Notes under the pieces: model-generated
Databases searched by the model: none
What the model saw: the letters and a program-made list of their open reading frames with translations, nothing else
What the model was told of the DNA's origin: nothing
Virus record (IMG/VR): IMGVR_UViG_3300015263_000944
Location: 171,395 to 235,394 of that record
Strand: one strand, 5' to 3'
DNA from: a virus
Length of the DNA stretch: 64,000 nt
Made by a program: the position numbers and the translations under genes
In this document: positions 1-64,000 of the stretch, one piece after another
How positions within the stretch are numbered: position 1 is the stretch's first letter
How the letters are laid out: every line of letters begins with the position of its first letter

Positions 1-796
1 GATCTCCCTTCCCAGAGATCGTTGCTCCCCAACCAGTCGTAGAAGATCCATCGATGATGGCGTTGGTCGTGAACCCACTGGTTGAGTCATCGAAGATAAA
101 AACCTGTCGAGGGAAACCGGGCTCTGGGTTGGATGTCACCCAGAGACGGCCCGCATCTGTGTCTAAAGACACGCATCGACCGAACGAATGGTTGTCTCCG
201 GTTTCGACGACAACTCCTCGAATCTTCTGATAGAAGCTCCAAGTGGAACCACTGCGAGTGTAGATCCAGACTGCACCATTGTCTGTATCATAAGCCATTG
301 ACGAGATAGCAATCATGTCTTGGCCTAGATCAATTGAGTTGCCAAAGTTACCGCTCAAAATACGATCATCTGAGGTTCCATCCAAAGCCACAATTTTTTG
401 TTGGAACGACCAAGTGCCGCCCGACAAAGTATAGATGTAAACGGCTCCCGCTGCTGTGAGAGAGTTGGAGCCATCTGCATCCAAATTGTCCCCTGTTGCA
501 GAAATCGCCATCGTGTCGCCGTACACAGATACGTTGTATCCAAACAATGCGTACTGGTGCCTGTGAGGCGACACGATCTTTTGTCGCTGAACGTACTGCC
601 GTTGATTCCTCTGGTACACAAAAACCGCACCAGCCGAAGCCGTACCATCACCCCCGACCGCATTGAAATCATGAAACGGCCAGCCAGTCACAGCCCACAG
701 GCCATCGACGGCTGTGGAAATGACGAATCCGTCACCAGCCGCTCTGACATCTGGGACGAGCTTTTGGACTTGAGTGTAGGTTACAGTTTGACTCAT
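1..796 (-). CDS. FG-GAP (integrin-alpha-like beta-propeller) repeat protein; the 3' end of the gene runs off the window start
   Basis: Hand translation of minus strand from ATG at 796-794. About five ~55-aa repeats with FG..S..GD..IAIS..D.DG.N..GAVYIYT..GGTWSFQQKI pattern. Start sits 2 nt after the PhoH stop. Not in the ORF track because no stop lies in the window. Confidence 0.6.
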   Translation of the reverse strand, partial: MSQTVTYTQVQKLVPDVRAAGDGFVISTAVDGLWAVTGWPFHDFNAVGGDGTASAGAVFVYQRNQRQYVQRQKIVSPHRHQYALFGYNVSVYGDTMAISATGDNLDADGSNSLTAAGAVYIYTLSGGTWSFQQKIVALDGTSDDRILSGNFGNSIDLGQDMIAISSMAYDTDNGAVWIYTRSGSTWSFYQKIRGVVVETGDNHSFGRCVSLDTDAGRLWVTSNPEPGFPRQVFIFDDSTSGFTTNAIIDGSSTTGWGATISGKGD

Positions 797-798
797 TC

Positions 799-1491
799 TT
801 ATCCTTCGAGAGCTTCAATGATCCTTCCGACCAATGGGTGTCGGACGATCTGCTGCGGCTTAAATTGGACAAATCCAACTCCCGGCACGCCGTGCAATCT
901 GTGCATCACGTTGGTCAGAGCAACTTCGCCGCCGAGGTCGCTTTGTGATGGGTCGCCGGTGAGGATCACCTTTGAGTTTTCTCCGAATCGAGTGAGGAAC
1001 AACTTTAGCTGCATCATGGATGCGTTTTGAGCTTCGTCAAAAATGCAGACAGCATCGTCAAATGTTCGGCCTCGCATGTAAGCAATAGGGGCCACTTCGA
1101 GGGCACTATTGATCTTGTCTCTCCATGGAGAATTGTCGTCTGATCGACCGACAAGTTTATCTATGCAGTCATACATGGGCATCATGTAAGGATGCACTTT
1201 TTCTTCGAATTCTCCGGGGAGAAAACCGAGCTTTTCACCAGATTCCACGATGGGCCGGGTGATGACAATCTTTCGCTTCTCTTTGTTTAAGATCTGCTCG
1301 ATAGCAAACGCACAGGCAAGGTAGCTTTTGCCTGTACCGGCTGGGCCAGTCATAAACAGAACGTCGTGTTGTTTGAATGCGGCCCAAGCAAGTCCTTGAG
1401 CTTCATTCTTGAATTCGATGTGAAACGATCCGTTTCCAGAGGGTCGCCTAGCTCGTGTTTGCTGTGTTGGCTTAGGTGGTTTTCTTGGCAT
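799..1491 (-). CDS. phoH: PhoH-like ATPase
   Basis: Walker A GPAGTGKS; whole length matches the PhoH family (ITGDPSQSDL, RGRTFDDAVCIFDEAQN). Common phage auxiliary gene. Confidence 0.9.
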   Translation of the reverse strand: MPRKPPKPTQQTRARRPSGNGSFHIEFKNEAQGLAWAAFKQHDVLFMTGPAGTGKSYLACAFAIEQILNKEKRKIVITRPIVESGEKLGFLPGEFEEKVHPYMMPMYDCIDKLVGRSDDNSPWRDKINSALEVAPIAYMRGRTFDDAVCIFDEAQNASMMQLKLFLTRFGENSKVILTGDPSQSDLGGEVALTNVMHRLHGVPGVGFVQFKPQQIVRHPLVGRIIEALEG

Positions 1492-1552
1492 TTTGCTCCT
1501 TACCAGTTCGAATGAACCTTGTTGTGTTATTTATGAGAGGAAGAGCCAAAAG

Positions 1553-1590
1553 AAAAACCCTATCATGGTTGGGACATGATAGGGTTCTCA
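1553..1590 (-). terminator. Intrinsic-terminator-like hairpin (perfect 10-bp stem CCCTATCATG/CATGATAGGG) with a T-run on the minus strand
   Basis: Stem 1558-1567 / 1575-1584, 7-nt loop. On the minus strand the stem is followed by TTTTTCTTTT. Sits in the 300-bp PhoH upstream intergenic region. Confidence 0.35.
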
Positions 1591-1890
1591 ACTTCCCACA
1601 GAAAGCGTCTGGCGCATCATTCAACAACAGCGACCTCCCTCTGCCGTCACGTCTGCACTTAATAAACAAGCCAACCACGTCGATTTGAGGACTACACCAA
1701 TTGGAATTTTGGGCCTCTCATGCGGTTATTGAGAGCCCCCTCATCCTCACGACTTTCCCACCTCAGACTTGCTTAATCAACGGGAAGGATGAATGCCCGA
1801 GCGTTACCAGTGCTTACAGATGACTGGAGTTGGGTCAGGCTTTCATATTATACACTGAGAAATCTCTTTCTGCCAAGGCTAAATATCCAC

Positions 1891-2346
1891 ATGATGAGGT
1901 TTAAGGAATTCGTACAAAACATGTCCGCCGAAGACATGGATGAGGAAAAGAGGGACATACAACAAACCCTCGGAAAACTTCCTCCATCCCATGCCAATTT
2001 GGTCAAAGGATTCAAGTGGAAGTTCCAGAGCGGTAACACGCTTCATGGGGACGACGAGCATGTTGGCTACATGGACGATCAGTCCAAAGAAATCGCCGTG
2101 GCCGCACCATGGAATTACGGTCGAGAATTTACCGTTCTGCACGAAGTTGCCCATCGTGTCTGGGAACTGCTTCCCCGACCACTGAAGCAACAGTGGGCAA
2201 ATGTCGTAGCCCACACTGAGAAAAAGCAGAATCAGAGTCCAGAAGAGTTGTTCTGTATGGCATACGCTAACCATTATGCCAAGAACAAGATTGTGATCCA
2301 CGATCACCCACAATGGCACGAGTTTATCAAGAATCTACCGCAATGA
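1891..2346 (+). CDS. Hypothetical HExxH protein with CTS-like N-terminus (MMRFKEFVQN); start placed at internal Met
   Basis: ORF 1789-2346; internal start MMRFKEF matches the N-terminal motif family; HEVAHRVWE zinc-peptidase-like motif. ATGA overlap with next gene. Confidence 0.45.
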   Translation: MMRFKEFVQNMSAEDMDEEKRDIQQTLGKLPPSHANLVKGFKWKFQSGNTLHGDDEHVGYMDDQSKEIAVAAPWNYGREFTVLHEVAHRVWELLPRPLKQQWANVVAHTEKKQNQSPEELFCMAYANHYAKNKIVIHDHPQWHEFIKNLPQ

Positions 2347-3041
2347 CGTTTAGAGATTGGCTACAACTAGATGAAGCAAGAATGAAGGGGTTCAAGAGGC
2401 ACTTTCTTAAGATGCACCCCCATGTGCCAAAGTATGTCGCCCATCAGATGTACACAAATCGACTCGGGCCAGAGCTAGACCGATCCATCAGAACCTATGG
2501 AAGCGTTGCGCCAACAGTCCTTCAGATACCAGAGCCAGTTGACCTACAAGCAACCACTATCGATCATCGTCCCGCTGGCAGCCCTCGGCCTTCGCCAAGC
2601 GAACTTCTGAGAGACAGGGATTTCTTGAAAGACATTGTTTGGGAGAAACGCCCGAGAACAATAGAAGTCGGCCCGCTCGATTTCGATCAAGGCACCCTTG
2701 GCCTGTTCCTCCAATGGAGATTCGGATTTGCGCCCAAAAATCAACTGGTCAGAAACGACACGAACCGATTCGCTGTACAAAGAAAGAAACTGATCGACCA
2801 AATCGCCGGGGATAACGAGCCAATCATCATCGTCAAAGAAGGCAACAAATATCGCCTATTGGAAGGATATCACAGAACGATGATCTTCCTGCTCTGGCCC
2901 TATCAAGATGTGCCGGGCGCACCGCCAGATCAGATTGAAATCTTAGAAAAAGGTGGAGACCCCAACCTGCTCGACTTTGCCAAGTGGTTGAGAGTCCCCA
3001 TCAAAGCGTACATTGGAACTAAGTCTGGGCTTGCTGCATAA
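2343..3041 (+). CDS. ParB/Srx-like nuclease-domain protein with CTS-like N-terminus (MTFRDWLQLDE)
   Basis: Start ATG overlaps upstream stop (ATGA). KYRLLEGYHRT resembles the ParB N-terminal DGHHR motif. Confidence 0.45.
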   Translation: MTFRDWLQLDEARMKGFKRHFLKMHPHVPKYVAHQMYTNRLGPELDRSIRTYGSVAPTVLQIPEPVDLQATTIDHRPAGSPRPSPSELLRDRDFLKDIVWEKRPRTIEVGPLDFDQGTLGLFLQWRFGFAPKNQLVRNDTNRFAVQRKKLIDQIAGDNEPIIIVKEGNKYRLLEGYHRTMIFLLWPYQDVPGAPPDQIEILEKGGDPNLLDFAKWLRVPIKAYIGTKSGLAA

Positions 3042-3753
3042 GCTTCGGCACTTTGCCCATCGCCTCTTCACTGATCTGTTCGTATTCACTGGGATCGCCA
3101 CTGAAGATCTTGTAGTGATGCACAATGGAGTTTCCTGTTGCTTGCGGCTTGTGGCCTTTGAATTGGGCACGCAGCGTCATGATGAACGCTCCTCCCACCA
3201 GTGGGAGTTCTTCCGGCCATGGCCCAATATCATCCCAGCACTTACGGCTGATGAGCATACACCATTCCTGAATGAACTGTACCTTTTGTTTCTGGATGTA
3301 GTATTCATTCAGTTGTACGCCCACAATGCCAGCCCCTTTAGAGATCGAGATGTTGATCAAGATGTCCAGCCATGCTGGATTCAGGACGGCGGTGTCACAG
3401 TGGAGGAAGACGAAGTAGCTGGAACGGGGATCGGCCATTGCCACGCCTTGATTGCAGGCGGCTGACCAATACTTGTTCTCCTTGTTGCGGACAACCTTGA
3501 TTCCTTCAGATTCCAAGACACTCAAATAGTCCTTGGTCTCAGGATCATCAGATGCGTTGTCAACGACAATGACTTCGTAGTTGGCTAAATGACTACAGAC
3601 GTGAATCGACTGCAAGCAGATGTTGAGATATTCTGGCTTGTTGTGATGAACGACGATGATCGAGACTTGTTCGTCACGGCCATCCTCCAAATCGATTCGA
3701 AGATCAGGAACTCCTGATGGAGATTCAAGCGGGTTATGCGGTTGGTCTGTCAT
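3019..3753 (-). CDS. Glycosyltransferase family 2
   Basis: VSIIVVHHNKPEYL (GT-A N-terminal motif), VIVVDNASDD, HCD; about 240 aa, typical GT2. Confidence 0.7.
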   Translation of the reverse strand: MTDQPHNPLESPSGVPDLRIDLEDGRDEQVSIIVVHHNKPEYLNICLQSIHVCSHLANYEVIVVDNASDDPETKDYLSVLESEGIKVVRNKENKYWSAACNQGVAMADPRSSYFVFLHCDTAVLNPAWLDILINISISKGAGIVGVQLNEYYIQKQKVQFIQEWCMLISRKCWDDIGPWPEELPLVGGAFIMTLRAQFKGHKPQATGNSIVHHYKIFSGDPSEYEQISEEAMGKVPKLMQQAQT

Positions 3754-3814
3754 ACTATTCCCTCCTTGTGCATATTACAGTAAGGAGGATACATATTCTT
3801 AAAGAGGTAATCAC

Positions 3815-3979
3815 ATGGAAGACACACAACTCCAAGCACAGGGCCTATTCGATGCTTTCAGGCTCCTTGACAAAGAATTGGTAGACAAGGTTCTAGCAAT
3901 CGCCAAAACCCTGAAGATCGAAGAACTCGATGGTGGGATCACCAGAATTACGATTGAACTGGTGAATCAGAAGAAGTGA
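3815..3979 (+). CDS. Small hypothetical protein (54 aa)
   Basis: ATG preceded by AAGAGG RBS; below the ORF-track length cutoff; translated by hand as MEDTQLQAQGLFDAFRLLDKELVDK... Confidence 0.3.
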   Translation: MEDTQLQAQGLFDAFRLLDKELVDKVLAIAKTLKIEELDGGITRITIELVNQKK

Positions 3980-4229
3980 CACCTTCGACTTCAACATCTG
4001 TGACCACGCCATATTCAATCACACAATCCACATCCTGCACCTTCTCGGTTCGGGGAAGCTGGTTCGTGTAAAGGTATTGGCGGATCACATCTGGATCGAT
4101 GTGGGCCTTCTCGACACTCACGAAAACGAACTCGCCCTCAACCTGACGGGCGATCTTCATCAGCATTGCTACTTTCATGCGAGGCTCTCCTGCAAATCTG
4201 GGAACGGGCCTTCGAGCCAAACACGGCAC
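3948..4229 (-). CDS. Hypothetical protein (real start may be at MKVAMLMKIARQ)
   Basis: ORF track only; no recognisable motif. Confidence 0.3.
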   Translation of the reverse strand: MPCLARRPVPRFAGEPRMKVAMLMKIARQVEGEFVFVSVEKAHIDPDVIRQYLYTNQLPRTEKVQDVDCVIEYGVVTDVEVEGVTSSDSPVQS

Positions 4230-4528
4230 AAAGGAGTGTCACGTCTCAACGTGATGATTTCTTTTCCAGCGTTAACCAGATCCACATAGATCTCTCCGCT
4301 CTCAAATGATCCCGGCGCATTGGCGGCAACCAATCCCTTTTCCGTCAGTTCGGGAACAAGCTGGAAACACAGTCTGTAGCCGTTGGCTACCTCAACATGT
4401 ACTCCCGTGCTCACCCTCTTCGCATACCGGGAGGGAAACTGGCCCGTCATCACTTCGCTCGGCGGGAATGCTGCCGAGAGAACATTGTCCTGCGGGATTT
4501 GTCCCTTTGTTACTTTCACTAATGGCAT
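4175..4528 (-). CDS. dUTPase / dCTP-deaminase fold protein (short)
   Basis: FESGEIYVDLVNAGKEIITLRRDTPLCRV resembles the dUTPase GxIDxxYxGE..N and RIAQL motifs. Start chosen at MPLVKV. Overlaps ORF 4392-4829. Confidence 0.4.
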   Translation of the reverse strand: MPLVKVTKGQIPQDNVLSAAFPPSEVMTGQFPSRYAKRVSTGVHVEVANGYRLCFQLVPELTEKGLVAANAPGSFESGEIYVDLVNAGKEIITLRRDTPLCRVWLEGPFPDLQESLA

Positions 4529-4829
4529 TTCGATTCTCCTCTTGCTGTTGTTCTCTTCTGCGTTGCTCACGAACACGAGCAATCATCAAGTTGAAGTTTT
4601 TACGGAATGACTTCAATGCACTGGTCGGGTACTGTGCCGCCAGTTCGATCAAGCCATTCTCTGTGTATTCGTCAAACCCTTGAAGTCTGATCCAATCAGA
4701 GATGACCCCGAAGGTTAGTTGGCGGTTAGGGCCAACTCGGTGATCTTCACTCTTAAGTCTGTCTGGTACAAGAATCTTCGCTTGAATAGCGTTACCTTCA
4801 CGTCTTGCCATATTTTTCTCCTGTTTCAT
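4392..4829 (-). CDS. Hypothetical protein; 3' end overlaps the dUTPase-fold ORF
   Basis: ORF track; internal start MARREGNAIQAK plausible; basic Q/R-rich middle. Confidence 0.3.
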   Translation of the reverse strand: MKQEKNMARREGNAIQAKILVPDRLKSEDHRVGPNRQLTFGVISDWIRLQGFDEYTENGLIELAAQYPTSALKSFRKNFNLMIARVREQRRREQQQEENRNAISESNKGTNPAGQCSLGSIPAERSDDGPVSLPVCEEGEHGSTC

Positions 4830-5151
4830 ACAATTGGCTGTGTTCAGCCTTGGCTTCTTCTGCCTTCTGATAGATATCTTCAGACGCTTCGAAAAAGTTC
4901 TCAGGCAGATTATTGATGGCGTCGAGGTACTCGAAAATCTTGTCCGAGTAGGGAGTTTCTTTGTTATTCTGATACGCCTTCCGAGCGATGATGTCGATGC
5001 TCAGAATCTCCTCCTTCTGGACCCCATTGACCATCATGGACACCTTAGCGGGGGTCAAGAAGCGAACATCTTGGATTTCGATCTCGTGAGGCATAGAAGT
5101 GGCTACCAAAGGAGCTTGTGCCTCATACTTGAAGTGTTTTTGCTCTGACAT
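4798..5151 (-). CDS. Hypothetical protein
   Basis: ORF track; tidy tiling with neighbours. Confidence 0.4.
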   Translation of the reverse strand: MSEQKHFKYEAQAPLVATSMPHEIEIQDVRFLTPAKVSMMVNGVQKEEILSIDIIARKAYQNNKETPYSDKIFEYLDAINNLPENFFEASEDIYQKAEEAKAEHSQLYETGEKYGKT

Positions 5152-5172
5152 GACATAAATAGAGTAACGACT

Positions 5173-5600
5173 ATGGGCAAATTCAAAGAATTCCTACTCA
5201 CTGAAGAAATTGGCCTCGGCGATCTCGGCCAGCGAATTGACAGTCTCATGAACAGTCAAAAGTTCGGCAACCAGATCGGCGGTGCATTTGCATCGACTGA
5301 CGTAACTGGCTCCGAGATGGGACCGACCATGGGTTTTGCTGGTCACTCCCTGTGGCTGCCATCGACCGACTTGACCGTTCCATCTGTGGAACGAACAGGG
5401 CGCATCACCACTCTGCTGTTGAAGCGTAACCCGATCTATGTCAGGCTCTCCGATGGCACAGAAGCGAACTTTTCCTACGAGGAATATCGCCGCATCGAAG
5501 GCAGCCCTGCATTGGGAAAGACAATGACCCTCATCTTCCAGCGACATCCAGAGGATCAGACCTCTGGATACTCGAAGATCGACAAAGCCATTGTGCGTGA

Positions 5601-5604
<4 letters not shown>
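5173..5604 (+). CDS. Hypothetical protein with CTS-like N-terminus (MGKFKEFLLTEE)
   Basis: N-terminal motif family member; CATAAATA element 15 bp upstream. Confidence 0.5.
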
Positions 5605-7788
<2,184 letters not shown>

Positions 7789-7800
7789 CGATTTGTCTAT

Positions 7801-8385
7801 ATGCCGCCGCCAAAAACAGGCACAACCACCATTTCTTCAATCCTTTTTGAAGAATACGAGGTGGACTACTGGGACTTCAAAGATACTGTGCCTGTAAGGC
7901 TGGAGATTACTGACCCCAAAGGCTACGTCTGGCCCCGCCACATCATACACCTGCCAGAAGAACTTCAGGACTACTTTGTCTTTGCAACAATTCGCAACCC
8001 GTATCGACACACTCTGTCACAATACTGGAATCAATGCTTTGTCAAAAAGAAAAAAGTGTCGATGGCTGGTTTCCACAAATACCTATCTGCCCCGAGACTA
8101 CAGAGCTTTTACCACCTGTTACACAGGAACGAAGACTACAAACCACCAAAAGGTTGCGTTCATTTCGAAATCCACAAATACCTTGACACGGAGCGTCTTA
8201 CAGAGGGATTCAACGAACTACCATTTGTGCAAACGCCTGTGCGATTGCAGCACCTCAAGGCATCAATCAAAGACAATTTGTGTTACACGGAAGAGATGGC
8301 CCAACTCGTGTTAGAAAAGCGTCGATGCGACTTTGACTTCTTCGGATATGACACGAAGATACCGGAGGATCTATGTTCGTTGTGA
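7801..8385 (+). CDS. Sulfotransferase-family protein
   Basis: PKTGTTT (5'-PSB P-loop-like) and RNPYRHTLSQY (3'-PB) motifs. ORF track starts at 7768; Met at 7801 avoids overlap with divergent gene. Confidence 0.5.
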   Translation: MPPPKTGTTTISSILFEEYEVDYWDFKDTVPVRLEITDPKGYVWPRHIIHLPEELQDYFVFATIRNPYRHTLSQYWNQCFVKKKKVSMAGFHKYLSAPRLQSFYHLLHRNEDYKPPKGCVHFEIHKYLDTERLTEGFNELPFVQTPVRLQHLKASIKDNLCYTEEMAQLVLEKRRCDFDFFGYDTKIPEDLCSL

Positions 8386-9209
8386 CGCCCAGACTCAAGA
8401 TCGTAGCAACCATCCTCGCCAAGAACGAAGAGGACATCATCGCCCAAACGATTGAGCACCATCTCAAGCAGGGTGTCTGGAAGATCATCTTTACAGACAA
8501 CAATTCGACGGACGACACTCGCCGAATCGCCGAAAAATACCCCGAGGTGGTCGAGGTTATTGACGAGCCGGGGAACGACCATAATCAATCGCTGTGGGTC
8601 ACTAGAATGGCTCAGATCGCTTGTAAGCTAGATCCAGACTGGATCATCCACTTGGATGCTGATGAGCACTGGGGCGGCTTGATGGCCCTCTCAGAGATCT
8701 CTGCCGAAGTGGCAGGTTGCACCCGGATGTACCTACATCCGCCCATCGATTGGGAGTTCGACTTAGAACAGATGAGTCCCTATCTGGACTTCGACGACAT
8801 TCCCATTCCTCAAGAATGTAAAATTGCCCACCGACCCGATCCAAAAATTGTAATCAGCCATGGCAATCATGGTGTAGAAACTGGGCAATCCATAGAATTC
8901 ACCAAAAGGGTCTGGCGGCACCACTATCCCATCAGATCATACAAGCAGTGGGAACGCAAGTCTTTGGGCCACGAGGCACTTCTTAGAAGAAATGCCGTAT
9001 GTGAAAGATGGAAGATGTGGTATGATTCCCTCTCTTCAGGAGATCTTTCCGGCCAGTACGAGAGAATTATTAGAAGCTGGCGTGCTATGATAAAGAGCCC
9101 AAATTGCGAGGATTTCCTGCAATTGCTTGAGTTTTGGGCAACCCCTGATATGCAACAGTTCTTTAAGAAAAATGGCATGATGCCAAAGGTGAGGAAACAT
9201 GCGAAGTAA
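8373..9209 (+). CDS. Glycosyltransferase family 2-like
   Basis: IVATILAKNEEDII, DADEHW (DxD-like). Confidence 0.55.
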   Translation: MFVVTPRLKIVATILAKNEEDIIAQTIEHHLKQGVWKIIFTDNNSTDDTRRIAEKYPEVVEVIDEPGNDHNQSLWVTRMAQIACKLDPDWIIHLDADEHWGGLMALSEISAEVAGCTRMYLHPPIDWEFDLEQMSPYLDFDDIPIPQECKIAHRPDPKIVISHGNHGVETGQSIEFTKRVWRHHYPIRSYKQWERKSLGHEALLRRNAVCERWKMWYDSLSSGDLSGQYERIIRSWRAMIKSPNCEDFLQLLEFWATPDMQQFFKKNGMMPKVRKHAK

Positions 9210-9672
9210 GGTTGTGTTGGTTCGGGGCTGGGGTAGGGTTGCCGAACAGATCACACTAGGAGAATTCGAAAGAATCAACGCTGATTATGTCGTGTTGATC
9301 ACGGCACTGAGATACCCCTCAACCTTGCCAGAGGAATACTCTGGCTTCGAAGCCGATCCTACATCCATGTACACAGATGCCAAGAGCATTCTGCACTACT
9401 GGGCATTGCACGACCAACACTATATGGTCGCCGCCGAATATGCCAACATCGTTACCAGCCGATCAGGCAAAGAGATCAAGGCTGTTGAAGGCAACTCGCT
9501 GGAGATCGACTGGTGGTATGACACAGTGAGAAACTACCACCGCCACTTCGGCCAGACCGTCATCGATGCCCGTGTTTTGTATGATGAAGGCAAGTGCCTC
9601 ATTATTGATGGCATCAAGCACTCATTGGAACATGGGATCGAACTACTCCGACCCCAGCCATTTCTGGGATAA
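9199..9672 (+). CDS. Hypothetical protein
   Basis: ORF track; coupled to upstream GT. Confidence 0.4.
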   Translation: MRSKVVLVRGWGRVAEQITLGEFERINADYVVLITALRYPSTLPEEYSGFEADPTSMYTDAKSILHYWALHDQHYMVAAEYANIVTSRSGKEIKAVEGNSLEIDWWYDTVRNYHRHFGQTVIDARVLYDEGKCLIIDGIKHSLEHGIELLRPQPFLG

Positions 9673-10284
9673 CTGAATCAACCGCTGCGCCTGCTGGTGA
9701 TCGAAGACATCATTGCAGCACCCAGTCTTGCTTTCCAGATGAGCTTTGACTCGCTCAGTCTGCTCCCACTCCTCTTTGAGAATGCCGAGCATGATAGAGT
9801 CGTAGTATCTTCCAGACTTGAACACGGCACGGCGACGACGCCCTTCGACCTTCATGCCTAGATGGCCGATCTCAAGCTTCTGAGCGGCAGCGTGTGTCTC
9901 TAGCACTTCTGCTTGGACTCGCTGCATATTGAGCACCTCGAAACAGAAGTCGAGCCCGCAAGAGAAGGCAGGCTTAACGATCTCTTCCATCTTGCGGCTC
10001 TCTTTGAAGACGGAGCCACTGAGATTCAACGTCCGAGCAAACCAATCAATGTCGGTGAACAGAGCAATTCCAATGGCGTTGTTGTGCCCTGTGTTGCCCT
10101 CGCCTTCAGCCATCATCGCCAAGTTGTTGTGCCCGAGACTCTCGTACCACTTCAATTGATCTTCTGCGTTGATGATCGACGTTCCATGGGTGCCCCACCA
10201 GCTTTCGCTCTTCAAAGCCATCAAGGCGTGCAAGTCTCCCTTGTGCAACTTCCTTAGTGTAATTCCCTCTTTGTGCTTATACAT
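9643..10284 (-). CDS. GNAT-family N-acetyltransferase (RimL-like)
   Basis: QRVQAEVLETHAAAQKL and GMKVEGRRRRAVFKSGRYYDSIMLGILKEEW, typical GNAT motifs A/B. Confidence 0.65.
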   Translation of the reverse strand: MYKHKEGITLRKLHKGDLHALMALKSESWWGTHGTSIINAEDQLKWYESLGHNNLAMMAEGEGNTGHNNAIGIALFTDIDWFARTLNLSGSVFKESRKMEEIVKPAFSCGLDFCFEVLNMQRVQAEVLETHAAAQKLEIGHLGMKVEGRRRRAVFKSGRYYDSIMLGILKEEWEQTERVKAHLESKTGCCNDVFDHQQAQRLIQLSQKWLGSE

Positions 10285-10532
10285 CAGAATCCCTCCAATC
10301 TCCAGTTAGGTCGCAAATCGACAATCTCAAATTCTTGTGTGAAAGTAATGAGTCCTTTTTCGTACCAAGGCCAGAGAAGACTGCGTGCGTGTCTTGTCAG
10401 CCCTTTGACAATCTCCCCGGCCTCGAAAACTTGCTCAACATACAAGCCATTCGACAACTGCATCTCGAACGCCAAATCCTCATTGGAAATGTTGCGTGCA
10501 GTGAACGTGTTCAAAAGCCTTCGTTCTTCCAT
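10284..10532 (-). CDS. Small hypothetical protein, C-terminus ...NWRLEGF (paralog 1 of 3)
   Basis: Three tandem overlapping 73-82 aa ORFs all ending W-x-x-EGF. Confidence 0.45.
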   Translation of the reverse strand: MEERRLLNTFTARNISNEDLAFEMQLSNGLYVEQVFEAGEIVKGLTRHARSLLWPWYEKGLITFTQEFEIVDLRPNWRLEGF

Positions 10533-10747
10533 TTGACCGGCTCAGCCCTTTCTCCTTGCAAAAACGCATGTTCTAAGAACTCGGGAGTGAGCCAATAGTT
10601 CGTCCCATCTTGAAATGGCGACAGATCTCCGTGGTCAGAATAGAAAAGAACCGATTCTCCTGCATCCAACACAATCACTTCGCCATTCGGCCTGTGGATC
10701 GTAATTGGCTCAGACTCTCTGTTCTTTATAACATAAGTGTGGCTCAA
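10511..10747 (-). CDS. Small hypothetical protein, C-terminus ...KWKNEGF (paralog 2 of 3)
   Basis: See above; start overlaps upstream stop. Confidence 0.45.
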   Translation of the reverse strand: MSHTYVIKNRESEPITIHRPNGEVIVLDAGESVLFYSDHGDLSPFQDGTNYWLTPEFLEHAFLQGERAEPVKWKNEGF

Positions 10748-10965
10748 AATCCCTCGATGGCCCAGTTGTGGACTTCACTCTGGTAAACATCCTCGTCCTT
10801 AAACCAACCCCACTCAACGAAATCCCACGTCTCGTCTGTGGGATATTCATCAGAGTCTTCGTAGATCGCTTTTTGTCCGGGGCGAAGTAACTCTGTGCGA
10901 CCGGAAGTAAAGTCGGCAAGCAACGCAACGTCACACACATTTGTCAAACAACAGACCATCAACAT
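10744..10965 (-). CDS. Small hypothetical protein, C-terminus ...NWAIEGF (paralog 3 of 3)
   Basis: See above. Confidence 0.45.
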   Translation of the reverse strand: MLMVCCLTNVCDVALLADFTSGRTELLRPGQKAIYEDSDEYPTDETWDFVEWGWFKDEDVYQSEVHNWAIEGF

Positions 10966-11788
10966 ATTCCTTCAAGTTGTGCTTGGGCCTCCAGCCCAAC
11001 ATGGCCTTGGAATGGTGAATATCGGCCAACGTGTTGTCGGCCTCACCGGGTCGCTTTGGCAGATATTCGATTGGCCGTCCAAACATCTCTGCCACTTCGT
11101 TGATCGAATGATTCGTACCTGTCCCGAGATTAAAGATCTCGGCATCCCAGTCGCTCTCAGACATGGCGAGCAAACCATTCACGATGTCTTCGACATGGGT
11201 GAAGTCACGGCGTTGTTCTCCCGTCCCAGTGACGGTGAGTGATCGACCCTCTCTCGCTTGTCGCTCGAAGATTCCAACGACTGTAGCATAAGCCCCATCT
11301 TCAAGTTGGCGTGGGCCATAGACGTTGAAGAAACGAGCGATAGCAACTGGGACATTGTAGAGACGGTTGTAAAGTGTGCAATACTCTTCCGCCTTAAGCT
11401 TCGTGAAACTGTAAGGATTGGCGTACTGGTCATGGTAGACCGAACTTGAACCTGCGTAAATGACCCTTGACCCACAAAGCCGTGCCATCTCCAGAATCTT
11501 CATGGTGCCAGTGACGTTTGACTCATGTGTCACATCGGGCTTCTCGAAGCTGGGTTGAATTCTGGCCTCACCAGCCAGATGAAAGATGGCCTCATAGCCA
11601 TCCTCTGCATGATACTTTGGATGGATGGATTCTACAGATATCTCATGAAAGCGAGCCTGTTCATGAACTTGCTCCCGCTTGCCAGTCGTCAACGAATCCC
11701 AGACTACCACTTCATGGCCGTCCTTAATCAATCTGTCTGTCAGATGTGATCCAATGAAACCGGCTCCTCCTGTGACCAGATACCGCAT
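10931..11788 (-). CDS. NAD-dependent sugar epimerase/dehydratase (SDR; GalE/HldD-like)
   Basis: MRYLVTGGAGFIGSHL Rossmann motif, YSFTKLKAE (YxxxK), GEQRRDFTHVEDI. Start at MRYLV, not the upstream Met of the ORF track. Confidence 0.8.
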   Translation of the reverse strand: MRYLVTGGAGFIGSHLTDRLIKDGHEVVVWDSLTTGKREQVHEQARFHEISVESIHPKYHAEDGYEAIFHLAGEARIQPSFEKPDVTHESNVTGTMKILEMARLCGSRVIYAGSSSVYHDQYANPYSFTKLKAEEYCTLYNRLYNVPVAIARFFNVYGPRQLEDGAYATVVGIFERQAREGRSLTVTGTGEQRRDFTHVEDIVNGLLAMSESDWDAEIFNLGTGTNHSINEVAEMFGRPIEYLPKRPGEADNTLADIHHSKAMLGWRPKHNLKEYVDGLLFDKCV

Positions 11789-11790
11789 GA

Positions 11791-12105
11791 CTACCCCGGA
11801 TTGTTTTGATTGAAAGTCTGAAACGACCATGTGGCTCGATCAGACGGGTTGACGTTCTCCATTGGGGTGCCGCCGACTGTGATCGTGAATTGATCACTAG
11901 AGAATCGACCCATCATTGGATCGATGGCTGCGATCTCTGAAATTGATGGAGTTTTGTCCTCGGTGAGATAGGGTTGTATAAGACGCTCTGCTTCTTCGTC
12001 TTTCAGTTCCAAACAACCTCGCCACCCATTTTCATACGCTTGAACCAATAAACTTCTGAGATCGTCCAAATCAATTTGTATCATTCGTGTGGCTCCCAAT
12101 AACAT
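11791..12105 (-). CDS. Hypothetical protein
   Basis: ORF track; overlapping start/stop with neighbours. Confidence 0.35.
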   Translation of the reverse strand: MLLGATRMIQIDLDDLRSLLVQAYENGWRGCLELKDEEAERLIQPYLTEDKTPSISEIAAIDPMMGRFSSDQFTITVGGTPMENVNPSDRATWSFQTFNQNNPG

Positions 12106-13199
12106 ATAAAATAGTGGTCGCCGTCCTTTTCTCCCAGCAAGACGCCATCAGACTTGCGCCGCTGGCCGTCCGCAAAATCGGGCCGCAGAACACGATAATG
12201 ATCAAACAAAGGCTTCCCGCCAATCTCTGGGCAGTTGTCCAAATGATCAACAACCTTGTTCATTGCTTCGGATGGATTCAGTTGGTAGATGGGATATGTT
12301 TTCGGCTTGTACTCAACCCGATTAAACAAGTTCCCTTGTGAACTTTCTTCGACATAGGCCATCCCTTCCGACTCTTCGATATAGGCCATCGCCTTCGTCA
12401 TAGAATAAGGACGAACATCCACGGTGAACTTCACGCCGATCTGCTTGCCGAGAATGATCGATGCGGCTGTCAAAGAAATACGATTGAAACCGCAACACTG
12501 CTCCAACAAATGCTTCTGTTGGATCTCCTCGATGTATCGTTCCACTTCGCTTGCCATGTCTGGCAGATTGAATTTCTTCAGATGAATGAGTCGATTTCTG
12601 GCTTCGTCGATATCACGCTGGTAAATGTTTTGATGTCGATAGAAGGTTGAGAAGTCCGCTGGGTGAGCGATCCAAAACGACTCTCCCTTCTTGTGCAGAA
12701 CAGCGAGCCCCACTTCTTGTGAATCCTTGCGTTCTCGCATAAGCCGTCGCAAGCCACTGTCCTTAATGAAACGCACATTCATCAAGTGACTGTATGGCGA
12801 ACCAATCCCGCCTGCAATCGTCTTGAACATCTCATGTTTGGCAAGTCCACGCTGAACAGATGCCAAGACCTCAGAAGAGAGACTAACAGATTTTCCGTAT
12901 GAGACCAACTTGAGCACATCACAAGCATAACGGCTGAAGCTTCCTTCTTCACTCCCTACAAGCTGGCCGTCGAAAATCTCAAACAGATCAGGGTGTGGGT
13001 TCTCCAGATCGATGCACTCGACAAACAGAGCGAGATTTACACCGAGTTCCTGTCCCAAGGCATCTGTGAGATCCTTGTCATAGTACATCGGAACGTCTGT
13101 GAGAATACCCGAAAGGGGCGGCGTTTCTACAACGTCGCCCCTTTCAAATACTCGTTCCAAAATTTGGAGTTGTTGAGATTGAACATCCGTGTCAATCAT
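12081..13199 (-). CDS. Hypothetical protein (372 aa)
   Basis: ORF track; no motif recognised. Confidence 0.5.
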   Translation of the reverse strand: MIDTDVQSQQLQILERVFERGDVVETPPLSGILTDVPMYYDKDLTDALGQELGVNLALFVECIDLENPHPDLFEIFDGQLVGSEEGSFSRYACDVLKLVSYGKSVSLSSEVLASVQRGLAKHEMFKTIAGGIGSPYSHLMNVRFIKDSGLRRLMRERKDSQEVGLAVLHKKGESFWIAHPADFSTFYRHQNIYQRDIDEARNRLIHLKKFNLPDMASEVERYIEEIQQKHLLEQCCGFNRISLTAASIILGKQIGVKFTVDVRPYSMTKAMAYIEESEGMAYVEESSQGNLFNRVEYKPKTYPIYQLNPSEAMNKVVDHLDNCPEIGGKPLFDHYRVLRPDFADGQRRKSDGVLLGEKDGDHYFICYWEPHE

Positions 13200-13728
13200 C
13201 CTTCGTCCTTTTTACTTCCACACGGGCCGTCACATTATGGCCCTCGAAACCCGGTGGCTTCTCCACCGTTGCGATATCTGAAAGCATCGCAATGACCTTG
13301 TTCAAGGCTTCGAAGCCCATGTCCTTATGGGCCTTCTCTCTGGCCTTGAATTTGACGACGAACTTCACACGGTGTCCCTTCTCTATGAACTTCCGGGCTT
13401 GATTCGCCTTCGTCTCCAGATCGTGATCGCTGATCACATATCTGAAGGACAACTCTTTGTCCTTGTGGGACGCCGGTTGTTTCTTCTTCTTGCTCCTCTC
13501 GAACATGAACTTGCCGTAGTCCATGATCTGGCAGACTGGGGGCCGAGCTTGCGGAGCAACCTCGACGAGATCGAGACCAGCCTGTTTCGCTCGATAGAGA
13601 GCATCAGGCGTGGGCATGACCCCTAGATTCTGACCGTCCTGAATGACCCTGACTTCTTTGATGCGGATTCGCTCATTACAACGAACGAAATCCTTCTTCT
13701 TTTCTGCCTTCTCGAATTTCTTTGGCAT
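13192..13728 (-). CDS. infC: Translation initiation factor IF-3
   Basis: N-domain CNERIRIKEVRVIQDGQNLGV...LDLVEVAPQARPPVCQIMDYGKFMFE and C-domain FRYVISDHDLETKANQARKFIEKGHRVKFVVKFKAREKAH align along their length with bacterial IF-3. Confidence 0.85.
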   Translation of the reverse strand: MPKKFEKAEKKKDFVRCNERIRIKEVRVIQDGQNLGVMPTPDALYRAKQAGLDLVEVAPQARPPVCQIMDYGKFMFERSKKKKQPASHKDKELSFRYVISDHDLETKANQARKFIEKGHRVKFVVKFKAREKAHKDMGFEALNKVIAMLSDIATVEKPPGFEGHNVTARVEVKRTKDD

Positions 13729-13741
13729 GTTTTGAGTCTCT

Positions 13742-15379
13742 CTAAACCTTCTTGGCTAGAGCAGTTGTCATCCTTTTAAGGCCCTCGGAAACATCTTTCC
13801 GTCCGACCTCTACATTTATCACAAAAAGCTTCTTGGAGTCAAGGGCTTCTTTAAGAACCTCATGCAACTGGGTTTCTGTAGAAACCTCTCGGCCTTCCCC
13901 TCCACCAATCAGCTTTGTGACATCATGGTATTTCCAACGGGGAATATCGTTGAATTCACCGTCCAGCAAGAATCTCTCAGTCGTGTAACCGTCGTTGTTT
14001 AAGACAATCACGATGGGATTCAATTTGCGATTGACGATGGTGCCCAGTTCGGTCATGGACATCTGGAAAGCACCGTCTCCAACGATCACGATAGGTCGCA
14101 CGTCTGGCATAGCCGCCTGCACGCCCAAAGCTCCCGGAATGGCCGAACCCATGCTCGTATAGAAAGCGGGGCTCAGGAAGTGGTTCCGGTGGTGTACTGT
14201 AAGATTACCAGCACCAAACAGACTGTCGCCGATGTCGGAGACAATCGCCATGTTCTTGTCGAGAATTGAATCAATGGCCTCAAACAGACGTTCTGTAGTT
14301 ATCTTGGCTTCTGGTTTCGGCTCGAAAACCGGCTTCTTCTGTTTCACAGGCGGAAGTTCTGGAAGAGGCTTCTTGGTGAAGTCCATCTTAAACAAAGAAG
14401 CACAGAAATCCTTGAACTGGATACCGGAGTAGTTGTGGTTTCTGACCTGCAACCCTTCAACGGTCGAAGAAATCACCTGACGCTTCTTAAACTTCGCTGG
14501 TTTGAAGCACAAAGTCATGTCGGTAAGCATTACACCGAACATCAGAAGGCAGTCAGAATCTTCCACCAGCTTGCGTGTCATCTCATGGCTGCTATTGCCA
14601 GAGTAGATGCCAGCGAACAAACGATGTCGTTCATTGATGACCGACTTACTGAGCAATGTCGTTGCCACAGGAATGTCGGCACGTTCGGCGAAACGAATGA
14701 GTTGCTCGCCCAAATCGTAGCGGGCCAATTCCACACCGGCCAGAATGACAGGTTGCTTGGCTCCTTCGATCCACTCGGCCACTTCTTTGAGGGCTTCGCC
14801 GAGATTCTCTGTATCGGTAGCAGGAGCGACTGGCGTGCCCTGCTTGTACACATCATAGCTGATTGACTTCTTGGCGATGTCACGAGGCAACTCGATGTAA
14901 ATCGGTCGCTTGTAGTGGTGCATTGCCTCGAAGGCCCTGTCAATCTCGTATCCGGCTGTGGCTGGATTGTCGAGGACGACGCTGGCGCAAGTGATGTTGT
15001 CGAACATCTTCTTCTGTGAATTGAAGCTGCCCACCATGTGATGCAGCAAGTAGCCCTCGTTTCGCTCATTCAGACCGGGGGCACCGGAAATCACAACAAG
15101 AGGAGATCTTTCGGCATAAGCACATTGAACGGCGTTGATGACCTTGGCCGCTCCGACGTTGTATGTCACTACTACACAACCAACACCATTGACACGAGCA
15201 TATGCGTCGGCAGCAAAGCCGGAATGATTTTCATCTGTGTTGTTGATGACTTCGATGTTCTCATAGTCCCAGAGTTCCTTATAGAAATCCAGAACGTAGT
15301 CGCCGGGTACGCCCATTACATGTCGAACCCCAGCGTTTTCCAATCGTTCAATGAGAAAACGGGAAACTAACATAGCCAC
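13742..15379 (-). CDS. TPP-dependent 2-keto-acid decarboxylase (PDC/IPDC family)
   Basis: N-terminal GVPGDYVLDFYKEL, YLLHHMVGSFN (like LLHHTLGNGDF of PDC), TPP motif GDGAFQMSMTELGT...VIVLNNDGYT. Confidence 0.8.
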   Translation of the reverse strand: MAMLVSRFLIERLENAGVRHVMGVPGDYVLDFYKELWDYENIEVINNTDENHSGFAADAYARVNGVGCVVVTYNVGAAKVINAVQCAYAERSPLVVISGAPGLNERNEGYLLHHMVGSFNSQKKMFDNITCASVVLDNPATAGYEIDRAFEAMHHYKRPIYIELPRDIAKKSISYDVYKQGTPVAPATDTENLGEALKEVAEWIEGAKQPVILAGVELARYDLGEQLIRFAERADIPVATTLLSKSVINERHRLFAGIYSGNSSHEMTRKLVEDSDCLLMFGVMLTDMTLCFKPAKFKKRQVISSTVEGLQVRNHNYSGIQFKDFCASLFKMDFTKKPLPELPPVKQKKPVFEPKPEAKITTERLFEAIDSILDKNMAIVSDIGDSLFGAGNLTVHHRNHFLSPAFYTSMGSAIPGALGVQAAMPDVRPIVIVGDGAFQMSMTELGTIVNRKLNPIVIVLNNDGYTTERFLLDGEFNDIPRWKYHDVTKLIGGGEGREVSTETQLHEVLKEALDSKKLFVINVEVGRKDVSEGLKRMTTALAKKV

Positions 15380-15388
15380 ACCTCTTCC

Positions 15389-16450
15389 TTATATTTCGAC
15401 CGTTGGAGAATCCTCGATCTTAATGAGGAAACCCTCCCCACCAATCGGGAACCTTCGCACCCATTCCACTCCTTCTCCCAGAATACATCCAAAGTAATAT
15501 GGAGTCAATGATTCATCTGTGAAACTGGGGATGAGCGAAATGTCAACCAGACTGGCACTCCCCTGCTCATTATAAGAAACAGAAGATTCTGATGGAATAC
15601 CAGTTTGATTTAAGACAACAGAACCATCGTTGTGTACGAGGCCAGTAAAGGTGCTGCCAGAGTACAAATGGGTCTCACCTGCCCACGGTGTATCCGGGAG
15701 CAAGTATTTGTCTGCTATTTGATCATAGGAAAGACGCACAGAACTTTCTGTGTGAGTTGTGCCTGTGTAAAAGAAACCATCGGTATGCGTGTGGACTTCG
15801 CCAATCCAGTTCCCTCCGGGGAGGTAATATACCACATCGATCATCTTGATTAACTTGAACTCGAACCAATAGCAACCGGGAAGACAAGTATCTTCTGGTT
15901 GCCACTCATAAACCAAGTTCGCACTGACCAACACGTCTTTCGTAACGGTGCCGTCAACTTGTTGCTGATCTTCGAAGACTAATTCGGCTTCGGCGGGAGC
16001 ATTCAACATGCGGAAAATCCGCATCTTGGTCCCCTTCTTCCAAGAGGAAGCAGTTGTGCCATGGTAGCCTCGCTGGACTCGCACCAGACTATTTCCTTCA
16101 TCAAATCCCAGCACCAACATTCTTTCGGGCAAACGCACTCGGTCCATGACAATGATGTCACCGACCATAATCTGCTCGAACCCCACGTTGTCGGCCAATG
16201 GGAAATAGGTGTCGGTCTCTGTGATCTTGCACTTGAGTTTTGCCAAGGCCCACATGTTGGCCTCAACTACTAATCCCTGCACATCCAGCGGACCTTCACA
16301 GTCTTCCACTGAGACTTTGAATGGAGGCTTGGTGTCGTGTCGTCTGATGACGAAATCTGGGCACACGTTCGAAGGACATCCGAACTTGTCTGGGCACACG
16401 TTTTGTGAGCCGCACCCGCTACCTGATCGTAAACTGAATTGGACTGCCAT
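15389..16450 (-). CDS. Hypothetical protein (about 350 aa), Cys-rich N-terminus
   Basis: ORF track (15389-16477); start uncertain (MAVQFSLRSGSGCGSQNVCPD). Confidence 0.5.
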   Translation of the reverse strand: MAVQFSLRSGSGCGSQNVCPDKFGCPSNVCPDFVIRRHDTKPPFKVSVEDCEGPLDVQGLVVEANMWALAKLKCKITETDTYFPLADNVGFEQIMVGDIIVMDRVRLPERMLVLGFDEGNSLVRVQRGYHGTTASSWKKGTKMRIFRMLNAPAEAELVFEDQQQVDGTVTKDVLVSANLVYEWQPEDTCLPGCYWFEFKLIKMIDVVYYLPGGNWIGEVHTHTDGFFYTGTTHTESSVRLSYDQIADKYLLPDTPWAGETHLYSGSTFTGLVHNDGSVVLNQTGIPSESSVSYNEQGSASLVDISLIPSFTDESLTPYYFGCILGEGVEWVRRFPIGGEGFLIKIEDSPTVEI

Positions 16451-16473
16451 ACTCGTATATAGAGTTAGCAGGA

Positions 16474-17025
16474 TCAAATGTCGTAAACGCCCAGTTGTCT
16501 CAGACGCTCAGACCAATCTGCGATCCACGCCACGCTGCCTTGGAATTTTTCCAAACGAATACCGGCCATGCGTGCCATCTCGAAAGTCTTGTCTCTCCAA
16601 GACCCATTTTGCAGAGAGGAATTGCGGTCGCCTTGAAAATCGAAGTAGACGATTCGGCCAATTCCTTCATCGATGATTTCCAACATGCACTTCGGACAGG
16701 GCAATGCTGTGACATAGAGCGTGGCATCGGTGAGATCTTCGCCCTTCGAATGTTTGATCGCATTTGACTCGGCGTGCTTGACGAGATCATAACGATTGAT
16801 GCCTTCCTCATCTGGGGCGGGGCGATGCCAACTGAAAGAAGTGTCGTCAATCAGTCGAGGCGGTCCATTGTAACCTGAACCCAGCGGCTCGTTGTTCTGA
16901 CTGATGATCTGAGCCCCAACTTGAGTGTTGGGGTCTTTGCTGAAGCCAGCGTGAATCCAAGCAAGACCCATGTATTTCAGATCTCGCTCTGGAACTTCCC
17001 GAGGTGGAGTGCGGTGTTGGTTCAT
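16474..17025 (-). CDS. dCMP deaminase (CDA-fold zinc deaminase)
   Basis: HAESNAI ... LYVTALPCPKCMLEI zinc-binding HAE/PCxxC motifs. Confidence 0.75.
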   Translation of the reverse strand: MNQHRTPPREVPERDLKYMGLAWIHAGFSKDPNTQVGAQIISQNNEPLGSGYNGPPRLIDDTSFSWHRPAPDEEGINRYDLVKHAESNAIKHSKGEDLTDATLYVTALPCPKCMLEIIDEGIGRIVYFDFQGDRNSSLQNGSWRDKTFEMARMAGIRLEKFQGSVAWIADWSERLRQLGVYDI

Positions 17026-17043
17026 TGAGAATCCCTTCTCGTG

Positions 17044-17541
17044 TTAGAAAACTTGAAGACTCTGCAAGTATTCAATCTTGTAATCCTTGCGGTTCCACCG
17101 GGACTTCCAACAATTCAGCCGGTGCTTTTGTTCCTTTGTGAGATGCCGTTTGATTACAGATGTTGGCACAGGAATGTCCATCTGCCAACCATATGTCTCT
17201 TCCCCAAGTCGAATGGTGTAGTTGACTGGTATGGAGCCGACCTCTACCCAATCAACCCCTTCGACAACAAAGACATCCCGAACCGTGTCATAACATTCAC
17301 GGCTCAACGGCTCACCGAATACAGGCACAGCCAAAAGGCGATTCTCGTCCTCGTTCTTTCGGACGGCCACCGCACAGATGTATGTGCCCTGCATCGATTG
17401 TTCGACTTGAACTGCTCGTTTGATCTCACGGCTATCTTTAAGATGATTCTTACGACACGCCTCCACCAACTCCTCATTGGTGGCGTCATAAAAAATCGAC
17501 TCATCATAGCTGGAGAACCAGATGTCTTGTAAGCTAGGCAT
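17044..17541 (-). CDS. Hypothetical protein
   Basis: ORF track. Confidence 0.5.
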   Translation of the reverse strand: MPSLQDIWFSSYDESIFYDATNEELVEACRKNHLKDSREIKRAVQVEQSMQGTYICAVAVRKNEDENRLLAVPVFGEPLSRECYDTVRDVFVVEGVDWVEVGSIPVNYTIRLGEETYGWQMDIPVPTSVIKRHLTKEQKHRLNCWKSRWNRKDYKIEYLQSLQVF

Positions 17542-17560
17542 AGCTCACATTCTCACAGAT

Positions 17561-18208
17561 TCACTCAAAAATTGCAAGCAGAACTTGTGCCTCAAAGAGT
17601 TCCGCCTCGTCTTCAACAATTGAAGGCTTGGGTTCTCTAAGAACAGCACAGGCTACGGTCGCCCGGAAAAATTTGGTGAAATTCTGTCGGGAATGTCGGA
17701 ACTCATGGGCCAAGATGCTTGCAATGCGACCATTATTCTCGCAGTACAGGATCTTGTTGATTGTTAAGTCTTTGTCCATGTAGTTGTACTTGGCGTAGCA
17801 ACCACTGTACTCGACTTCCCAGATGAGGTGTCCGCTGGCATGGCGATCTCGGACCCAGTGTGCTGCCTCGGGGCAGACCTGATCCAAAATTTGCAACGGC
17901 TCTTGAAGGGCATCCCAAGCCTTGTCTTCATCCCACTTCAACACCAGATGTGTGTGAGGCGACTTGAATGCCAGTTGGCGTTCGGGGCTGAATCGCCCTA
18001 GCGTGCCAATCTGTGGTACATCATCACCAACGGTGATGTCATAAAGCGTCGTGATGCCGAGGGCAAAGATGATTGCGAGTCCCGTAATCAGCGAGTATTT
18101 CGCTGTGGCAACTACGACTTCTTTTCCGATTTCTCTGAGTCTTTTGAAGACTCCTTTTCTGTTTCTTTCTCCTGTCTCTCTTGAGCTATTTTCCTGAGAC
18201 GCTGCCAT
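17561..18208 (-). CDS. Membrane-anchored putative HExxH metallopeptidase
   Basis: TM helix YSLITGLAIIFALGITTLY; ILAHEFRHSRQ motif. Confidence 0.5.
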   Translation of the reverse strand: MAASQENSSRETGERNRKGVFKRLREIGKEVVVATAKYSLITGLAIIFALGITTLYDITVGDDVPQIGTLGRFSPERQLAFKSPHTHLVLKWDEDKAWDALQEPLQILDQVCPEAAHWVRDRHASGHLIWEVEYSGCYAKYNYMDKDLTINKILYCENNGRIASILAHEFRHSRQNFTKFFRATVACAVLREPKPSIVEDEAELFEAQVLLAIFE

Positions 18209-18474
18209 GCGTCCTCCGTTTCTTTATTCTTTGTTACGTCTGTCTCCTTTTCGTCGTCAGACGAGGGCTGGTCCTCAACCTTCTTCTGTTTGGCTTCTTC
18301 ATCGTCAAGATCCTTTTCTTTACGCTTGGCATCGCCAACCATTGAACCGATACTACCGCCGAGATCCTGAGCCATCTTGACCCAGCGATCCAAAGAATAA
18401 TCTGGGGCCTGATCCTCACTCAAGCGAGGACCAAATATCTCCCTCTGTTTCTTCCACTTCTGAAAAGACCCCAT
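18112..18474 (-). CDS. Highly charged K/E/D/S-rich low-complexity protein
   Basis: ORF track; composition only. Confidence 0.35.
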   Translation of the reverse strand: MGSFQKWKKQREIFGPRLSEDQAPDYSLDRWVKMAQDLGGSIGSMVGDAKRKEKDLDDEEAKQKKVEDQPSSDDEKETDVTKNKETEDAWQRLRKIAQERQEKETEKESSKDSEKSEKKS

Positions 18475-18724
18475 ATTCCGTCAACTCCTCGTAGATCTCG
18501 TTCAATCGACTACGGTATGTAGCAAGATCGTGGGTCATTCTTGTGACCGCTTCATCTACTTCGAGTTGCAAAGCGTCGGATGGGCCTTCATTCCAAGATG
18601 CCTTTTCAGCCCTCGCTTTTTGCTTAAAAAGAAGGCATCGCATCTTTACTTCGGCAATCATTCCCATGATTCCTGAAGCCTCGTCAAAAAGCTCCTGAAC
18701 CTTATCTGCACTGTCCTTAAACAT
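18416..18724 (-). CDS. Hypothetical protein
   Basis: ORF track. Confidence 0.35.
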   Translation of the reverse strand: MFKDSADKVQELFDEASGIMGMIAEVKMRCLLFKQKARAEKASWNEGPSDALQLEVDEAVTRMTHDLATYRSRLNEIYEELTEYGVFSEVEETEGDIWSSLE

Positions 18725-18767
18725 AGTTGCACCCTCCTTGGCGCAGCATCATCCCCACCGTCATTCT

Positions 18768-19088
18768 TTAAGAAAGCCGCTTTCCTGTCAAGCGATACTT
18801 CCCCGATTCCAACCGCTCAAGGAGATCCATGTTCTCCTCGGTCAGTTCGGATTTGGCCGCAGCGTGGGCCTCTGTCAATCGGCGGTATTTGCTCTGAAGT
18901 TTGTGAAGCATCCTCTCGCTGCAATAGTGGCCCGTATGGTCCACGAAGTTCCTGATCGTCCCGAAGACCAGATAGTAGCGAACAAATGCCACCTGAAGGT
19001 CTGTCTGGAAGTATTTCAGCAGATATTGCTTTTCCTTTGGGACTTCGATATCGAAGAACTCGCCCGAGATGAATTCAAGATCCTGCAT
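18768..19088 (-). CDS. Hypothetical protein
   Basis: ORF track; minus ORFs tile tidily here, whereas the long plus ORF 18738-19445 is antisense to three of them. Confidence 0.35.
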   Translation of the reverse strand: MQDLEFISGEFFDIEVPKEKQYLLKYFQTDLQVAFVRYYLVFGTIRNFVDHTGHYCSERMLHKLQSKYRRLTEAHAAAKSELTEENMDLLERLESGKYRLTGKRLS

Positions 19089-19094
19089 ACCCTA

Positions 19095-19574
19095 TCAAAG
19101 CAAGGGTGGGTCAATAATCTCGACGCCATAGCAGAATTTGAAGTACAAGAGGAGCAATCCGCCGAAGTAGTCCTTCGGCAAATGGAGAGCGGCCAATTCA
19201 CGCAACAGCCCCAGCAAGCTGTGGACTTGCCATGTGACAGTGTTGTCGGAGTAGTTGGGATCGGCAGGAATGAGCGGCAAGCAACGCTCATGGATGAAAT
19301 CGAGGCAGCGATCATCAAGCTGGGTTCGCAGCAGAGTTTTGACGCTGTGCTCGGAAAGCAGGTCGTGCTTGGGGATGGGTCCGCCACAGTAAAAACTTTT
19401 GGACTTAAAGAACGTCTCGATGCTCTCGACGGCCAGCCGTCTTAAATCAACGGCATGGTCTCCTTTCTCAAAGGGATTGTCTCGGCAATCCCGGCGTGGC
19501 TTCCGTGGCATATCGTCTCCTCCGTGAGAGCATGTGGACCACTTTATTATTAGCTGACCGGGCGAGGAAATCAA
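19095..19574 (-). CDS. Hypothetical protein
   Basis: ORF track. Confidence 0.35.
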   Translation of the reverse strand: MISSPGQLIIKWSTCSHGGDDMPRKPRRDCRDNPFEKGDHAVDLRRLAVESIETFFKSKSFYCGGPIPKHDLLSEHSVKTLLRTQLDDRCLDFIHERCLPLIPADPNYSDNTVTWQVHSLLGLLRELAALHLPKDYFGGLLLLYFKFCYGVEIIDPPLL

Positions 19575-19637
19575 CCCCGAATTCCATTGATAGCCAATAC
19601 ATACTTTAAGAAGGTTGAGAATTCAAGGAGGTAGCCC

Positions 19638-20129
19638 ATGAAGAGAATGCTTCTAGCAATCGTTGCTGCACTCGCACTTGTCGCAATGCCCGGTTGCGGC
19701 AATCTTTCGCCACGCCAGCAGCAAGAGATCGACAACCAAGATGGGAGAATCGGGAATCTCGAAAACCTTGCCAACAGCATGAAAATTGAGTTGGGCAAGG
19801 TGCAGTCGCAAAACGACATTCAAGACAGCCAGATCGGCCAAATGCAACAAGGTTTGGTCAACAATCAAAGCAACTATGAGAACAGCGGCGTACAGATCCT
19901 CTCTGGCCCCGGTGGACTCATTGTCTCGCTGATTGGCATCATGGCTGCCGTAGTGCTTGTGCTGCACTACAGACGTATCGCCAAGGTCCAAGAGAAGACA
20001 GCCGAGTTGATGGCACAGAGCATCGCTGAAATGCAAGACCCTGTGCTAGAGGATCACGTCTTCCGTGCCTGTATGCACACCGAGACTGAGGAGAACGTCC
20101 TTAATCTGATGAGGAAGCACAAGAAGTAG
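19638..20129 (+). CDS. Membrane protein with N-terminal signal/lipoprotein-like peptide, coiled-coil, and C-terminal TM helix (unimolecular-spanin-like architecture)
   Basis: AAGGAGG RBS; MKRMLLAIVAALALVAMPGC signal with Cys; Q/N-rich coiled segment; C-terminal TM GGLIVSLIGIMAAVVLVLHY. Confidence 0.4.
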   Translation: MKRMLLAIVAALALVAMPGCGNLSPRQQQEIDNQDGRIGNLENLANSMKIELGKVQSQNDIQDSQIGQMQQGLVNNQSNYENSGVQILSGPGGLIVSLIGIMAAVVLVLHYRRIAKVQEKTAELMAQSIAEMQDPVLEDHVFRACMHTETEENVLNLMRKHKK

Positions 20130-20364
20130 GCACGCTCGAAACCGAAAGGCCCGTCACACCATCATTGCAAACCGTCAGGTGCAACATGCCTGATGCACTG
20201 CCAGAAGCGATGTGACGGGTCATTTCCATGATGCCTTCATAGAAGTCCGCTCTATCCGCTTCTTTTGTAAGGTCGAATGGCCGACCTTGGAACTTTGCTC
20301 TCCACTGATCGATAAGATCAGCCAAGTTTGGATCTTTCTGTCTTAAAATTTCGACATCGCTCAT
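20101..20364 (-). CDS. Hypothetical protein
   Basis: ORF track. Confidence 0.3.
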   Translation of the reverse strand: MSDVEILRQKDPNLADLIDQWRAKFQGRPFDLTKEADRADFYEGIMEMTRHIASGSASGMLHLTVCNDGVTGLSVSSVPTSCASSSD

Positions 20365-20373
20365 TTTGATCTC

Positions 20374-20667
20374 CTATGGCTTCTTGCCATCTACGTCGTA
20401 ACCCTGTTGTTTCGTCGTCAGCTTAAGATACCCACTGCATCCATCGCCGAGCGGCACACCTTGTTTGCGTGGATCTTGCCCCTTCTTCTTCACATCTTTC
20501 AACCAGTCGGCCAACTCGATATCAATGATCTTGGCGTCTGGGGACTTCTTCTTACAAACATACACGATGTTGCCTTTGTCGTCCATGTCTTCATCGAGGT
20601 AACGGCACTGTTGGTCGCCGCCCCAGATGTAACAGACATCTTTCAGATGTTTTTGAGTTAGGGCCAT
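20374..20667 (-). CDS. Hypothetical protein (start at MALTQK)
   Basis: ORF track. Confidence 0.4.
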   Translation of the reverse strand: MALTQKHLKDVCYIWGGDQQCRYLDEDMDDKGNIVYVCKKKSPDAKIIDIELADWLKDVKKKGQDPRKQGVPLGDGCSGYLKLTTKQQGYDVDGKKP

Positions 20668-20671
20668 AGTT

Positions 20672-21187
20672 TCACCACACAAATACTTCTTTCCCAAAGT
20701 CAGAAATCAGGATTGATTTCTGGTGGTCGATTTCGTGTTGAAAGACGACGCCCTGTTGAATAAGTGACAGGGCGTCGTCGATCTCAACTATTTTCAAACC
20801 ATTTTTCTCTTCAAGCATATAACCAAACAAATGAACTTTGCAAAAGCGTTTCACTTCGAAGAGTCGCAATTGACCCTCTGGGGACCGAATTGACAGACAC
20901 CCCTCGACAGAGACGACCTGTTCTTCGTTTTCTGTAAGTGGACTGTAATCGCAGTTGATAAAGTAACCGTACTTGTCTTTAGGAACAAGAGGACATTTGC
21001 CGTCACCTCTCACAAGGAACAGTTTCCACGGTATCCCGACTTGGACGGCACTGATACCAATACCACGCTCCTTGTCGCAGACCTCTTGCATTTCTTGACA
21101 GACCTTGTAGACCTTGATCAAGTCGTCCAAAGGGACATCTACGATGTCGTCAAGTTTGGGGATTTGCCCCGTTTCCACAATCATCAT
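20672..21187 (-). CDS. def: Peptide deformylase
   Basis: Three PDF motifs: GIGISAVQVG, EGCLS, QHEIDH. Confidence 0.85.
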   Translation of the reverse strand: MMIVETGQIPKLDDIVDVPLDDLIKVYKVCQEMQEVCDKERGIGISAVQVGIPWKLFLVRGDGKCPLVPKDKYGYFINCDYSPLTENEEQVVSVEGCLSIRSPEGQLRLFEVKRFCKVHLFGYMLEEKNGLKIVEIDDALSLIQQGVVFQHEIDHQKSILISDFGKEVFVW

Positions 21188-21519
21188 ACGTCATTTGCCT
21201 TTGATTCATCACTTGCCGCTGGAGGAGTCGCCGTCAGCTTCTTATACAGGTTAGTTACCTGAACCGACAGCCATTTCTTCAGTTGCTCTGGGTCCGATCT
21301 CAGATGCACAGGGATCTTTAAGACCACAGCCTTGACTTCTTCATCAACTGGCGTGCCGATGACGATTGGATCATCATCAGGGTCCAGCTTGACAGCCTGT
21401 TCAATCAGATTGCCAACATACGAAGAAGCAGACAGCCCCTTTCGCTTGGAGAATTTCTTAAGCTCCTCATGTAGCTCTGGCCGGATGGCGATGCTCATGA
21501 CTTTCTTGTTTTTGCTCAT
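21184..21519 (-). CDS. Ribbon-helix-helix (CopG/Arc-like) DNA-binding protein
   Basis: MSIAIRPELHEELKKFSKRKGLSASSYVGNLIEQAV typical RHH beta-strand plus helices; start chosen at MSKNKK to avoid overlap with S21. Confidence 0.5.
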   Translation of the reverse strand: MSKNKKVMSIAIRPELHEELKKFSKRKGLSASSYVGNLIEQAVKLDPDDDPIVIGTPVDEEVKAVVLKIPVHLRSDPEQLKKWLSVQVTNLYKKLTATPPAASDESKANDV

Positions 21520-21526
21520 AACTACC

Positions 21527-21850
21527 TCACCTGTTTTTGTCTCTCCGCTTTTTCTTGCCCTTGCCTTGATTTGCCATGGCTTTCTTGATGAGTCCGGTCG
21601 GAGCCTTGACACGTTCGCCACGTTGAAGCTTTTCTTCCAGCAATTCCATCTGGAGCTTCTTCACTGCGGCCTTCCGCTTCTTACGCTGCTTCTCAGACTT
21701 GCTTTCGTAGAACTGGTGTTCCTTGAAATCGTGCATGATGCCAGCGTTGCTCACTCTCCGCTTGAACTCAGTGAACATTTCCTTGAAGTTCTTGTGGGGA
21801 TCGTTGTACTTCTTCTTGAGTTCAACTCTTACTCGTGTGGCATTAGCCAT
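21527..21850 (-). CDS. rpsU: Ribosomal protein S21 homolog with K/R-rich C-terminal extension
   Basis: MANATRVRVELKK...NFKEMFTEFKRRVSNAGIMHDFKEHQFYESKSEKQRKKRKAAVKK matches the S21 pattern; GGAG RBS before ATG at 21850. Confidence 0.75.
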   Translation of the reverse strand: MANATRVRVELKKKYNDPHKNFKEMFTEFKRRVSNAGIMHDFKEHQFYESKSEKQRKKRKAAVKKLQMELLEEKLQRGERVKAPTGLIKKAMANQGKGKKKRRDKNR

Positions 21851-21911
21851 GGTCAGTCTCCTTACTTGTGATGCCTCATCATAGCGATTGGGCGAAGCCC
21901 ATAGTAGATCG

Positions 21912-23042
21912 CTATTTGCTCTTAGACGAGTTGATGAAAGTGACGCCCAAGCGTCGAGCCTTCCGTTGCCGAACCGTATCATATGATACCGTCTCATATG
22001 ACTCGTTCGTCGATCCCCATTCCTGACCTGCAAGCGTTGGAGCGAACTCTTTCAACCTGACGATGATCCCGTCAATGATGCTGTTCTTCCAATCGCTCGG
22101 CTCGCCAGCCATGAGCATCGTCGAGAACGACCACAGGTATTGCTTCGGGCTTAGGCAACACAAGTCGTCAATCTCATACCCTTTGTGCTCCATGTATCTC
22201 TGTCGCTCGTCAACGACCAAGAATGGAGTCCTAGCCGCAATGGCTAAGTTGGATATCCCGGAATGCACATCCAGTACCAGCCCGACATACCGCATCGCCG
22301 CCAAAACGTCTGTGACGTTGCGTGGCACCAAGTAGATGCAACGCTGGGCGAATTCTGTGGACATGTCATATGTGAACCAGTTCTGATATACCACCGGAAC
22401 AAAGTCTGCCGCCAACAACTCCTCAATCAACGTCTCCCAAAACAGCTTGGGAACCGTAAGGTTCGTTGCCTTGCCTTTCTGCCACGACCACATCCTTGTG
22501 GTAGGGTAGATGAAGACTTTGCGTCCACTCTTCCTCGACATCTCAGTCAAGAAGTTCTGTGAAAGCTTGTTGGCAGACGGTATCTCGGGCAAGTATCTTC
22601 TAATGTCCGGGAATGTTTCAAAGTATTTCGCAGTAAGCCCAAAGTCGTACAGTTCTTTAAGGTCACGCATCGTGACAATTCTTACAGACTCCATGAGCCT
22701 GTGAGTCAGTTCTGTAGCCAAAGCACTCGTATTGTAAAAGTTATTAGCTTCTGATGCAAGTGTTTTTGCCACAGATTCGTCGTCTAAACACCAATACTCG
22801 TCCACATATGGGAAGAGCCCCTGAAGGCCCGGCCAAGAGCAAAGTATCAGATACTTGCCTGTAAGCTCCTTATATGGCCTCAGAAGTAGGGAGGAGAGGA
22901 CGAAAGCCGATCTGAGATCTCCATAGAAGGGCATTGCGACGACGTTCGACGGGACCGAAGGCATGTTCTTTTCCTTATAGAACTCCCTTCGATAGCCGGT
23001 GCGTTCCGCTACCCTCTGAATGAAATCACTTGTTTGGCTCAT
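21912..23042 (-). CDS. GT-B glycosyltransferase, GT9 (heptosyltransferase)-like paralog 1
   Basis: C-terminal VGLVLDVHSGISNLAIAARTPFLVV resembles the heptosyltransferase GNDSGPMHLAAALGTP motif. Confidence 0.5.
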   Translation of the reverse strand: MSQTSDFIQRVAERTGYRREFYKEKNMPSVPSNVVAMPFYGDLRSAFVLSSLLLRPYKELTGKYLILCSWPGLQGLFPYVDEYWCLDDESVAKTLASEANNFYNTSALATELTHRLMESVRIVTMRDLKELYDFGLTAKYFETFPDIRRYLPEIPSANKLSQNFLTEMSRKSGRKVFIYPTTRMWSWQKGKATNLTVPKLFWETLIEELLAADFVPVVYQNWFTYDMSTEFAQRCIYLVPRNVTDVLAAMRYVGLVLDVHSGISNLAIAARTPFLVVDERQRYMEHKGYEIDDLCCLSPKQYLWSFSTMLMAGEPSDWKNSIIDGIIVRLKEFAPTLAGQEWGSTNESYETVSYDTVRQRKARRLGVTFINSSKSK

Positions 23043-23181
23043 TTACACCTCTTGGTCGGACTTGGGATCGTGCCTCGATTGAGCCCTTGTGGAGCGAACC
23101 AAACCAGACCCTTATCCGCAATCTCCTTCAAGATCTTCTTTCTCTGCTCTTTCGTTCTTCGTTTTTCTAACCAATGATTCT

Positions 23182-24369
23182 TCATGTCAACATCTCATAA
23201 TGTTCAGATTGCAATTGCTTCGTGAACTCCTCATCTTTGACCATACCGACAATCTCGCCATAGTTGCCAGCCTGCATTTCTTCTACAGCCTGCCGAACGA
23301 GATTGAGAGCGGTGTCATTGTCGTTTAAGACGCTACGGTAATGGGCGAGGACGACCTTCTTAGGACCGAAGGTAGCGAGTTCCAACCGTTTGCCCTCTTG
23401 GGCTCCCATGATTCCAGAGTAGGAAACATAAATTTGCTCGGGGCTCTCAAACAACAGGAAGGGAACCCCCATCATGCCTGCTAACCTAGTAGAAGCGGTC
23501 CAGAATTGGACGGTGAATTCAAGGTTGCAGATGATCGCCAAGGTTTTCTCAAGGTCTCTCGACTCTGGCATCTGAGAAAAGTCCAATACATCCTCCACAG
23601 GACATGGCAGGACGTTCTGTTTTTCTCCCAACCAGACAATGTTGTACCCCATTTCTTTAAGAATACCGATGAGTCTTACATAGAACTCTGGCTGAAGATT
23701 TCTGCCGTAGGTTTTGCGGCCTCGGGCAAAGATGCCCACGCTTTTCGGCCTCATCAACCCCTTCGCCCATTCCAATTTTTGGACTGACGGCCTTGGAATC
23801 GCCCTTGCCATCTTACGATTGTGTTCGATATCAGTGAAGATTGACCTGACCAGCATCGTGCTGTGACAATGAGGACAATCTTCATACGCTCTTCGCCATT
23901 CATGCCAGAACTTGCCACAGGTTCGGCAGAAATTGCAGACGGCGTATTTGCCCAGTGCCGCTGAGGGAATTACGTCCCCGTACTTCGTGGCCGCTCGCTC
24001 CAGTCGTTCCAAATTGTTCGAGATGTGGTGGAAAGCCCGAGCATGATCTCGGAGCCACATATACTCCTCCTTCATTTCCCAGAACTCATCAACCAGATGG
24101 CGGTAGATGTACTCTCGGCCATGCCAGCCCATTACGATAACGTAAGCTCCCGGAAACCGTCTCAACAGACGGGGGATACAATACATCGCCCCTAGCGTCT
24201 CACAACCGAATTCTGAGAAGCACGCAATGATCTTGATGCGATCCTTCTTCTTCGGTCTGGGACGATGGTTAAGCTTGTGGACAGTGAAAGAAATCTCATC
24301 GAGCGTCTGCTCTGAGATCTTGGATACAAAGGCATCCTTGTCCTTCGTCTTGAAGTAGGCCAACGCCAT
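23182..24369 (-). CDS. GT9 (heptosyltransferase)-like paralog 2 with inserted CxxC...CxxC zinc ribbon
   Basis: FWTASTRLAGMMGVPFLLFES motif; CNFCRTCG...CPHCHS insertion. Confidence 0.5.
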   Translation of the reverse strand: MALAYFKTKDKDAFVSKISEQTLDEISFTVHKLNHRPRPKKKDRIKIIACFSEFGCETLGAMYCIPRLLRRFPGAYVIVMGWHGREYIYRHLVDEFWEMKEEYMWLRDHARAFHHISNNLERLERAATKYGDVIPSAALGKYAVCNFCRTCGKFWHEWRRAYEDCPHCHSTMLVRSIFTDIEHNRKMARAIPRPSVQKLEWAKGLMRPKSVGIFARGRKTYGRNLQPEFYVRLIGILKEMGYNIVWLGEKQNVLPCPVEDVLDFSQMPESRDLEKTLAIICNLEFTVQFWTASTRLAGMMGVPFLLFESPEQIYVSYSGIMGAQEGKRLELATFGPKKVVLAHYRSVLNDNDTALNLVRQAVEEMQAGNYGEIVGMVKDEEFTKQLQSEHYEMLT

Positions 24370-24617
24370 TTACTTGTTCCCCTTGAGTCGTTTCATCTGC
24401 GAAGGCATACCACACTTCGGACACTTAAATCTTCGCCACTTGCCACAATTTGTACATCCGGGATCAATCTCATTGAGATCGGCGATGTCAGCACTCAGCC
24501 CAGACGAAATCCGAGCCCAACGGCAACGAGGGCAGCGAATGAAGAAGTTCTTGGGTGCCCCGGTGTTGTCCGCTTCCGGCTCATATTCATCTTTGGGGTC
24601 TGCGATGTTTTCTGTCA
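24370..24617 (-). CDS. Small zinc-ribbon protein
   Basis: CPRC...CTNC...CPKC; start at MTENIADP. Confidence 0.45.
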
Positions 24618-24661
24618 TATTGCCTCCGAAATAATATAGTGTGCCGTTAATAAGAAATTCC

Positions 24662-24699
24662 AAAAGAAAAAGCCCGGTAGTGGAATTCCACTACCGGGC
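24662..24699 (-). terminator. Rho-independent terminator (12-bp perfect palindromic stem GCCCGGTAGTGG/CCACTACCGGGC, AATT loop)
   Basis: A-run on plus (T-run on minus) next to stem; lies just downstream of the 691-aa gene ending at 24734. Confidence 0.5.
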
Positions 24700-24733
24700 C
24701 ATTCAATCAGGAGTAATGTCAGATCGTGAGACG

Positions 24734-26809
24734 CTACTCTGAAATCACCTCCTTCGGCGTCTTCTTCTGATCTGACCATGAGACGGCGAGCGTCGAGAGA
24801 GTCTCTTGGAGAGACTTCAGCAACGCATCCCGCTCTTTCGTCAGGTTCGGAATGGTCTCCTTCTGGAGCTTCCGAGCCTCTGCCTTGGCGGCGTCAATCT
24901 CGGCGACCCAGCTTGTGAGCTTGTCACCCGACGCCACACTCTCAGCGGCCCGCAGGTCTTCTCGAACGCCTTCACGCTCTTGATTGACTTCGGCAACCCG
25001 CTGTTGTGCTTCCTGAATCTGGCGATTCTTGTCGTCAATCTGCGACTGGATTTCAACACATTGCTTGACAGTCTTGTCGTTGGCAATTGACTTGCCAGAC
25101 TCGATGACATTCTGTTGAACCCATCGGAAGTGATTGACGATGTTCACCTCTCGGCGATCCAGACGAGTCTCTGTCACTTTCAGAGTGGCAGACTGGTTGG
25201 CACCCACGGTGAAATAGGCACGCCATCCGTTCGACTGGGAGAGCTTCTCTTGTTCTTGAAGCTCGACGCCTTCGAAGTCCACCATGACATTCTCTCCACC
25301 GAGAATGCTCAGGTGTTCCAGAGCCAACTTGAACGGCTCGTTCTTCTTGTTGGTCAGGGTGTATTCGGTCACGCCTGTAGAGACGATCTCAGTCAACCCA
25401 ACACCATCAGAAATCCGAACCGCAGTGAGGCGTGATTCGGTGGGAAGAGTCTTCTTCGACACCTTCATGCCATTTTCCAAGCAGTGCGGCAACATCCGAT
25501 TGTCGCCCGGCTTGGTTGACTCCAGCACGCATTCGCCACTGAAGATACCTTCGTTGTAGATGACCGTCTTTCCCTTGCCCAAACTGTAATCGGTCTCGTT
25601 CTTGAACTTGACGGCACGGTACGGTCTCGTAGCATGGTTCTCTTCTTTGTAGAGAAGAACCACGCCTGCGTGCTGCAATGGCACAGAGAACATCGGCACC
25701 ACCGCACTCTTGCGAGCGAGAATGGTGATTCGTTCCTTGCTGGTGAAGATGCAGAAGTCGCCGACTTCCTTGGAATCCACACCGGGCGATTGGGCCGCTG
25801 TCCCTGCATAACCGAGATCCTCGGCATCACAAGTCTCCAGCCCGAAGCTGGCATAATTAGAGACACTGGCCTTCACACCCAGACCACGAGCGGCAGCCAT
25901 CCGCATCTTGGCTTCGGGTGGAGCCGCCATCGCTTCGAAGCCACAGGCTACGGCTCCACCGCCATAAGCCTCCTCGACATCCACATTGCCCAGCGTGGTC
26001 TGTTCAACCAGATGGACGAAACGTCGCTTCGGAACAACCACGTTTGCAATGTCGGTGCTGAAGCTGATGGGATTTCCGGTAACAACGCTCACACGGAAGT
26101 TGTCCCAATCCTCATCAGTGTTATTGTCGATGATTGCGGCCCCTTCGAGAGTGAAGTTGCCTTTGTCTTCTCGGATCGCATACCGCATTTTCCATGCGGC
26201 CACGGGAATCGTGTACTGCACCGAGAACTCTTCTGCCCCTTCCAACGACTCCAGCGTCAAATCCAACAGCGTGCTGTCGGGTTTGATCTTCTGGAAATTG
26301 GTCTTGAGGGCCTTTTCGATTTCCGTGCGAACAGCTTCGTCCTTGAACTCGATGTTCTGCACGTTGTTGAGTGGATACCGATAGACGGAGCCGTCCTTCA
26401 TGACGACGACGTAATCGGTATAGACTTCGTTCCCGTCGCACACCTTCGTCTCGGAGTCAAGACCGAGCAACTGATACTCATTCGAGCCGCTGCCCAGAGT
26501 GAGTTGCACTGTTGACCCCGACAGTTGACGGAGGAGGGACTTCATCGCCTCGTCTTGCTCAATCGCAAGAGATGTGGCATTCGAGTTGGCGGGAGTGAAT
26601 GACGGCGGGGCCGTGAGCTTCACCTTGCCGAAGACTTGGAGAGATGCGGCGACATCGCCGATGCTGTCAGTCTTGAATGGAATTGAGATGGCTGCTTCGC
26701 CATCCTTCGGCGCATTGTAGACACGCCGGAAATGACCTATGCCGTTCGAAAAGAGTGTAACGTCATTGGTCTTAGAAGTTGGTGCTTGCATTTCGTCCTT
26801 CCTTGACAA
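24734..26809 (-). CDS. Large hypothetical protein (691 aa) with C-terminal coiled coil
   Basis: ORF track; long uninterrupted ORF; heptad-like C-terminal 150 aa. Confidence 0.6.
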   Translation of the reverse strand: MSRKDEMQAPTSKTNDVTLFSNGIGHFRRVYNAPKDGEAAISIPFKTDSIGDVAASLQVFGKVKLTAPPSFTPANSNATSLAIEQDEAMKSLLRQLSGSTVQLTLGSGSNEYQLLGLDSETKVCDGNEVYTDYVVVMKDGSVYRYPLNNVQNIEFKDEAVRTEIEKALKTNFQKIKPDSTLLDLTLESLEGAEEFSVQYTIPVAAWKMRYAIREDKGNFTLEGAAIIDNNTDEDWDNFRVSVVTGNPISFSTDIANVVVPKRRFVHLVEQTTLGNVDVEEAYGGGAVACGFEAMAAPPEAKMRMAAARGLGVKASVSNYASFGLETCDAEDLGYAGTAAQSPGVDSKEVGDFCIFTSKERITILARKSAVVPMFSVPLQHAGVVLLYKEENHATRPYRAVKFKNETDYSLGKGKTVIYNEGIFSGECVLESTKPGDNRMLPHCLENGMKVSKKTLPTESRLTAVRISDGVGLTEIVSTGVTEYTLTNKKNEPFKLALEHLSILGGENVMVDFEGVELQEQEKLSQSNGWRAYFTVGANQSATLKVTETRLDRREVNIVNHFRWVQQNVIESGKSIANDKTVKQCVEIQSQIDDKNRQIQEAQQRVAEVNQEREGVREDLRAAESVASGDKLTSWVAEIDAAKAEARKLQKETIPNLTKERDALLKSLQETLSTLAVSWSDQKKTPKEVISE

Positions 26810-26821
26810 GTTGCGGAGCAG

Positions 26822-27967
26822 TTATTTGTTGATGATTCGGTTGATCCTTTTGGCCTCACGTTTCTTGATTGACTCCCAAGCTTCTTGGGCGTCCTTCTCG
26901 TCCTCTTCATCATCAATGCTGAATCCGGCCAGCGACAACTGGTAAGCTCCCTTACCTTGTTTCCCGCCGCCAGACCCATGTTTGCCACCAAGTTTCTTAC
27001 AGAAATCGGAGACTGATAGAGAGGCGTTGAGGCTTCTTACGGAACCTTCGATTCGATCACCGCCAACCACTCCAAAGGCTACAGCGGTTTCTACAGAAGC
27101 CCAAGAGACCATCTCCTCGGCCATATCTGCGATCAGATCCCTTTCTTTCTCAGGGATGAGGCCCAATCCTACCACAGCATACCCCTCTGAGTCAATCTCA
27201 GCTTCAGAGATAGCTTCTGCCTTTCTGTCTACCCAGAACTTGCGTCTCTTAAAGAAGACAATCTGGTTAAGATAGTTGGAGTTGCGGAACTCGAAGAGTT
27301 CGTTGAACGCTTGCCGTTCAAGCTCGGTGCAATCGTCGGCCAGCATGAAGTGCGTGTCCGTCATGATCCCGGCGATGAGGGCGGTGGCGAGCTTTGCGTC
27401 TGCATCTACGCCATCGTCAAACCATTTATCGGACGGAACCAACTCCTTCATCATCTCGAAGATGATGGCGGCACAACTGCCCGCTTTTCGATGGATCAGA
27501 ATGCCATCGTAGTGTGTGGGTAGATCACGGTGATGATCGATCACGACATCAAAACGACCCCGGAGATCGCCTCGTTCGCCCACGCCCGCATAAGACGGAA
27601 CCGTATCGACAAGAATGTGGAGACAGTGTTTGTCTGGCTCATAGTCCTCGATCTTAGTCAGATCGGGGCTGAGCAAATTCACCATCGACCCATTCTGGGG
27701 ATGTGAGACCTCCCCGTCATAAAACATGTGAGATTCGACCCCAAAGGCTTTGTCGAGCAGCCATGCCATTCCCATCATAGAAGAGATGGCATCGGGATCA
27801 GGACATCTGTGCGTGAAGATTGCCGCAGGACATCCTTGCTCTCGGCGTTGCTCTACCAGTTTCTTAAAGTCATCGAAGCATCTCTTCGACTTTCCTCTGG
27901 ACGGTTTAGACTGGTCCTCTTCGTCCAAAGGCTCCTCGGTTTGAGGAGTGGTAGGTTCTTCGGCCAT
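26822..27967 (-). CDS. DHH-family phosphoesterase (NrnA-like)
   Basis: DVVIDHHRD (DHH motif), LGGKHGSGGGKQG (GGGH-like DHHA1 motif). Confidence 0.7.
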   Translation of the reverse strand: MAEEPTTPQTEEPLDEEDQSKPSRGKSKRCFDDFKKLVEQRREQGCPAAIFTHRCPDPDAISSMMGMAWLLDKAFGVESHMFYDGEVSHPQNGSMVNLLSPDLTKIEDYEPDKHCLHILVDTVPSYAGVGERGDLRGRFDVVIDHHRDLPTHYDGILIHRKAGSCAAIIFEMMKELVPSDKWFDDGVDADAKLATALIAGIMTDTHFMLADDCTELERQAFNELFEFRNSNYLNQIVFFKRRKFWVDRKAEAISEAEIDSEGYAVVGLGLIPEKERDLIADMAEEMVSWASVETAVAFGVVGGDRIEGSVRSLNASLSVSDFCKKLGGKHGSGGGKQGKGAYQLSLAGFSIDDEEDEKDAQEAWESIKKREAKRINRIINK

Positions 27968-27970
27968 GAT

Positions 27971-28417
27971 TTACCTATCCAACAGGAGTTCCTTTGATCT
28001 AAGTAAGCTCGTCATGCTCACACGTTTTCCTTCGTGGGTCAATTCAAGCTCGACGATCCAGTAGTCTCCTACCTTTCTGAGTAATGTGACAGTTGGCGGG
28101 GGCGGGGTTGCCGCATTGAGCCATTCGATAACCAAAGGAATTGCTTCTTCCTTCGTGGCTACTGGGAGATGAGCCGCAATCCACTTGTCACCTTCAAGAT
28201 ACAAACCAAATTTGTAACCATCAACAACTTTGCAGGCCAAAACATCCAGCGTAACTCCCGGTTCCAATTCAATGTTCTTGGGGCGACGTTGGAATTCGAC
28301 TGTGGCAATCGTTGACGGTCCTTCGGACTGTTGATTCTCGTGTAAATAATACACGACATAGAAAATCGGTGCAATGGCTACCGCCGCTAACACCAGTGCG
28401 ACTATCCAGCTTCTCAA
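27971..28417 (-). CDS. Membrane-anchored hypothetical protein
   Basis: N-terminal TM WIVALVLAAVAIAPIFYVVYYL. Confidence 0.4.
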   Translation of the reverse strand: MRSWIVALVLAAVAIAPIFYVVYYLHENQQSEGPSTIATVEFQRRPKNIELEPGVTLDVLACKVVDGYKFGLYLEGDKWIAAHLPVATKEEAIPLVIEWLNAATPPPPTVTLLRKVGDYWIVELELTHEGKRVSMTSLLRSKELLLDR

Positions 28418-28432
28418 TCCTACCTCCAGCGA

Positions 28433-28927
28433 TCAGTTTTCCTTGACCACCCAAGGCGACGGTTCGTGCTCGACGCCGAGACTACTGCTCACCTTCTCGA
28501 TCCTTTTTCTTATGGATTCAATTTCGGACATCAGCTTGCCTTCTTCGCCCTTGCGAGCCTTTTGTTCAAGCTTGTCCCCTGCTCCCATTTTTGCCATTTT
28601 GTTTTCGACCTTAAAGAGTTGATTCTTGAGTGATTCAATTTCTTTAAGCAGGTCTTCACTGACCCACACAGGAGGCGTAGTCTTGTGATCTGGACCGGCA
28701 CTGTCTGGATAGACAGGGTTTGGAGTCTTGTGCTCCTCTTGAAGAAGCTGATCCTCGGAGTCCATGAAATCCCAATACGCATCCTGAGCGTCGTCGCCTA
28801 AAACGGAAGCGGCGAACTCAGAAGGTTGAGGCGGTTCGGGTGCTGGGTGGACATTATCTTGTTGGGCTTGATCCCACATGTCCGCCCACATCTCGATCTC
28901 TGATCTATAATCATTGTACTCAGACAT
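28433..28927 (-). CDS. Acidic hypothetical protein
   Basis: ORF track. Confidence 0.4.
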   Translation of the reverse strand: MSEYNDYRSEIEMWADMWDQAQQDNVHPAPEPPQPSEFAASVLGDDAQDAYWDFMDSEDQLLQEEHKTPNPVYPDSAGPDHKTTPPVWVSEDLLKEIESLKNQLFKVENKMAKMGAGDKLEQKARKGEEGKLMSEIESIRKRIEKVSSSLGVEHEPSPWVVKEN

Positions 28928-28959
28928 AGTAATGTATGTAGCGTCTGAGAACTGAAATT

Positions 28960-29391
28960 TCAGATTTCAATGGTGGACTTGAAGGTGTTTGTTTCGGGAT
29001 CAAATTTGAGAGTTGTGATCAATTCCCAGTGCGGGTCGGCCTTCGGGACGTACTCTTTTTGTGTGTAGAACATGGCTTCTATGACGAATTCGTACTCTTT
29101 TGCCGCCACTTCGTCATCTGACATGCCCGCCAGAAGATCCTCGCACATCTCCCGACAAATCCGGTAGCAATCCGGCATCCGGGCGCAATGGATCTTGTTC
29201 ATAACCATCGAAGCCTGAAACGCCTTGTCAATCTTCAGCAGATTGATGATGTCTCGCTTCTCAGGGCCATCGCCGAAAATAGCGACGGCAGAGAACTTCG
29301 CCATCACCTGCCCAGCTTTCGGGCCGTGCTTGCGGGTGTCGAAGAAATAGTCGTGAAAATTGCTGTCGTCGATGATGACTTCTTCTGTCAC
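28960..29391 (-). CDS. Hypothetical protein
   Basis: ORF track. Confidence 0.4.
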   Translation of the reverse strand: MTEEVIIDDSNFHDYFFDTRKHGPKAGQVMAKFSAVAIFGDGPEKRDIINLLKIDKAFQASMVMNKIHCARMPDCYRICREMCEDLLAGMSDDEVAAKEYEFVIEAMFYTQKEYVPKADPHWELITTLKFDPETNTFKSTIEI

Positions 29392-32270
29392 AGATCCTCC
29401 AGAATGTCGAAGCCTTCTTCGAAGGTCAGGTCCGTCAGGATCGACTCATCGGGCTTCTCAGGCTTGGGTATCGTCTTCATTACTCTGATGCGATAATCCT
29501 CATCTTTCGGCGGCAGTGTGTTCCGCTTATGCTTCGGAACGCTGTCGAAGGTGAAAGTGTTATATCCACCAGATGGGGGCCTCATGCGAACTTTCAGCAG
29601 AGCACCCTTCTTCAATTCGTCCTGCCATCTGGTGTAGTCGTCTGACCAGATATTCATCTTGGCCTGCCGACTATTCGCATCCTCAAATTCAACAGAGTAA
29701 AAAACGACACCATTCTTGCTGGTTCTTTTCCGAACCGACAAGATCTTCACTTCGATGGGCGCAGGGGCGTCACCATCTTTGTCGCATTCTTCAAGGAAGT
29801 AGTCGATGGTGCGACCAGTGAAATCTGGACTCGATTCCAATTCATGATTCCATTGGAAACCATAGTATTGAGACTCGGCCATCGGATATGTCCGCTGGTC
29901 AAAGACCATCATGTAGTCATTCAGCACGGCTACTTCTTCTTCGTCCAACTTCACCGACGCCGCATTGAACCCATCCATCGTGATCGGATTCTCATCATCG
30001 TCCTTCTCATTCTCCTCGAATCGACGCACGCTGGTTGCTCGTTTGTTCGACAAATCGCTGAGCATCTTCGCCACAGAAACCTGTCGCACTCGATCCTCAC
30101 CCTTGTACTTGTAGGGCACGTCACGGACGATATGTTCAAAGCGTTCTTCCCAGAGCTTCTCAGCCTCTTCAGTGAAGCGAGCCATCTTATCGAAGTCGGG
30201 ATCGCTCTCAGTGATCTCAGTGAGAAGCAACTCACGCAATTCTTCATCCTTCTTGACCATCGAGCCTTCGAAGCGTTGTTGACGCTGCCGACGCTTGGTG
30301 ATTTTGTCTTTGAAGAACTCATGGAACTTCCGCAAATGTTCTCTGTCATAGTGCGGCTCCAGTTCGTCGAACACGCCCAGAGCGATGAGGGCTTTGAGCG
30401 GCGCACCATCCGTTCCAAATTTTGTAAGGAAGTCCGGGAAGTCCTTGTACGGCTGATTCTCCACGATGCGATCAGCCACCGCTTCCCCGATGCCCTTGAT
30501 GTTCTTGAATCCGAAGTAGACCTTCCCATCAGCGATGTTGAAGTTCATCTTCGACTTGTTGATGTTCACCGGACAAACCTCAATGCTATGTTTCTTGGCA
30601 TCCAGTTTGTACTCACGGAACTTCTCGTGATCCTTCTCACACATCAGCGTGGCTGCATAGAACTCCAGAGGATAATGCGCCTTCAAATACAGCAGTCGTG
30701 ACGAGATGTAGGTGTAAGCACAAGCATGGGACCGGTTGAACCCGTATTCGGCGAATGACTCAATTTGATCCCAGAGATCACTGACGAACTCCAGATTCGC
30801 CCCGAGGTTCTTCTGGCCGTTCGTCAAGAACATCTCTTTGTACTTGGCGAACTGAGACACCTTCTTCTTTGAGATGGCTTTACGCACTTTCTCAGTGTGC
30901 ATGTCAGGAATGTTCCCGACGATACGCAAGATGTCCATGACTTGTTCTTGGTACACAAGAACGCCGTAGGTCTTGCCGAGACTTTGTTCCATGATCGGAT
31001 GGATGTTATATGGCTCGCCGCCCTCACGGTCGCCATCACGCCACTTCTTGCGTTTGCAGTAGCGGGCGTCCATCCCCATGTTCAACGGGCCGGGACGATA
31101 GAGAGCCGAATAGGCCACCAGATCTTCGAAGCTGGTCACACCACCACGCTTCACCAGCTTGCGAATACCTTCGCCGTCAAACTGGAAGATACATCGCAGG
31201 TCGGCTTTGTTAGCCATCTCAATCGCAGCAGGATCATTGAGATAAGAGATGTCAGACCAATCGGTGTCCCCCTCTCTGGCACAGATGGATGTAAGACCAT
31301 ATCGCTTCTTCACGAGTTCTGCCGCCAGAGCGATCTGCATGAGGTTGTTGATGACCAGAAGGTCGAACTTGATCAAGCCCACCGGCCCAAGGTCTTGATG
31401 GGCGAGGCCCTCAGACCATGCCGAGCAGATTACACCGTTGGGATGCTGCTTGTTGACCTTCCGCACTTCGAGCGGCACGAAACCATCGATTCGCTTACTG
31501 GAGATAATCAGACCTCCAGCATGGACGCCAGAGTGAGTGTTGCGGCCCTGAAAGAGTTTTGCCGCTTCGGCGATCTCTGGGTTCTCTTCGCAGTAGAGGG
31601 CAAACTTCACATATGCGGTGTCGGCAGGGACGCTGCCTTTGGCTTTCCGAAGTTCAGAGAACTTCTGAACCCAATCCACATCGCCGGTCTCCAACTCCTT
31701 CTTAATCTCATCCTGCTCTTCTTTGGTGGCGATCTGGAAGGTGGCGATTTCAAAGATCTTGTCCCACTCCAGCGGCTTGCCGTCGTCATCCTTATCTTCA
31801 AGCATCGACGTGATGCCTTGAATCTCATGAATGTCAGCCCCATGCACACGGGCCATATCCAAGATGGATGACTTGATGCCCGCCGTTCCGTAGGTGCCGA
31901 TCTCACAAACCTTCTCTTGGCCGTAGGCTTGAGCCGCCCACTGCTCTTTGAGGTAGTCTCGCACCGGCTTCAAGAAGTCGATGTCGATATCGGGGAACTC
32001 GCCCTGAATCCAAGTGTTGGGCCGCTCGATGTCGAACTGTCCTGTGAGATCCAACAGGTAGTCGATGAGGTTGTTGTGTTCGTTCTCTGGGAAGATTAAG
32101 TTTTCCGCCCGAAACTTATCGTGAAGGCCAAGAAGGTACTCATGCTCAGCCTGAGCATCGATTTCCTTAAGCTCTGACTTCAGCCGTTCCTTGTACCTGA
32201 CATCCTGCATCAAGCCTCGCTTCTCCATAGATGCAAGGCACAAGCGGATTAGCTTGTCTCGTTCCTTCAT
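29388..32270 (-). CDS. dnaE: DNA polymerase III alpha (DnaE-type) polymerase core, C-terminal fragment of a split gene
   Basis: EFPDIDIDF catalytic motif about 100 aa from start; GLIKFDLLVINNLMQIALAAELV (GLLKMDFLGL-like); length 960 aa matches the palm/thumb/fingers/OB region. Confidence 0.85.
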   Translation of the reverse strand: MKERDKLIRLCLASMEKRGLMQDVRYKERLKSELKEIDAQAEHEYLLGLHDKFRAENLIFPENEHNNLIDYLLDLTGQFDIERPNTWIQGEFPDIDIDFLKPVRDYLKEQWAAQAYGQEKVCEIGTYGTAGIKSSILDMARVHGADIHEIQGITSMLEDKDDDGKPLEWDKIFEIATFQIATKEEQDEIKKELETGDVDWVQKFSELRKAKGSVPADTAYVKFALYCEENPEIAEAAKLFQGRNTHSGVHAGGLIISSKRIDGFVPLEVRKVNKQHPNGVICSAWSEGLAHQDLGPVGLIKFDLLVINNLMQIALAAELVKKRYGLTSICAREGDTDWSDISYLNDPAAIEMANKADLRCIFQFDGEGIRKLVKRGGVTSFEDLVAYSALYRPGPLNMGMDARYCKRKKWRDGDREGGEPYNIHPIMEQSLGKTYGVLVYQEQVMDILRIVGNIPDMHTEKVRKAISKKKVSQFAKYKEMFLTNGQKNLGANLEFVSDLWDQIESFAEYGFNRSHACAYTYISSRLLYLKAHYPLEFYAATLMCEKDHEKFREYKLDAKKHSIEVCPVNINKSKMNFNIADGKVYFGFKNIKGIGEAVADRIVENQPYKDFPDFLTKFGTDGAPLKALIALGVFDELEPHYDREHLRKFHEFFKDKITKRRQRQQRFEGSMVKKDEELRELLLTEITESDPDFDKMARFTEEAEKLWEERFEHIVRDVPYKYKGEDRVRQVSVAKMLSDLSNKRATSVRRFEENEKDDDENPITMDGFNAASVKLDEEEVAVLNDYMMVFDQRTYPMAESQYYGFQWNHELESSPDFTGRTIDYFLEECDKDGDAPAPIEVKILSVRKRTSKNGVVFYSVEFEDANSRQAKMNIWSDDYTRWQDELKKGALLKVRMRPPSGGYNTFTFDSVPKHKRNTLPPKDEDYRIRVMKTIPKPEKPDESILTDLTFEEGFDILEDL

Positions 32271-32283
32271 GGTTCGACCTTCC

Positions 32284-33312
32284 CTAGTCGTAATAGTCTG
32301 GCGGTACTTCTGGTTTACCGAAGCCTATGTTCCCTTCAAAGTCTTTGTCTTGGACGGGTTCCTTCATTTTCTGAAGGGTCTTGATGGCTTCATCGTATTC
32401 GTCGCCAATGATCACCACTGCCACAAAGAGTTCTTTAAGGTGGGCCAGCGACATCTCGTCAGTATCCTTTACCCACTGATTTAAGTCAATGTCGAGTTTG
32501 GAGATGTTCTCTTCGCCAATGAGGTGCTTAAAGTAAATCTCTCGTGATTCCGCAGTTGGGAAGCCGATGCGGAATCGTTTGTCGAATCGACTGGGCCGAT
32601 TCATGATGCGAGGTTGAAGAGCGTGCGGATAGTTGGTGGTCGCCAAGAATATCGTTTTGTCAACTTCGTTGGCTCCATCAAGGAGATTTAAGATCTCCGA
32701 TTCATTGTGCATTTCAAGAAGAGCGTCCAAGTCTTCCATCACAACAACGACTGGCGTGTCTGACTGGATTTGCTTCAGTTTGCGATAGCCCTCAACAAAG
32801 AGATATGGCTCTTGGAATTCAAGGACCACGCCGCCACGCTTCACCACATCTTGCATGATGAACTGAACGGTGCTGCTCTTGCCGCTCCCCGGAGGCCCAT
32901 GAAGAATGATGCCTCTCTTGTAGGTGATGCCATATTCCCTGAAGACATTTTCTCTGTCCCAGAACTTCTGTACTTCGCTGATCACACGATCCGACTTTGT
33001 GTCAGGAAACCTTAAGAGACCCTCTGTTTTTACAGGAATCTTTTCGAAGAAGATGCCCACGTTGGGGGCACTCTTAATCTCATAGACTCCCGGCACCAGC
33101 CTGTCCACAGTGCGACTGGATGGGACAAAGATGCGATTGTCCGAAGTGGACCATTGACAGTATGTTTGTTCGATATCTTTTTCTTCTTCATCAACAGAGC
33201 AGTTTCCGTAAGCTGGCATAGCATTCCTCCTTGATTTGGCACGGGGAGCCTTCCCCATCTTGTCTAGGGTTCTCAGAGCCTTCCTGAATCTCTCATCCAA
33301 ACTTTTAGACAC
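32284..33312 (-). CDS. AAA-family ATPase
   Basis: Walker A GPPGSGKS; Walker B VVVMEDLD; SRH-like NRPSRFDKRFRIG. Confidence 0.75.
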   Translation of the reverse strand: MSKSLDERFRKALRTLDKMGKAPRAKSRRNAMPAYGNCSVDEEEKDIEQTYCQWSTSDNRIFVPSSRTVDRLVPGVYEIKSAPNVGIFFEKIPVKTEGLLRFPDTKSDRVISEVQKFWDRENVFREYGITYKRGIILHGPPGSGKSSTVQFIMQDVVKRGGVVLEFQEPYLFVEGYRKLKQIQSDTPVVVVMEDLDALLEMHNESEILNLLDGANEVDKTIFLATTNYPHALQPRIMNRPSRFDKRFRIGFPTAESREIYFKHLIGEENISKLDIDLNQWVKDTDEMSLAHLKELFVAVVIIGDEYDEAIKTLQKMKEPVQDKDFEGNIGFGKPEVPPDYYD

Positions 33313-33375
33313 ACCTGCCTCCGTGCATAGATACCGTAGTATAAGAAACTACGGATTATCCGGCAAGGAGAATAT

Positions 33376-33753
33376 ATGGCCCTAGAATACAAGCTGGAAT
33401 TCAACACACCAAGCGGTGCTGCTGATGATTCCGTGTACATCCATCTGAGAGTTGACCCTGTTTATCGCACCAGAATTGGCAAAGAAGCCTATTCGCTGCT
33501 CGACGCCGCAGACAAACAACCCCTGATTACAGAGCTTTTTGACATCGCTGGCGTCGTGGAAATCTCCACCAAGGCTCACCGAGTCTGGCTGATGAAGTCG
33601 CCTATCTTTTCTTGGCAAGAAGTGTTGCAGCCGGTACTCTTCTTGTTAAGAGACCGATTTGGAGAAACATCGATCTCGCCACTGCCGGGATCTGCTGAAA
33701 TCGATGGCTCTGGATTGCGACTAGACTCGGACACGAATCGGAGAACAATATGA
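33376..33753 (+). CDS. Hypothetical protein, possible Nfu/NifU N-terminal-like domain
   Basis: PLITELFDIAGVVEIS...HRVWLMKSPIFSWQEVLQPVLFLL loosely resembles the Nfu_N pattern (LFxIxGVxxVF...FITVTK..W..L.P.I...I..F). Confidence 0.3.
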   Translation: MALEYKLEFNTPSGAADDSVYIHLRVDPVYRTRIGKEAYSLLDAADKQPLITELFDIAGVVEISTKAHRVWLMKSPIFSWQEVLQPVLFLLRDRFGETSISPLPGSAEIDGSGLRLDSDTNRRTI

Positions 33754-34310
33754 CAGAACTGCTCCCCGGACCTTGGGTTGGACACGAACAGGATTTCGAC
33801 AGAATACGACCCCAGATCCCAGAACAGGGAGATATCATCGAGTTTGGTGTCTTCCAAGGCGGCACCACTCGACAACTGGCAACTTGGGGTCGCCGTGTCT
33901 GGGCACTGGATACCTATGGCGGAATGCCAAGTGAAGACTTCAGTGCCGAACATGGCGATCACGATTTGCCGGGCAAGTTCAACCCGTCAGAAGGCCCATG
34001 GGGCGAAATGAGCGTTTGGAGAATGTTCAAGGATTTCCCAAACATCTGTCCGCTCAAGGGTCGATTTGTAGAGACCCTACCTATCATTCCACCAAGTATC
34101 CAGATTGCCTTTGCTTATATGGATTGTGATCTGTACGAATCATACCATCAGGCTTTCTCGTGGCTGGAGAAGCATCTAATGCCGAAAGCCCACGTTTTGA
34201 TCGATGATTACGGGGCCTGTGCTGGCTGCCGCAAAGCTGTTGACGAATGGTCGGCAGATAAGCCTATCGAATGGATCATCGCCTGCAAGCACTTCATTTG
34301 GAAACAATAA
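33750..34310 (+). CDS. Class I SAM-dependent O-methyltransferase (TylF/MycF-like)
   Basis: IIEFGVFQGGTT (motif I), LDTYGGMP, AYMDCDLYESY, DDYGACAGCRKAVDEW. Confidence 0.7.
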   Translation: MTELLPGPWVGHEQDFDRIRPQIPEQGDIIEFGVFQGGTTRQLATWGRRVWALDTYGGMPSEDFSAEHGDHDLPGKFNPSEGPWGEMSVWRMFKDFPNICPLKGRFVETLPIIPPSIQIAFAYMDCDLYESYHQAFSWLEKHLMPKAHVLIDDYGACAGCRKAVDEWSADKPIEWIIACKHFIWKQ

Positions 34311-35082
34311 CTTGACGAGGCACCTTTCCCTCATCCCACAACGACTGAATGGGAGAGATGATTGATGGCAAAGATGGATCTCCATAGACCCTGAATACTG
34401 TTGGGAAATGCTGAAGATACAACGCCGAGTATTCATCCAGATAGTCCTCGATGGTACAATCTGTCATCAAAAACCCCTCTGAGAACATCCGTTGTCCATT
34501 ATCTTGATGGTGAAGCAGTTCGCCAAAGCGTTTCTTGACTTTCTCTAGCGACCTATAATGGCATATGCCATTGGAAACAGCCGCCCCTTTCGTTTGGACA
34601 ACAATAGTCTGCCTTTTCTTTCCACGCATAATTTTTTTGGAGAAATACATCGGCCCACAAACACTACACAAGTAATCACACCTTTTGTTCTCCAACATCC
34701 TAATCAATTCTGCATCAAATCCATTCAGAGTCGGGATGTAGTCGTCCTCCATCAAGATGTAGTAGTCAAACTGAGAGCCGTACTGATCAAAGATGCGGGA
34801 GTATTGGCCGTATGAGTAGCCCTTGTTTGGAGTGCGGACAACATGAATAGGGACACCTGACTTCAGTTGAGACAGGCTATTCATGAATGAAGTGTATCTC
34901 CCGCTCTCCTTTGGATTCTCGGGCCAACCCACTGTGATTTGATCCAGATTGTGTTGAATCGAATCTAAGCGGGCCAGATGTTCTTCGATGTAGCAACGCC
35001 TTTCATCGAAACCGCATCTGACTCGCTTGCCGCTCCATGTGGCAATCATGTAGTTTGTACGCATATCGTATGTACGATACAA
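34294..35082 (-). CDS. Hypothetical protein (possible glycosyltransferase-like)
   Basis: ORF track; MEDDY acidic motif only. Confidence 0.4.
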   Translation of the reverse strand: MYRTYDMRTNYMIATWSGKRVRCGFDERRCYIEEHLARLDSIQHNLDQITVGWPENPKESGRYTSFMNSLSQLKSGVPIHVVRTPNKGYSYGQYSRIFDQYGSQFDYYILMEDDYIPTLNGFDAELIRMLENKRCDYLCSVCGPMYFSKKIMRGKKRQTIVVQTKGAAVSNGICHYRSLEKVKKRFGELLHHQDNGQRMFSEGFLMTDCTIEDYLDEYSALYLQHFPTVFRVYGDPSLPSIISPIQSLWDEGKVPRQVIVSK

Positions 35083-35100
35083 ATTTTGGACTGGCGCACG

Positions 35101-35139
35101 AAAAAACCCGCTTCCCCTTTGCTGTTGGGGAAGCGGGTT
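35101..35139 (-). terminator. Rho-independent terminator downstream of tmRNA (13-bp stem AACCCGCTTCCCC/GGGGAAGCGGGTT)
   Basis: On the minus strand the stem is followed by UUUUUU (plus 35101-35106 AAAAAA). Confidence 0.6.
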
Positions 35140-35152
35140 CTTCTAACTTGAG

Positions 35153-35532
35153 TGGACCGGACGGGATTCGAACCCGTGTCTTGCTCTGCCGTCAAAGCGG
35201 CGTCTACGATCATGTCTCTCGATTTGAGTTGTCGGCCAGCCGGTCGCTCATGAGAGCACAGCTACCATGCCAGCTTAGTCGATTTGAGTTTCGCCCATCT
35301 CTCCTACGACTCGGAGATTCAGGACTATCCTGATGGCGGTACGTCGCAGACCTATCAGGCATCGGTCATTGACGCTTCGGACGGGCCTAGCCCGTCACTG
35401 CTTACGCAGCCATGCGAAGAGGAGTCGAAGTTTCGACAATTATGGTTTTGAATGACTTTTAACGTGGCCCGTCATTCAACCACGGATCGCAGCCATCTTC
35501 TCAGAACAGCCAATCGATTCCAATTCCAGCCC
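35153..35532 (-). ncRNA. ssrA: tmRNA (ssrA), one-piece, about 380 nt
   Basis: Minus strand: 5' GGGCUGGAAUUGGAAUCGAUUGG (cf. E. coli GGGGCUGAUUCUGGAUUCGACGGG). 3' ...ACGGGUUCGAAUCCCGUCCGGUCCA with T-loop GGUUCGAAUCC. Acceptor stem GGGCUGG/CCGGUCC includes G3-U70 and discriminator A. Putative tag ORF GUC|GAA ACU UCG ACU CCU CUU CGC AUG GCU GCG UAA (ETSTPLRMAA) at 35402-35434, preceded by CAAAACCAUAAUUGUC like E. coli CAAAAAAUAGUC. Confidence 0.7.
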
Positions 35533-35854
35533 AAGTTTTCAAAGATCAAGCCACCAGCCTGCCTTACCTGCACGTTGCCATCGTGTGCTATAGTCAGGGA
35601 GCCCCTGCCGTCATCGCAGTTCTCCCTCCAAGCCGAGGCGACCGGCTTTTCAGGTATGCAGACACCTTCACAGCCTTGCGGCTCCAGCGGGTGACTAAAT
35701 CCAGTTTTGCCTCGGAGAGCACTGCCGAAGGACGGAAACTGGAAACATCCCTTCGATCACGGCTCTTTCCCCGAGGGGCCTGTACGCTAGGCTCTCCCCT
35801 TTCGGGGTCGCTTCGGTCAGGTACTCTACATAGTATGGCACGGCCCGATTTCAG

Positions 35855-36082
35855 TCAAGCCGCTTCCCACATTTTCCTGCACTTGTCGAGCAGTGCGGGG
35901 TCTTTCGGAATTGCCTTGCGGATCTTCCCTTCTGTCTTGGCCTTCTCCATCGGGCAAGGATCGGTGTCCTTGTGGCGTCGGGGATTCCGGCACTCGCAAT
36001 GGCATCGAAACTTGCACCGAGGCGGCTCCTCAAAGAGTTGCCAATCGACCACGAAGACAGGTAGCATTTTGCATGTCAACAT
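35855..36082 (-). CDS. Small Cys-rich hypothetical protein (75 aa)
   Basis: Strong RBS GGAGGTG 6 nt before ATG; CKFRCHCECRNPRRHKDTDPC. Confidence 0.4.
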   Translation of the reverse strand: MLTCKMLPVFVVDWQLFEEPPRCKFRCHCECRNPRRHKDTDPCPMEKAKTEGKIRKAIPKDPALLDKCRKMWEAA

Positions 36083-36145
36083 GATGCACCTCCGTTTGTG
36101 CGAGTTTCTTAATCATCTGTAATATAGCACAAACGAAAGAAAAAG

Positions 36146-36460
36146 TCAGTCCCACTTGGCAACCATCTCTTCTAAGGTTTCCGGCTTCAAAAAGCGGTCG
36201 CCCATACGGTCACGAAGACGAGGAGATGCAGAAGAGTCCTCTGCACTGATCATGAAGTTGAGCGGCACCAGCGAGAAATCGTCTGGCGTGAGTTTGCGGC
36301 CCAAACGATTCTCCAGACAGCCAATGCACAAGAAGTGTGCGAAACCGGCGTGCATGGCGGAAACCCATACATGGTGTTCGACCATGTACCATTCGCCAAT
36401 GCCACCATCACGAGAACATGTTTCTACCCGACAATCGTGACATCGTGAATCAGGATACAT
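36146..36460 (-). CDS. Hypothetical protein
   Basis: ORF track. Confidence 0.35.
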   Translation of the reverse strand: MYPDSRCHDCRVETCSRDGGIGEWYMVEHHVWVSAMHAGFAHFLCIGCLENRLGRKLTPDDFSLVPLNFMISAEDSSASPRLRDRMGDRFLKPETLEEMVAKWD

Positions 36461-36683
36461 GACGCATCCTTACTACGAGCAGGAAACAAAGCCAAGCGAT
36501 CCCTGCCAGCGAATGCGGGTATCCAACATTAGCCAAAACGATTCCGGGAGTCACGAGAGCCATGGCGATAAAAAATCTCATCGGCTCCTGAGTCCTGTCG
36601 TAACTTCTGTTCAGCTTCGAGAACACGGGGATCATCCTCATCAACGAGCAGGTGCCATCCCACCCACAATGCAAAACATACAA
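36450..36683 (-). CDS. Small membrane protein (two predicted TM helices)
   Basis: Hydrophobic segments FIAMALVTPGIVLANV and LAGIAWLCFLLVV; overlapping alternative ORF 36529-36777 is also hydrophobic. Confidence 0.3.
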   Translation of the reverse strand: MYVLHCGWDGTCSLMRMIPVFSKLNRSYDRTQEPMRFFIAMALVTPGIVLANVGYPHSLAGIAWLCFLLVVRMRHVS

Positions 36684-36710
36684 CTCCGCTAATGATCAAC
36701 CAAGCAATCG

Positions 36711-37382
36711 TCAGGGGTAGAAACGAAGCGTTTCCCAACATGACCAAGCACACCATGACGGCCTCCGAGCCCACCAAGCGGCGGATCTTTCACACCAGCT
36801 TTTCTTCTCCGAATCTCTAAGAACCACATGGTATTGTTTGCCTAGCTGGTGATGGCAAACCCTGAGCAAACCATGCAGGTCTCCCGGCGAGATGGTACGG
36901 TTTGGGGCCGAAAAATCTCTTCGCCCTGTCGCTTCAATAGCAGCGGCGCACATCTCAGAGCAATGTGTACCATTTGTCTGCACATTCCGCAAGTAGCCCC
37001 GGACGGAGTACCGGCGTCCCACTTGAGTCTCCAGAAACTCTTTCATTTTGGAGACTTCTGCATCCGAATATGGCCTGTTCGGCGTGACCACTGTGACCAA
37101 AGCTGGGCTCTGTGGATGTGACGTGTTGTAGTCACCCATGGCCGTCAGCCATTCCTCAATGGTGTATCTCTTCACAACAGGCGGCTCGGCTTCATAGACC
37201 CATGTTTTGTCACCATATTTGACGACGACAGCAACATGGCTGAATGACGACTTCGTGTAACACTCGACGAGGTTGTGGCTGTTCTGGACGAACAGCATGT
37301 CGCCGCTGTGCAGGTTGTCTGAAAAGGCATGAACAGGTGCAGCGAAAAGAAGAATCGCTGCGATGACTTGTAGGAATCGCAT
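36711..37382 (-). CDS. Secreted permuted papain-fold (NlpC/P60 superfamily, YiiX/C92-like) putative amidase
   Basis: Signal peptide MRFLQVIAAILLFAAPVHA; SHVAVVVKYGDKTWVYEAEP and HCSEMCAAAIEATG resemble the YiiX-family His...Cys permuted catalytic motifs. Confidence 0.5.
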   Translation of the reverse strand: MRFLQVIAAILLFAAPVHAFSDNLHSGDMLFVQNSHNLVECYTKSSFSHVAVVVKYGDKTWVYEAEPPVVKRYTIEEWLTAMGDYNTSHPQSPALVTVVTPNRPYSDAEVSKMKEFLETQVGRRYSVRGYLRNVQTNGTHCSEMCAAAIEATGRRDFSAPNRTISPGDLHGLLRVCHHQLGKQYHVVLRDSEKKSWCERSAAWWARRPSWCAWSCWETLRFYP

Positions 37383-37446
37383 CGCTACCTCCGTGAATAA
37401 GTATGCACGAAACGATTATTGCAAAATTTGGAACAGAAACCAAGAG

Positions 37447-38106
37447 TCATTTCTGAATGACTGCCTCGATACTGTACTCCCCGACAGGATGTTGATCGGG
37501 GGCCACGAGATGATTGTAGCCCTCATCAATCACTCGAAAGTCCACGATGTTCGCATTGGGGATCGCTTCCAAAATAACTCTTTTGAGACTCTTGGTGCAT
37601 GGCGGCTCATCTGTCTCGGGCAGCCAGAAATACTTGTGATCTGGGTTCCATTGGCTCGGGAGCATCTTTCGCTTCTCATATAGGTCTCTATGGGGGATCG
37701 AAATAATCAGGTGCCCACCCGGCTTGACCAACTCAAACCAACGTGCCAACGCCTTCTCTGGGAACTTCATGTGTTCCAAAACGTGACTGGCATAAACTGT
37801 CCAGTATGTGTCGTTTGGAAAATCATACATGAATTGTGCGTCACCGTCACCAAATGCCATATCGAAACGACGAAATGTCTTGTTCACCGGATCTTGCGAG
37901 CAACCAATGTCCAACCCGAGCTTGTCTTCGGGACAATACTTCTCATACCAACCTTCTCTCAAACGTCTCTCCCGAGCACGACTGGTTTCTCCGTTAAAAA
38001 AATTTGCCATATAATCTCCTATCGCTGGCGAAAACTTGTGTTCCCATTCTTCCAAATTCTCGTCATCTGGGATGTGCCCTCCCATGTGAACGGCTTTGAA
38101 TGTCAT
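37447..38106 (-). CDS. Class I SAM-dependent methyltransferase
   Basis: LDIGCSQDP (motif I), LVKPGGHLIISIP; start at MTFKAV after GGAGG. Confidence 0.65.
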   Translation of the reverse strand: MTFKAVHMGGHIPDDENLEEWEHKFSPAIGDYMANFFNGETSRARERRLREGWYEKYCPEDKLGLDIGCSQDPVNKTFRRFDMAFGDGDAQFMYDFPNDTYWTVYASHVLEHMKFPEKALARWFELVKPGGHLIISIPHRDLYEKRKMLPSQWNPDHKYFWLPETDEPPCTKSLKRVILEAIPNANIVDFRVIDEGYNHLVAPDQHPVGEYSIEAVIQK

Positions 38107-38182
38107 GACGCCTCCTTTCTTTAATAACAGAGTCTCGCCGCCAAATTTCCCTTCCAAAGTCTAAATATGGTGGAGGTGTGAT

Positions 38183-38356
38183 ATGCCACTACAACGAGAT
38201 CACGAAAACAAAATGATTCTTGGCGTCTGTGCAGGACTTGCCAAAGAAATGAACATCGATCCCACAGTCATGCGGTTGATTTTCGCCGTTGCAACTTTGA
38301 TGGGTTTTGGATTGCCGATTTTGATCTACATCATTCTGGCAATCGTCATGAAATAA
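38183..38356 (+). CDS. PspC-domain small membrane protein (57 aa)
   Basis: Hand-translated: MPLQRDHENKMILGVCAGLAKEMNIDPTVMRLIFAVATLMGFGLPILIYIILAIVMK matches the PspC domain (R.I.GVC.GLA.y..iDp.lvRl.f). GGAGG RBS. Below the ORF-track cutoff. Confidence 0.55.
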   Translation: MPLQRDHENKMILGVCAGLAKEMNIDPTVMRLIFAVATLMGFGLPILIYIILAIVMK

Positions 38357-38365
38357 GGAGAAACC

Positions 38366-39112
38366 ATGGGACTATTCCAAGAATACATGGATGCCAAAGG
38401 ACAGGTGAAGAAGCCTGTCGTTGACATTCATGGAGGCAAACCGACGCCAGCAACACCGCCGACCAAACCGCCCAAAGAACACGGAAACGCTCCGTACATC
38501 GCCAAAGGCGAAAAAGGCGGAAAGAAAGGGTTCGGCGATCTCGGCGACACAAAGTGTAAGTGTGATGGCAAGGAACCCGCTCCAGCCAAGATTCCAACAG
38601 CCGAACATGCCGAAATTGCAGCGTTGGTTACAGACGTGATGCTGAAAGATGGTGCTCTGGTCGAACAACTGGTCTACCAGTTGAAGAACAAGGGCCTACT
38701 GGGCGTTGTGGTCGCAGAGATGTTGACCTACAAGGAGACGTACCAGCATCTCACAGAAATCATGGCTCACGAATCATATGGTCCCAAGGTTTGCGGCAAG
38801 CTCATTCGTGCCATGAACGAAGAAGTTGCCCCACCACTCAGTGCCAGCCTTGAAGGCGAAGACATTGAGGATGACGCAGACGAAGCCGAGGAAGGCGATG
38901 AATTCGACAATGAATTCTCGGGCGACATGGAAGGCATCGATGATGAAGACATTGACATGCAAGACGCCGACTTCGAGATGGACCCAGCCCAAGCGGCTGA
39001 TCCCTTGATGATGGACCCGACCATGCAACAACAAGCTCCGGGCCAAGCTCCAATGGCCCCGCCACACGGTCAAGCAATGATGCACCTTCAACGTGCAATG
39101 ATGAGACGCTAA
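38366..39112 (+). CDS. Acidic hypothetical protein with CTS-like N-terminus variant (MGLFQEYMDAK) and D/E-rich C-terminal half
   Basis: GGAG RBS; N-terminus resembles T4 MKTYQEFIAE; Lys/Pro-rich then D/E-rich low complexity. Confidence 0.5.
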   Translation: MGLFQEYMDAKGQVKKPVVDIHGGKPTPATPPTKPPKEHGNAPYIAKGEKGGKKGFGDLGDTKCKCDGKEPAPAKIPTAEHAEIAALVTDVMLKDGALVEQLVYQLKNKGLLGVVVAEMLTYKETYQHLTEIMAHESYGPKVCGKLIRAMNEEVAPPLSASLEGEDIEDDADEAEEGDEFDNEFSGDMEGIDDEDIDMQDADFEMDPAQAADPLMMDPTMQQQAPGQAPMAPPHGQAMMHLQRAMMRR

Positions 39113-39333
39113 TGAATTTCAAACAATGGTTCGAAGAGACTGAAGCAGAAGAACATGCAAAGCGTAAGATGCTTGGCGCAAAGCGTTATGCTGCCAATAG
39201 TCGTTCGGATCATCTGGGACGCCCCAAAGGTGCGACTGTGGGAGGGAACCCACGGTACAGGGGAGGCAAAGGTTGGTGGACCAACGTAGGCCCAACCAGA
39301 ACACAGGACAAACGAGATGAACGAGAAGAGTGA
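39112..39333 (+). CDS. Small basic protein with CTS-like N-terminus (MNFKQWFEETE)
   Basis: TAATG start/stop overlap with upstream gene; family motif. Confidence 0.5.
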   Translation: MNFKQWFEETEAEEHAKRKMLGAKRYAANSRSDHLGRPKGATVGGNPRYRGGKGWWTNVGPTRTQDKRDEREE

Positions 39334-39544
39334 CGCACGCCCAGCCACAAAAGATCTTCTCGACAGTATTCGTGGCGTCTTCAAACACTATAGCAAATCA
39401 GCGAGAAGAAAATCGTGGGACGCCCTGATGTCACCGGGTGGCAAGTCCGTCGTCAACAAGTTGATCACCGACCCGAGGGCACCAGTTGTTGGCATCCCAC
39501 GATTGCTCCGTTTCAAAGAATGGATCGAATCACTCGATCAGTGA
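39317..39544 (+). CDS. Hypothetical protein; C-terminus contains the family motif (LLRFKEWIESLDQ)
   Basis: ORF track. Confidence 0.4.
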   Translation: MNEKSDARPATKDLLDSIRGVFKHYSKSARRKSWDALMSPGGKSVVNKLITDPRAPVVGIPRLLRFKEWIESLDQ

Positions 39545-39946
39545 ATCAATCTTCTTCAGATCCTCTTCTGTGAAGTACATCTTGGCACCTAACTTCTTGG
39601 TTGGTCCCGGCAGAAATCCTTCGATGACGTACTTCCTCAAATCGTCATATCTGACATTCAACCAGCGAGCGGCTTCGGCCAGACTGTAAAGCTTGTCTCG
39701 CAAAATGATTCGTCGAGGGACTGGCTTCAATCTCTTTCGGATGGCACACTCTTTACATCTGAAACCACGACTGAAAGCATTCCAACAAGTCATGTTGGTT
39801 TTTCCGCAACCTTTGCAACGATACTTCAACCGTTGCTTGCAACCTCGATACTCTTCTGACAGAAGTTCGCAGTTGGCCTTACGGAAACCCTCTCGGATAT
39901 CGTCAATCGTAAGCTTCGGTCTTCTAACTCTCTTCTCCTTGGGCAT
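39530..39946 (-). CDS. Zinc-ribbon plus MerR/Xis-like HTH DNA-binding protein
   Basis: CKGCGKT...CKEC Cys pairs; C-terminal LYSLAEAARWLNVRYDDLRKYVIEG HTH-like. Confidence 0.45.
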   Translation of the reverse strand: MPKEKRVRRPKLTIDDIREGFRKANCELLSEEYRGCKQRLKYRCKGCGKTNMTCWNAFSRGFRCKECAIRKRLKPVPRRIILRDKLYSLAEAARWLNVRYDDLRKYVIEGFLPGPTKKLGAKMYFTEEDLKKIDSLIE

Positions 39947-40271
39947 GTGATCTGTCCTTGTCAAACACGCCATCTGGATACCGGGCACTCAGCTTCTCGA
40001 CATTTGCATCGATCACCTCTTGAAGTGAACTGCCAATGGTTCGGGCAGCAAATGCCAGATACCACATGCAATCACCCAGTTCCTTGACAGCGACTTCCTT
40101 TTTCAGTTCTTGACCGTGAAACACGACCTTCTTCATATGGTCGGCAAATTCCCCGGCCTCTCCAGCCAAGCCCAGCCCTCCGAGACACAATTGCATTTTC
40201 GGTGTCTCTGTCGATTGAGGTGAGGCCAGTTTCAGCACGAATTCTTCGTATTCGGGTAGTGTCTTCGACAT
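39924..40271 (-). CDS. mazG: MazG-like nucleotide pyrophosphohydrolase
   Basis: LGGLGLAGEAGEFADHMKK and EVAVKELGDCMWYLAFAA match the MazG EExxE/ELGDxLWY motifs. Confidence 0.7.
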   Translation of the reverse strand: MSKTLPEYEEFVLKLASPQSTETPKMQLCLGGLGLAGEAGEFADHMKKVVFHGQELKKEVAVKELGDCMWYLAFAARTIGSSLQEVIDANVEKLSARYPDGVFDKDRSHAQGEES

Positions 40272-40282
40272 CCTTGTCTCCT

Positions 40283-40549
40283 TCAGTACAAAAGTTGTAA
40301 CGCATCAATGAAAACACGCAGAGCGAGGCACAGTATTCCTGTAGCAGCCACCACGACCATCCAGTCAATGATGGTCCACTGATGCCACCTCAAAGATGCT
40401 CGCAGCCCGGTGGCTTCGGCATCGGAGGCGGCGGCAACCGTTTCTCGATCTCTTCCAGTTTTTGAAGTATCTTGATTTGGTTCTTCAAAATCTGGCTGAT
40501 TTGATCGGCGATCAATGTGGGGAAATTCATGGTTGGAACCATTTTCCAT
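40283..40549 (-). CDS. Membrane hypothetical protein
   Basis: C-terminal TM WTIIDWMVVVAATGILCLALRVFI. Confidence 0.35.
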   Translation of the reverse strand: MENGSNHEFPHIDRRSNQPDFEEPNQDTSKTGRDRETVAAASDAEATGLRASLRWHQWTIIDWMVVVAATGILCLALRVFIDALQLLY

Positions 40550-41006
40550 TGAACAAAATCTTGGGGCCTCCCAAGTCTCCTTCGAGCCAGACAGTTTCTA
40601 CTCCTGACTCAGCAAGCATCGTGAATGCGTGTTCGATGGATTCCTTCCAGTGATCCGGCGTTCCATCGAGCATCTTCTTGTGTCCAACCACCTGCCGGAT
40701 GCCAACACTGATGATGGCCCGAGCACAATCCGAACAAGCGAACCACGGAACATACATGGTCGAACCCGGAAGTGGCAGTTGAAGCTTGGCAGCCTTGAAG
40801 ATGGCGTTGCGTTCGGCGTGCTCAATGAAGTTGTACTTCAATGGCCGCTGCAAACGATCATCTGTGACTTTCACTCGATCTGGGAAGCGATTACAGTCTT
40901 CTGCTGTTCCCGCCGAAGTGACAACCACGGCTCCGTTCTGGGTTGATGGGTCAGGGCTTTTCGTAGCAGCCTTGTACGCCATCAACATGTATTGCTGAGG
41001 TGTCAT
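40527..41006 (-). CDS. CDA-fold zinc deaminase (dCMP deaminase-like), second paralog
   Basis: HAERNAI ... PWFACSDCARAI. Confidence 0.7.
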   Translation of the reverse strand: MTPQQYMLMAYKAATKSPDPSTQNGAVVVTSAGTAEDCNRFPDRVKVTDDRLQRPLKYNFIEHAERNAIFKAAKLQLPLPGSTMYVPWFACSDCARAIISVGIRQVVGHKKMLDGTPDHWKESIEHAFTMLAESGVETVWLEGDLGGPKILFNGKWFQP

Positions 41007-41023
41007 CCTTGACTCCTGATGGG

Positions 41024-42433
41024 TTAAGCTGCATCCGCATGTGGGATCGGCTGCAAGCTGTGTCGAATCTTCATCTGCTTACCGCCACGAGCCGGGCTCA
41101 AGAAACGACTGAATCTCAAGTCGTTGATGATTGGCTCCACATCATGCAATCGCAGGCAGTAAGCCACCAGTGAACCGCAAGCCGAACCACGGCCCGGACC
41201 CACGGCTTCTGAGCCATCGCCGAACCCAACAATGCTGGGGCCGACATGGCGAGCTTCATCTGTCATCTGTTTCTGAATCAGGAAGTAGCTGGAGAAGCCC
41301 TTCTCACAGATCAGGTCGTACTCTTCCCGGATGCGGGATGAGTATTCCTTGGTGGCTGGACAACCTCGGGCCTTGAAGCCTCGCAGGGTCTCTTGCCATA
41401 GAAGGTCATCGGCATCTGGAATCTTCGGGAGCTTGATGTCCCTGTCGATCTCAACGCCCTTTGCTTTCTCACAGATGGCGATGGTGTTTGCTTTGGCTTG
41501 TTTGAAGATCTCGTAGTCGATGATGTCTTTGTACTTCAACTCCCACATGGCGTTGAGTTCGTCTTCTGACTTCAGCCACAGATTGGTGTCCTGAAGCTCA
41601 AAGAGATCATCGGCTTGACCGGAATCGATCATGGCCTGCACTTCTTGAATCGTGCGTTTGTTTTGCTGCATCAGCATGAGTCGCTGATTGTGACTGTGCT
41701 CTTTCTTGATCATCGGGAGACCGTACTTCTCGTGTGCCCGAATGAGGAAGGCGTTGTACGGCCCCTGCATCTTCCAGTCGAGCATCATCATTTCAAGGTA
41801 GAAGTTGTCTCGACCGAGCATGTCGATGTAGTATTCCAACATTTGGAATCCCGCCTCATCGCCGCCCTCAAAGAAGGCTGTGGCTATTTCGCTGATGCCA
41901 CAACCACTGGTGAAAATGATGCCTTCCTTGTGTTCTCGGAGAGCATCATGGTTGATTCGAGGGCGATAGTAGTATCCGTGAATCCACGCCCACGACGACA
42001 ACCGAACGAGGTTTTGGTAGCCGATGTTGTTATAGGCAATAGCGAGCAGATGACATGATTTGCGGAAGATCTTCTGCTCTGGTGTTTGGGCTTTCGTCTC
42101 GGCATTGGGATCGCCAAGACTCTTGTAGAACTCAGCCGTATCAGAACGAGTGTTGGATTTGGGCTGCATCCGATTGACATACAACTCGCAACCGAACAGC
42201 GGGTACAAGTTGTGCTTCTCTGCTTGTTCGATCTGCTGGGGAACTGCGCCCATAACCCCGTGATCGGTAATGCAGAGATACTTCTGGTTGATCTCCTTCA
42301 TCCGCTGGGCATACTCCCACACCATGGCAAAGCCATCGAGAAGAGAGAAATCCGAGTGTCGGTGAAGATGCTCAAAGCCCATAATCGGATGGTGCATTAC
42401 TCGTCGCCTTCCTTGGTTCCGTTTTGTTGCCAC
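41024..42433 (-). CDS. dnaE: DNA polymerase III alpha (DnaE-type) N-terminal fragment: PHP domain through start of palm
   Basis: HLHRHSDFSLLDG PHP motif; ends GPGRGSACGSLVAYCLRLHDVEPIINDLRFSRFLSPAR (E. coli [36 protein letters not shown]), then about 20 extra aa and a stop. Confidence 0.85.
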   Translation of the reverse strand: MATKRNQGRRRVMHHPIMGFEHLHRHSDFSLLDGFAMVWEYAQRMKEINQKYLCITDHGVMGAVPQQIEQAEKHNLYPLFGCELYVNRMQPKSNTRSDTAEFYKSLGDPNAETKAQTPEQKIFRKSCHLLAIAYNNIGYQNLVRLSSWAWIHGYYYRPRINHDALREHKEGIIFTSGCGISEIATAFFEGGDEAGFQMLEYYIDMLGRDNFYLEMMMLDWKMQGPYNAFLIRAHEKYGLPMIKKEHSHNQRLMLMQQNKRTIQEVQAMIDSGQADDLFELQDTNLWLKSEDELNAMWELKYKDIIDYEIFKQAKANTIAICEKAKGVEIDRDIKLPKIPDADDLLWQETLRGFKARGCPATKEYSSRIREEYDLICEKGFSSYFLIQKQMTDEARHVGPSIVGFGDGSEAVGPGRGSACGSLVAYCLRLHDVEPIINDLRFSRFLSPARGGKQMKIRHSLQPIPHADAA

Positions 42434-42612
42434 TGTTCAAAGTCGGCCAGCAACGCTGCTGCCTCTTGATCGATCTCTTTGACGGCGGCTTTGTGTTGTT
42501 CATAGAGCTTGCGGAATTCTGCTTGCATCTCTTTCTTCCGCTCATGGAGAGCGGTGATCTTCCCAGAGAAGTTGGCGAATTCGTCACTCAGCAGGTGTGC
42601 CGTTTGCATCAT
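42397..42612 (-). CDS. Small coiled-coil hypothetical protein
   Basis: ORF track. Confidence 0.35.
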   Translation of the reverse strand: MMQTAHLLSDEFANFSGKITALHERKKEMQAEFRKLYEQHKAAVKEIDQEAAALLADFEQWQQNGTKEGDE

Positions 42613-43123
42613 TCATCCTTTCCCAGATGTCGCCCTTCTTCAGCCAGATCCCTTCCGTGGGATCGACGGCGAAGTAGTAGCCTCCCTGTGGCTCATACTT
42701 GGTTATCTTCCATTTCGGGCCACCGGCATCTTCGATGGCCTGATTCATCACTGCCCGTTCAACCATGAACGCATAAGTTTCATCATCGCTGATGACGAGG
42801 TGAACGTGGGCGTCACATTTGGCTTTTCGATAAGGAATGTCCACTGTGTCCCAGCGGAACGGATAACCATTCTTCTCGATCCAATGATCGGCATAGTAGC
42901 CCTTTTCATTGACCTTGATCTCTGGCTCGACTTTCCACTCTTCCCCGCTGGGAAGAATGAAGAGTTGGTCCCAAACCCCAAGTTCGTATCCTTTGCCCTC
43001 TGTCGTGTTCTCTGTAACCAGTTCGGCCTCAAAGACATCACGCATGATTTCGATGGCAACTCTCTTTCCGTGCGGATCGAATTTGTCACATAGTGTTTTG
43101 CTGAATTGTTTGTTGATACCCAT
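42584..43123 (-). CDS. Hypothetical protein
   Basis: ORF track. Confidence 0.45.
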   Translation of the reverse strand: MGINKQFSKTLCDKFDPHGKRVAIEIMRDVFEAELVTENTTEGKGYELGVWDQLFILPSGEEWKVEPEIKVNEKGYYADHWIEKNGYPFRWDTVDIPYRKAKCDAHVHLVISDDETYAFMVERAVMNQAIEDAGGPKWKITKYEPQGGYYFAVDPTEGIWLKKGDIWERMNDANGTPAE

Positions 43124-43159
43124 TTACGAAAGAACTTCCTTGTTCATAGACGCTGGATT

Positions 43160-43843
43160 CTACTCGGTGCTCCTTAAAGAATCAAGGTCAGGATAATCGC
43201 TGCTTCCCAGAATCCCATCTGCCAAACCATAAAAAACGGCTTCTTCGGCTGACATGTACCAATCGACCTCATCTTTAAGTTTGCGGTCAAAAAATTTGTA
43301 TGCCGTATCGTAAGTGGCCGTCTTCTTCCTCTTAAAGAATTCTGCTGTTTCTGAGGAAATGGCTTTTTCGGCAAAGATCTGCAACATACGCTTGCAGGCC
43401 CGCTCTTGGAACTCGGCTTCGTTTTTCAGAGCGTAGGGATGCACCATTGAGCCTCCCGAGTATCCGTGGTGCATCAAGAAGTGGCAGTCTGGCATCATGA
43501 TTCTGAGGTCTGCCGCTTGGAAGATGATGCCGCTCATAGAAGATGTCTGGGAGTATCCCAACATTGTGATCTGGCTGACTGCATACTCGATAGAATTGAA
43601 AACCGCCATGCCATTGTCCCAGCACCCACCGGCAGAGTGGAGATGGACCAAAATGGGTTTGTTGGGCGACTGATCGAGCAAATGCAAATTCTTAATAAAA
43701 GTCGTGGCTTGCCGGTAATCGACTCCCGGTTCTGACTCGTCGTCCTTGACATAGTAGCTGTGAAGGTAGATTTCCCTTCGATTGAGATTCACCTGATGAT
43801 TGTGGATGTCATAAAGAACTTGATCCTTGGACTGACGGGCCAT
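43160..43843 (-). CDS. ClpP-like serine protease (S14 family)
   Basis: ILVHLHSAGGCWDNGMAVFNSIEY (INSPGG-like), catalytic Ser in SSMSG, His in FLMHHG. Confidence 0.8.
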   Translation of the reverse strand: MARQSKDQVLYDIHNHQVNLNRREIYLHSYYVKDDESEPGVDYRQATTFIKNLHLLDQSPNKPILVHLHSAGGCWDNGMAVFNSIEYAVSQITMLGYSQTSSMSGIIFQAADLRIMMPDCHFLMHHGYSGGSMVHPYALKNEAEFQERACKRMLQIFAEKAISSETAEFFKRKKTATYDTAYKFFDRKLKDEVDWYMSAEEAVFYGLADGILGSSDYPDLDSLRSTE

Positions 43844-43922
43844 TTTTCAGCCTCCTCTTGAGTATTCACTAGGCGGACGACGTATTATAAGAAATTCGTC
43901 GCCAAACCTACATACTTATGAT

Positions 43923-44396
43923 ATGAACTTCAAGACTTGGATTGAGAACGAAGCCAGTTTAGGCTCTGGAACCCCAGAAATGGGTGCGATGCCCATGGTT
44001 AATAGGGGGAGCGAAACCCCTGCGTCCGATGCGGTTAAGCAAACTGGCCTCCAACCGCAAGTTGATGCCAAAGAGCTTAAGACAAAATCTCATAAAGAAC
44101 AAGATGCAATGCTCGCCATTGACTCAGAAATCGAGCACATGGACATGCAAATCCCTGCCGGGGACGATTCTGAGACTCCCAAACTGAACCAGTTCAAACA
44201 GCTTTGGGACGCTCTGAAAACAGCTTGGGAAGACATCAAGATGAGCGACAATACGCCCGGCGCAGAAGAGGGTGGTCTCGGCACCAACATGGGCGACCCG
44301 AAGTATCTGGCGATGATGCAGCAGCACCCGAATATGGTCCCCGCAAGCGGCCAAGGTCAGGGACCACATGGTCCGGGCACTTTCGGTCAGCAGTGA
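43923..44396 (+). CDS. Hypothetical protein with CTS-like N-terminus (MNFKTWIENE)
   Basis: Family motif; rest is low-complexity, Gly/Pro/Gln-rich. Confidence 0.5.
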   Translation: MNFKTWIENEASLGSGTPEMGAMPMVNRGSETPASDAVKQTGLQPQVDAKELKTKSHKEQDAMLAIDSEIEHMDMQIPAGDDSETPKLNQFKQLWDALKTAWEDIKMSDNTPGAEEGGLGTNMGDPKYLAMMQQHPNMVPASGQGQGPHGPGTFGQQ

Positions 44397-44722
44397 ACTT
44401 CTGGGAGAATCTGATCCAGATCCCACTTGCCGTTGACTTTCAATTTACGGAAGTCGAAAGTCACAGAAACAACATGGTCAGTGATGATCATGTGATGTTG
44501 TTCCTGTTGCCAGATAATCGAGCCGTTTCTGTCAAGAATCATGCCGCCGCAAACTCTGGCGTTTAGGCCCTCCACATCCCATGTGACGGTTGGGGCCAGA
44601 GGCTTCTCGGTGTTTGGGATCAATACCCAAAGACCTTCGGAGTCTTGATCGAACAAAGCCACCTTGCATCCCTGCAACAGCTTCTTCGCCGCTTTGAAAT
44701 CCTTCAGCCAAGGATTGATCAT
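44387..44722 (-). CDS. Hypothetical protein
   Basis: ORF track. Confidence 0.4.
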   Translation of the reverse strand: MINPWLKDFKAAKKLLQGCKVALFDQDSEGLWVLIPNTEKPLAPTVTWDVEGLNARVCGGMILDRNGSIIWQQEQHHMIITDHVVSVTFDFRKLKVNGKWDLDQILPEVHC

Positions 44723-44724
44723 CC

Positions 44725-45045
44725 TTAGTCTCCCATGATCAGCGATCCGAGATCATCGTCGATGCCAGCAGGCTTGACGTATCCGGTCGCTTCGAGTTTC
44801 TTTTGTGTTCGATAGGCATTCCGAAGACTCATACAACAATCTTCGGCACGATCCCATCCTGCCGTCTTCCAGACATCTTTGAGTGGGCCGACGTTCTGCC
44901 AGCCCTTCTCTGTGAGGTATTCAGCCATCACTTTCTCTTCGGCCTGACGAGCCTCTCGCTTCTTTTCCTTTTGCTTCTCTCGACGGCGGGTCTTAGAAGC
45001 AGGTTCGTTGGCTCGCTTGGCACGTTGCTTTTTGGTTAGTGTCAT
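44725..45045 (-). CDS. Basic hypothetical protein
   Basis: ORF track; K/R-rich N-terminus. Confidence 0.4.
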   Translation of the reverse strand: MTLTKKQRAKRANEPASKTRRREKQKEKKREARQAEEKVMAEYLTEKGWQNVGPLKDVWKTAGWDRAEDCCMSLRNAYRTQKKLEATGYVKPAGIDDDLGSLIMGD

Positions 45046-46643
45046 TTCAGGAAATCCTTCTCATATTGTTCTCTGGACATGATGTGGACATCACTATCCA
45101 TGTTCGGACCATCGCAGACCAAGACGTATTCTTCCCCGTCAAGGTTCTGAGATCCCAGAACAACCACATTCTGCCAGATCATGTGAATTGAAGTGAGAAC
45201 CTCTGTGGCGTACTTGTGGTACAGCGGTCGTCCATCAGCGTAGTGCTGCATGAAGAACCAGCCTTTGCCCAAGTGGTTCGGGTCGGTCAACCTGATGTCA
45301 GGCAAACCGCCATTACAGTAGCGTTGGAGCATCTGTTTCTTGACTTCCTTGAAATCACGAGACGTGATCTTCCACTCGCCCGTTGACATGCGGCGGTAGG
45401 TGTAATACTGCATCTTCTCGGCGAACTCTGGAGTGAAGAATTCGTTGATCAAGGTGTAGTCGTTGTAATACTTCCTGACTTCGAAGACCTTCTCCATGCC
45501 GAGCCCAAGTTTCTTATCCCACTTGGCCTTCTCCCGCATGTTGGTGCATTCTTCCCATTCCTTGCCGAACTTGCCCTTGTTCCATCGATCTTCGATGTCC
45601 AAGAGAAGCTCGAAGCCCAGCTTGTATGGGTTCTGACTCCACTGACCTCCCAAGACTCGCATCTTGTGTTCGGCATAGTGCCAGATACCAGCCGCTTCAT
45701 CGTCCTGTCCGAGTGAGGCAAGGCCCTCCCGACAGAGTAGGTGGTAATCGACGAAACTGGCCCAACCTTCATTGATCATCTTCGTTTGTCGCTGAGGTTG
45801 GAAGTACATGGACTCATCATAGAGCATCGAGATGATGTCTTGCTGCCACGGCTTGAGTGGAGCATTATTCTTCAAGAATCCCATGATGTCTCGATCAGCA
45901 CGACCGAACAGGCCAAGGAATTCCGAAGCTTCTTTCTTCTCAATTCTCTCGTGTTCCTTCTCGATGTACGAGTCGGGGTTGACCCATTCGTCCATGTAGT
46001 CATGAGTGGATTTCAAACGTCTGGGAAAATGGTATTTTCTTTCATCCCTGACATTCTTGTTTTCAATCTTCTTTCGCTTCCATGCCTTCTGAGGATCAAT
46101 GAGCGTTTCGATTCGCATCACATGGTCGATGAACTCTGTGACACGCTCGCCGCCCCAACGCTTCATGTACTGACGAATTCGAGTGCTGTGATTCGCCAGC
46201 TTGTTCATCATGTTTTCGTCAGTCGGCCCAAAGAAAATGTTGTTCTTGAAGAAGTCGTTGTGGCCGATGGCGTGACAGATAACGTCCACGTTGTCTACCA
46301 ACGTGTTCGAGTCCATGCAGTAGATGTAACATGGATTGGTGTTGATCACCATTTCCGAGATACGGTACTGGTTGTATTCGTAACCACGACTCATTTCCTC
46401 ATATTCCATTCCCCACTTCCAGTGTGGGTATCGGACAGGGAAACCGCCGTAGCTGGCAAGCTCAGCCATTTCGTCGTAGCGGACAAATTCAACGATGATG
46501 GGATAGTAGTCCAACCCCATATCCCTGCAAGCCTTCTCCATCTGAGGAAGCAGTTCCTCCACTTCCTTGTGGATCTTCAGACCGGGAATGTTGTTGTCAC
46601 CAACCAGAATTGGTGTCCCGCTCATCATGTTAGATTTTGACAT
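45042..46643 (-). CDS. SpoVR-family protein
   Basis: Full-length similarity pattern to SpoVR/YcgB (about 530 aa; HWKWGMEYEEMSRGYEYNQYRI, CHAIGHNDFFKNN). Confidence 0.85.
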   Translation of the reverse strand: MSKSNMMSGTPILVGDNNIPGLKIHKEVEELLPQMEKACRDMGLDYYPIIVEFVRYDEMAELASYGGFPVRYPHWKWGMEYEEMSRGYEYNQYRISEMVINTNPCYIYCMDSNTLVDNVDVICHAIGHNDFFKNNIFFGPTDENMMNKLANHSTRIRQYMKRWGGERVTEFIDHVMRIETLIDPQKAWKRKKIENKNVRDERKYHFPRRLKSTHDYMDEWVNPDSYIEKEHERIEKKEASEFLGLFGRADRDIMGFLKNNAPLKPWQQDIISMLYDESMYFQPQRQTKMINEGWASFVDYHLLCREGLASLGQDDEAAGIWHYAEHKMRVLGGQWSQNPYKLGFELLLDIEDRWNKGKFGKEWEECTNMREKAKWDKKLGLGMEKVFEVRKYYNDYTLINEFFTPEFAEKMQYYTYRRMSTGEWKITSRDFKEVKKQMLQRYCNGGLPDIRLTDPNHLGKGWFFMQHYADGRPLYHKYATEVLTSIHMIWQNVVVLGSQNLDGEEYVLVCDGPNMDSDVHIMSREQYEKDFLK

Positions 46644-47638
46644 TACTCGGTTCTCCTCCAGATATCATCCACATCATACGAGATATCTGTAATTAACTCA
46701 AGCTCTTCCCGCACTCTTCTTATAGGTTCCGACCAATCTCCTTCGGTCGATTGCCAGAAGAGTTTAACCGTGTCGTACCACATGGTTGTTTTAGAACGAT
46801 CCCACAAAGGATTATCGTCGGATTTCATCAATCCAAAAGTTGGTTTGTTCATGGTGCCTGCCAAATGAAGGACAGATGAGTCTGTCGCAATGACCGCATC
46901 CATGGCGTCGATCAAAATTGCCACGTCGTTGAAATCGTATGTTGATGGCATCAACATTGATTCGGTGTTGGGCAAGGTGTAAATGTTCCATCCCGATTCT
47001 TTAAGGACGGCCATTTGTTCCTCGGGGATTTGTTTGACGTGCAAACCACAAGCGGGCCGATTGGGCTGTATTGCCGCCTCGCCGTGAGGCAGAATCTCTG
47101 GCTGCCAAGGAACTTTGGTCTTCAGAATGACCGATCTGTCGGCGGGATAGTAGTGATCCAACTTGAGGCCACTCAACAGAGCCGGGATGCACATGATGTT
47201 GGTGTGGTAATCGCAAAGGACATGCTGATTGGTGAACTCATCCACGAACCAAACATCTTCCATCAATTTCTTTAAGGCTTCGTAGGCCGAGTAGCAATTC
47301 AGCACGATGCGACATTCCCATTCCCGCTTCAAAGCGGCGAGATATCTAAAGAAATTGATGGTGTTGCCGATGTTGAAGTCCGTGAACACTTCAATGGACG
47401 ATCCACGCAGGGACTCCCCCCGCCAGTTGCGGCCAAAGTGTTTGGAAAGGTCTGGACGTGATGCGCCCAGTGTGTCTGAAACAATCAGGCTGTAGAGTTC
47501 GCCGATGAGTTCGTGACTGGGATCTAATTTGCGGATAACTTCCAACAACTTGACGGCTTTATCGGGCAAGCCGATCCAGTAGTAGTTGTTGACAGTCGCC
47601 AGACCTTGATCAAGATACTGTTTGGAGTCCCGTGCCAT
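46643..47638 (-). CDS. GT9 (heptosyltransferase)-like paralog 3
   Basis: VIATDSSVLHLAGTMNKPTFGLMKSDDNP resembles the heptosyltransferase C-terminal motif. Confidence 0.5.
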   Translation of the reverse strand: MARDSKQYLDQGLATVNNYYWIGLPDKAVKLLEVIRKLDPSHELIGELYSLIVSDTLGASRPDLSKHFGRNWRGESLRGSSIEVFTDFNIGNTINFFRYLAALKREWECRIVLNCYSAYEALKKLMEDVWFVDEFTNQHVLCDYHTNIMCIPALLSGLKLDHYYPADRSVILKTKVPWQPEILPHGEAAIQPNRPACGLHVKQIPEEQMAVLKESGWNIYTLPNTESMLMPSTYDFNDVAILIDAMDAVIATDSSVLHLAGTMNKPTFGLMKSDDNPLWDRSKTTMWYDTVKLFWQSTEGDWSEPIRRVREELELITDISYDVDDIWRRTE

Positions 47639-48473
47639 GAATGCTGTCCCTCAACTCTCGAATTTCCTGATGCGTCGGATCGTCGCTTTCATCGAGATTG
47701 ACAAGGAACTCGTCGGACACTTCTGGCCTTCCGCCCTTGGGATAGCAGAAAATGTTCAACGAATTGCCTGCATTCAAGACATCCACCTTGTGATACTTGA
47801 AGTTGTCTGGATTGTAGACAGGAGTTTCATGCAACTCCCAGTCATAACCCACATGCTCCACGAATCTCAAAATGTCTTCCCTGTTGTCGGCAAAGTTCAC
47901 ATACAACAGAGGGGTGGACCTATCGATGGTGCGACGGCAACCATTCAGTACAGAAAGCTCCATGCCCTGCACTGACACCTTAATCAACTTGGGCTTCGCC
48001 AAGTTGACATCATCGATGGCAATTGATGCTACCGGATTATCACATTTACGTCCATCTCGGTCCTTGGCATTCAACAATGTCGCCAAGCTGATTTGTGATA
48101 GATCGACTTCACCATTGATGTCAACCGATGGGAAGTAACAGACGCCTTTGCTGGAATCTGTCACCGAACGGTTGAATGCTTGGATGTTGGTGATCTGGTT
48201 GAGAGCGATGTTGCCGCACAACATGAAGTACAGGAACGTGTGAGCCTCAATTGCCAAGACGTAACCCTCTGAGGTAACGTGCTTCGCCAAAGGAATCGTG
48301 ATCGATCCAATGTTGGCCCCAACATCAACGACCACATCACCCTTGTCAGTCAGCTTCTTCAAGAATTCTACCTTGAAAGAATTGACTTCTCCGTAGGTGT
48401 CCAGAGAACGACCTACCAATTGATCGTTCTCTAAGAACATCATGTCTCCATACTTCGTGCTGCTGACTTTCAT
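47610..48473 (-). CDS. FkbM-family methyltransferase
   Basis: VVVDVGANIGSITIPLAK motif typical of FkbM MTases. Confidence 0.65.
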   Translation of the reverse strand: MKVSSTKYGDMMFLENDQLVGRSLDTYGEVNSFKVEFLKKLTDKGDVVVDVGANIGSITIPLAKHVTSEGYVLAIEAHTFLYFMLCGNIALNQITNIQAFNRSVTDSSKGVCYFPSVDINGEVDLSQISLATLLNAKDRDGRKCDNPVASIAIDDVNLAKPKLIKVSVQGMELSVLNGCRRTIDRSTPLLYVNFADNREDILRFVEHVGYDWELHETPVYNPDNFKYHKVDVLNAGNSLNIFCYPKGGRPEVSDEFLVNLDESDDPTHQEIRELRDSIHGTGLQTVS

Positions 48474-49714
48474 GCTGCTGCCTCTCTCTTATCGTTTTCT
48501 TTGCCCAAGATCTTACGGATGGCTTCGATGATCTGCTCGTTGCGATCTTCTTCGCTGAGATTGGGGGCATAACCCCAGTTCCCGAATCCGAAGTTCCCAT
48601 CATCGTTATCCGATTCATCGGGGCCGACATTGGCCGTCTCGATATAAGAAGAGTCCAACTTTCCGCCTTTTAGGGCGTTGTCGAGGTGTTGTTTCACACT
48701 ATCTTCGTATCTCCAAGAACAAACCTGCGTCATGCCCAACAGATTAACCTTGCTGGGACCGAGTTCTTCTTTGATGATCTTGATCATCCGGCTGTTGTCG
48801 TCGCCCCAGTTGTCACCATCTGAGAAGTAGAAGATGTAGACGTTGTACTTCTCTGGCGGATATCTGTTTTCCAACTGATCCGCAATGGCCCGGAACGCCG
48901 ACGAACACATTGTTCCACCACCATAACGATAGGTGTAGAACGCCTCTTCGTTGACTTCCTGTGCTCTGGTGTCGTGGACAAAGTAGCAACGATCCACCTT
49001 GTCATAGAATTTTCTGATCCAGCAGTCGATCCACCAACTCATGTCGCTGACAATATCGCAGCGATAGTCGTCCATCGACGCCGAGCAGTCTCGGGCGAAG
49101 AAGATGACAGCATTCGAGGAAGGAATCTTGATCTGTTTGTACTGTCGATATCTGAAGTCGTTGTTGATGGGCGTCAGCAATCGAACTGGCACCTTGCAGC
49201 CCGGCACCCACTGGAGGTTCTCCAGTTCGCCGGTCATCGACAATCGCTTCAGTGCTTCCTTCATCGTTCGACGAGGATGGCGCAACGCTTGCAAACCGAC
49301 CCGAGAGATATCGTTGTACTTGATCTTGATCTCTTCGTAGGTTTCATTGGGCTTGGGCCTCATGCGAGGCAACTTCAGTTCGTCCTGCATGAACCGCAGA
49401 ACGTCATCCATATCGATAGTGATCTGGATGCCTTCACCGGGATCTTCCCCAGCTTTGTTGCCACCCTTGCCCGGTTGTGGGTCTCGCCCAACAACGTCGC
49501 CTTCTTTTCCCGGCCCACGACCGACACCTTCCCCGTTGCTTCCAAACACGAAGCGAGGAATCTCGATCTGCGGGATAGAGATCGTCATCTTGCCGCCCTT
49601 GGGCCGCTGACGAACGATGGACCCCGACTTGATCAGTCTTTTCAATTCACGTCGGGTGCGTCCAGAGATCACATCTCTGAACTTCTTATGATCTTCTTGG
49701 ATTCTCTTTGGCAT
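48470..49714 (-). CDS. YeaH/YhbH-like DUF444 (vWA-fold) protein
   Basis: Gly-rich N-region GPGKEGDVVGRDPQPGKGGNK, then vWA-like FFARDCSASMDD; length and order match DUF444. Confidence 0.8.
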   Translation of the reverse strand: MPKRIQEDHKKFRDVISGRTRRELKRLIKSGSIVRQRPKGGKMTISIPQIEIPRFVFGSNGEGVGRGPGKEGDVVGRDPQPGKGGNKAGEDPGEGIQITIDMDDVLRFMQDELKLPRMRPKPNETYEEIKIKYNDISRVGLQALRHPRRTMKEALKRLSMTGELENLQWVPGCKVPVRLLTPINNDFRYRQYKQIKIPSSNAVIFFARDCSASMDDYRCDIVSDMSWWIDCWIRKFYDKVDRCYFVHDTRAQEVNEEAFYTYRYGGGTMCSSAFRAIADQLENRYPPEKYNVYIFYFSDGDNWGDDNSRMIKIIKEELGPSKVNLLGMTQVCSWRYEDSVKQHLDNALKGGKLDSSYIETANVGPDESDNDDGNFGFGNWGYAPNLSEEDRNEQIIEAIRKILGKENDKREAAA

Positions 49715-49794
49715 GATGCTCCCCTTGTGTAAGAAAAGAGGGCGATAGCGGTAGAGTAACGATCAACCACCACTACCGCCCCCAACGTCCGTCA

Positions 49795-51879
49795 TTACTC
49801 GGAGACATCGCCTCTGGCAAAGATGCTGCTCACATAATCGAGCACATCAGTAGCCGACTGCTGGTTGTATCCGCACTGCTTAATCAATCGAGTCTTGATG
49901 GCATCGATCTTTTCTTGCAGATCGGGGTCCAACTCGGCAGCTTCTTTTGTCAAAGCCGACAACTTGATCGTGTCTTTGACATCTTCAAAGACCTTGGCTT
50001 CAAGAGCCCGCTTCAACTCAGGATTGCTGTCCCAGCGGAACTTTTTGTCCCGAGAAGCCAGCGTGCCGATAAAGGCGGCGAGCGAACGTCGGAAGTCGTC
50101 ACAACCCTGTTCGGGGATGCCGTTCTTCTCTTCAATGCTACGCATCAGTCGCTCGTCGGGGTCCATGAGGTTGCCCGTAATCGGGTTCTCCATCTTCTCG
50201 TCATTGACGTAGGCGATCACGTTGTCAACGTATTTGTTGCACAGTCGTTCAATGGCCTTCTCATCGGCGACGAGAGCACGTTGGACCTCGTTTTTCAGGA
50301 TTTCGTCGAGTTCCTTGATTGCCAATTCGACACAGAACTCATACTTCTTCCTGTCCTCCACCTTGGTAATCAGCGACGAGTGACCCAAACCTTCCTTGAT
50401 TTCGCTGAGCACATGGAACACGTTCACATAATGCTTGCGGCGAGCCAATTGGTTCGAGATCTTGTCCTGCACATATCGTGCAGACACGCCACCGATCATA
50501 CCTTCATCTGGGAACTTGTCCCGAAGCTCCTTCACGGTATCTTCGGTCCAGCCCGGAAGCTGACGGCCATCATAAAGTTTGGCCTTGTCCCGCAGATCGA
50601 GTTTCCCCTCACCGTCATCGTGTAAACGAGTCAGAATGGCGAAGAAAGCAGCGATCTCCAAAGTATGTGGCATGATGTGTTGCTTGACTTTTCCGGGACC
50701 ATACAGGTGTTCCAGAATCTTCTGCTCATCCGACCAGCGAAGCAGGTACGGCACATCCACCTTGACGGTTCGGTCACGAAGAGCTTCCATGAACTGGTTG
50801 TTCTTGAGCTTTTCGTACTCGGGGTTGTTCGTGTGAGCAATGATCAACTCATCGATCACAATCTGAGGGAACTTCTTCGGCTTGATCTGGTGCTCTTGAG
50901 ACGCTCCCAGAAGATCGTAGAGAAATGCGTTGTCGAGCTTCAACATTTCGATGAATTCACAGATGCCTCGGTTGGCAACTTGGAATTCGCCGTCGAAGTC
51001 GAAAGCACGAGGATCTGAGTCGGCCCCGAAGTGGCCGATCTTGCGATAGTTCATATCGCCGGTGAGTTCCGTGCTGTCCTGATTCTTCTCGTCCTTGGGC
51101 TGGAATGTTCCGATGCCCACACGATCCGTTTCAGAGTGACATCTGCGGACCACCACGATGTGGTTGTCGATGACCTTCTGCCAATCCCCATCATAGGTCT
51201 TGAGCAGGTGGTTCAAGAACAGCTTGCAGCGGGGATTGATCTCTCCCTCACAGATCAGCTTGTAGAGACTGTCCTTGTCGTCATCACTCGCCATGTCTGT
51301 GAACGTGGCGTTGAGATCCTTCAAGAACTCCTGCCGCATGGGAATCGGCATCAGCTTCAAAGGATTTTCGTTGAGAGCCGCATCGCAGGTGTCATTCAGG
51401 TAGATCGCATTCTGCCCTTCGAAGGGAAGATTGACCCACTTGTAAGTGTACCATGCACCAGCATTGGTGCGGCTGTAGCGTTCCAGACCTCTCTTCAAGA
51501 GGCGGCAGATGGTGGATTTCGACGAACCCACCGGACCATGCAGCAAGAGCACACGCTTCTCGGTTCCATAAGAACCGGCTGCACCGTGAATGAAATCGAC
51601 AAGACCCTGAAGAGTCTTCTCTTCCAATCCGAAGATCGGAAGGGTGTCGTCGTCGAAGAAGTGGTATCTGGTGTGTGTCTTTCGATAACGCTCGAAAGTG
51701 CTGGTGCCCTTTTCCATGATCATGTCATAGACATATTGGAAAGCGTTACGGGCCAGCGTTGGCCGCTTCATGACCAAGTTCAGGTAGTCGCCATACGACA
51801 TTTCTTCGTTCAAGGCGAGAAACTGTTCTCGATCATAAAGTTCAGCGTACTTGCTTAAGAAAGTAGTTGTGTTCTCCAT
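49795..51879 (-). CDS. prkA: PrkA-family serine protein kinase (AAA-like N-domain)
   Basis: 694 aa; N-terminal MENTTTFLSKY...; P-loop LLLHGPVGSSKST; overall PrkA/YeaG architecture. Confidence 0.9.
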   Translation of the reverse strand: MENTTTFLSKYAELYDREQFLALNEEMSYGDYLNLVMKRPTLARNAFQYVYDMIMEKGTSTFERYRKTHTRYHFFDDDTLPIFGLEEKTLQGLVDFIHGAAGSYGTEKRVLLLHGPVGSSKSTICRLLKRGLERYSRTNAGAWYTYKWVNLPFEGQNAIYLNDTCDAALNENPLKLMPIPMRQEFLKDLNATFTDMASDDDKDSLYKLICEGEINPRCKLFLNHLLKTYDGDWQKVIDNHIVVVRRCHSETDRVGIGTFQPKDEKNQDSTELTGDMNYRKIGHFGADSDPRAFDFDGEFQVANRGICEFIEMLKLDNAFLYDLLGASQEHQIKPKKFPQIVIDELIIAHTNNPEYEKLKNNQFMEALRDRTVKVDVPYLLRWSDEQKILEHLYGPGKVKQHIMPHTLEIAAFFAILTRLHDDGEGKLDLRDKAKLYDGRQLPGWTEDTVKELRDKFPDEGMIGGVSARYVQDKISNQLARRKHYVNVFHVLSEIKEGLGHSSLITKVEDRKKYEFCVELAIKELDEILKNEVQRALVADEKAIERLCNKYVDNVIAYVNDEKMENPITGNLMDPDERLMRSIEEKNGIPEQGCDDFRRSLAAFIGTLASRDKKFRWDSNPELKRALEAKVFEDVKDTIKLSALTKEAAELDPDLQEKIDAIKTRLIKQCGYNQQSATDVLDYVSSIFARGDVSE

Positions 51880-51986
51880 GAAAAACCCCTTATATCATGT
51901 GACCGATGCAAGGAGTCTATCAGATGGTTGCAGTTGTTACAAGAGGTCTTCTGCGAAAATCTTTAAGATGGAGAGAAAATCGATAT

Positions 51987-52244
51987 TTAAGAAATCGACT
52001 TCAAAACAGAAGGCACAGTCATTGGTCTGTTGGGTCCGAGGCCCGGACCAGCAGGACGTGCGGGCTTCGTTGCTTTTGGCCCAGCTTTCATCATGTTTCT
52101 GATGGCATCGCCTCGACCCATACCAAATGGTGGTTTCACATCTTTGATCATCAGCTTGAAGATGTTCTTTTCGCCACCAGCTTTTCCGACTGGGCCGTAG
52201 AGACCATGAAGTTCTTCGTTCTGTAAGAATTCCTTAAACCTCAT
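51987..52244 (-). CDS. Small protein with CTS-like N-terminus (MRFKEFLQNEE)
   Basis: Family motif; ATGA overlap with upstream gene. Confidence 0.5.
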   Translation of the reverse strand: MRFKEFLQNEELHGLYGPVGKAGGEKNIFKLMIKDVKPPFGMGRGDAIRNMMKAGPKATKPARPAGPGLGPNRPMTVPSVLKSIS

Positions 52245-52612
52245 GACTTTTTCATCCTCTTCAACATCATCTTCTTCATGCCGAACATCTTCGGTTTCGG
52301 AATCTTCAAACCTTGAATGGGGGAATCGAGAGACATCTTGAAAGCGACGTTGCCAGCATTGGTCGCACCACCAATCTTCGGCGGAACAATCTTATCCATG
52401 CCCCAGCCCACATCCTTCAAGAATGTTTTGTTCAATGAAGATGGGTTCCCAGAAAGATCCATCCAGTTTGTTTGACGGTCGGAGAACTTGGGTGACTGTT
52501 GAAGAAATTGCGAAGACTTCTCCGTCGCCTGACTCGTTTGAGTGGCTTGATTATCACGGGTTCCGTCAGAACCCACTTCGATCTCATTGTACAGCCATGC
52601 CTTAAATCTCAT
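52241..52612 (-). CDS. Hypothetical protein with CTS-like N-terminus (MRFKAWLYNE); start placed at internal Met
   Basis: ORF 52241-52675; motif-bearing Met at 52612. Confidence 0.45.
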   Translation of the reverse strand: MRFKAWLYNEIEVGSDGTRDNQATQTSQATEKSSQFLQQSPKFSDRQTNWMDLSGNPSSLNKTFLKDVGWGMDKIVPPKIGGATNAGNVAFKMSLDSPIQGLKIPKPKMFGMKKMMLKRMKKS

Positions 52613-52629
52613 GCAATTATCTATGAGAC

Positions 52630-52908
52630 CTACTCCCACTTCTCCACACCGTCTTCCCAATAGTGCAAAATCCACTTTCCGCTAGTGGAGAAGTATTTCC
52701 GGTCGATCACGATCTGCCCATCATGAACTCTTCGATGGCAATTAGAACATGTGACTACAGTGTTGTAGTCTGTATATTCGCCGCCCTCTTCGCCCGGAAC
52801 AATGCGGTGGCAATCCAACAAGGCGTAGTCGTCAATATCGCAGAAGTAGCACTTTCCTTCGAGACGCTTCTTAGACTTCTTATCAATAAGTTTTTTCGGC
52901 CTTGCCAT
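52630..52908 (-). CDS. Small HNH endonuclease
   Basis: CYFCD...LDCHRIVP...NCHRRVH HNH Cys/His spacing. Confidence 0.55.
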   Translation of the reverse strand: MARPKKLIDKKSKKRLEGKCYFCDIDDYALLDCHRIVPGEEGGEYTDYNTVVTCSNCHRRVHDGQIVIDRKYFSTSGKWILHYWEDGVEKWE

Positions 52909-52952
52909 ATAACCTCCTCTTGCATAGATATGGTAACGAAAAGGAGGTTTCT

Positions 52953-53129
52953 ATGCGAGCACTATCTGCTTTGCTCCTCGGCCTCGCCCTGTGTTTCTCA
53001 GTGGGCTGCTCTTCTTCTGACAAGTGTTGCGACGATGGTTGCCACTGCCAAAAGGACGGTAAGTGTTGCTGTGAGAACGGCGAATGCAAAGAGGGCTGCG
53101 ATTGCGTCAACTGCGATTGCAAGAAATAA
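52953..53129 (+). CDS. Secreted/lipoprotein-like Cys-rich metallothionein-like peptide (58 aa)
   Basis: GGAGG RBS; MRALSALLLGLALCFSVGC signal ending in Cys; then CCDDGCHCQKDGKCCCENGECKEGCDCVNCDCKK (18 Cys in 35 aa). Confidence 0.5.
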   Translation: MRALSALLLGLALCFSVGCSSSDKCCDDGCHCQKDGKCCCENGECKEGCDCVNCDCKK

Positions 53130-53134
53130 CCACG

Positions 53135-53166
53135 AAGAAAAGCCGCCAGAAATGGCGGCTTTTTTC
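53135..53166. terminator. Bidirectional rho-independent terminator (GCCGCCA gaaa TGGCGGC + TTTTTT)
   Basis: Between convergent genes 52953-53129(+) and 53168-54535(-); A-run upstream and T-run downstream. Confidence 0.6.
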
Positions 53167-53167
53167 A

Positions 53168-54535
53168 TTACTTAAGGAACCCAGTTGTGCTCAACCCATC
53201 CATCAAAGGAGCACACAAAACCTCCGGGACAATATCCGCCCCGACGATATCCGACTTCTTGTAGTCCGCTCCCTTTACCAGCACGTCTGGCCGGATCTCC
53301 TTAATAATCTCCAAAGGTGTGTCCTCGTCGAAAGATACGACGAAATCGACCATCTCCAGAGCCGCCATGACCTTCATTCGTTGGTCCAATGGCTTCAGAG
53401 GCCGCTCAGGGCCTTTCAGACGCTTCACAGAATCGTCCGAGTTCAATGCCACGACCAGCTTGTCTCCTTGGCTCTTAGCGAACCTGAGCGTCTCCAGATG
53501 GCCTTCGTGGAGGATGTCGAAGCAACCGTTGGTAAAGACCAGCTTGAAATCTCGGCTGGCGAGATCAAGCCCGTTTTCGACCAAGCCCCGGTGGGCCATC
53601 TCGGCTGGGACAATGGGCCGGTTCATCTTGTTCTGGACGTAGACGGCTCCAGCCGTCCATGCGATCTCTGCCGCCTCTGGGACCGAGAATCCGTGCCCAA
53701 TCGCCATCGCAAAAGTTGCACAGAAACAATCGCCAGCCCCAATCACACTCTCTACCTCCACGGTTCGAGTGGGGTTAAAGCAGAAGAACTCGTCGTGCCA
53801 GACTCCCGCCACCTTCTCGCCGCCGAACGTAATCACAACGCCTTCACACTCGGTTTCGTTCTGCAAATGTTTGGCCTGTTCTCGCCATGTGCTGCGACCA
53901 GTCAGATCTGCGGCCTCTTTGGCGTTTGGCTTCAAAATCGTGCAACCTCGCCATTTGCTCAATGGCCCATTCTTTGGATCAACGATGGTTGTGACATCAT
54001 GATAGAAATCGAGGATGCTGTGTTCCTCGCTGGCGAAGAAACCTTTGTTATAGTCTGACAGAATGGCGACATCTGGCTTGGACGACTTAGCGATCACGCT
54101 CTCAAGATGTTCTGTGACAAAATCAAGCAGATATTCGTCGAGGCCACAGTTGGGTGATTCGATATCGTGTCGCACGACTTGGACGCCGCCATCGAGGAAA
54201 CGTCGTTTGATTGGGAGGCTTGCTTCGATACCACTGAAAGGGGCACAGGTCCATGACAAGCCATGTTCATCAAAAACCCTTGCTGCTTTGTCATCATAGA
54301 AACAAAACAGCAAGGGATCGACATTGAAGTGTTTGAATTGGTAAGCGACATTCGCTGCGCCGCCCGGCTTCCGCACACGCTGGGAATGCGGGGACCACAT
54401 GATCGGCATGGGAAACTCGGGACTGATGCGATTGACCTTCACTTCATAGTATTCGTCGATCATTGCATCGCCGAGCACATGAATCTTAAGATTCTGGCTC
54501 CTGTTCTTTTGTAGAAAGGTCTGGATGTGACTCAT
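53168..54535 (-). CDS. hldE: Bifunctional D-beta-D-heptose 7-phosphate kinase / heptose 1-phosphate adenylyltransferase (HldE/RfaE)
   Basis: N-terminal ribokinase-like domain with GAGDCFCATFAMAI; C-terminal cytidylyltransferase domain LVFTNGCFDILHEGHLETLRFAK (HxGH). Confidence 0.85.
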   Translation of the reverse strand: MSHIQTFLQKNRSQNLKIHVLGDAMIDEYYEVKVNRISPEFPMPIMWSPHSQRVRKPGGAANVAYQFKHFNVDPLLFCFYDDKAARVFDEHGLSWTCAPFSGIEASLPIKRRFLDGGVQVVRHDIESPNCGLDEYLLDFVTEHLESVIAKSSKPDVAILSDYNKGFFASEEHSILDFYHDVTTIVDPKNGPLSKWRGCTILKPNAKEAADLTGRSTWREQAKHLQNETECEGVVITFGGEKVAGVWHDEFFCFNPTRTVEVESVIGAGDCFCATFAMAIGHGFSVPEAAEIAWTAGAVYVQNKMNRPIVPAEMAHRGLVENGLDLASRDFKLVFTNGCFDILHEGHLETLRFAKSQGDKLVVALNSDDSVKRLKGPERPLKPLDQRMKVMAALEMVDFVVSFDEDTPLEIIKEIRPDVLVKGADYKKSDIVGADIVPEVLCAPLMDGLSTTGFLK

Positions 54536-54752
54536 TCTCCTCCTTCGAGCCCTTCCACCAATTCCATACCGGGATGAATAGCTGAACGGCTACCCAGCCG
54601 ATAACACCTTGTAGAGCAGCTTTGAATGCGAACCATCCGAATGCACCAACGGCGGCGGTGGTCACAGGATCAAGGAGATCCTTCTGCTCATGGTTTTGGG
54701 CAGAGACTTGTACGTTTTGGTCTGCTGCGGGTTTGTTAAGCTTTCTTGCCAT
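54486..54752 (-). CDS. Membrane hypothetical protein
   Basis: TM GAFGWFAFKAALQGVIGWVAVQLFIPVW. Confidence 0.35.
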   Translation of the reverse strand: MARKLNKPAADQNVQVSAQNHEQKDLLDPVTTAAVGAFGWFAFKAALQGVIGWVAVQLFIPVWNWWKGSKEENESHPDLSTKEQEPES

Positions 54753-54811
54753 AGAACACCTCCGCAGTATTTATGGCTGATAACCCGCAGTATCCTATGA
54801 GAGTGCCAAAA

Positions 54812-54842
54812 CGAAAAAACCGCCGTGCAAAACTGCACGGCG
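54812..54842 (-). terminator. Rho-independent terminator (CCGCCGTGCA aaac TGCACGGCGG)
   Basis: A6 on plus upstream, hence T-run on minus after stem; follows gene 54952-55686(-). Confidence 0.5.
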
Positions 54843-54951
54843 GCGACTAGGAGATCACATGTTCGCCTTTTCAGAAAATGACGTTCATGGAATTATGACT
54901 GGCAGATTTCCTTGTTCCTGCTGATTTCTGCAATCACAAATTAAGAGAGTG

Positions 54952-55686
54952 TCACTTGATGTATTTTTCGGCGACCCAATTCCAAGAAATTTCATACATC
55001 TTGCGGAGGGCAGCCTGCCCTCTTGAGGAGATCTGAACCGTCTCCAATGATTCAAAGAGATGGGGAGGGAGATAGAAGTTGTACTTGGTGTAGTTTTGCT
55101 CTGACTTCTGGTGTCTTACTTGAGCACCATCTCCACGAGACCACGCCTCGAACAAAGGAACTGGTTTTCTGGCCCAGTCCTGATCCAACTTTTGGACTTC
55201 GTTCCAAAAGTCAGACGACTTGATTCGATGGATCTTTGTGAAGCCCCCGTGCTCCCAGATCGCTGCGTAGTTGTACTCAGTCGTATGTGCCTGCAAACCG
55301 AGATAGTCTCTGCCGTCTGATGTCTGGCTGGAATTGAAGCCATGAAACGGCTGAAGTCGAACACAGGGAAAGTCTGGATAACTCTTGTTCCTGATCTTGT
55401 ATTGAATGGGAACATTCCCATTCACAAAAGCGTCCTGCCTCAACTCTCTGTCTTCTTCTGCCGTCGCCAACCTGTCGATTTGAATTCTTGACAGGGCTTG
55501 CTCTTCATAGATCAGCAGGCAGAGTGTCCAGATAGAGGAAATCAAGGTTCGGATTCCAAATGGTTCTCCCTTGACGGCTTCACCGTATGTGAAGAACCTG
55601 TTTCCGATTCGTATCCTCGTGAAGTCGGCGTTATAGCGAGCCAAACTCCACTCGTACAACTCCTTGAATCTCTCAATTGGCTTCAT
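54952..55686 (-). CDS. Hypothetical protein
   Basis: ORF track. Confidence 0.5.
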   Translation of the reverse strand: MKPIERFKELYEWSLARYNADFTRIRIGNRFFTYGEAVKGEPFGIRTLISSIWTLCLLIYEEQALSRIQIDRLATAEEDRELRQDAFVNGNVPIQYKIRNKSYPDFPCVRLQPFHGFNSSQTSDGRDYLGLQAHTTEYNYAAIWEHGGFTKIHRIKSSDFWNEVQKLDQDWARKPVPLFEAWSRGDGAQVRHQKSEQNYTKYNFYLPPHLFESLETVQISSRGQAALRKMYEISWNWVAEKYIK

Positions 55687-56191
55687 CAGAATCCCTTCGA
55701 TATCTCACAACGTCAAAACCATTGTACGATTTGACGGTTTCTCCAGTCCAGCCCACAAGCTCGGGGAAGAAGGTGTCTCCTTCAAAATCCCCACTGACTT
55801 CCGATGCCCAAATTTCCGTAATGAGATTGGCGTCGAGAGCCTGCTGGTAGATTTCGCCGCCGCCAATGATCCAGACGGTAGCACCCGGAACCGTCAAATC
55901 AATGAGTTCCAGTGCTCTGTTTATCGACGAAACATACTGCGGAGCTTTAGGGTCGAAGAAAAGTTCGTTGGTTTTCTGGGTACGAGACACCACCAGATTC
56001 ATACGATTCGGCAGCGGGCGGAACTTCTCTGGAATCGAATCATAGGTCTTCCGGCCCATGATGACAGGATCGAATCCCGTGGTCTCCTTGAAGTGCTTCA
56101 TGTCCTCTGGCAAATGCCAAGGCAGTTTGCCACCTTTGCCGATGACACGATTGTTCTTCGCATACGCCACAATGATTCTGGCATCAATCAT
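55673..56191 (-). CDS. folA: Dihydrofolate reductase
   Basis: IIVAYAKNNRVIGKGGKLPWHLPEDMKHFKETT ... VIMGRKTYDSIP ... VWIIGGGEIY. Confidence 0.85.
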   Translation of the reverse strand: MIDARIIVAYAKNNRVIGKGGKLPWHLPEDMKHFKETTGFDPVIMGRKTYDSIPEKFRPLPNRMNLVVSRTQKTNELFFDPKAPQYVSSINRALELIDLTVPGATVWIIGGGEIYQQALDANLITEIWASEVSGDFEGDTFFPELVGWTGETVKSYNGFDVVRYRRDSDEAN

Positions 56192-56409
56192 CAGTCAGTT
56201 CCTCTTCTGAAGATCAAGCTTGCCACCCATCCCAGAATCATGCCAACCAGCAATGACAGAGGCGCAGCAAGATACAACCACACAACAACATATGCCCCGC
56301 CAATTGACGGGTCTTGTTCTGCGGCAGCCCCGCCAGCATTTTGCAGCCATATCCAAGAGCCAAGCAGGCCCAACAGACCACCGCAAACAACAAACAGAAA
56401 CTCTCTCAT
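56191..56409 (-). CDS. Small membrane protein
   Basis: Two hydrophobic segments. Confidence 0.35.
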   Translation of the reverse strand: MREFLFVVCGGLLGLLGSWIWLQNAGGAAAEQDPSIGGAYVVVWLYLAAPLSLLVGMILGWVASLIFRRGTD

Positions 56410-57272
56410 ACAGCCACCGGAATTTCCAGCTTCGGCCCACTCTCGAATTCTGAGATCACGAACGAGTCAGGCGTGTAGCTGTAGATGTCTGCCGCCTTCT
56501 CGATCTCCAACTTAGGAGACGGAATCTCTGGCAGAGTGAGATACTCGGCGACAGCATCCATCTGATCTTCATAGATGTGGCTGTCGTGGGTTTCGTGGAC
56601 GAACTCATAAGGAATACAGTCCGTCTGCTGGGCCAACATCACAGTCAATGCACTGTAGAATTGGATGTTGGCCGGGACGCCGATTGGGAAGTCACAGGAT
56701 CGCTGCGTCATGATCCCGGTCAGGCGTCGGTCATCGTCGATGAGAACCTGATAGCCGTAGTGACACGGCGGGAGCCGCATCTCTGCGACATCGTTCGGGT
56801 TCCACAGTGACCATAAAGTTCGGCGGCAGCTTGGATCTTCCTTGATCCTATTCACGACCCAATCAAGTTGGTCGAATCCACCTCGACCGTAGGCCGCATT
56901 TTCAATTCCTTTGTTGTAGCTGCCGCCGAAATGTCTCAACTGAAAACCATAGACTGGACCGAACGAGTTCTTCTCAAACCCGTGCTTCTTCTCGAAGTTT
57001 TCATCCACCCACGGAGTCCAAAAATTGCAACCGAGAGCCTTGAGTGTTTCGTTGTTGGTACTGCCGCTGATGAACCAGAGAAGTTCTGAGAAGACAGACT
57101 TCGGCCACACCTTTCGCTTGGTGAGGATGGGAAAGCGATCTGTGTCCAGACGGTATCGCTTCAGCATCCCAAAGACTGACTTGGTGCGAATGCCCGTTCG
57201 CTTGTTTGTTCTCCAAACACCTTGCTCCATGATTTCTTTAAGAGCGTCATCGTAGGGCTGCATCAAGTACAT
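56406..57272 (-). CDS. thyA: Thymidylate synthase (ThyA)
   Basis: LPPCH active-site motif, FGPVYGFQLRHFGG, ELLWFISGST. Confidence 0.9.
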   Translation of the reverse strand: MYLMQPYDDALKEIMEQGVWRTNKRTGIRTKSVFGMLKRYRLDTDRFPILTKRKVWPKSVFSELLWFISGSTNNETLKALGCNFWTPWVDENFEKKHGFEKNSFGPVYGFQLRHFGGSYNKGIENAAYGRGGFDQLDWVVNRIKEDPSCRRTLWSLWNPNDVAEMRLPPCHYGYQVLIDDDRRLTGIMTQRSCDFPIGVPANIQFYSALTVMLAQQTDCIPYEFVHETHDSHIYEDQMDAVAEYLTLPEIPSPKLEIEKAADIYSYTPDSFVISEFESGPKLEIPVAV

Positions 57273-57432
57273 GGAAGTCTCCTAAAATGAAAATATGGGG
57301 CTCATCGACACCGCTGACCCTCATACTCAACGCTGAAAAACAATCTTGAACCTTGGTCAACAATGCACGGTCGGTGCCCCATGAACCGCCAGCGGGGTGC
57401 CACTGAGTTTATGGAAACAATTTACGTCACCA

Positions 57433-57445
57433 ACGCAAGTTGCGT
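57433..57445. promoter_or_regulatory. 6-1-6 perfect palindrome ACGCAAgTTGCGT in divergent intergenic region
   Basis: Lies in the 230-bp non-coding gap between thyA(-) and gene 57501(+); candidate operator. Confidence 0.25.
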
Positions 57446-57500
57446 GACTTCCAAATGCTATTGGATCTTAAGGAATGTGTCAACCTCACTCTCTTAAGGA

Positions 57501-58163
57501 ATGATCACAAAATTTGGAAAAGACCTTTCGGTGCTGATTGTTACAGAGCCCGGTCGAGATTGGGAAGCCTATGCCACATGGTACTCGGTCTTCAAGAATC
57601 TCCCGGATGCTCGGACAGCCATCGTTTCTATAAGAAACGGCGAGACCCCGTTTCATCTGTTCCAATGGACCAAACGACTGAAAGTGCCGCTGGTGCATAT
57701 CCAGCCCATCTGCGAGAAGCCAGAAGCCGCTCGCTGGCTAGATGCTGCCCGGCACGCCATCCAACGAAAGCTGGTGGGAGAAAACGTCCTCGTCATCCCT
57801 CATCTGGTCATGGCCTTAGAAGTTTTGGACGCAAAGCTTCTTAATGAATTCGCCAACTCAGATGTCGCTTTCGGGCACAACGCAATTTTCTTGAAGAATC
57901 CAAACGTAGACCAACTACTGAATGACATCCTGTTGGACGATAAAAAACCGGAGTTGCGGAATATCTGCCCTGAAGCAAAAGAAACCCAGACACTCTCTTC
58001 TATGGTGAGTTACCGGAAAGGGTGTGGGAAATGGATACATAGATTGAAAGGATGTCCGTTTTCGAATGCGGCTGGTCTTGTCACGAGTGACATGACCGTA
58101 AACGAGATTCGAATCATAGATCTATGGAAAAGGATGTGCCAACTTTATAGCGCAGTCTTGTGA
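57501..58163 (+). CDS. Hypothetical protein
   Basis: ORF track. Confidence 0.5.
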   Translation: MITKFGKDLSVLIVTEPGRDWEAYATWYSVFKNLPDARTAIVSIRNGETPFHLFQWTKRLKVPLVHIQPICEKPEAARWLDAARHAIQRKLVGENVLVIPHLVMALEVLDAKLLNEFANSDVAFGHNAIFLKNPNVDQLLNDILLDDKKPELRNICPEAKETQTLSSMVSYRKGCGKWIHRLKGCPFSNAAGLVTSDMTVNEIRIIDLWKRMCQLYSAVL

Positions 58164-58173
58164 GGTAAAACAA

Positions 58174-58485
58174 ATGGAACGCTTTTTTGATAACGACCCA
58201 GAACGAGAGCACAAATTCTTCGAATCGCTTCATGATGAAGATGATTTGGAGATGGAGCTAGACGAAGATGCAATCGCCTACCTTGACCCAGAAGGCGTCA
58301 TGCAAGTCATGAACATCGATCTGGCCCACAGCGAACTGAAGCATCACCTAATCAGCAAGGCTGTAGAGATCTGTGAGAAGAGCTTCTTGTGGAAGTTCAA
58401 AGGCATCAAAACAAAGATGCGAGAAATCCACGTCGTCTATGAATGGCTGAAGCTGATGACCGAAGACGACCCAAATGAGGAATAG
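58174..58485 (+). CDS. Acidic hypothetical protein
   Basis: ORF track. Confidence 0.45.
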   Translation: MERFFDNDPEREHKFFESLHDEDDLEMELDEDAIAYLDPEGVMQVMNIDLAHSELKHHLISKAVEICEKSFLWKFKGIKTKMREIHVVYEWLKLMTEDDPNEE

Positions 58486-58487
58486 AA

Positions 58488-58850
58488 ATGCCAATCTACG
58501 AATTCGAATGTAATGAATGTCATGAAAAGTTTGACGACTTGGTAACTATGAGCAAAGCTGAAACGTGCCCAGACACCAAGTGTCCAAAATGCGAATCCAA
58601 AAATTGGACTAAGCTTGTAAGCTGCCCCAATTTCATGTTCACCAACCCGGTAGGCACTGACCGGTGGAACAGCAGTTCCTCCGGTCATGACTATCGCTTC
58701 AAACACAACATCCCAAAGGTGAAGGCCGAGCGTGAGATGGCCGAGCAACTGTCGCACATGGGTTCGAATCCCTATGGTGATACCTCGGACAAAGACATCC
58801 AGATGGACACCGGAATTCACGACGCCGACTCAAGGCCGGGCCTAAGCTGA
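58488..58850 (+). CDS. FmdB-family zinc-ribbon protein
   Basis: MPIYEFECNECHEKFD...CPKCES (CxxC...CxxC, FmdB N-terminal signature). Confidence 0.55.
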   Translation: MPIYEFECNECHEKFDDLVTMSKAETCPDTKCPKCESKNWTKLVSCPNFMFTNPVGTDRWNSSSSGHDYRFKHNIPKVKAEREMAEQLSHMGSNPYGDTSDKDIQMDTGIHDADSRPGLS

Positions 58851-59261
58851 TGTGAGAGCCTGAAGCAAATCGTATTCCCGTCTGAACTGTGGGAATCGTG
58901 CGATATATGGCAAGATGTTTTCCCTGACCGTGGCTTCCATGTTCAGGACATAAGGATCGTCAGTTGAATTGTCGTTGCTCAGCACGTCGATCAACTGACC
59001 CAGCCATTGTCGAACCATTGGCTCTTGAGCATTCCCGCTGACAATTTTCTGAGCGATTGAATCGATGTTCGCCAAGACGTTTTCCTGCACCTGCGGCTGC
59101 TTCTTGGGCTGCTTCTCTTTCTTGGGAGGATCTTCCTCAAACATCGTAGAAACCATGGGAGGCCACATGCGTCTCCACATGGGGATGGAAATCCGCCTGA
59201 ACCCAGCGATGTCGCCGGTCGAGGTTCCAACTTCCTTCAACAACCATTCTTTGAATCCCAT
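58842..59261 (-). CDS. Hypothetical protein with CTS-like N-terminus (MGFKEWLLKE)
   Basis: GGGAGGAA RBS; family motif. Confidence 0.5.
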   Translation of the reverse strand: MGFKEWLLKEVGTSTGDIAGFRRISIPMWRRMWPPMVSTMFEEDPPKKEKQPKKQPQVQENVLANIDSIAQKIVSGNAQEPMVRQWLGQLIDVLSNDNSTDDPYVLNMEATVRENILPYIARFPQFRREYDLLQALTSA

Positions 59262-59827
59262 TACATTCCTCCCATCGGTGGCCCGCCCATCGGTGGTGCG
59301 CCTCCCATTGGAGGACCACCCATCGGTGGCCCGCCCATACCCATACCGCCGCCGCCACCAGCAAGTGGCTCAACCCATGCGTCCATCAACTGTTCCAAGT
59401 TCATTTGCTCTGTTTGATCTTCGACAGGGCCATCCCAGTAAAGCGGGTTCTGGTCACTGCTGTATCTGTGAATGAACAGTTTAGGGTTATCTTGGTACAT
59501 CATTGCCAACGGAAACGTCACTTCGTAGGTCTCATCCCCTCGATCTTTGATCGAAACATTGATGTTTCCAGCAACTCTGAAAGGCCAACCAAAATCAGGA
59601 ATCTTCGGGCCATAGAGCATCACGCTGTCAGATTCCAATGCAGCAGAAAAATCTTCGTCTCGAATCCCAAACTCACGACCAAGCACTTCAGGATGGTGCT
59701 TATTAGTCGTTTTGTTTTGAGGATCAGACGGTGGTGCGGCATCAGCACCCATTGGTGGTGCTGCTTCATCTTCTCTCAACTTGCAGGAGAAGGAATGCTC
59801 TCTGATGAATTCACGAAATCTGGTCAT
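59261..59827 (-). CDS. Hypothetical protein with CTS-like N-terminus (MTRFREFIRE) and C-terminal (PPMGG)n Gly/Pro/Met repeat
   Basis: ORF 59261-59854, motif at internal Met; C-terminus GGGGGMGMGGPPMGGPPMGGAPPMGGPPMGGM. Confidence 0.5.
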   Translation of the reverse strand: MTRFREFIREHSFSCKLREDEAAPPMGADAAPPSDPQNKTTNKHHPEVLGREFGIRDEDFSAALESDSVMLYGPKIPDFGWPFRVAGNINVSIKDRGDETYEVTFPLAMMYQDNPKLFIHRYSSDQNPLYWDGPVEDQTEQMNLEQLMDAWVEPLAGGGGGMGMGGPPMGGPPMGGAPPMGGPPMGGM

Positions 59828-59872
59828 GTCAAAGGTATATATTAAGGCAGACACAGTTTGGCGAGGTGATAA

Positions 59873-60325
59873 GTGGCAACTTTTAAGACATGGCTATTTG
59901 AGGAAGAAGAGTTAGATGGGAAGATCAACTCCCTTCTCGACTCGGAAGGCTTCATCTTGTTCTTCAAGAAAGACGATGATTTCTTTGGTGTATCAGAGGA
60001 CGGGCGAATTGTTTTCGCCAAGATGAAAAACCCCGAGGATGAAGATCTGCCGTCTGGATGGGAAGATGAAGCCAGCTTTTCTGCCCAGAATCTCACCAAG
60101 AAAATGAAGGGGGAACCCGCCACTCACCTCTTCAAGAAGGAAGACCTGAACTCGATCAAAGTCATGGATCGGGAGAAAATGTTCGCAGAACTGAAGAAGA
60201 TCGCCGAAGGTCTCGGGGACGAAGCGTTCAAGAAAGACCCCGGATTCAGGGTCATCGACATCGCCAGCTTGTTCCAACGTGAGCCTGATGAGGCTCCCAA
60301 TTTTGTCAGGGCAGACGAGGAGTAA
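59873..60325 (+). CDS. Acidic hypothetical protein with CTS-like N-terminus (MATFKTWLFEEEE)
   Basis: Family motif. Confidence 0.5.
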   Translation: MATFKTWLFEEEELDGKINSLLDSEGFILFFKKDDDFFGVSEDGRIVFAKMKNPEDEDLPSGWEDEASFSAQNLTKKMKGEPATHLFKKEDLNSIKVMDREKMFAELKKIAEGLGDEAFKKDPGFRVIDIASLFQREPDEAPNFVRADEE

Positions 60326-60328
60326 CAA

Positions 60329-60721
60329 ATGCCATCACTACTAGAACTTCAAGATCTGTACTACGAAGCATTGGTTCGTGAACTGATCGAAAAAACCAAA
60401 TCCTGCGGCCTGACATGGATTCATCTGGGCGGCACGCAGTTTCAAGCAACAGAAGTCAATACAGCCGTTGACCCCAACGTCACATGGGACTTCTTCCTGA
60501 CCCAGACCACTATCGGCAACGCTACAGAGAAATTCACACTCGATGTGAAGAAAGATAGCGTGACCTACGTTTCCATGGAAGCTGGCCCTCTGCCAAACAC
60601 GGGCCGCAGCAGTGTCGTCAAAGAGCTTTACGAGATCGTTGAGATCATCGTGCTCGAACTGGACGCCAAACTGAAGGAGACTGTCAACTTCGTACAGAGT
60701 CTCCAAGATTGTAGGAGCTAA
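60329..60721 (+). CDS. Hypothetical protein
   Basis: ORF track. Confidence 0.45.
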   Translation: MPSLLELQDLYYEALVRELIEKTKSCGLTWIHLGGTQFQATEVNTAVDPNVTWDFFLTQTTIGNATEKFTLDVKKDSVTYVSMEAGPLPNTGRSSVVKELYEIVEIIVLELDAKLKETVNFVQSLQDCRS

Positions 60722-60723
60722 GA

Positions 60724-61419
60724 ATGAGTCGCAACTTCGAAGATGCAAGCGACCAAGGCAAAAGTATGCGAAAGTGGCAGTGCTTTGTCTGCGGTCAAAA
60801 CTTCGACGAATATCCAGAATACAAAGAACACATTCTTGAGAACCACGAGGAAGGTCGTGAATACCTCAAGTGTCCTGCTTGTGATGCGCCGGTACGAGAC
60901 ATGAAGGCACACTTCAAGTGCAAGCACCCACAACGTATCATGCCAAAAGGAATTCAACATCGAGTCTCCATCTGGCATGACTTCAAGCCCGGCAAGAACG
61001 GGAAGAAAAAGAACTCGGTGCGAAAACCAAAGTTCCGCACAGGAGAGTTTGAATCAAGAAAAAGCGGAACCCTGATCAAGTATCGATCAGGGATGGAAGA
61101 AGAGTTCTACAATCTGTTGGAACAAGACAATGACGTGATGTCATTTCATGCTGAGCCTTACAAGGTTCCCTATTATTGGCAAGGGGAGTGGCACGACTAC
61201 ATTCCAGATATCCGGGTCAACTTCATGGATGGCAGCGTAGAGATCTGGGAAGTAAAGCCTGCCAATCAGACCAGCTATGATCAGAACAAAGCCAAGTGGG
61301 CCTCAGCCCATACATGGGCACAGAATCACGGATGGGGATTCGTGGTTCAAACAGAAGTTGGTCTGGGCAAATTGAAGACCAAAGTGAGACGCCAGCGAGG
61401 CGATCTGCTTAACGAGTAG
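60724..61419 (+). CDS. C2H2 zinc-finger protein fused to TnsA-like PD-(D/E)xK endonuclease domain
   Basis: CFVCGQNFDEYPEYKEHILENH and CPACDAPVRDMKAHFKCKH (C2H2); C-terminal YIPDIRVNFMDGSVEIWEVKP (PD...ExK). Confidence 0.55.
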   Translation: MSRNFEDASDQGKSMRKWQCFVCGQNFDEYPEYKEHILENHEEGREYLKCPACDAPVRDMKAHFKCKHPQRIMPKGIQHRVSIWHDFKPGKNGKKKNSVRKPKFRTGEFESRKSGTLIKYRSGMEEEFYNLLEQDNDVMSFHAEPYKVPYYWQGEWHDYIPDIRVNFMDGSVEIWEVKPANQTSYDQNKAKWASAHTWAQNHGWGFVVQTEVGLGKLKTKVRRQRGDLLNE

Positions 61420-61704
61420 TCACTTCTTCAGCCGTCTTAACGTCAGAAGCAAGAAGATTCCGGTCCAAGACCCCATCATCATCGGAATCAAATACAAGAA
61501 ATTGTTGACATAACAAAGCACGCCGAGTGCGATAAAGAAGTGCATCGTGCATCCGGCACACGCTGCATGGAAGGCCGACATCTCCACTACCTTGATCGTA
61601 AAATACGAATTGATGGCATCCAGAATGCAATAAATGCAAAAAAGGGCGGCAGCAATGCCGAAGTTAAATGTTGCGATGTCCATCGGTCCCCCTGCTTTTC
61701 TCAA
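61420..61704 (-). CDS. Membrane protein (3 TM)
   Basis: Hydrophobic throughout. Confidence 0.4.
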   Translation of the reverse strand: MRKAGGPMDIATFNFGIAAALFCIYCILDAINSYFTIKVVEMSAFHAACAGCTMHFFIALGVLCYVNNFLYLIPMMMGSWTGIFLLLTLRRLKK

Positions 61705-61921
61705 GAAGTTGTTTAAGGTGTTCTCTTATTTGATCTCTGGTTTTCTCCTCTAAGATCTCTGCGGCTCTTTTTTGATGCTCCTTGTACTCCTCAGCAGTAA
61801 TGAGACCCTTCTCGTGCAGAACTGTCTTCAATGCCAAGTTCTCGACCAGCAAGAACTTGATCATATCTGCCTTCATAAAGAATGCTTCGGTCGCAACTCG
61901 TTCGATTTCTTGTCGATCCAT
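61664..61921 (-). CDS. Hypothetical protein
   Basis: ORF track. Confidence 0.35.
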   Translation of the reverse strand: MDRQEIERVATEAFFMKADMIKFLLVENLALKTVLHEKGLITAEEYKEHQKRAAEILEEKTRDQIREHLKQLLEKSRGTDGHRNI

Positions 61922-61948
61922 TATCTATCCTCCTGACAACAGCTTAGA

Positions 61949-63028
61949 TTATCCTGACACGTTAATTGAATCACAGAATTGTTGAATAACGTCTTCCAAC
62001 AAAAGACCCAATACTCCGTTAATTACAGTACCCGCTGTTGCATCTGTAATATCCGTGGCTTGATTCTTGGGTTGTTCTGGATCAGTATCACTGCCACCAT
62101 CCAAGCCAAGACCAGCACTTCCGGGATTGAGGGCAATCACCTGAATGTTCGCAGCAGTCAATGCTGTAATGACCTCTCCCACTGTCGGATAATCATGGCC
62201 TTTCGCTCCAGCAGCCCAGCCCCAGATATCGCCTACCCATGCAATTGCTCGATTGGCAGTGGGGCGTCCCCCAAGAGTTGTTTCCCACTCCAAGGCGGCT
62301 TTCTGTAATGTAGCCAATTGCTGCTCCGGGCCATCTCCTCCACCACCGGCACTTAAATTACCCACAGCGAAAACCACTCCCTCAAAGTCATCGGTGAATC
62401 CTGTGTTGACTTTCCATCCGTTCGCATAATCGCCAACGTCTTCAAAGTCCCTGTATGTCACCAATCCAATACGACAGGTTGGGCTGTCCATAGCCACAAT
62501 AACTTCAGACAACAAATCTCTGAAAGCCGCAATGGTGCTTCCCATAGAACCTGTCGTATCGACAACCAAAAGAATATCGGTGTTCGAACACACGCAGCCA
62601 GACAGATAATCTGGAATTAGCGATCCTCCCACAACAACACCTCCCGAGGTGGTAATGTTGTGGGTTCTAAGACAACGACAACTATCTTGAAGAGCCTCAA
62701 GAAGCTCTTGCTCGTCATCAGGAAGAAACGAGAACTGTTCTTCTACAGTCTCAAAAATTGAGATGATCTCAGGGTGGACAGACGAGGAGAGCGTGACAAA
62801 AAGCTTGCCCTCCTTCAAGAATTCCAGATAGTAACCCGTGCTGGAGTTGTTGACAGACACACGGCCCACACGCACCACCCAATACGTCCCATTGATGACG
62901 GGGGTGACTTCATAGAGCGTAGGGCCGATTTTATTCCAGACATAGGCGCAATTTTTGGTGCTCTCCTGAATGATGTCAATCAGGATCAACTCTTCAATGC
63001 CAAAAAGTTCTTCAAGGTTCTCTGCCAT
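61949..63028 (-). CDS. von Willebrand factor A (vWA) domain protein
   Basis: MIDAS motif DILLVVDTTGSMGS; Gly-rich C-terminal region. Confidence 0.7.
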   Translation of the reverse strand: MAENLEELFGIEELILIDIIQESTKNCAYVWNKIGPTLYEVTPVINGTYWVVRVGRVSVNNSSTGYYLEFLKEGKLFVTLSSSVHPEIISIFETVEEQFSFLPDDEQELLEALQDSCRCLRTHNITTSGGVVVGGSLIPDYLSGCVCSNTDILLVVDTTGSMGSTIAAFRDLLSEVIVAMDSPTCRIGLVTYRDFEDVGDYANGWKVNTGFTDDFEGVVFAVGNLSAGGGGDGPEQQLATLQKAALEWETTLGGRPTANRAIAWVGDIWGWAAGAKGHDYPTVGEVITALTAANIQVIALNPGSAGLGLDGGSDTDPEQPKNQATDITDATAGTVINGVLGLLLEDVIQQFCDSINVSG

Positions 63029-63057
63029 ACTTGTATGTACGGCTCATGAGAACCTTT

Positions 63058-64000
63058 CTAGTTTCCGTGTTTCGTCGTTAACCAGCGAACAGTTCGACTT
63101 TCGGATCGCATTGCCACAGAGTTAGTAACAGGACCGTGTGAGGTGAATCGGACACCTTCCAAAAGCTGGCCGTTGGTGATTCCAGTGGCAGCGAACATGA
63201 CCTCGCCCGCTGCCAAATCTTCAATTCCGAGCAACCGGTCGTTGGCGGGATTCCATGTTTCGGCAGTGCCATAGCTCATGTTATGATCAACCTTCTCTTC
63301 GCCTTTCTCAAACTCCTGACATTGCATAAATCCACCCATGCACTTCATTGCCGCTGCGGCAATGACGGCCTCTGGTGCGCCACCAATACTCCAATACATG
63401 TCAATCCCCGAGTCGGGCACACATGTCGCAATACAAGCAGTCACATCACAATCTGTGATGAATTTGATTCGACAACCTATTTGCCGCAAATCCGCAATGA
63501 GATCTTTGTGCCGTGGACGATCCATCACACAGACAGTGACATGTTGAGGGGACTTACCGAGAGCGGCGGCGACCATTCCAACATTTGCACTGGCCGGGTT
63601 CCTCAGATCGATCTGAGACTTGGACGCCACTTCTGGCCCTACGGCGATCTTGTCCATGTAGAACCAGTCGGTTTTGTAGAGCGAATCTTTCTTGCCCATA
63701 GCGATCACAGACATCGCTTCATAGCCGCCCTTGGCTGTGGGGGTTGTGCCTTCGATGGGATCGACGGCGATAGCGTAGTCTGGGATGTGCGTCTTTTGAC
63801 CCCATTCCTCAACCGCTGTTGGATCTTTGCCAATTGACTCCAGCCCAACCCACTCGCCTTCATACAAACCGAAGGACTCGTCCTTTTTGCCTTCGCCGAT
63901 GGCGATCTCTGCGAAAAAGTCGATGTCATTCAACCGACTCCGCATGGCATCTGTGGCTTCTTTGTCAGCAGCCTCTTTGTTGCCCCTTCCAACCCACTTG
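63058..64000 (-). CDS. glpX: Class II fructose-1,6-bisphosphatase (GlpX/FBP-SBPase type); N-terminus lies beyond the window end
   Basis: AIAVDPIEGTT, LAAGEVMFAATGITNG. The frame stays open upstream of Met 63945 to the window end: KWVGRGNKEAADKEATDAMR matches GlpX RWMGRGDKNAADGAAVDAMR. Confidence 0.8.
   Translation of the reverse strand, partial: KWVGRGNKEAADKEATDAMRSRLNDIDFFAEIAIGEGKKDESFGLYEGEWVGLESIGKDPTAVEEWGQKTHIPDYAIAVDPIEGTTPTAKGGYEAMSVIAMGKKDSLYKTDWFYMDKIAVGPEVASKSQIDLRNPASANVGMVAAALGKSPQHVTVCVMDRPRHKDLIADLRQIGCRIKFITDCDVTACIATCVPDSGIDMYWSIGGAPEAVIAAAAMKCMGGFMQCQEFEKGEEKVDHNMSYGTAETWNPANDRLLGIEDLAAGEVMFAATGITNGQLLEGVRFTSHGPVTNSVAMRSESRTVRWLTTKHGN

Follow-up and report, generated by a model that had tools for sequence, protein, structure and literature searches.

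A short N-terminal tag resembling the T4 capsid targeting sequence on many unrelated proteins of an uncultivated huge phage

Tagged genes in the window

The 64-kb stretch analyzed here (hereafter the window) belonged to a metagenomic contig of 120 kb. The phage is a member of a large, uncultivated huge-phage clade, and its replicase was of DnaE type (Pol III alpha) rather than T4 gp43. At least 11 to 12 of its ~95 genes (~1 in 8; ~12% locally), dispersed among replication and metabolism genes, encoded proteins opening with the same short peptide, designated the tag (Table 1), and the contig carried one further full copy (L134 18124-, MTFKEFLQIAE) a short way beyond the left edge of the window. 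Eleven such N-termini had been listed in the initial annotation, and all of them read as quoted with correct coordinates and strands; these included the variant at 38366 (MGLFQEYM), whose F-Q-E-Y-M is similar to Y-Q-E-F-I of T4. Two small points were noted on start codons: gene 59873..60325 started with GTG, and gene 1891..2346 had two adjacent ATGs (MMRFKEF). The JGI gene calls of the source contig gave identical lengths for three tagged genes (151, 232, and 143 aa).

Table 1. Tagged genes and tag-like features in the window
Feature	Position	Strand	N-terminus or peptide	Product (aa)	Remarks
Tagged gene	1891..2346	+	MMRFKEFVQN...	151	Mini zincin-like metallopeptidase body (HEVAH); clade core gene
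Tagged gene	2343..3041	+	MTFRDWLQLDE/ARMKGF...	232	C-terminal half ParB/Srx-like (weak); overlaps 1891..2346 by 4 nt
Tagged gene	5173..5604	+	MGKFKEFLLTEE...	143	Without SD; ATAAATAG box 11 nt 5' of ATG
Variant tag	38366..39112	+	MGLFQEYMDAK...	248	Acidic; low-complexity Q/P/M tail
Tagged gene	39112..39333	+	MNFKQWFEETE...	73	Basic; similar to T4 internal proteins in size and charge
Tagged gene	43923..44396	+	MNFKTWIENEASLG...	157	Tag retained in orthologues of L001-L006 (MKFRNWMEAE, MSFKTWIEDQE...)
Tagged gene	51987..52244	-	MRFKEFLQNEE...	85	Basic; second of gene pair upstream of PrkA; syntenic orthologues in L001 and L003-L006 (MTFKEFLQLDE...)
Tagged gene	52241..52612	-	MRFKAWLYNE...	123	Without SD; CATAGATAAT box 3 nt 5' of ATG
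Tagged gene	58842..59261	-	MGFKEWLLKEVGTSTGDIAGF...	139	Orthologues include MKFKEWMQIQEVGTST...
Tagged gene	59261..59827	-	MTRFREFIRE...	188	TAATATATAC box 8 nt 5' of ATG; (GGPPMGG)n repeat at C-terminus
Tagged gene	59873..60325	+	MATFKTWLFEEEE...	150	Acidic; orthologues MRFKNWIILEN, MKFKKWMITEN
Possible degenerate variant	18112..18474	-	MGSFQKWKKQ...	120	Outside the count of 11; aromatic pair (i, i+3) kept, without hydrophobic residue at +4
Isolated tag-like peptide	39506..39544	+	(L)LRFKEWIESLDQ-stop		Final residues of ORF 39317-39544; may be left over from a lost cargo gene

Sequence conservation of the tag

The tag was ~10 to 12 residues long and had the consensus M-x-F-[KR]-E-[WFY]-[LIVM]-Q/E-x-x-E, with two near-invariant aromatics (i, i+3) and Trp favored at the second of them (M-x-F-K-E-W-L-Q-x-x-E); a linker of variable length joined it to the protein body. 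Glu accounted for 47% at +2 and again for 47% at +8, with small residues after, a strong bias at otherwise unconstrained positions. A hydrophobic-x-Glu site was present within the next residues in 69% of the tag instances; only about 25-30% of the copies had the hydrophobic residue placed precisely at P3 relative to the +8 Glu, so that not every copy follows a strict L/I-x-E rule.

The core F[KR].[WF][LIVF] was matched 11 times in the 95 called genes of the window (19,775 aa), against 1.6 matches expected from composition; 10 of the 11 matches stood 1-3 residues behind a start codon, and the remaining one stood at the very C-terminus of ORF 39317-39544. Scanning the window in six frames gave 11 start-anchored matches versus 0.2 in codon-block shuffles, so the motif was far commoner than expected by chance. 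Across 129 tag instances from backgrounds of 26-56% G+C, the codons were TTC 68/TTT 61 and AAA 63/AAG 35, while Arg was encoded by six codons and Leu by all of its six. The initial annotation had named translation-initiation or codon context as what might alone account for the motif; synonymous codons varied freely with the amino-acid class kept, and therefore, as judged from these sequences, the tag is maintained by selection on the peptide.

Bodies of the tagged proteins

All-against-all blastp bore out that the bodies are unrelated to one another, similarity being confined to the first ~10 residues, and searches of the tagged bodies against Pfam, PHROG, and NCBIfam gave no matches. Three tagged bodies had a recognizable fold or domain: a zincin metallopeptidase, a ParB/Srx-like protein (weak), and a phosphoribosyltransferase. 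The product of 1891..2346, annotated initially as an HExxH protein, was well supported as such: H84, E85, and H88 were invariant in 57 homologues, and its AlphaFold model (pLDDT 84) matched zincin metallopeptidases only (lethal factor, IrrE, SprT, and PolyVal metallopeptidases). Residues 1-14 of this model had low confidence and were detached from the body. Its family comprised 314 homologues, most of them with the tag at the N-terminus, followed by a variable linker and then a conserved M-[DGE]-E-E-K. For the product of 2343..3041 (model pLDDT 67), the earlier assignment as ParB-like held weakly: sulfiredoxin, ParB, Noc, and KorB were the best fold matches, at E = 0.04-0.3. Its 14 orthologues retained M-x-F-K-x-W-[LIF]...[DE]-E-[AS]-R, with E11 invariant.

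Relatives and their head module

The tag was kept in orthologues across a large clade, the orthologous families retaining it while their bodies diverged, and tag density differed ~five-fold between sublineages. The initial annotation had placed the tag in a non-T4 background, which is wrong for the head, as the nearest complete and IMG/VR relatives encoded a T4-type head module. The nearest complete relative, LR756511.1 (PrkA 62% identical to that of the window), encoded Portal_T4, Peptidase_S77 (96 bits), a scaffold-like protein, TerL, and a gp23-like major capsid protein (MCP; phmmer 9e-36), and the same module was present on IMG/VR contigs also bearing PrkA 65-66% identical to the window PrkA. 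The gp21-type (S77) prohead protease, for which a genome search had been suggested, was thus found in relatives; head genes were sought in the window and in the 10-kb contig flank and were not found there, the module being known from the relatives.

The clade MCP itself had the N-terminus MNANAKFLNE, with L-x-E at residues 8-10 as in T4 gp24 (MAKINELLRE). In LR756511.1, two tagged proteins of 485 aa (GTG start with AGGAGG SD) and 1076 aa were encoded directly 3' of the MCP gene on the same strand, and a small ORF within the head module of several relatives had the N-terminus MKTF[KR][EQ]YV..E. Overall, tagged genes were not enriched around the capsid gene: MCP loci had 24 in 546 kb, and the whole 595-kb genome of LR756511.1 had 22.

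Comparison with the T4 capsid targeting sequence and proposed role

The sequence comparison was extended to the capsid targeting sequence (CTS) of T4 internal proteins. T4 IPI starts with MKTFKEF and IPII/III with MKTYQEFIAE, and a regular expression derived from the window matched IPI as well as T4 gp61.1 (MKTFKEFIKE). Mutagenesis in T4 assigned targeting to CTS residues 4 and 7 and processing to residues 8 and 10 (PMC9026906); the aromatic pair of the tag aligned with residues 4 and 7, and its hydrophobic residue and Glu with the processing determinants. The resemblance to the CTS proposed initially was strengthened by the IPI and gp61.1 match, the mapped residues, and the clade-wide conservation. 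The tag and the CTS of IPI, IPII, and IPIII (which the gp21 S77 prohead protease removes, as it does the propeptides of Alt and gp24) shared (i) the extreme N-terminal position and a length of ~10 residues, (ii) aromatics three apart (Y4/F7 in T4, but F4/F7 for IPI) with a hydrophobic residue and Glu after them, and (iii) otherwise unrelated, small basic or acidic carrier proteins encoded away from the structural module. The tag differed in that Glu stood 1-2 residues farther from the aromatic pair, the second aromatic was preferentially Trp, the distance to the body was bridged by a linker of variable length, and the repertoire was far larger, with no fewer than 11 in 64 kb and ~20 in the 595-kb relative rather than a handful. 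To our knowledge, a cargo set of ~12% of local genes would far exceed anything documented.

It is likely that the shared N-terminus serves for targeting and cleavage in the T4 manner, with a cargo set much larger than that of T4. Because of the match to the T4 signal and the T4-type head kit in relatives, the proteins bearing the tag probably form an unusually large group that is packaged and injected. From the T4 analogy, we infer docking, cleavage, virion residence, and injection as follows: each precursor would bear the tag at its N-terminus; the aromatics three apart would dock it onto the scaffolding core during prohead assembly on a gp20-type portal; once the gp23-type shell is closed, a gp21-type (S77) prohead protease would cut after the Glu at or shortly beyond the tag end; and the mature protein would remain in the head with the DNA and enter the host cell upon infection. 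The cargo would include the mini zincin metallopeptidase and the probable ParB/Srx-fold protein, together with several small proteins of basic, acidic, or low-complexity type.

A short linear motif of this kind could instead be recognized by some other common partner (a chaperone of the phage or the host, a protease or degron system, or an intracellular assembly) and co-regulate or co-localize its bearers with no capsid loading. This is unlikely: the shortness of the tag, its separation from the folded body, and its occurrence on unrelated proteins would suit such a partner, as would the setting of the tagged genes amid replication and metabolism genes and a phage DnaJ gene at 5957-7114 in the window, but left unexplained would be the residue-level match to the T4 targeting and processing determinants, the conserved Glu boundary, the co-occurrence of the S77 T4-type head module, and the tagged genes abutting that for MCP.

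Improbable, too, is a peptide with no targeting function, spread by cassette-style recombination of one ancestral 5' module or inherited within a diverged old paralogous family. T4 internal-protein loci do vary among related phages with CTS-like N-termini kept (PMC9026906), and the window contained three adjacent copies at 58842-60325 as well as operon pairs; however, the tag nucleotides were not conserved (all synonymous codons, 26-56% G+C), so recombination would have no DNA homology to act on and peptide selection alone can maintain the tag, and every orthologous family retained it across long divergence. Cassette exchange or common descent would also be compatible with a targeting function and is not exclusive of it.

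A TA[ATG]ATA-type box lay at most 20 nt from the start codon in 4 of the 11 tagged genes versus 0 of the 84 other genes (Fisher p = 1e-4); the four box-bearing genes were without convincing SD, and in relatives the box stood 3-11 nt 5' of ATG. That the tag is a by-product of such an mRNA or translation-initiation feature (leaderless or SD-less messages from a box near ATG) is nevertheless very improbable, given that third positions and even whole codons varied (AAA Lys/CGT Arg, TGG Trp/TTC Phe, six Leu codons) with the amino-acid class kept, and that tagged genes in operons or with a normal SD (38366, 59261, 59873, and LR756511 520504) had the peptide but no such box; a more likely source of the box is common timing of expression.

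Comparison with other known systems

Targeting to the head remained the preferred reading of the tag, and other systems of cargo loading were compared with it. Encapsulin and microcompartment peptides resemble the tag as short terminal peptides that are portable among unrelated cargo and bind the shell interior, and the encapsulin shell has the HK97 fold; unlike the tag as interpreted here, encapsulin peptides are usually C-terminal, microcompartment ones are amphipathic helices of ~18 residues, and neither involves removal by a maturation protease or delivery to another cell, so that the likeness is an analogy only. The phiKZ-like giants (SPN3US and 201phi2-1) likewise have a gp21-type protease and, as proposed for the tagged proteins, load many different proteins into a large head from which they are ejected, and the long N-terminal propeptides of their ejection or inner-body proteins are thought to target them into the prohead (PMC5694885). 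In contrast to the tag, most of these propeptides span 80-130 residues, although one of ~20 is known; they are family-specific, are cut at A/S/G-x-E, and have no short motif common to unrelated proteins.

Zincin MPTase, ParB, and PRTase all appear in the catalogue of domain classes from polyvalent proteins that are packaged in virions and injected (Iyer et al. 2017, PMC5512222). The tagged proteins resemble these, including P1 Dar/DdrB, in their cargo domains (zincin-like metallopeptidase, ParB-like, and phosphoribosyltransferase) and in a presumed role of delivery with the DNA, countering defence or jump-starting infection; polyvalent proteins have their domains fused in a giant polypeptide that is processed later, whereas the huge phage encodes separate small tagged proteins. 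P1 DdrB combines ParB and MPTase (PMC5512222), and the adjacent 1891-2346 and 2343-3041 mirror this pair as two separate genes.

Tagged genes in the window

Eleven genes of the window, named here by their start coordinates, began with a shared tag of about 10 residues, M-x-F-[KR]-x-[WF]-[LIVF]...E, and translation reproduced exactly all 11 N-termini quoted in the initial annotation, in ORFs of 73–248 aa. A simple codon-usage gene caller gave ~95 genes (92% coding) and recovered all 11, with an upstream alternative start picked for four; the JGI gene calls on the source contig gave tag-first starts for three of them (151, 232, and 143 aa). The possibility that the motif was no commoner than expected had been left open, and the called proteins (19,775 residues) contained 11 copies of the strict core F-[KR]-x-[WF]-[LIVF] vs 1.6 expected from composition, far beyond chance. 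A start codon lay 1–3 residues before the core in 10 of these 11 matches, and likewise in 129 instances from relatives; in a six-frame scan, start-anchored matches numbered 11 in the window vs 0.2 in codon-block shuffles. The sequences downstream of the tag were indeed unrelated: blastp among the bodies matched only the first ~10 residues, and scans of the tagged window proteins against Pfam, PHROG, and NCBIfam gave no match for any. A further tag-like peptide, LLRFKEWIESLDQ, ending at the stop codon, formed the extreme C-terminus of one other ORF, with a TTG two codons upstream, and may be what is left of a cargo gene that was deleted.

Tag density, taken as start-anchored strict matches per 100 kb, was 17 in the window, about 14 in 18 IMG/VR loci carrying relatives of the clade marker gene PrkA (50 tags in 350 kb; highest in the closest relatives, L001–L006), 3.7 in LR756511.1 (the nearest complete relative), about 1 in T4, and 0.2–0.4 in shuffled sequence; because of these differences, the sublineage of the window is considered to show a marked tag expansion. 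The 100 kb of another huge phage, LR745206.1, had three strict matches, two with doubtful TTG starts, and was uninformative as a negative control.

Coordinates of features in the window, the relative LR756511.1, and the T4 controls
Sequence	Coordinates	Strand	Feature
Window	1891–2346		Tagged HExxH protein
Window	2343–3041		Tagged protein annotated as ParB-like
Window	23182–24369	-	ORF, 395 aa; strong coding signal; no family
Window	24734–26809	-	ORF, 691 aa; strong coding signal; sub-threshold DUF4139 match, otherwise no family
Window	29388–32270	-	Split DnaE (Pol III alpha), rest (NTPase, finger, HhH)
Window	35150–35532	-	tmRNA; Rfam RF00023, 88.5 bits, full model; ARAGORN tag peptide VETSTPLRMAA
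Window	39317–39544		ORF ending in LLRFKEWIESLDQ
Window	39506–39544	+	Tag-like peptide LLRFKEWIESLDQ
Window	41024–42433	-	Split DnaE, PHP and start of NTPase domain
Window	45042–51879	-	PrkA, DUF444, and SpoVR trio; glycosyltransferase and methyltransferase inserted
Window	59261–59827		Tagged protein with C-terminal repeat
Window	59261–59330		(GGPPMGG)n repeat
LR756511.1	531014–533587 (L051 31014–33587)	-	gp20-type portal with intein-like insertion
LR756511.1	544812–545360 (L052)	-	183-aa protein with internal tag core
T4 (L135)	18966–19130	-	gp61.1
T4 (L136)	11953–12411	-	57B

Comparison with the T4 capsid targeting sequence

The tag was compared with the capsid targeting sequence (CTS) carried by T4's internal proteins IPI–III, which is cleaved by the gp21 (S77) prohead protease. 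In the T4 genome, ipII and ipIII begin with MKTYQEFIAE and ipI with MKTFKEFTST. Amber-suppression work on IPIII assigned targeting mainly to CTS residues 4 and 7 (Y4 and F7) and processing to residues 8 and 10 (I8-x-E10; gp21 site L/I-x-E), with E10D blocking cleavage but not targeting (PMC9026906). The T4 CTS alone is reported to load a foreign protein into the head (Mullaney and Black 1996, as cited in PMC9026906). In every copy of the present tag, position 3/4 was F, with W/F/Y three residues on; the regex itself fixes these aromatic positions, and orthologue alignments independent of the regex gave F3 and W6 at ≥90%. [LIVMF] followed directly after the second aromatic residue, Glu was common at +5 to +9, and a hydrophobic-x-Glu site lay within the next few residues in 69% of the 129 instances, some copies having no hydrophobic P3. 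The aromatic pair (i, i+3) matched the targeting determinants mapped in IPIII, and the next hydrophobic residue and downstream Glu may correspond to the processing determinants, the Glu of the present tag standing 1–2 residues further along; as in T4, one tag was carried by proteins with unrelated mature parts. AlphaFold models placed a short helix over the tag, and in the model of the 1891 protein this helix was detached from the body (pLDDT 48 for residues 1–10 vs 84 overall).

The tag is probably a T4-type capsid targeting and processing tag serving a greatly enlarged cargo in a large clade of uncultivated T4-headed huge phages, and from this likeness we infer that the tagged proteins would be packaged, cleaved, and injected. 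The same conserved residues could instead serve another shared binding partner or a degron, which we consider unlikely. A literature search found no virion proteomics for this uncultivated lineage.

The strict regex derived from the window matched gp61.1 of T4, and a looser regex gave eight matches in 103 kb of T4, ipI, ipII, and ipIII among them. CTS-like N-termini in T4 beyond ipI–III were those of gp61.1 (54 aa, hypothetical; MKTFKEFIKE) and of 57B (MMEFKDF), both of which surfaced only when the window regex was run on the T4 control.

Conservation across the clade

The consensus from the 129 instances (position table) was M-x-F-[K>R]-E-[W>F>Y]-[L>V,I]-[Q/E]-x-x-E; among unconstrained positions, Glu reached 47% at +2 and 47% at +8, with small residues (G, S, A, T) after. 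For each tagged family of the window, the orthologues in the PrkA loci kept the tag while the remaining protein diverged: (i) MRFKEFLQNEE, MTFKEFLQLDE, and MKFKEFIQLE; (ii) MNFKTWIENE and MSFKTWIEDQE; and (iii) MTRFREFIRE and MQRFREFVRS. A recombination or paralogy relic without function would likewise place one N-terminus on many proteins, and it is a quite improbable origin for a tag kept in this manner. A DNA pattern for M-x-F-K-E-W-L-Q hit 21 IMG/VR loci, with 17 matches at ORF starts (contigs up to 527 kb, 26–51% G+C). The 136 non-redundant tagged ORFs fell into 90 body clusters, and most tagged proteins belonged to no recognisable family.

No earlier description of this motif in huge phages was found in the literature; the 'moraphage' paper, considered as a prior account, concerns a different lineage. 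In the 183-aa protein of LR756511.1, the tag core KGFKEWLEENHKED was internal: it stood at residue 44, behind a small N-terminal domain (SKKQ...GGFGGK), and the preceding codons were AAA and GTT, with no start codon.

Peptide-level selection and upstream elements

Codons within the tag varied in the window (Phe TTT/TTC; Lys AAA/AAG; Arg AGA/AGG/CGT; hydrophobic position CTA, TTA, TTG, CTG, ATT, ATC, and GTA) and in the 129 instances from relatives with 26–56% G+C (TTC 68 and TTT 61; AAA 63 and AAG 35; Arg written with six codons; the hydrophobic position with all six Leu codons as well as Ile, Val, Met, and Phe). Because the substitutions were conservative in amino acids (K/R, W/F/Y, L/I/V/M) and not in nucleotides, selection acted on the peptide; the translation-initiation or codon-context origin raised in the initial annotation is highly improbable, since synonymous codons vary while the amino-acid class is kept. 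An element acting at the mRNA level is the least probable explanation, very doubtful even though a TA[ATG]ATA-type box was found ≤20 nt before the start codon in 4 of 11 tagged vs 0 of 84 other genes (p = 1e-4), because such a box cannot account for the peptide conservation.

The four boxed genes (1891, 5173, 52612, and 59827) had no convincing Shine-Dalgarno (SD) sequence, but SD absence was not a class property of tagged genes (5 of 11 vs 53 of 84, p = 0.33), and only the TA[ATG]ATA box was specific. The box may represent a common, possibly late, promoter class with leaderless or near-leaderless messages, and the evidence that tagged genes have a sigma70-like or late promoter in common is only suggestive. 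In the relatives L001–L006, tagged units had the box 3–11 nt in front of the ATG of their first gene, and the structural genes of LR756511.1 had similar A/T boxes 20–35 nt upstream, followed by an SD. In the window too, a TA[ATG]ATA/TACATAC box 3–11 nt before the ATG headed tagged gene units, and boxes were also seen upstream of 28927 (minus strand) and 43923; the apparent box at 43923 was the reverse complement of the promoter-like element of the divergent gene 43843 (minus strand).

Head machinery in relatives

Searches of the LR756511.1 ORFs with T4 queries (phmmer) recovered homologues of gp20 (3e-34), gp21 (3.5e-23), and gp23 (9e-36), and Pfam/PHROGs identified Portal_T4 (2.6e-73) and a T4-type large terminase. 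The gp21-type prohead protease, which the initial annotation had proposed to search for, was thus present in relatives (in LR756511.1 as Peptidase_S77, PF03420, 96 bits, cutoff 27) and absent from the window and its 10-kb flank. A 310-aa acidic scaffold-like protein lay between the protease and the gp23-type major capsid protein (MCP) of LR756511.1, and the order portal, 616-aa protein, S77 protease, scaffold-like protein, and MCP was kept in the seven IMG/VR loci examined. The MCP clade comprised at least 388 IMG/VR stretches. The link from the head module to the window rests on two contigs, 3300047160_036266 and 3300013121_000017, which carried the module plus a PrkA 65–66% identical to that of the window, the MCP comparison having covered the best 80 of 388. 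The 64-kb window contained no structural genes, and the head module was also absent from its 10-kb flank; the genome of the window presumably has such a module, because its relatives carry it. The 'non-T4 background' of the initial annotation therefore stood for replication (DnaE, not gp43) and fell for head assembly, for which relatives had a T4-type module.

Further links between the tag and the head were circumstantial. The MCP N-terminus was MNANAKFLNE in all matches listed, with L-x-E at residues 8–10, resembling the 10-residue propeptide MAKINELLRE of T4 gp24. Two tagged proteins lay directly downstream of the MCP of LR756511.1 on the same strand: one of 485 aa (MDFKEWYFINE), with a phosphoribosyltransferase (PRTase) domain and a true GTG start preceded by AGGAGG, and one of 1076 aa (MEFREWFRSAE). 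A small ORF within the head module of several relatives began with MKTF[KR][EQ]YV..E, almost the T4 IPII/III sequence. Tagged genes were not generally enriched around the MCP (24 per 546 kb in MCP loci vs 22 per 595 kb genome-wide in LR756511.1). The portal of LR756511.1 had an intein-like insertion at residues 151–330 (Pfam Intein_splicing, 3.7e-08).

Tagged bodies and their possible delivery

Databases yielded 314 homologues of the 1891 family (contigs up to 693 kb). In most, the tag came first, then a linker whose length varied, and then a conserved M-[DGE]-E-E-K boundary. The annotation of the 1891 product as an HExxH protein was borne out by H84, E85, and H88, invariant in 57 sequences. 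Sequence-level searches of Pfam and PDB with this family gave no match (the PDB profile search returned noise), while the fold of the model (pLDDT 84) matched exclusively zincins, with probability up to 0.98–1.0, although the E-values were weak (1e-3 to 0.2). These zincins were anthrax lethal factor, IrrE, SprT, selecase, and the metallopeptidase domains ('PolyVal') found in large polyvalent proteins of phages. In four homologues (P0028, P0050, P0069, and P0072), the linker between tag and zincin was longer and carried several Q-, M-, and P-rich [EQ]-F-M-Q segments, which look like duplications of the tag's second half.

The 2343 family kept M-x-F-K-x-W-[LIF]...[DE]-E-[AS]-R-x-K-G with E11 invariant, and a conserved motif LLEGYHRTM in which G175, H177, and R178 were invariant (G-x-H-R). 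Its description as ParB-like found weak though consistent support: the 17 top fold matches, to Srx, ParB, Noc, and KorB, had E = 0.04–1.3 and came from a model of pLDDT 67, the Pfam scan gave no match, and the PDB profile search returned noise only.

In the 59261–59827 family (the window and its L001–L006 orthologues), the low-complexity (GGPPMGG)n repeat always ran right up to the start codon of the tagged family that comes next (MxFKEW...VGTSTxxIAxF), and the last codons of the repeat supplied the SD of that gene (GGAGG).

The domains catalogued for virion-packaged, injected polyvalent proteins include zincin metallopeptidase, ParB-like, and PRTase domains, and P1 DdrB (ParB plus metallopeptidase) is one such protein, whose processed form enters the head (PMC5512222); here, in contrast, each of these domain types occurred as a small protein of its own with an individual tag. 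It is possible, though we hold this only tentatively, that about one gene in eight in the sublineage encodes a protein which a T4-type tag brings into the capsid, which the prohead protease trims, and which is injected, together a pre-packaged 'ejectome' of dozens of distinct proteins. Besides a zincin protease, a ParB-like enzyme, and a PRTase, such an ejectome would comprise many small proteins of basic, acidic, or low-complexity type, would amount to unbundled polyvalent proteins, and would far exceed that of any studied phage. The mechanism class is known already from T4, and the novelty would lie in its occurrence in this clade, in the changed consensus, and in how large the cargo set is.

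Should the tag function as it does in T4, the capsid-carried, host-delivered proteins could be named by a simple rule in genomes up to about 600–700 kb, so that what hundreds of uncultivated huge phages inject would be readable straight from sequence; since injected proteins act before phage gene expression, they would be prime candidates for anti-defence and host takeover. The mechanism, known until now in T4-like coliphages and close relatives only, would then reach a very large environmental clade, its cargo set would prove to expand many-fold, and a portable tag of 10–12 residues could serve to load foreign proteins into very large capsids.

Genome setting of the window

The window corresponded to positions 52,817–116,816 of a 120,310-bp JGI metagenome contig (3300022562, Ga0247387_10000633), whose 10 kb left of the window held one further tagged gene (MTFKEFLQIAE). 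The only close GenBank relative was LR756511.1, a complete 595-kb uncultured phage (PrkA 62% and DnaE 42% identical), and IMG/VR held 18 PrkA relatives at 50–79% identity on contigs up to 459 kb; megablast of 20 kb of the window against GenBank phages gave no match, and an exact 38-mer was absent from IMG/VR.

The window covers a part of a huge phage genome given to replication and metabolism, and also encoded DnaJ, a TPP enzyme, a DHH phosphoesterase, an AAA ATPase, thymidylate synthase, and GlpX. The PrkA/DUF444/SpoVR trio resembled bacterial yeaG-yeaH-ycgB and was conserved in the clade, making it a useful clade marker. The two parts of DnaE lay ~9 kb apart, with unrelated genes, tagged ones included, between them.

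Follow-up and report, generated by a model that had tools for sequence, protein, structure and literature searches.

A core 2-oxoacid decarboxylase gene and a neighbouring variable set of sugar genes in an uncultured megaphage lineage

Genes at the locus and phage lineage

The genes located at positions 3019-15379 of the window (the whole 64,000-nucleotide stretch analysed), together with their neighbours, are listed in Table 1. When the window ORFs were searched with Pfam profiles, the eight ORFs proposed in the initial annotation (three GT2 glycosyltransferases, a sulfotransferase, a GNAT acetyltransferase, an SDR, DnaJ and a TPP enzyme) were all confirmed, in coordinates as well as in family. 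A complete IF-3 gene, absent from that list, lies between the TPP and sugar genes. The TylF- and FkbM-type methyltransferases reported elsewhere in the window both exist; the tentative reading of the glycan as "methylated" rests on these genes, which are 20-35 kb distant.

Table 1. Positions of the genes discussed in the text (window coordinates)
Feature	Position	Strand	Basis
GT2_a, soluble 244-aa family-2 glycosyltransferase	3019..3753	-	Pfam Glycos_transf_2, E 1.3e-17
DnaJ, full length	5957..6973	-	Pfam DnaJ (J domain), DnaJ_CXXCXGXG Zn finger, DnaJ_C
GT2_b, 272-aa family-2 glycosyltransferase	6970..7788	-	Pfam Glycos_transf_2, 29.4 bits (gathering score 23.3)
Sulfotransfer_2-like protein, ~200 aa, putative PAPS-dependent sulfotransferase	7768/7801..8385	+	Pfam Sulfotransfer_2, 21.7 bits (gathering score 22)
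GT2_4, 278-aa glycosyltransferase	8373..9209	+	Pfam Glyco_tranf_2_4, E 8.9e-13
157-aa protein	9199..9672	+	Co-oriented with GT2_4, overlaps its end
GNAT acetyltransferase	9643..10284	-	Pfam Acetyltransf_3, 29.1 bits (gathering score 25.4)
Extended SDR, NDP-sugar epimerase or UXS-like	10931..11830	-	Pfam Epimerase, E 3.6e-53
372-aa protein following IF3	12081..13199	-	No Pfam, NCBIfam or PHROG family match
Translation initiation factor IF-3 (N + C domains)	13192..13728	-	Pfam IF3_N, IF3_C; NCBIfam infC, 161 bits (cutoff 60)
TPP-dependent 2-oxoacid decarboxylase, PDC/IPDC/KdcA family	13742..15379	-	Pfam TPP_enzyme_N, M, C, each E < 1e-23
353-aa all-beta protein	15389..16450	-	Always next to the TPP gene, on its upstream side
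dCMP/cytidine deaminase-family protein	16474..17025	-	Pfam dCMP_cyt_deam_1, E 1.4e-16
TylF-type methyltransferase	33750..34310		
FkbM-type methyltransferase	47610..48473		

For most of the window ORFs, the Pfam search gave no match. S21, PDF, IF3 and tmRNA were found, in agreement with the huge-phage repertoire. Gene content and gene order are shared with an IMG/VR contig and with metagenome contigs of 273-693 kb, and LR756511 (595 kb) was the only relative among GenBank phages. On these grounds, it was concluded that the window belongs to an uncultured megaphage lineage. Ten related loci, including L004, L005 and L086-L093, were considered, seven of which (L005, L086-L091) were compared with the window pairwise and gene by gene. 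The ten lineage members have the order dCMP deaminase, 353-aa protein, TPP enzyme, IF3, sugar genes, DnaJ, and this identical order argues that the clustering is not due to chance. A repertoire of translation and chaperone genes is known from huge phages (PMC7162821). DnaJ and IF3 would belong to this repertoire and not to glycan synthesis.

The TPP-dependent decarboxylase

The likely start of the TPP gene is the ATG at 15373, which gives a protein of 543 aa. The top PDB matches were KivD/KdcA (E 1e-82 to 1e-85), followed by PPDC/IPDC among the best structures. Against NCBIfam, the scores for TIGR03394 and TIGR03393 were 356 and 315 bits, far under the equivalog cutoffs of 554.5 and 946; the enzyme falls below every such cutoff and is clearly diverged. 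The GDG-X24-NN motif, E50 and E468 were invariant in the 120 homologues compared, while D27 and H113/H114 were kept in at least 119 of them, and all these catalytic and cofactor residues are also present in the LR756511 copy. The TPP motif, on which the initial annotation had staked its reading, was thereby confirmed, and the enzyme is predicted to be catalytically intact. Six residues were assigned to the pocket from a pairwise alignment with KdcA, and not from a structure of the enzyme itself: Met288, Ile383, Leu387, Thr467, Met537 and Leu541. With this mapping, the pocket is predicted to be hydrophobic, unlike that of pyruvate decarboxylase.

The gene is part of the lineage core and is the most conserved of the region: its product is 67-78% identical to those of the relatives, and no other gene ranked above it in any of the pairwise comparisons. 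Homologues form more than 120 sequence clusters at 65-100% identity and occupy one genomic position in phages whose GC content spans 33-50%. Among named cellular sequences, the closest relatives are archaeal (41-47%). Furthermore, Psychromonas ossibalaenae carries a 75%-identical copy in chromosomal context. This sequence nests within the phage subclade of the window (76% to P0001-3, at most 71% to the rest) and its gene adjoins a sub-threshold IS200-like ORF, which points to a transfer from phage to bacterium. That a PDC-family enzyme is unusual in a phage held true among deposited genomes, since the only credible GenBank phage match was LR756511. The other "phage" matches in GenBank turned out to be bacterial contigs filed as phage.

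The fixed block around the decarboxylase

A gap of 13 nt separates the TPP gene from the downstream IF3 gene, which is kept in all relatives, including LR756511. The 372-aa protein that follows diverges fast (23-34% identity; 23% for the LR756511 homologue), and a DegT aminotransferase stands in its place in L088 and L090. On the other side, the 353-aa protein has 694 homologues and an AlphaFold2 model of pLDDT 73.5 that is all beta. No Pfam domain was detected, and a structure search of the PDB returned nothing significant. In BFVD, the weak matches were tail-fibre and baseplate proteins (E ~1e-5, TM ~0.2). Rather than an enzyme partner, the protein is probably a structural one of the tail-fibre or baseplate type.

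The deaminase forms the right end of the block common to the window and LR756511, a genome of the Al-Shayeb et al. 2020 data set. The two share an AAA ATPase and DnaE as well as the stretch from the deaminase through the 353-aa protein, TPP enzyme and IF3 to the 372-aa protein, at 23-58% identity. LR756511 differs by its unsplit DnaE and by an aldehyde dehydrogenase gene 5.4 kb downstream, and no glycosyltransferase, GNAT or SDR gene was found within 15 kb downstream of its TPP block.

The sugar cassette

GNAT and GT2_b were found in all ten loci and are lineage core genes. In the seven relatives compared, their products are 45-61% and 47-71% identical to those of the window, respectively. GT2_b, in which a DDD motif (LCDDDEL) was seen, is always directly upstream of DnaJ, whose start abuts the GT2_b stop and which constitutes the conserved left border of the cassette. 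DnaJ is 40-52% identical in six of the seven relatives, the contig of L086 ending before its position, and was called as a 338-aa protein in L004. GT2_a was present in every relative reaching its position (L089, L090 and L091; 58-75% identity) and was called in L092 and L093 as well. For the GNAT protein, NCBIfam gave PseH as the best match, although a weak one, and the compact packing of DegT, GNAT, GT2 and DnaJ in L090 argues that it acts on an amino sugar. As Acetyltransf_3 also includes ribosomal-protein acetyltransferases, GNAT could instead belong with the translation genes; it is probably a sugar N-acetyltransferase.

The other members come and go among the relatives, i.e. the SDR, the DegT aminotransferase, GT2_4 with its 157-aa partner, and the sulfotransferase, so that the cassette is variable. 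The SDR, found in the window, in three of the seven relatives and in L092, contains the motifs GGAGFIG and YSFTK; its best PDB matches were UDP-glucose 4-epimerase (4zrm) and UDP-GlcA decarboxylase. The inverted module has the order sulfotransferase, GT2_4, 157-aa protein. GT2_4 occurs in five of the seven relatives (L005, L086, L087, L089 and L091; 55-58% identity) and is missing in L088 and L090. Its 157-aa partner, for which Pfam, NCBIfam and PHROG gave no match, was found in L005, L086, L087 and L089.

The sulfotransferase of the window falls 0.3 bit short of the Pfam threshold. The assignment was rescued at the family level: seven of eight members match PF03567 (best E 2.4e-9), and the motifs PKTGTT[TS] and R[ND]P[YF][RK]xxxS[QR]Y, resembling the 5'-PSB and 3'-PB, are kept in every member covering them. 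The P-loop and 3'PB motifs, a second point on which the initial annotation could have failed, were thus found in the family alignment. PHROG 3347, "galactose-3-O-sulfotransferase", was matched with E 1.5e-4, and the AlphaFold2 model (pLDDT 52) was too poor for a fold check. The gene always lies directly upstream of GT2_4, with which its stop overlaps by 13 nt. Seven clusters of homologues were found and the GenBank phage collection gave no match. The sulfotransferase is therefore a rare accessory gene, and sulfation a rare add-on.

Two proposed units at one locus

We favour, with moderate confidence, an explanation in which these genes form two separate units, a core decarboxylase and a neighbouring variable set of sugar genes, including the substrate class proposed below for the former. 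The sugar unit would lie between IF3 and DnaJ, with GNAT and GT2_b as its constant core and GT2_a about 3 kb further on. Its exchangeable accessories would be the NDP-sugar epimerase or, alternatively, the DegT aminotransferase, and the inverted module, made of GT2_4 with or without the 157-aa protein and with or without the sulfotransferase. In the window, an NDP-sugar would be epimerised and an amino sugar N-acetylated, presumably in this order. Up to three sugars would then be transferred, a virion protein or the host envelope being the candidate acceptor, and the GT2_4 product is the putative target of sulfation with host PAPS.

The glycosyltransferases, GNAT and sulfotransferase might instead modify phage DNA, producing hypermodified, glycosylated bases. 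Glucosylation of DNA is a frequent activity of phage glycosyltransferases and DNA glycans of diverse kinds have been described (works cited in PMC12619734), and the window encodes dCMP deaminase, ThyA and DHFR. However, ThyA passes the thymidylate-synthase equivalog cutoff and hence gives no sign of a hydroxymethylase, and neither an hm-pyrimidine kinase nor base-modifying genes were seen. Sugar-nucleotide tailoring by SDR, DegT and GNAT proteins, with swapping accessories, is typical of surface-glycan loci, and the heptose genes found elsewhere, HldE-like and GT9-like, suggest sugars of the envelope type. We consider DNA modification unlikely.

In the two-unit explanation, the TPP enzyme would most likely convert a hydrophobic 2-oxoacid of the infected cell into an aldehyde and CO2. 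The predicted pocket suggests a branched-chain, aromatic or thioether 2-oxoacid, and the reaction would not be a step of glycan synthesis. If this is true, the TPP enzyme is an auxiliary metabolic enzyme. The initial annotation had placed it within a single island devoted to a sulfated, acetylated and methylated polysaccharide. In such an island, the enzyme would provide either an aldehyde, an acyl group or an acyloin, or a C2 unit of phosphono or sulfo type, for attachment to the polysaccharide. Certain branched-sugar and phosphonate pathways do employ TPP enzymes. The gene lies within 2-4 kb of the sugar genes in each of the ten close relatives, and in the same direction as SDR and GNAT; it is co-directional with IF3 and the 372-aa gene too, with tiny gaps, so that it may be co-transcribed with the sugar genes. 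Nevertheless, LR756511 keeps the block from deaminase to 372-aa protein with no sugar gene nearby, and the sugar genes vary among close relatives while the TPP gene is constant. Both observations indicate that the TPP gene is independent of the cassette, an argument resting mainly on this one distant genome. Besides the hydrophobic pocket, the PDC/IPDC/KdcA-type architecture and catalytic residues speak against the single island. The best 25 NCBIfam matches included no phosphono- or sulfopyruvate decarboxylase model, and the Pfam-scanned window ORFs no PEP mutase or sulfolactate-pathway gene. The sugar-nucleotide and glycan-modifying genes do form a real set with conserved synteny, but inclusion of the decarboxylase in one functional unit appears quite improbable.

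Similarly doubtful is the possibility that GNAT, and perhaps GT2_b, act on translation or chaperone proteins (RimJ/RimL-like acetylation, glycosylation of host factors) in a host takeover with IF3, S21, PDF and DnaJ. In favour of it, RimJ and RimL belong to the Acetyltransf_3 family, IF3 and DnaJ lie among these genes, and the end of GT2_b is in every case joined to the start of DnaJ; against it, the packing of DegT, GNAT and GT2 in L088 and L090 and the SDR upstream in others follow a classical amino-sugar logic, and the GNAT matches PseH best, though weakly. Finally, the Psychromonas copy could mean that the decarboxylase gene was taken from a host recently and is a mere passenger, with nothing phage-specific, which is very improbable in view of its many clusters at one position across phages of differing GC content, its conservation and near-invariant catalytic residues, the nesting of that copy in a phage subclade beside an IS200-like ORF, and the archaeal affinity of its nearest named cellular relatives.

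Comparison with known systems

The phage enzyme belongs to the three-domain ThDP fold family of Lactococcus lactis KdcA/KivD (2vbf, 6vgs, 9msa) and aligns with them over the full length. Common to both sides are the GDG...NN motif, the cofactor Glu and the catalytic residues (Asp, His-His and Glu). Met538 of KdcA is also Met in the phage enzyme, and the pocket is non-PDC-like in both. The phage enzyme differs in having Met for Ser286, Leu for Phe381, Thr for Val461 and Leu for Phe542, and in being megaphage-encoded within a fixed, non-metabolic neighbourhood.

IPDC (Enterobacter cloacae, 1ovm) and PPDC (Azospirillum, 2nxw) correspond to the best NCBIfam models and match end to end, and homologues of the phage enzyme are labelled "indolepyruvate decarboxylase" by their sources. 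Gln383 of IPDC, which we take to contact the indole ring, is Ile in the phage enzyme, and the window holds no IAA-pathway partner. The pyruvate decarboxylases of Zymomonas and yeast belong to the same family, with common catalytic residues, and score lower than KdcA, PPDC and IPDC. In pairwise alignments, Tyr290, Trp392 and Ile472 of ZmPDC are Met, Leu and Thr; the PDC pocket signature is missing, and the enzyme is probably not a pyruvate decarboxylase.

The comparison with phosphonopyruvate and sulfopyruvate decarboxylases (Ppd, ComDE), suggested initially, showed that the enzyme is not of that type. ThDP-dependent decarboxylation of 2-oxoacids and the PYR and PP domains are common to all. 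Ppd and ComDE are devoid of a middle domain or split in two subunits, and are encoded near PEP mutase or coenzyme-M genes, whereas the phage enzyme has a middle domain and its gene neighbours encode a structural-like protein and IF3.

As for the sugar cassette, loci for glycosylation of phage virions or host surfaces likewise bring small soluble GT2s and sugar-tailoring genes together on the phage, with accessory content varying between relatives. One example is mycobacteriophages, in which GT2s encoded by the phage glycosylate capsid and tail (Freeman et al. 2023, as cited in PMC12619734); the glycosyltransferases of serotype-converting phages are a further example of phage host-surface glycosylation. 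Compared with these known loci, the present one is distinguished by the alternative between SDR and DegT, by GNAT and by the Sulfotransfer_2 protein.

Genes of the region 3019-15379

ORFs were listed in six frames together with a greedy gene set, and families were assigned by Pfam. The initial annotation had read this region as a single glycan-modification island that included a sulfotransferase and a PDC-family TPP decarboxylase. Each ORF that it named was recovered at its coordinates, and the TylF and FkbM methyltransferases that it had placed elsewhere are both present in the window. In addition, a complete gene for IF-3, absent from its list, follows the TPP gene downstream at a distance of 13 nt. 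A scan for sigma-70 promoters and terminators over positions 2500-17500 gave sites no more numerous than in shuffled sequence, and so defined no operon borders.

Coordinates of the features discussed in the text
Feature	Position	Strand	Assignment
GT2_a (glycosyltransferase)	3019-3753	-	Glycos_transf_2, E 1.3e-17
DnaJ, complete	5957-about 6973	-	Pfam: J domain, CXXCXGXG, C-terminal domain
GT2_b (glycosyltransferase)	6970-7788	-	Glycos_transf_2, 29.4 bits (gathering score 23.3)
Sulfotransferase-like	7768-8385	+	Sulfotransfer_2, 21.7 bits (gathering score 22)
GT2_4 (glycosyltransferase)	8373-9209	+	Glyco_tranf_2_4, E 8.9e-13
GNAT	9643-10284	-	Acetyltransf_3, 29.1 bits (gathering score 25.4)
SDR	10931-11830	-	Epimerase, E 3.6e-53
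372aa protein	12081-13199	-	fast-evolving; position taken by a DegT/DnrJ/EryC1 aminotransferase in L088 (8154-9275) and L090 (12171-13280)
IF-3, complete	13192-13728	-	Pfam IF3_N and IF3_C; NCBIfam infC, 161 bits (cutoff 60)
TPP enzyme	13742-15379	-	TPP_enzyme_N, M, C
dCMP-deaminase family	16474-17025	-	NCBIfam, see text
Peptide deformylase	20672-21187	-	
S21	21527-21850	-	
DnaE, polymerase core	29388-32270	-	
TylF methyltransferase	33750-34310		
tmRNA, complete	35150-35532	-	ARAGORN; Rfam RF00023
DnaE, PHP domain	41024-42433	-	
SpoVR	45042-46643	-	
GT9 (heptosyltransferase-like)	46643-47638	-	
FkbM methyltransferase	47610-48473		
DUF444/YeaH	48470-49714	-	
PrkA	49795-51879	-	
HldE-like, bifunctional	53168-54535	-	NF008454, 285 bits, below cutoff
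ThyA and DHFR	55673-57272		
TnsA-like, 231 aa	60724-61419	+	
GlpX class II FBPase	63058-63945	-	

Phage context of the window

The entire window is contained, with identical sequence, in a JGI metagenome contig (3300022562, Ga0247387_10000633), and megablast of the whole region against GenBank phages gave no nucleotide match. Clear similarity at the protein level was limited to one phage record, LR756511, a distant, uncultured phage of 595 kb (TPP enzyme 53% and DnaE core 42% identical). Most ORFs of the window have no Pfam match, and its gene content comprises PhoH, a split DnaE, ClpP, PrkA/DUF444/SpoVR, ThyA, DHFR, peptide deformylase (PDF), S21, IF-3 and a tmRNA. S21, IF3 and PDF belong to the known gene repertoire of huge phages (PMC7162821). 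Taken together, the similarity to LR756511, the Pfam-poor ORFs and this gene content point to the window being part of a huge phage. Related contigs reached via the TPP protein measure 68 kb (an IMG/VR UViG), 273, 288, 410, 686 and 693 kb; ERZ26692762 ctg84252, Ga0642625_00006 and ERZ24894575 ctg22650l are among those of 273-693 kb.

Several other features of the window were recorded. The tmRNA gene encodes the tag peptide VETSTPLRMAA and scores 88.5 bits with the Rfam model, against a gathering score of 47. S21, peptide deformylase and IF-3 are all kept in related megaphage contigs, and the S21 gene is overlapped by an ORF of the plus strand. The two DnaE parts lie about 9 kb apart and are separated by genes that include an AAA ATPase, the TylF methyltransferase and the tmRNA; a single 1179-aa ORF of LR756511 matches both. 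PrkA, DUF444 and SpoVR form a triad (45042-51879, minus strand), in which the GT9-like and FkbM genes are inserted between DUF444 and SpoVR. In NCBIfam, the dCMP-deaminase-family protein matched best to the C-terminal part of the 'anti-phage dCTP deaminase' model, at E 1.6e-15 and with a score well under the cutoff; the protein is probably a common dCMP deaminase that acts with the phage ThyA and DHFR. The TnsA-like protein, which combines an endonuclease N-terminal domain with a zinc-finger match, is a possible homing nuclease or nuclease of a mobile element.

Family, active site and predicted substrates of the TPP enzyme

All three domains of the TPP enzyme exceeded their Pfam gathering scores (PYR/N 92.1, middle/M 85.1 and PP/C 96.3 bits). 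Active-site residues were taken from pairwise alignments with proteins of solved structure and then verified in a multiple alignment that comprised 120 homologues and LR756511, the references being the family motif GDG-X(24-27)-NN and the catalytic sets of ZmPDC (D27/H113/H114/E473) and KdcA (D26/H112/H113/E462). The ThDP/Mg2+ motif (GDGAFQ...NN, with a 24-residue spacer) is invariant, together with Glu50, in the 120 homologues and LR756511, and this alignment confirmed the TPP motif as GDG-X24-NN. Similarly, the catalytic residues D27, H113, H114 and E468 align to those of KdcA/KivD, and at each of these positions no more than one of the 120 homologues deviates.

The best solved structures were Lactococcus KivD and KdcA (E 1e-82 to 1e-85), followed by Azospirillum PPDC, Enterobacter IPDC and pyruvate decarboxylases. 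Among the NCBIfam models, TIGR03394 (indolepyruvate/phenylpyruvate decarboxylase) ranked first with 356.4 bits against an equivalog cutoff of 554.5, and TIGR03393 (indolepyruvate decarboxylase) second with 315.3 bits against 946; acetolactate synthase models scored about 190 bits or lower. These sub-cutoff scores place the protein within the family, without making it the equivalog of any enzyme so far characterised. The protein, of 543 aa, is predicted to be a ThDP-dependent 2-oxoacid decarboxylase of the PDC/IPDC/KdcA type.

The KdcA pocket residues Ser286, Phe381, Val461, Met538 and Phe542 are replaced in the phage enzyme by Met288, Leu387, Thr467, Met537 and Leu541, and the position of Gln383 in IPDC is occupied by Ile383. 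At three of these positions, the alignment places Tyr290, Trp392 and Ile472 of ZmPDC. Because of the residues found at these positions, the pocket would be hydrophobic and not PDC-like, which suggests that the preferred substrates are 2-oxoacids of the aliphatic, aromatic or thioether kind. A 2-oxoglutarate decarboxylase, which together with an aldehyde dehydrogenase (ALDH) would provide a TCA bypass, is unlikely since the pocket positions are all hydrophobic, and a PDC-like specificity for pyruvate was rejected on the pocket residues.

Phosphonopyruvate and sulfopyruvate decarboxylases, with which a comparison had been proposed, either have no middle domain or consist of split subunits, and are linked to PEP mutase or coenzyme-M genes. 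This identity was rejected: the phage enzyme possesses the middle domain, its best models are IPDC/PPDC, the genes on either side encode a tail-fibre-like protein and IF3, and PEP mutase was not found among the Pfam-scanned ORFs of the window.

Gene order in related megaphages

The window was compared with seven loci reached via the TPP protein (L005, L086-L091), two reached via the sulfotransferase (L092, L093) and LR756511. One gene order is common to 10/10 lineage members: S21, PDF, about ten small ORFs, the dCMP-deaminase family, a 353-aa protein, the TPP enzyme and IF3, and then a variable segment, GT2_b, DnaJ, about six small ORFs, GT2_a and PhoH. In the variable segment, the GNAT is never missing (45-61% identity). 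The 372aa protein is found in most relatives, and in L088 and L090 its position is taken by a DegT/DnrJ/EryC1 aminotransferase, with no detected sequence similarity between the two. The SDR is carried only by the window, L005, L086, L089 and L092. Between GNAT and GT2_b lies a module on the opposite strand, which contains GT2_4 in most relatives and a 157-aa protein in some. The sulfotransferase, restricted to the window, L005, L092 and L093 (2/8 among the loci not chosen through it), is directly upstream of GT2_4 wherever it is present, and overlaps it by 13 nt in the window. This pattern of presence and absence describes a constant core (GNAT, GT2_b, GT2_a) with exchangeable accessories.

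The block shared by LR756511 extends from AAA ATPase and DnaE through the deaminase, the 353-aa protein, the TPP enzyme and IF3 to a 372aa homologue; GT, GNAT and SDR were not found in the 15 kb beyond it. Since LR756511 lacks the sugar genes in these 15 kb, and since the TPP gene stays constant among loci that differ in SDR, GT2_4, the 157-aa protein, sulfotransferase and DegT, this gene does not appear to be co-functional with the sugar genes. From gene order, it can be assigned to a separate and more deeply conserved block, and the decarboxylase is best read as an independent lineage-core enzyme, outside the glycan chemistry. Thus, the initial annotation was correct in its observation and half right in its interpretation: a phage sugar-modification set is present, in the form of a variable cassette amid translation and chaperone genes and not of a tight island, and the decarboxylase has to be removed from it.

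Occurrence of the TPP enzyme and its possible origin

A search of 5.8 billion proteins returned more than 120 TPP clusters at 65-100% identity; P0124 occurred on at least 23 contigs. All contexts sampled across the neighbour-joining tree (clusters P0001, P0010, P0027, P0037, P0047, P0092 and P0109, and locus L005) show one and the same megaphage neighbourhood, with a local GC from 33% to 50%. In each pairwise comparison, the TPP enzyme was the most conserved protein of the region (67-78%), above the 353-aa protein (61-77%), IF3 (52-72%) and the sugar genes (35-75%). Such conservation above structural, translation and sugar neighbours, maintained from 33% to 50% GC, would imply that selection strongly favours one particular chemical step in the course of infection.

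In a library of representatives at 50% identity, the phage clade corresponds to one representative at 63%, and the next ones are at 49%, 47%, 43% and lower. The named members of these next clusters are archaeal (Nitrososphaeraceae 47%, Methanoregula 41%) and annotated as 'TPP-dependent 2-oxoacid decarboxylase'. A contig scan of genomes with the TPP protein gave only Firmicutes genes of the acetolactate-synthase type, about 25% identical and matched via the generic DGAFQMSM, which are uninformative on close cellular relatives.

One true bacterial copy was found in Psychromonas ossibalaenae (KB906974.1, 1511-3133), 75% identical and surrounded by ordinary chromosomal genes. It is 76% identical to the subclade of the window (P0001-P0003) and at most 71% to all other phage sequences, and it nests inside this subclade in a neighbour-joining tree built without bootstrap support and with LR756511, not a cellular sequence, as sole outgroup. 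Its GC is that of its host, and the ORF that precedes it gave an IS200-like match below threshold. The simplest reading is a candidate phage-to-bacterium transfer, and this copy is a possible clue to the phage host.

Neighbours of the TPP gene and possible pathway

The 353-aa protein encoded upstream of the TPP gene has 694 homologues, none with a Pfam domain. Its AF2 model, obtained from 46 sequences (pLDDT 73.5), is all-beta; Foldseek gave no match below E 1e-3 against the PDB, and against BFVD a weak, domain-sized likeness to tail-fibre/baseplate proteins (E about 1e-5, TM about 0.2). On this model it is tentatively considered a probable structural protein. A role as metabolic partner of the decarboxylase was rejected, given the all-beta fold, a likeness limited to tail-fibre/baseplate proteins and the lack of a PDB match. 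With this protein upstream and IF-3 downstream, the immediate neighbourhood offers no metabolic clue.

In LR756511, a full-length aldehyde dehydrogenase (22040-23545; Aldedh E 1e-132) is located 5.4 kb downstream of the TPP gene and could act next on the aldehyde that the decarboxylase would release. By comparison with the PDB it is closest to the generic class 1/2/9 enzymes, so the identity of the aldehyde is not revealed. In such a scheme, 2-oxoacids derived from host amino acids would be converted into aldehydes by the phage decarboxylase, the aldehydes would be oxidised to acids by the phage aldehyde dehydrogenase in relatives such as LR756511, and the decarboxylase would have been handed on to at least one bacterium, Psychromonas. 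We propose, as a doubtful reading when taken as a whole, that the decarboxylase might be a lineage-defining takeover enzyme of megaphages of about 0.6-0.7 Mb, which would run an Ehrlich-type shunt and would have been passed to at least one bacterium, with some members of the lineage as, in addition, the first demonstrated phage producers of a sulfated glycan.

Sulfotransferase and other sugar genes

The sulfotransferase falls 0.3 bit short of its Pfam gathering score, and PHROGs places it in 'galactose-3-O-sulfotransferase' (E 1.5e-4). Only seven homologue clusters were found in a large protein database, four of which carry a precomputed PF03567; when the family members were scanned singly, 7/8 matched Sulfotransfer_2 (PF03567; best E 2.4e-9). 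The motifs sought were a 5'-phosphosulfate-binding PKxGxT[TS] near the N-terminus and a 3'-phosphate-binding RxPxxRxxSxY/F. The former is present as PKTGTTT (residues 15-21) and is kept as PKTGTT[TS] in each member covering the region, one of them with KTCTT; the latter has a counterpart in RNPYRHTLSQY (residues 75-85), kept as R[ND]P[YF][RK]xxxS[QR]Y in each covering member. Furthermore, a histidine is conserved in the family (KHIxHLP). The call made initially, which the absence of these motifs would have overturned, therefore stands. An AF2 model from seven sequences was too poor for a fold search (pLDDT 52), a profile search against PDB sequences gave spurious matches only (a designed Kelch repeat protein, response regulators), and tblastn against GenBank phages gave no match. 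The gene set of this phage probably includes sulfation of the GT2_4 product.

All three GT2 proteins exceed the Pfam gathering scores. The acidic DxD-type motif reads DDD in GT2_b and DAD in GT2_4, and GT2_a has the single-Asp HCDT there. The SDR contains GGAGFIG (Rossmann GxxGxxG) and YSFTK (YxxxK), scores below every NCBIfam equivalog cutoff (GalE, 121 against 262), and its PDB matches are tied between UDP-glucose 4-epimerase and UDP-glucuronate decarboxylase. It has 'SSS' at the position where 4,6-dehydratases have 'TDE', which speaks against such an activity. For the GNAT, the best named NCBIfam match was PseH, a weak one. In L090, DegT, GNAT, GT2_b and DnaJ are compactly arranged, as is usual where an N-acetylated amino sugar is made and then transferred.

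The window contains additional, scattered sugar genes, namely the HldE-like and GT9-like genes and the FkbM and TylF methyltransferases. The HldE-like protein (heptose-7-P kinase/heptose-1-P adenylyltransferase), GT9 and GlpX suggest a partial ADP-heptose route, located away from the region 3019-15379. ThyA exceeds the thymidylate-synthase cutoff, and no hydroxymethyl-pyrimidine route, which would suggest DNA glycosylation, was seen in the window.

Comparison with known phage systems

The sugar cassette, in which epimerase and aminotransferase are alternatives and GT2_4 and sulfotransferase are optional, represents a natural experiment in how glycans diversify; should its acceptor be the virion, it is relevant to immune evasion and receptor biology of phages. 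Translation genes and scattered metabolic genes are a known part of huge-phage genomes. The substrate of the decarboxylase, once identified, would offer a tangible way into the rewiring of host amino-acid/2-oxoacid metabolism by megaphages. Our literature searches returned nothing relevant on a phage-encoded keto-acid or indolepyruvate decarboxylase, the marine megaphage, huge-phage (PMC7162821) and moraphage papers do not mention a TPP decarboxylase, and a phage-encoded Ehrlich-type shunt was not found as a class of auxiliary metabolism in the papers searched. Within a well-known enzyme family, the TPP enzymes of these phages form a phage-specific clade under strong constraint, without description in the literature searched. 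Both elements are of known kinds, the decarboxylase being a phage auxiliary metabolic gene and the sugar set a phage glycosylation cassette, and the decarboxylase is the more interesting of the two.

Follow-up and report, generated by a model that had tools for sequence, protein, structure and literature searches.

A strictly C-terminal W-x-x-E-G-F tail shared by small proteins of otherwise unrelated sequence from large uncultured phages

Three adjacent small ORFs with a common C-terminal tail

Why would three neighboring small phage genes, whose products otherwise have little in common, end in the same few residues? The question is raised by a trio of minus-strand ORFs in the window, the 64,000-nucleotide stretch of viral DNA analyzed here, which an earlier note had described as translationally coupled paralogs of 82, 78, and 73 aa terminating in NWRLEGF, KWKNEGF, and NWAIEGF, respectively, with the suggestion that the tail might be a docking or sorting signal. 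The three ORFs are indeed present with these lengths and the tails read as described (Table 1), and the low overall similarity of the trio is borne out by pairwise BLASTP, which aligns the tail alone. The window contains approximately 1,290 stop-to-stop segments of 30 aa or longer. Among these, EGF or W..EGF endings are confined to the trio, and the three W..EGF segments are all adjacent to each other; the number of W..EGF endings expected in the window is 0.003 (Poisson P(>=3) = 4e-9).

Start assignment differs somewhat between sources. The JGI gene call begins ORF3 at its second ATG (10959; 71 aa), ORF2 is absent from the output of the JGI gene caller, and ORF1 has an alternative TTG start at 10514, which would yield a protein of 76 aa, the length of its homolog T172. 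The trio is located in a sugar-modification operon rather than in a head module: the start of ORF3 overlaps the 3' end of the upstream epimerase gene, and the downstream GNAT gene provides the context of the trio, being itself outside the tail family.

Table 1. Positions of the trio, its tails, its junctions, and the flanking genes in the window.
Feature	Positions	Strand	Description or basis
ORF3	10744-10965	minus	73 aa from first ATG, ends ...HNWAIEGF
ORF2	10511-10747	minus	78 aa, TTG start, ends ...VKWKNEGF
ORF1	10284-10532	minus	82 aa from ATG at 10532, ends ...PNWRLEGF
ORF3 tail codons N-W-A-I-E-G-F	10747-10767	minus	Sequence and motif statistics
ORF2 tail codons K-W-K-N-E-G-F	10514-10534	minus	Sequence and motif statistics
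ORF1 tail codons N-W-R-L-E-G-F	10287-10307	minus	Sequence and motif statistics
ORF3/ORF2 junction, GAGGGATTTTGA	10744-10755	minus	E-G codons form SD-like GAGGGA
ORF2/ORF1 junction, GAAGGCTTTTGA	10511-10522	minus	Layout as at the ORF3/ORF2 junction
ORF1/GNAT junction, GGAGGGATTCTGATG	10282-10296	minus	SD within tail codons
GNAT acetyltransferase (Acetyltransf_3), downstream, coupled	9643-10284	minus	Pfam and synteny
NAD-dependent sugar epimerase/dehydratase, upstream, without tail	10931-11830	minus	Domain match and synteny

Conservation, relationship, and predicted structure of the trio

ORF3 has at least 20 orthologs of 67-92 aa, and 17 of the 19 compared retain both body and tail (38-63% identity), the linker between the two varying in length by ~25 residues. 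Orthologs of ORF2 with a conserved TTG start are found in lineages L185, L189, and L190, and in syntenic relatives both of these genes, ORF3 and ORF2, persist as reading frames with 30-60% identity. ORF1 is lineage-specific, its place in the relatives being taken by an unrelated Lys-rich gene of ~97 aa; its homolog, T172, is found in L241.

The paralogy proposed in the earlier note is borne out in part. When family profiles trimmed of their tails were compared using hhalign, ORF3 and ORF2 aligned over 53 columns (P=1e-4), and the AlphaFold models of the two proteins share the order β1-β4 ... α-β, which makes ORF2 a probable paralog of ORF3. The ORF1+T172 profile matched the ORF2 family and the merged ORF2+3 profile more weakly (P≈0.003-0.004, compared to 0.07-0.37 for reversed-sequence controls), hinting that ORF1 might be a distant paralog of the other two. 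The AF2 model of ORF3, obtained with an alignment (mean pLDDT 90), comprises a β-rich folded body (residues 1-57; pLDDT >90) followed by a flexible linker and tail (51-65), and the single-sequence model of ORF2 has the same character, with a pLDDT of ~80-88 in the body and <50 in the tail.

Searches of ORF1-3 against Pfam and PHROGs yielded no hit above threshold (one PHROG at E = 0.36), and Foldseek found no significant match for the body in PDB or BFVD. Word-indexed homolog searches with ORF2 and ORF3 returned nothing or the query alone, and protein-based locus searches of viral contigs gave no match. Two candidate folds for the body of ORF3 were rejected: a PKD domain, for which no Pfam family was matched even at E<=1 and the phmmer matches to PKD-repeat proteins proved to be summed weak repeats around a WDF motif, and a cupin, for which the best Foldseek E value was 0.6-1 over ~32 residues.

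The tail is a modular tag conserved at the peptide level

DNA-pattern scans of viral and metagenomic sequences revealed 283 distinct tail ORFs (median 103 aa), which form 194 families when the bodies are compared with the tail removed; this spread among viruses beyond the trio had escaped the earlier note. The C-terminal similarity clearly did not lose its significance in the wider comparison, the outcome by which that note would have had its reading refuted. The consensus is E-K-[VI]-[ND]-W-[KQ]-K-E-G-F-stop, with the limitation that, the loci having been found by pattern search, the prevalence of the tail and the frequencies of V and [ND] are partly ascertainment-biased; Glu at position -10 and Lys at position -9 are enriched though specified in no search pattern. 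In 1.2 Mb translated in six frames, a stop codon directly follows 299 of 301 distinct W..EGF occurrences, and permuted control motifs were encountered 1-7 times internally and 0 times at a terminus. The tail is, accordingly, a strictly C-terminal modular tag carried by hundreds of otherwise unrelated small proteins.

The constraint acts on the peptide, as all synonymous codons and all stops are used: Glu is encoded by GAA (39) and GAG (29), Gly by GGA (28), GGC (14), GGG (14), and GGT (14), and Phe by TTT (37) and TTC (33), followed by TGA (42), TAA (24), or TAG (4). Most differences in the tail DNA fall on synonymous third positions, and the two "x" codons are unconstrained. The nucleotide motif was found in frame at ORF ends only, and no conservation was detected 3' of the tail stop. 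In 185,579 cellular genomes, the 21-nt pattern matched mostly random-frame segments of 6-35 aa, without arrays. No Pfam or PHROG family was recovered for the motif, and literature searches with the motif strings and a descriptive phrase returned no match.

The proteins carrying the tail are mostly ORFans and small membrane proteins; a Pfam domain was found in 1 of 58 family representatives and a transmembrane (TM)-like segment in 29 of the 194 families. In the examples that were read, basic residues follow the TM-like segment and place the tail inside, suggesting that it works in the cytoplasm. One carrier is a DnaB-type helicase, in which the tail is attached through a Gly/acidic linker and could be a chance match. 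The tail ORFs form 65 arrays of at least 2 members, alongside 92 single runs (length 1); the arrays are almost always coupled head-to-tail, and the largest comprises 27 ORFs in a row, which together with 10 more on the same contig amounts to at least 37. In locus L155, three consecutive ORFs, each with the tail and each shifted to the -1 frame relative to its predecessor, contain colinear gp23 motifs corresponding to noncontiguous parts of the gp23 HMM (3-48, 132-158, and 310-338), and a tail-bearing contig possesses an intact gp23-type capsid gene that lacks the tail. The tail phages belong to the gp23 capsid superfamily and the carriers to a set of large uncultured T4-superfamily phages, and the biology of their arrays is reminiscent of hyperplastic accessory loci.

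Tail codons serve the gene junctions

The translational coupling proposed in the earlier note fits the sequence, in that starts overlap stops, the E-G codons of the tail form a Shine-Dalgarno (SD) sequence, and the TTG start is conserved in relatives. The TTG start of ORF2 (10747-10745) overlaps the TGA stop of ORF3 by 4 nt (TTTTGA). The ATG of ORF1 falls 22 nt within ORF2; if ORF1 begins at its TTG instead, the 4-nt TTTTGA overlap is obtained again, and this in-frame TTG (10514-10512) is possibly the true start of ORF1. At the third junction, the stop of ORF1 overlaps the GNAT ATG by 1 nt (TGATG). The layout of the ORF3/ORF2 junction is retained in L185 and L190 and, in a different frame, in L189, the downstream gene being in frame 0 in L189 and in frame -1 in the window, L185, and L190; the TTG start of ORF2 at the ORF3 stop is conserved in four lineages.

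In every tail, GARGG is located 5-10 nt before the stop/start overlap, and the E-G codons (GARGGN) double as the SD sequence of the next overlap-coupled gene, a ribosome-binding site that the earlier note had missed. In the window, the tail SD would drive initiation at the weak TTG of ORF2, at the GNAT ATG, and probably at the TTG of ORF1. The stop overlaps an ATG in 19 of 47 tail ORFs compared to 76 of 877 background ORFs; counting both overlap types, 40% of tail genes are overlap-coupled versus ~24% of the background, a modest enrichment. We consider the SD role to be a secondary use of the tail, given that some tails are uncoupled and that the downstream gene varies in frame: at least 17 tail ORFs are followed by no ORF on the same strand, and the tail is also present on the final ORF of the L003 array and in the convergent cases L011 and L025. 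Since every tail contains the SD-like GARGG, the translational and peptide roles are not fully separable, and at the junctions the same nucleotides encode a peptide signal while also serving the next gene as its ribosome-binding site.

Alternative explanations

Could the tail be primarily an instrument of translation, in which the SD, the nascent W-x-x-E-G-F peptide, and the stop jointly promote re-initiation at an overlapping weak start? Such a role would account for the spacing of GARGG from the overlap, the excess of ATG-overlapping stops, the retention of the ORF2 TTG at the ORF3 stop in four lineages, and the head-to-tail coupling of nearly all arrays, and the adjacency of the stop to the motif is as much expected of a termination-linked nascent-peptide signal as of a docking tag. 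However, the Glu, Gly, and Phe codons are all free, including combinations that make weak SDs (GAAGGC and GAAGGT), and an SD constraint would conserve neither Trp at -6, [ND] at -7, and V at -8 nor the reading frame. Furthermore, the uncoupled, array-terminal, and convergent tail ORFs have no downstream gene to re-initiate, coupling is enriched only modestly when both overlap types are counted, and the very variable linkers of orthologs are at least as compatible with a ligand as with an exit-tunnel signal. We regard this explanation as rather improbable, and its simplest form, an SD-only origin as the primary cause, was rejected in view of the synonymous codon freedom, the in-frame-only occurrence of the motif, and the uncoupled tails.

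The remaining alternatives are far less probable. The junctions superficially resemble those of prfB (SD-like element, U-rich codon, and UGA) and of T4 gene 60, and the colinear gp23-motif ORFs of L155 occupy successive -1 frames, as might be expected if the tail were a recoding site (frameshift, hop, or read-through) fusing ORFs such as ORF3-ORF2-ORF1-GNAT or the gp23 pieces. We find this very hard to sustain, as the downstream frame is 0 in L189 and -1 elsewhere, both TTT and TTC and all three stops are used, most downstream ORFs begin with an ATG of their own placed exactly at the overlap, and the last array members, which have no fusion partner, retain the tail; the gp23 pieces are discontinuous and an intact tail-less gp23-type gene resides on a tail-bearing contig. 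ORF fusion, including a split capsid gene in L155, is largely refuted by the variable frame relation. A constant 3' end of 21-30 nt, in the same orientation on unrelated genes, recalls integron cassettes and T4 PeSL-type mobile cassettes, and a DNA-level cassette boundary (a recombination or homing site, or a regulatory repeat) with an incidental peptide would explain the tandem arrays, which reach 27 genes, by unequal crossing-over or cassette capture. It is equally implausible, given that synonymous third positions vary most and the "x" codons are free, that nothing is conserved past the stop, that the motif occurs in frame at ORF ends and not at similar frequency elsewhere, and that unarrayed tail genes are common. 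An intron or mobile-element boundary was rejected for want of conservation 3' of the stop, and an integron-like boundary on account of the synonymous variation and the in-frame-only motif. Finally, the small size of the ORFs, their lack of a Pfam or PHROG family, and the omission of ORF2 by the gene caller of the source might suggest a chance or annotation artefact in which the three ORFs are not real genes. This is scarcely credible and already refuted by conservation: ORF2 and ORF3 persist in syntenic relatives and ORF1 has a homolog elsewhere, the AF2 models of ORF3 and ORF2 are confident, and the clustering of the tails in the window has a P of about 4e-9.

A candidate docking signal

The tail is probably an address or docking signal on otherwise unrelated proteins, and we favor, with somewhat better than even confidence, the view that a single common receptor reads it as a short linear motif tethered at the C-terminus. 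Several properties support this reading: the tag is modular across 194 families, strictly C-terminal, and selected at the peptide level, and it is disordered and set behind a linker of variable length. The docking or sorting role raised in the earlier note is the best-supported explanation and has become much stronger; the docking itself, and the identity and location of the receptor, we infer from these properties. The members of the trio would be small cytoplasmic proteins, each with a compact β-rich domain joined by a flexible linker to a C-terminal motif of 7-10 residues. The free C-terminus (Phe and its carboxylate) would insert into a receptor pocket, where Trp at -6 would serve as the second anchor, and the tag would thereby bring a large set of fast-diversifying accessory proteins together at one site.

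A phage-encoded receptor is more likely than a universal host protein, because as a family the motif is missing both from cellular genomes and from a tail-less huge phage. The latter is LR756511.1, a complete genome in which no tails were found; despite a 78%-identical capsid protein, the genomes compared have almost nothing else in common, and a subtractive comparison with LR756511.1 brought no information on the receptor. Analysis of neighbor co-occurrence revealed no gene family in more than ~7% of the loci. The one recurrent candidate, a GT9-like glycosyltransferase, was rejected as the receptor since it is no peptide-binding domain.

As to the destination, loading into the assembling virion for co-injection, with a function akin to that of the T4 capsid targeting sequence (CTS) or of encapsulin cargo peptides, appears somewhat doubtful and sits uneasily with the tailed DnaB-type helicase and with a trio in a sugar-modification operon. 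A common effector hub or a protease/chaperone hub, with the tail as adaptor or degron, is, taken together, a tentative possibility, and the rest of our expectation goes to some other hub. More speculatively, the phages might possess a dedicated addressing system, in which EKVNWKKEGF-COOH on up to dozens of diversifying proteins per genome would be read by one phage receptor for virion loading or as effector adaptors; we advance this possibility with reserve. If such a system exists, the gp23-motif mini-proteins, maybe Gol-like, would be decoys or adaptors in it.

The shared tag would turn ~200 unrelated ORFan families into one functional class and offer a first handle on a large block of phage "dark matter." The docking reading is directly testable, the 10-residue peptide being a ready bait for the receptor. 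In addition, the tag is a simple marker of accessory or anti-host gene arrays in metagenomes and possibly a portable tool for protein targeting in these phage systems.

Comparison with known systems

In bacteriophage T4, the CTS is a short terminal peptide that constitutes the sole common part of diverse internal proteins encoded in variable tandem loci (PMC3012670). The tail resembles the CTS proteins (IPI-III and Alt) in the sharing of a terminal peptide by diverse small proteins and in the tandem hyperplastic loci. However, the CTS is N-terminal, ~10 residues long, of other sequence, and cut off by the prohead protease, whereas the tail is C-terminal in 299 of 301 occurrences and can be present on dozens of carriers per genome. 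The prohead-protease site, (L/I)-x-E, has L or I at its first position; the tail mostly has K or Q at x1 of W-x1-x2-E.

Encapsulin cargo peptides are likewise C-terminal, are joined by a flexible linker to unrelated cargo, and dock inside an HK97-fold shell. The tail shares with the cargo-loading peptide its terminal position, variable-length linker, and low pLDDT. Yet the encapsulin peptide is Gly/Leu-rich and its cargo gene lies beside the shell gene, whereas the tail has the consensus EKVNWKKEGF and the neighbors of the trio in the window are the epimerase and GNAT genes, and no encapsulin-type operon was seen. PTS1, a C-terminal SKL dependent on the free carboxylate and upstream context, is found on many unrelated proteins and read by the TPR receptor PEX5. 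The likeness consists in a strictly C-terminal signal on many unrelated proteins; PTS1, however, is eukaryotic, and the one recurrent neighbor family in the tail phages is GT9-like, not TPR.

The terminal Phe on the disordered tails of Escherichia coli SSB (...DDDIPF) and of T7 gp2.5 and gp4 plugs into partner proteins. The terminal Phe, the disorder, and the DnaB-type helicase among the carriers recall the SSB-Ct, but SSB-Ct-type tails are acidic, end in I-P-F on an OB-fold SSB, and are confined to replication proteins, whereas the tail described here is Lys-rich with an invariant Trp and is carried mostly by ORFans and small membrane proteins. C-terminal degrons (ssrA, ...LAA; MuA, ...RRKKAI) are similarly short, strictly C-terminal, and transferable between unrelated proteins; their sequences are unrelated to the tail, and no protease link was found. 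The phage of the window encodes a tmRNA, the tag of which ends in ...LRMAA.

At the level of translation, the gene junctions resemble the prfB +1 frameshift and T4 gene 60 in combining an SD-like element with a stop, the bypass in gene 60 involving GGA, a stop, and a nascent-peptide signal (reviewed in PMC3014915). Unlike these sites, the tails show a variable frame and free synonymous codons and also occur at uncoupled ends. The addressing system tentatively proposed above would have its counterpart outside bacterial viruses in PTS1/PEX5 or in the poxvirus Ank/PRANC gene families.

Three coupled small genes with a common C-terminal ending

Three small minus-strand genes, ORF3, ORF2 and ORF1 in order of transcription, lie head to tail between genes for an epimerase and a GNAT acetyltransferase, and each ends in W-x-x-E-G-F followed by a stop codon (hereafter the tail, the remainder being the body). 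The earlier note had described these endings on overlapping and otherwise poorly similar ORFs, and both points hold: pairwise BLASTP aligns the tail alone. No family was recognised for any of the three in Pfam or PHROGs. Among ~1,290 stop-to-stop segments of ≥30 aa in the six frames of the window, only the trio has EGF endings, and the residue frequencies of the window itself predict 0.003 W..EGF endings (P(≥3) ~4e-9). At the ORF3/ORF2 and ORF2/ORF1 junctions, a TTG start is made up of the final Phe-codon T and the first two bases of the stop, and at the ORF1/GNAT junction the A of the stop doubles as the A of the GNAT ATG. The following gene therefore has its Shine-Dalgarno sequence in the Glu-Gly codons of the tail in each case, and it had to be asked whether the tail is a feature of the peptide at all. 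ORF2 is absent from the source's gene calls because its TTG start overlaps the preceding stop, and its orthologs are also miscalled or shortened (58-aa calls in loci L185-L188). Genes of this class are probably under-represented in protein databases.

Features of the window and of other tail-bearing loci (L-numbers denote viral or metagenome loci collected by the searches)
Feature	Location	Strand	Details
ORF3	10744-10965	-	73 aa; 71 aa from second ATG (choice of the source's gene caller); ends NWAIEGF
ORF2	10511-10747	-	78 aa, TTG start; ends KWKNEGF
ORF1	10284-10532	-	82 aa from ATG; 76 aa from in-frame TTG at 10514; ends NWRLEGF
ORF3/ORF2 junction			coding strand GAG GGA TTT TGA
ORF2/ORF1 junction			coding strand GAA GGC TTT TGA
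ORF1/GNAT junction			coding strand GAG GGA TTC TGA TG
NAD-dependent sugar epimerase	10931-11830	-	flanks trio
GNAT acetyltransferase	9643-10284	-	flanks trio on other side
DnaJ-like chaperone	5957-7114	-	
Translation initiation factor IF-3	13192-13728	-	
tmRNA	35152-35532	-	predicted tag peptide VETSTPLRMAA
DNA polymerase III alpha, split	41024-42433 and 29388-32270	-	pieces ~9 kb apart
PrkA/DUF444 (YeaH)/SpoVR	45042-51879	-	GT9-like gene inserted at 46643-47638
Thymidylate synthase	56406-57272	-	
MDTG01031237.1 tandem array	L224:1-12339 and L222:7791-11550		each gene ends NW[QE][QK]EGF, overlap-coupled to next
gp23-motif mini-ORFs	L155:7685-8480 (+); L162/L164, L169, L006/L018/L024, L008, L021, L200, L220, L237, L003:7370-7552		
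Tailed DnaB-type helicase	L004, L005, L010, L026, L027, L029; e.g. L004:476-1852	-	

The tail on unrelated proteins

A two-tail DNA pattern at the spacing of the trio matched two IMG/VR contigs, L002, a syntenic relative of the window, and L003, from an unrelated phage, in which five small ORFs in tandem end in V[ND]W[KQ][KR]EGF. The patterns W-K-K-E-G-F-stop and V-[ND]-W-x-x-E-G-F-stop were found in 31 and 38 viral loci, respectively, and the latter with an overlapping ATG in 118 metagenome loci. Pooled, these scans of other genomes and metagenomes for small EGF-COOH proteins yielded 283 distinct tail-ending ORFs (≥35 aa) in 194 body families (median 103 aa), that is, groups unrelated by BLAST once the tail is removed. 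Weighted by family, the profile reads E(0.35)-K(0.33)-V(0.72)-[N 0.55/D 0.35]-W-[K/Q]-[K 0.58]-E(0.98)-G-F, in which positions -10 and -9 (E, K) lay outside every search pattern; a preference for V and N/D had appeared earlier, in the scan whose pattern left the V and N/D positions free. A Pfam domain was detected in 1 of 58 family representatives and a transmembrane-like segment in 29 of the 194 families. Adjacent tail genes form 65 runs of at least two, and MDTG01031237.1 (120 kb, GC 34%) carries 27 consecutive paralogs of ~150 aa and 10 further tail genes elsewhere. Degenerate tails (...LDWKQLGF, ...KIDWKQGF, ...VNWQKDGF) adjoin canonical ones (L024:220-699; L017:6845-7042 and 9080-9277), and the 17 terminal W..[not E/D]GF endings counted suggest that the E position tolerates some change. 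Neither the motif strings nor a matching description was found in the papers open to searching.

A peptide signal with a secondary role in coupling

Every synonymous codon is in use at the invariant tail positions (Glu, GAA 39 and GAG 29; Gly, GGA 28, GGC 14, GGG 14 and GGT 14; Phe, TTT 37 and TTC 33), and the stops that follow are TGA (42), TAA (24) and TAG (4). Across 1.2 Mb of tail-bearing loci in six frames, the stop directly follows W..EGF in 299 of 301 distinct occurrences, whereas permuted control motifs gave 1-7 internal and 0 terminal occurrences, and no conservation was found 3' of the tail stop. What is constrained is therefore a peptide that is in frame and strictly C-terminal. In 185,579 cellular genomes, the 21-nt pattern had at least 120 matches, nearly all random-frame segments of 6-35 aa, with no arrays; the tail family is therefore viral.

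The translational coupling proposed in the earlier note fits the overlapping stops and starts, the Shine-Dalgarno sequence within the tail codons and the TTG start kept in relatives, which support termination-reinitiation as a real but secondary use of the tail. A stop overlapping ATG is found in 19 of 47 tail genes versus 76 of 877 background ORFs; ATGA overlaps, ruled out in tail genes by the Phe codon, are found in 130 of the 877, so total overlap coupling is 40% versus ~24%. For at least 17 tail ORFs there is no ORF downstream on the same strand, and the tail is retained in array-terminal and convergent genes. Every ORF2 homolog in the window's relatives begins with TTG at the ORF3 stop, in the frame of ORF3 in L189 (TTT TGA TTG) and in the -1 frame elsewhere; this arrangement supports reinitiation and rules out a fixed-frame recoding mechanism.

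Relatives, possible paralogy and predicted fold of the trio

An exhaustive HMMER search identified 12 small proteins orthologous to ORF3, and a profile search added more. In their alignment the body (residues 1-57) is conserved, the linker varies in length by ~25 residues and the end reads H-[NS]-W-x-x-E-G-F, the tail being kept in all but two of 19 orthologs compared (P0014 lacks it; P0016 has C for W). The relatives share the order TPP enzyme, IF3, ~368-aa gene, ~100-aa gene, epimerase, ORF3 homolog, ORF2 homolog, untailed Lys-rich ~97-aa gene, GNAT, glycosyltransferases, sulfotransferase, DnaJ and PhoH, of which the stretch from IF3 through the 368-aa gene, epimerase and small ORFs to GNAT is kept across relatives. 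Given the untailed gene before GNAT, ORF1 is thus a lineage-specific replacement; its homolog, T172, comes from a different metagenome.

After removal of the tails, the profiles of ORF3 and ORF2 could be aligned over 53 columns (P=1e-4). The AF2 model of ORF3 has five strands and a helix (pLDDT 90 for the body, 51-65 for linker and tail), and the single-sequence model of ORF2 places β1-β4 at nearly the same positions, followed by a helix and a final strand (tail pLDDT <50). ORF1 with T172 matches the ORF2 family and the merged ORF2+3 profile at P=0.003-0.004 (reversed controls, 0.07-0.37). The trio, called paralogs from the outset, is therefore plausibly one of distant paralogs, with moderate support for ORF3-ORF2 and weak support for ORF1. 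No significant match to the modelled fold was found in PDB or BFVD.

The viruses carrying the tail

The window encodes split DnaE, PrkA/DUF444/SpoVR, IF3, a TPP enzyme, thymidylate synthase, a DnaJ-like protein and tmRNA, so the phage has its own trans-translation RNA; relatives of its contig are present in IMG/VR. One polymerase III alpha piece comprises the PHP domain and DNA_pol3_alpha positions 8-98, and the other positions 100-259 plus finger and HHH domains, with ~90 extra N-terminal residues. The two pieces meet seamlessly in the Pfam model, and either a split intein or an enzyme of two genuine subunits could account for the arrangement. Members of the GT9-like family also occur in 9 other tail-bearing loci.

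An intact gp23-type capsid protein of 439 aa is encoded on one tail-bearing contig. It shares 78% identity with its counterpart in LR756511.1 (L310-L319, L033, L034), a huge phage with a complete genome of 595 kb; apart from this gene, the contig and LR756511.1 have almost no genes in common. LR756511.1 has no W..EGF-ending ORF among 6,393 open segments; some lineages of large T4-superfamily phages thus carry the tail as an accessory feature.

Besides an intact capsid gene, there are 13 distinct tail-terminated mini-ORFs, each with one of the three best-conserved T4 gp23 motifs. The three in L155 are colinear and match Pfam Gp23 HMM positions 3-48, 132-158 and 310-338, which rules out a split gp23 gene. 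Motif 1, the N-terminal gp23 segment with the highest conservation, is probably the Gol region. Gol binds EF-Tu and triggers the Lit exclusion protease, and for this reason the mini-proteins could serve as decoys or adaptors. Within gp23, conservation is highest in Gol (PMC3014915).

Possible function and known systems

Modularity, strict C-terminality, peptide-level selection, a variable tether and disorder are the signature of a receptor-read short linear motif. Of the docking or sorting signal suggested earlier, these properties of the tail stand, and from them we infer docking to a candidate receptor: a single putative reader would recognise the free C-terminus and would be phage-encoded, because the tail is absent from cellular proteomes. 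The main rival is a termination-linked role of the tail as a nascent peptide. No receptor was identified by neighbour co-occurrence, by comparison with LR756511.1 or in the GT9-like family. In small membrane proteins with a single pass, the tail follows a basic stretch that is presumably cytoplasmic (L185:2934-3197 (+), L013, L015, L031 and others); because their transmembrane segments precede basic residues, the tail would lie in the cytoplasm. The L185 gene and the start of a gene for dCMP deaminase overlap. In a 458-aa DnaB-type replicative helicase, the C-terminus reads ...EEEPEPKSSGGTKWKKEGF, in which the tail stands behind a flexible linker. The residues before W are not the usual [VI][ND], and the protein comes from a single lineage; it could be either a true tail carrier or a fortuitous match.

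The nearest functional precedents are the capsid targeting sequence of T4, the sole feature common to hyper-diverse internal proteins (PMC3012670), and encapsulin cargo peptides, whereas PTS1/PEX5 and Ank/PRANC-type adaptor families are conceptual parallels. The tail belongs to none of these systems: the sequences are unrelated, and the T4 signal is N-terminal, whereas the tail is strictly C-terminal.
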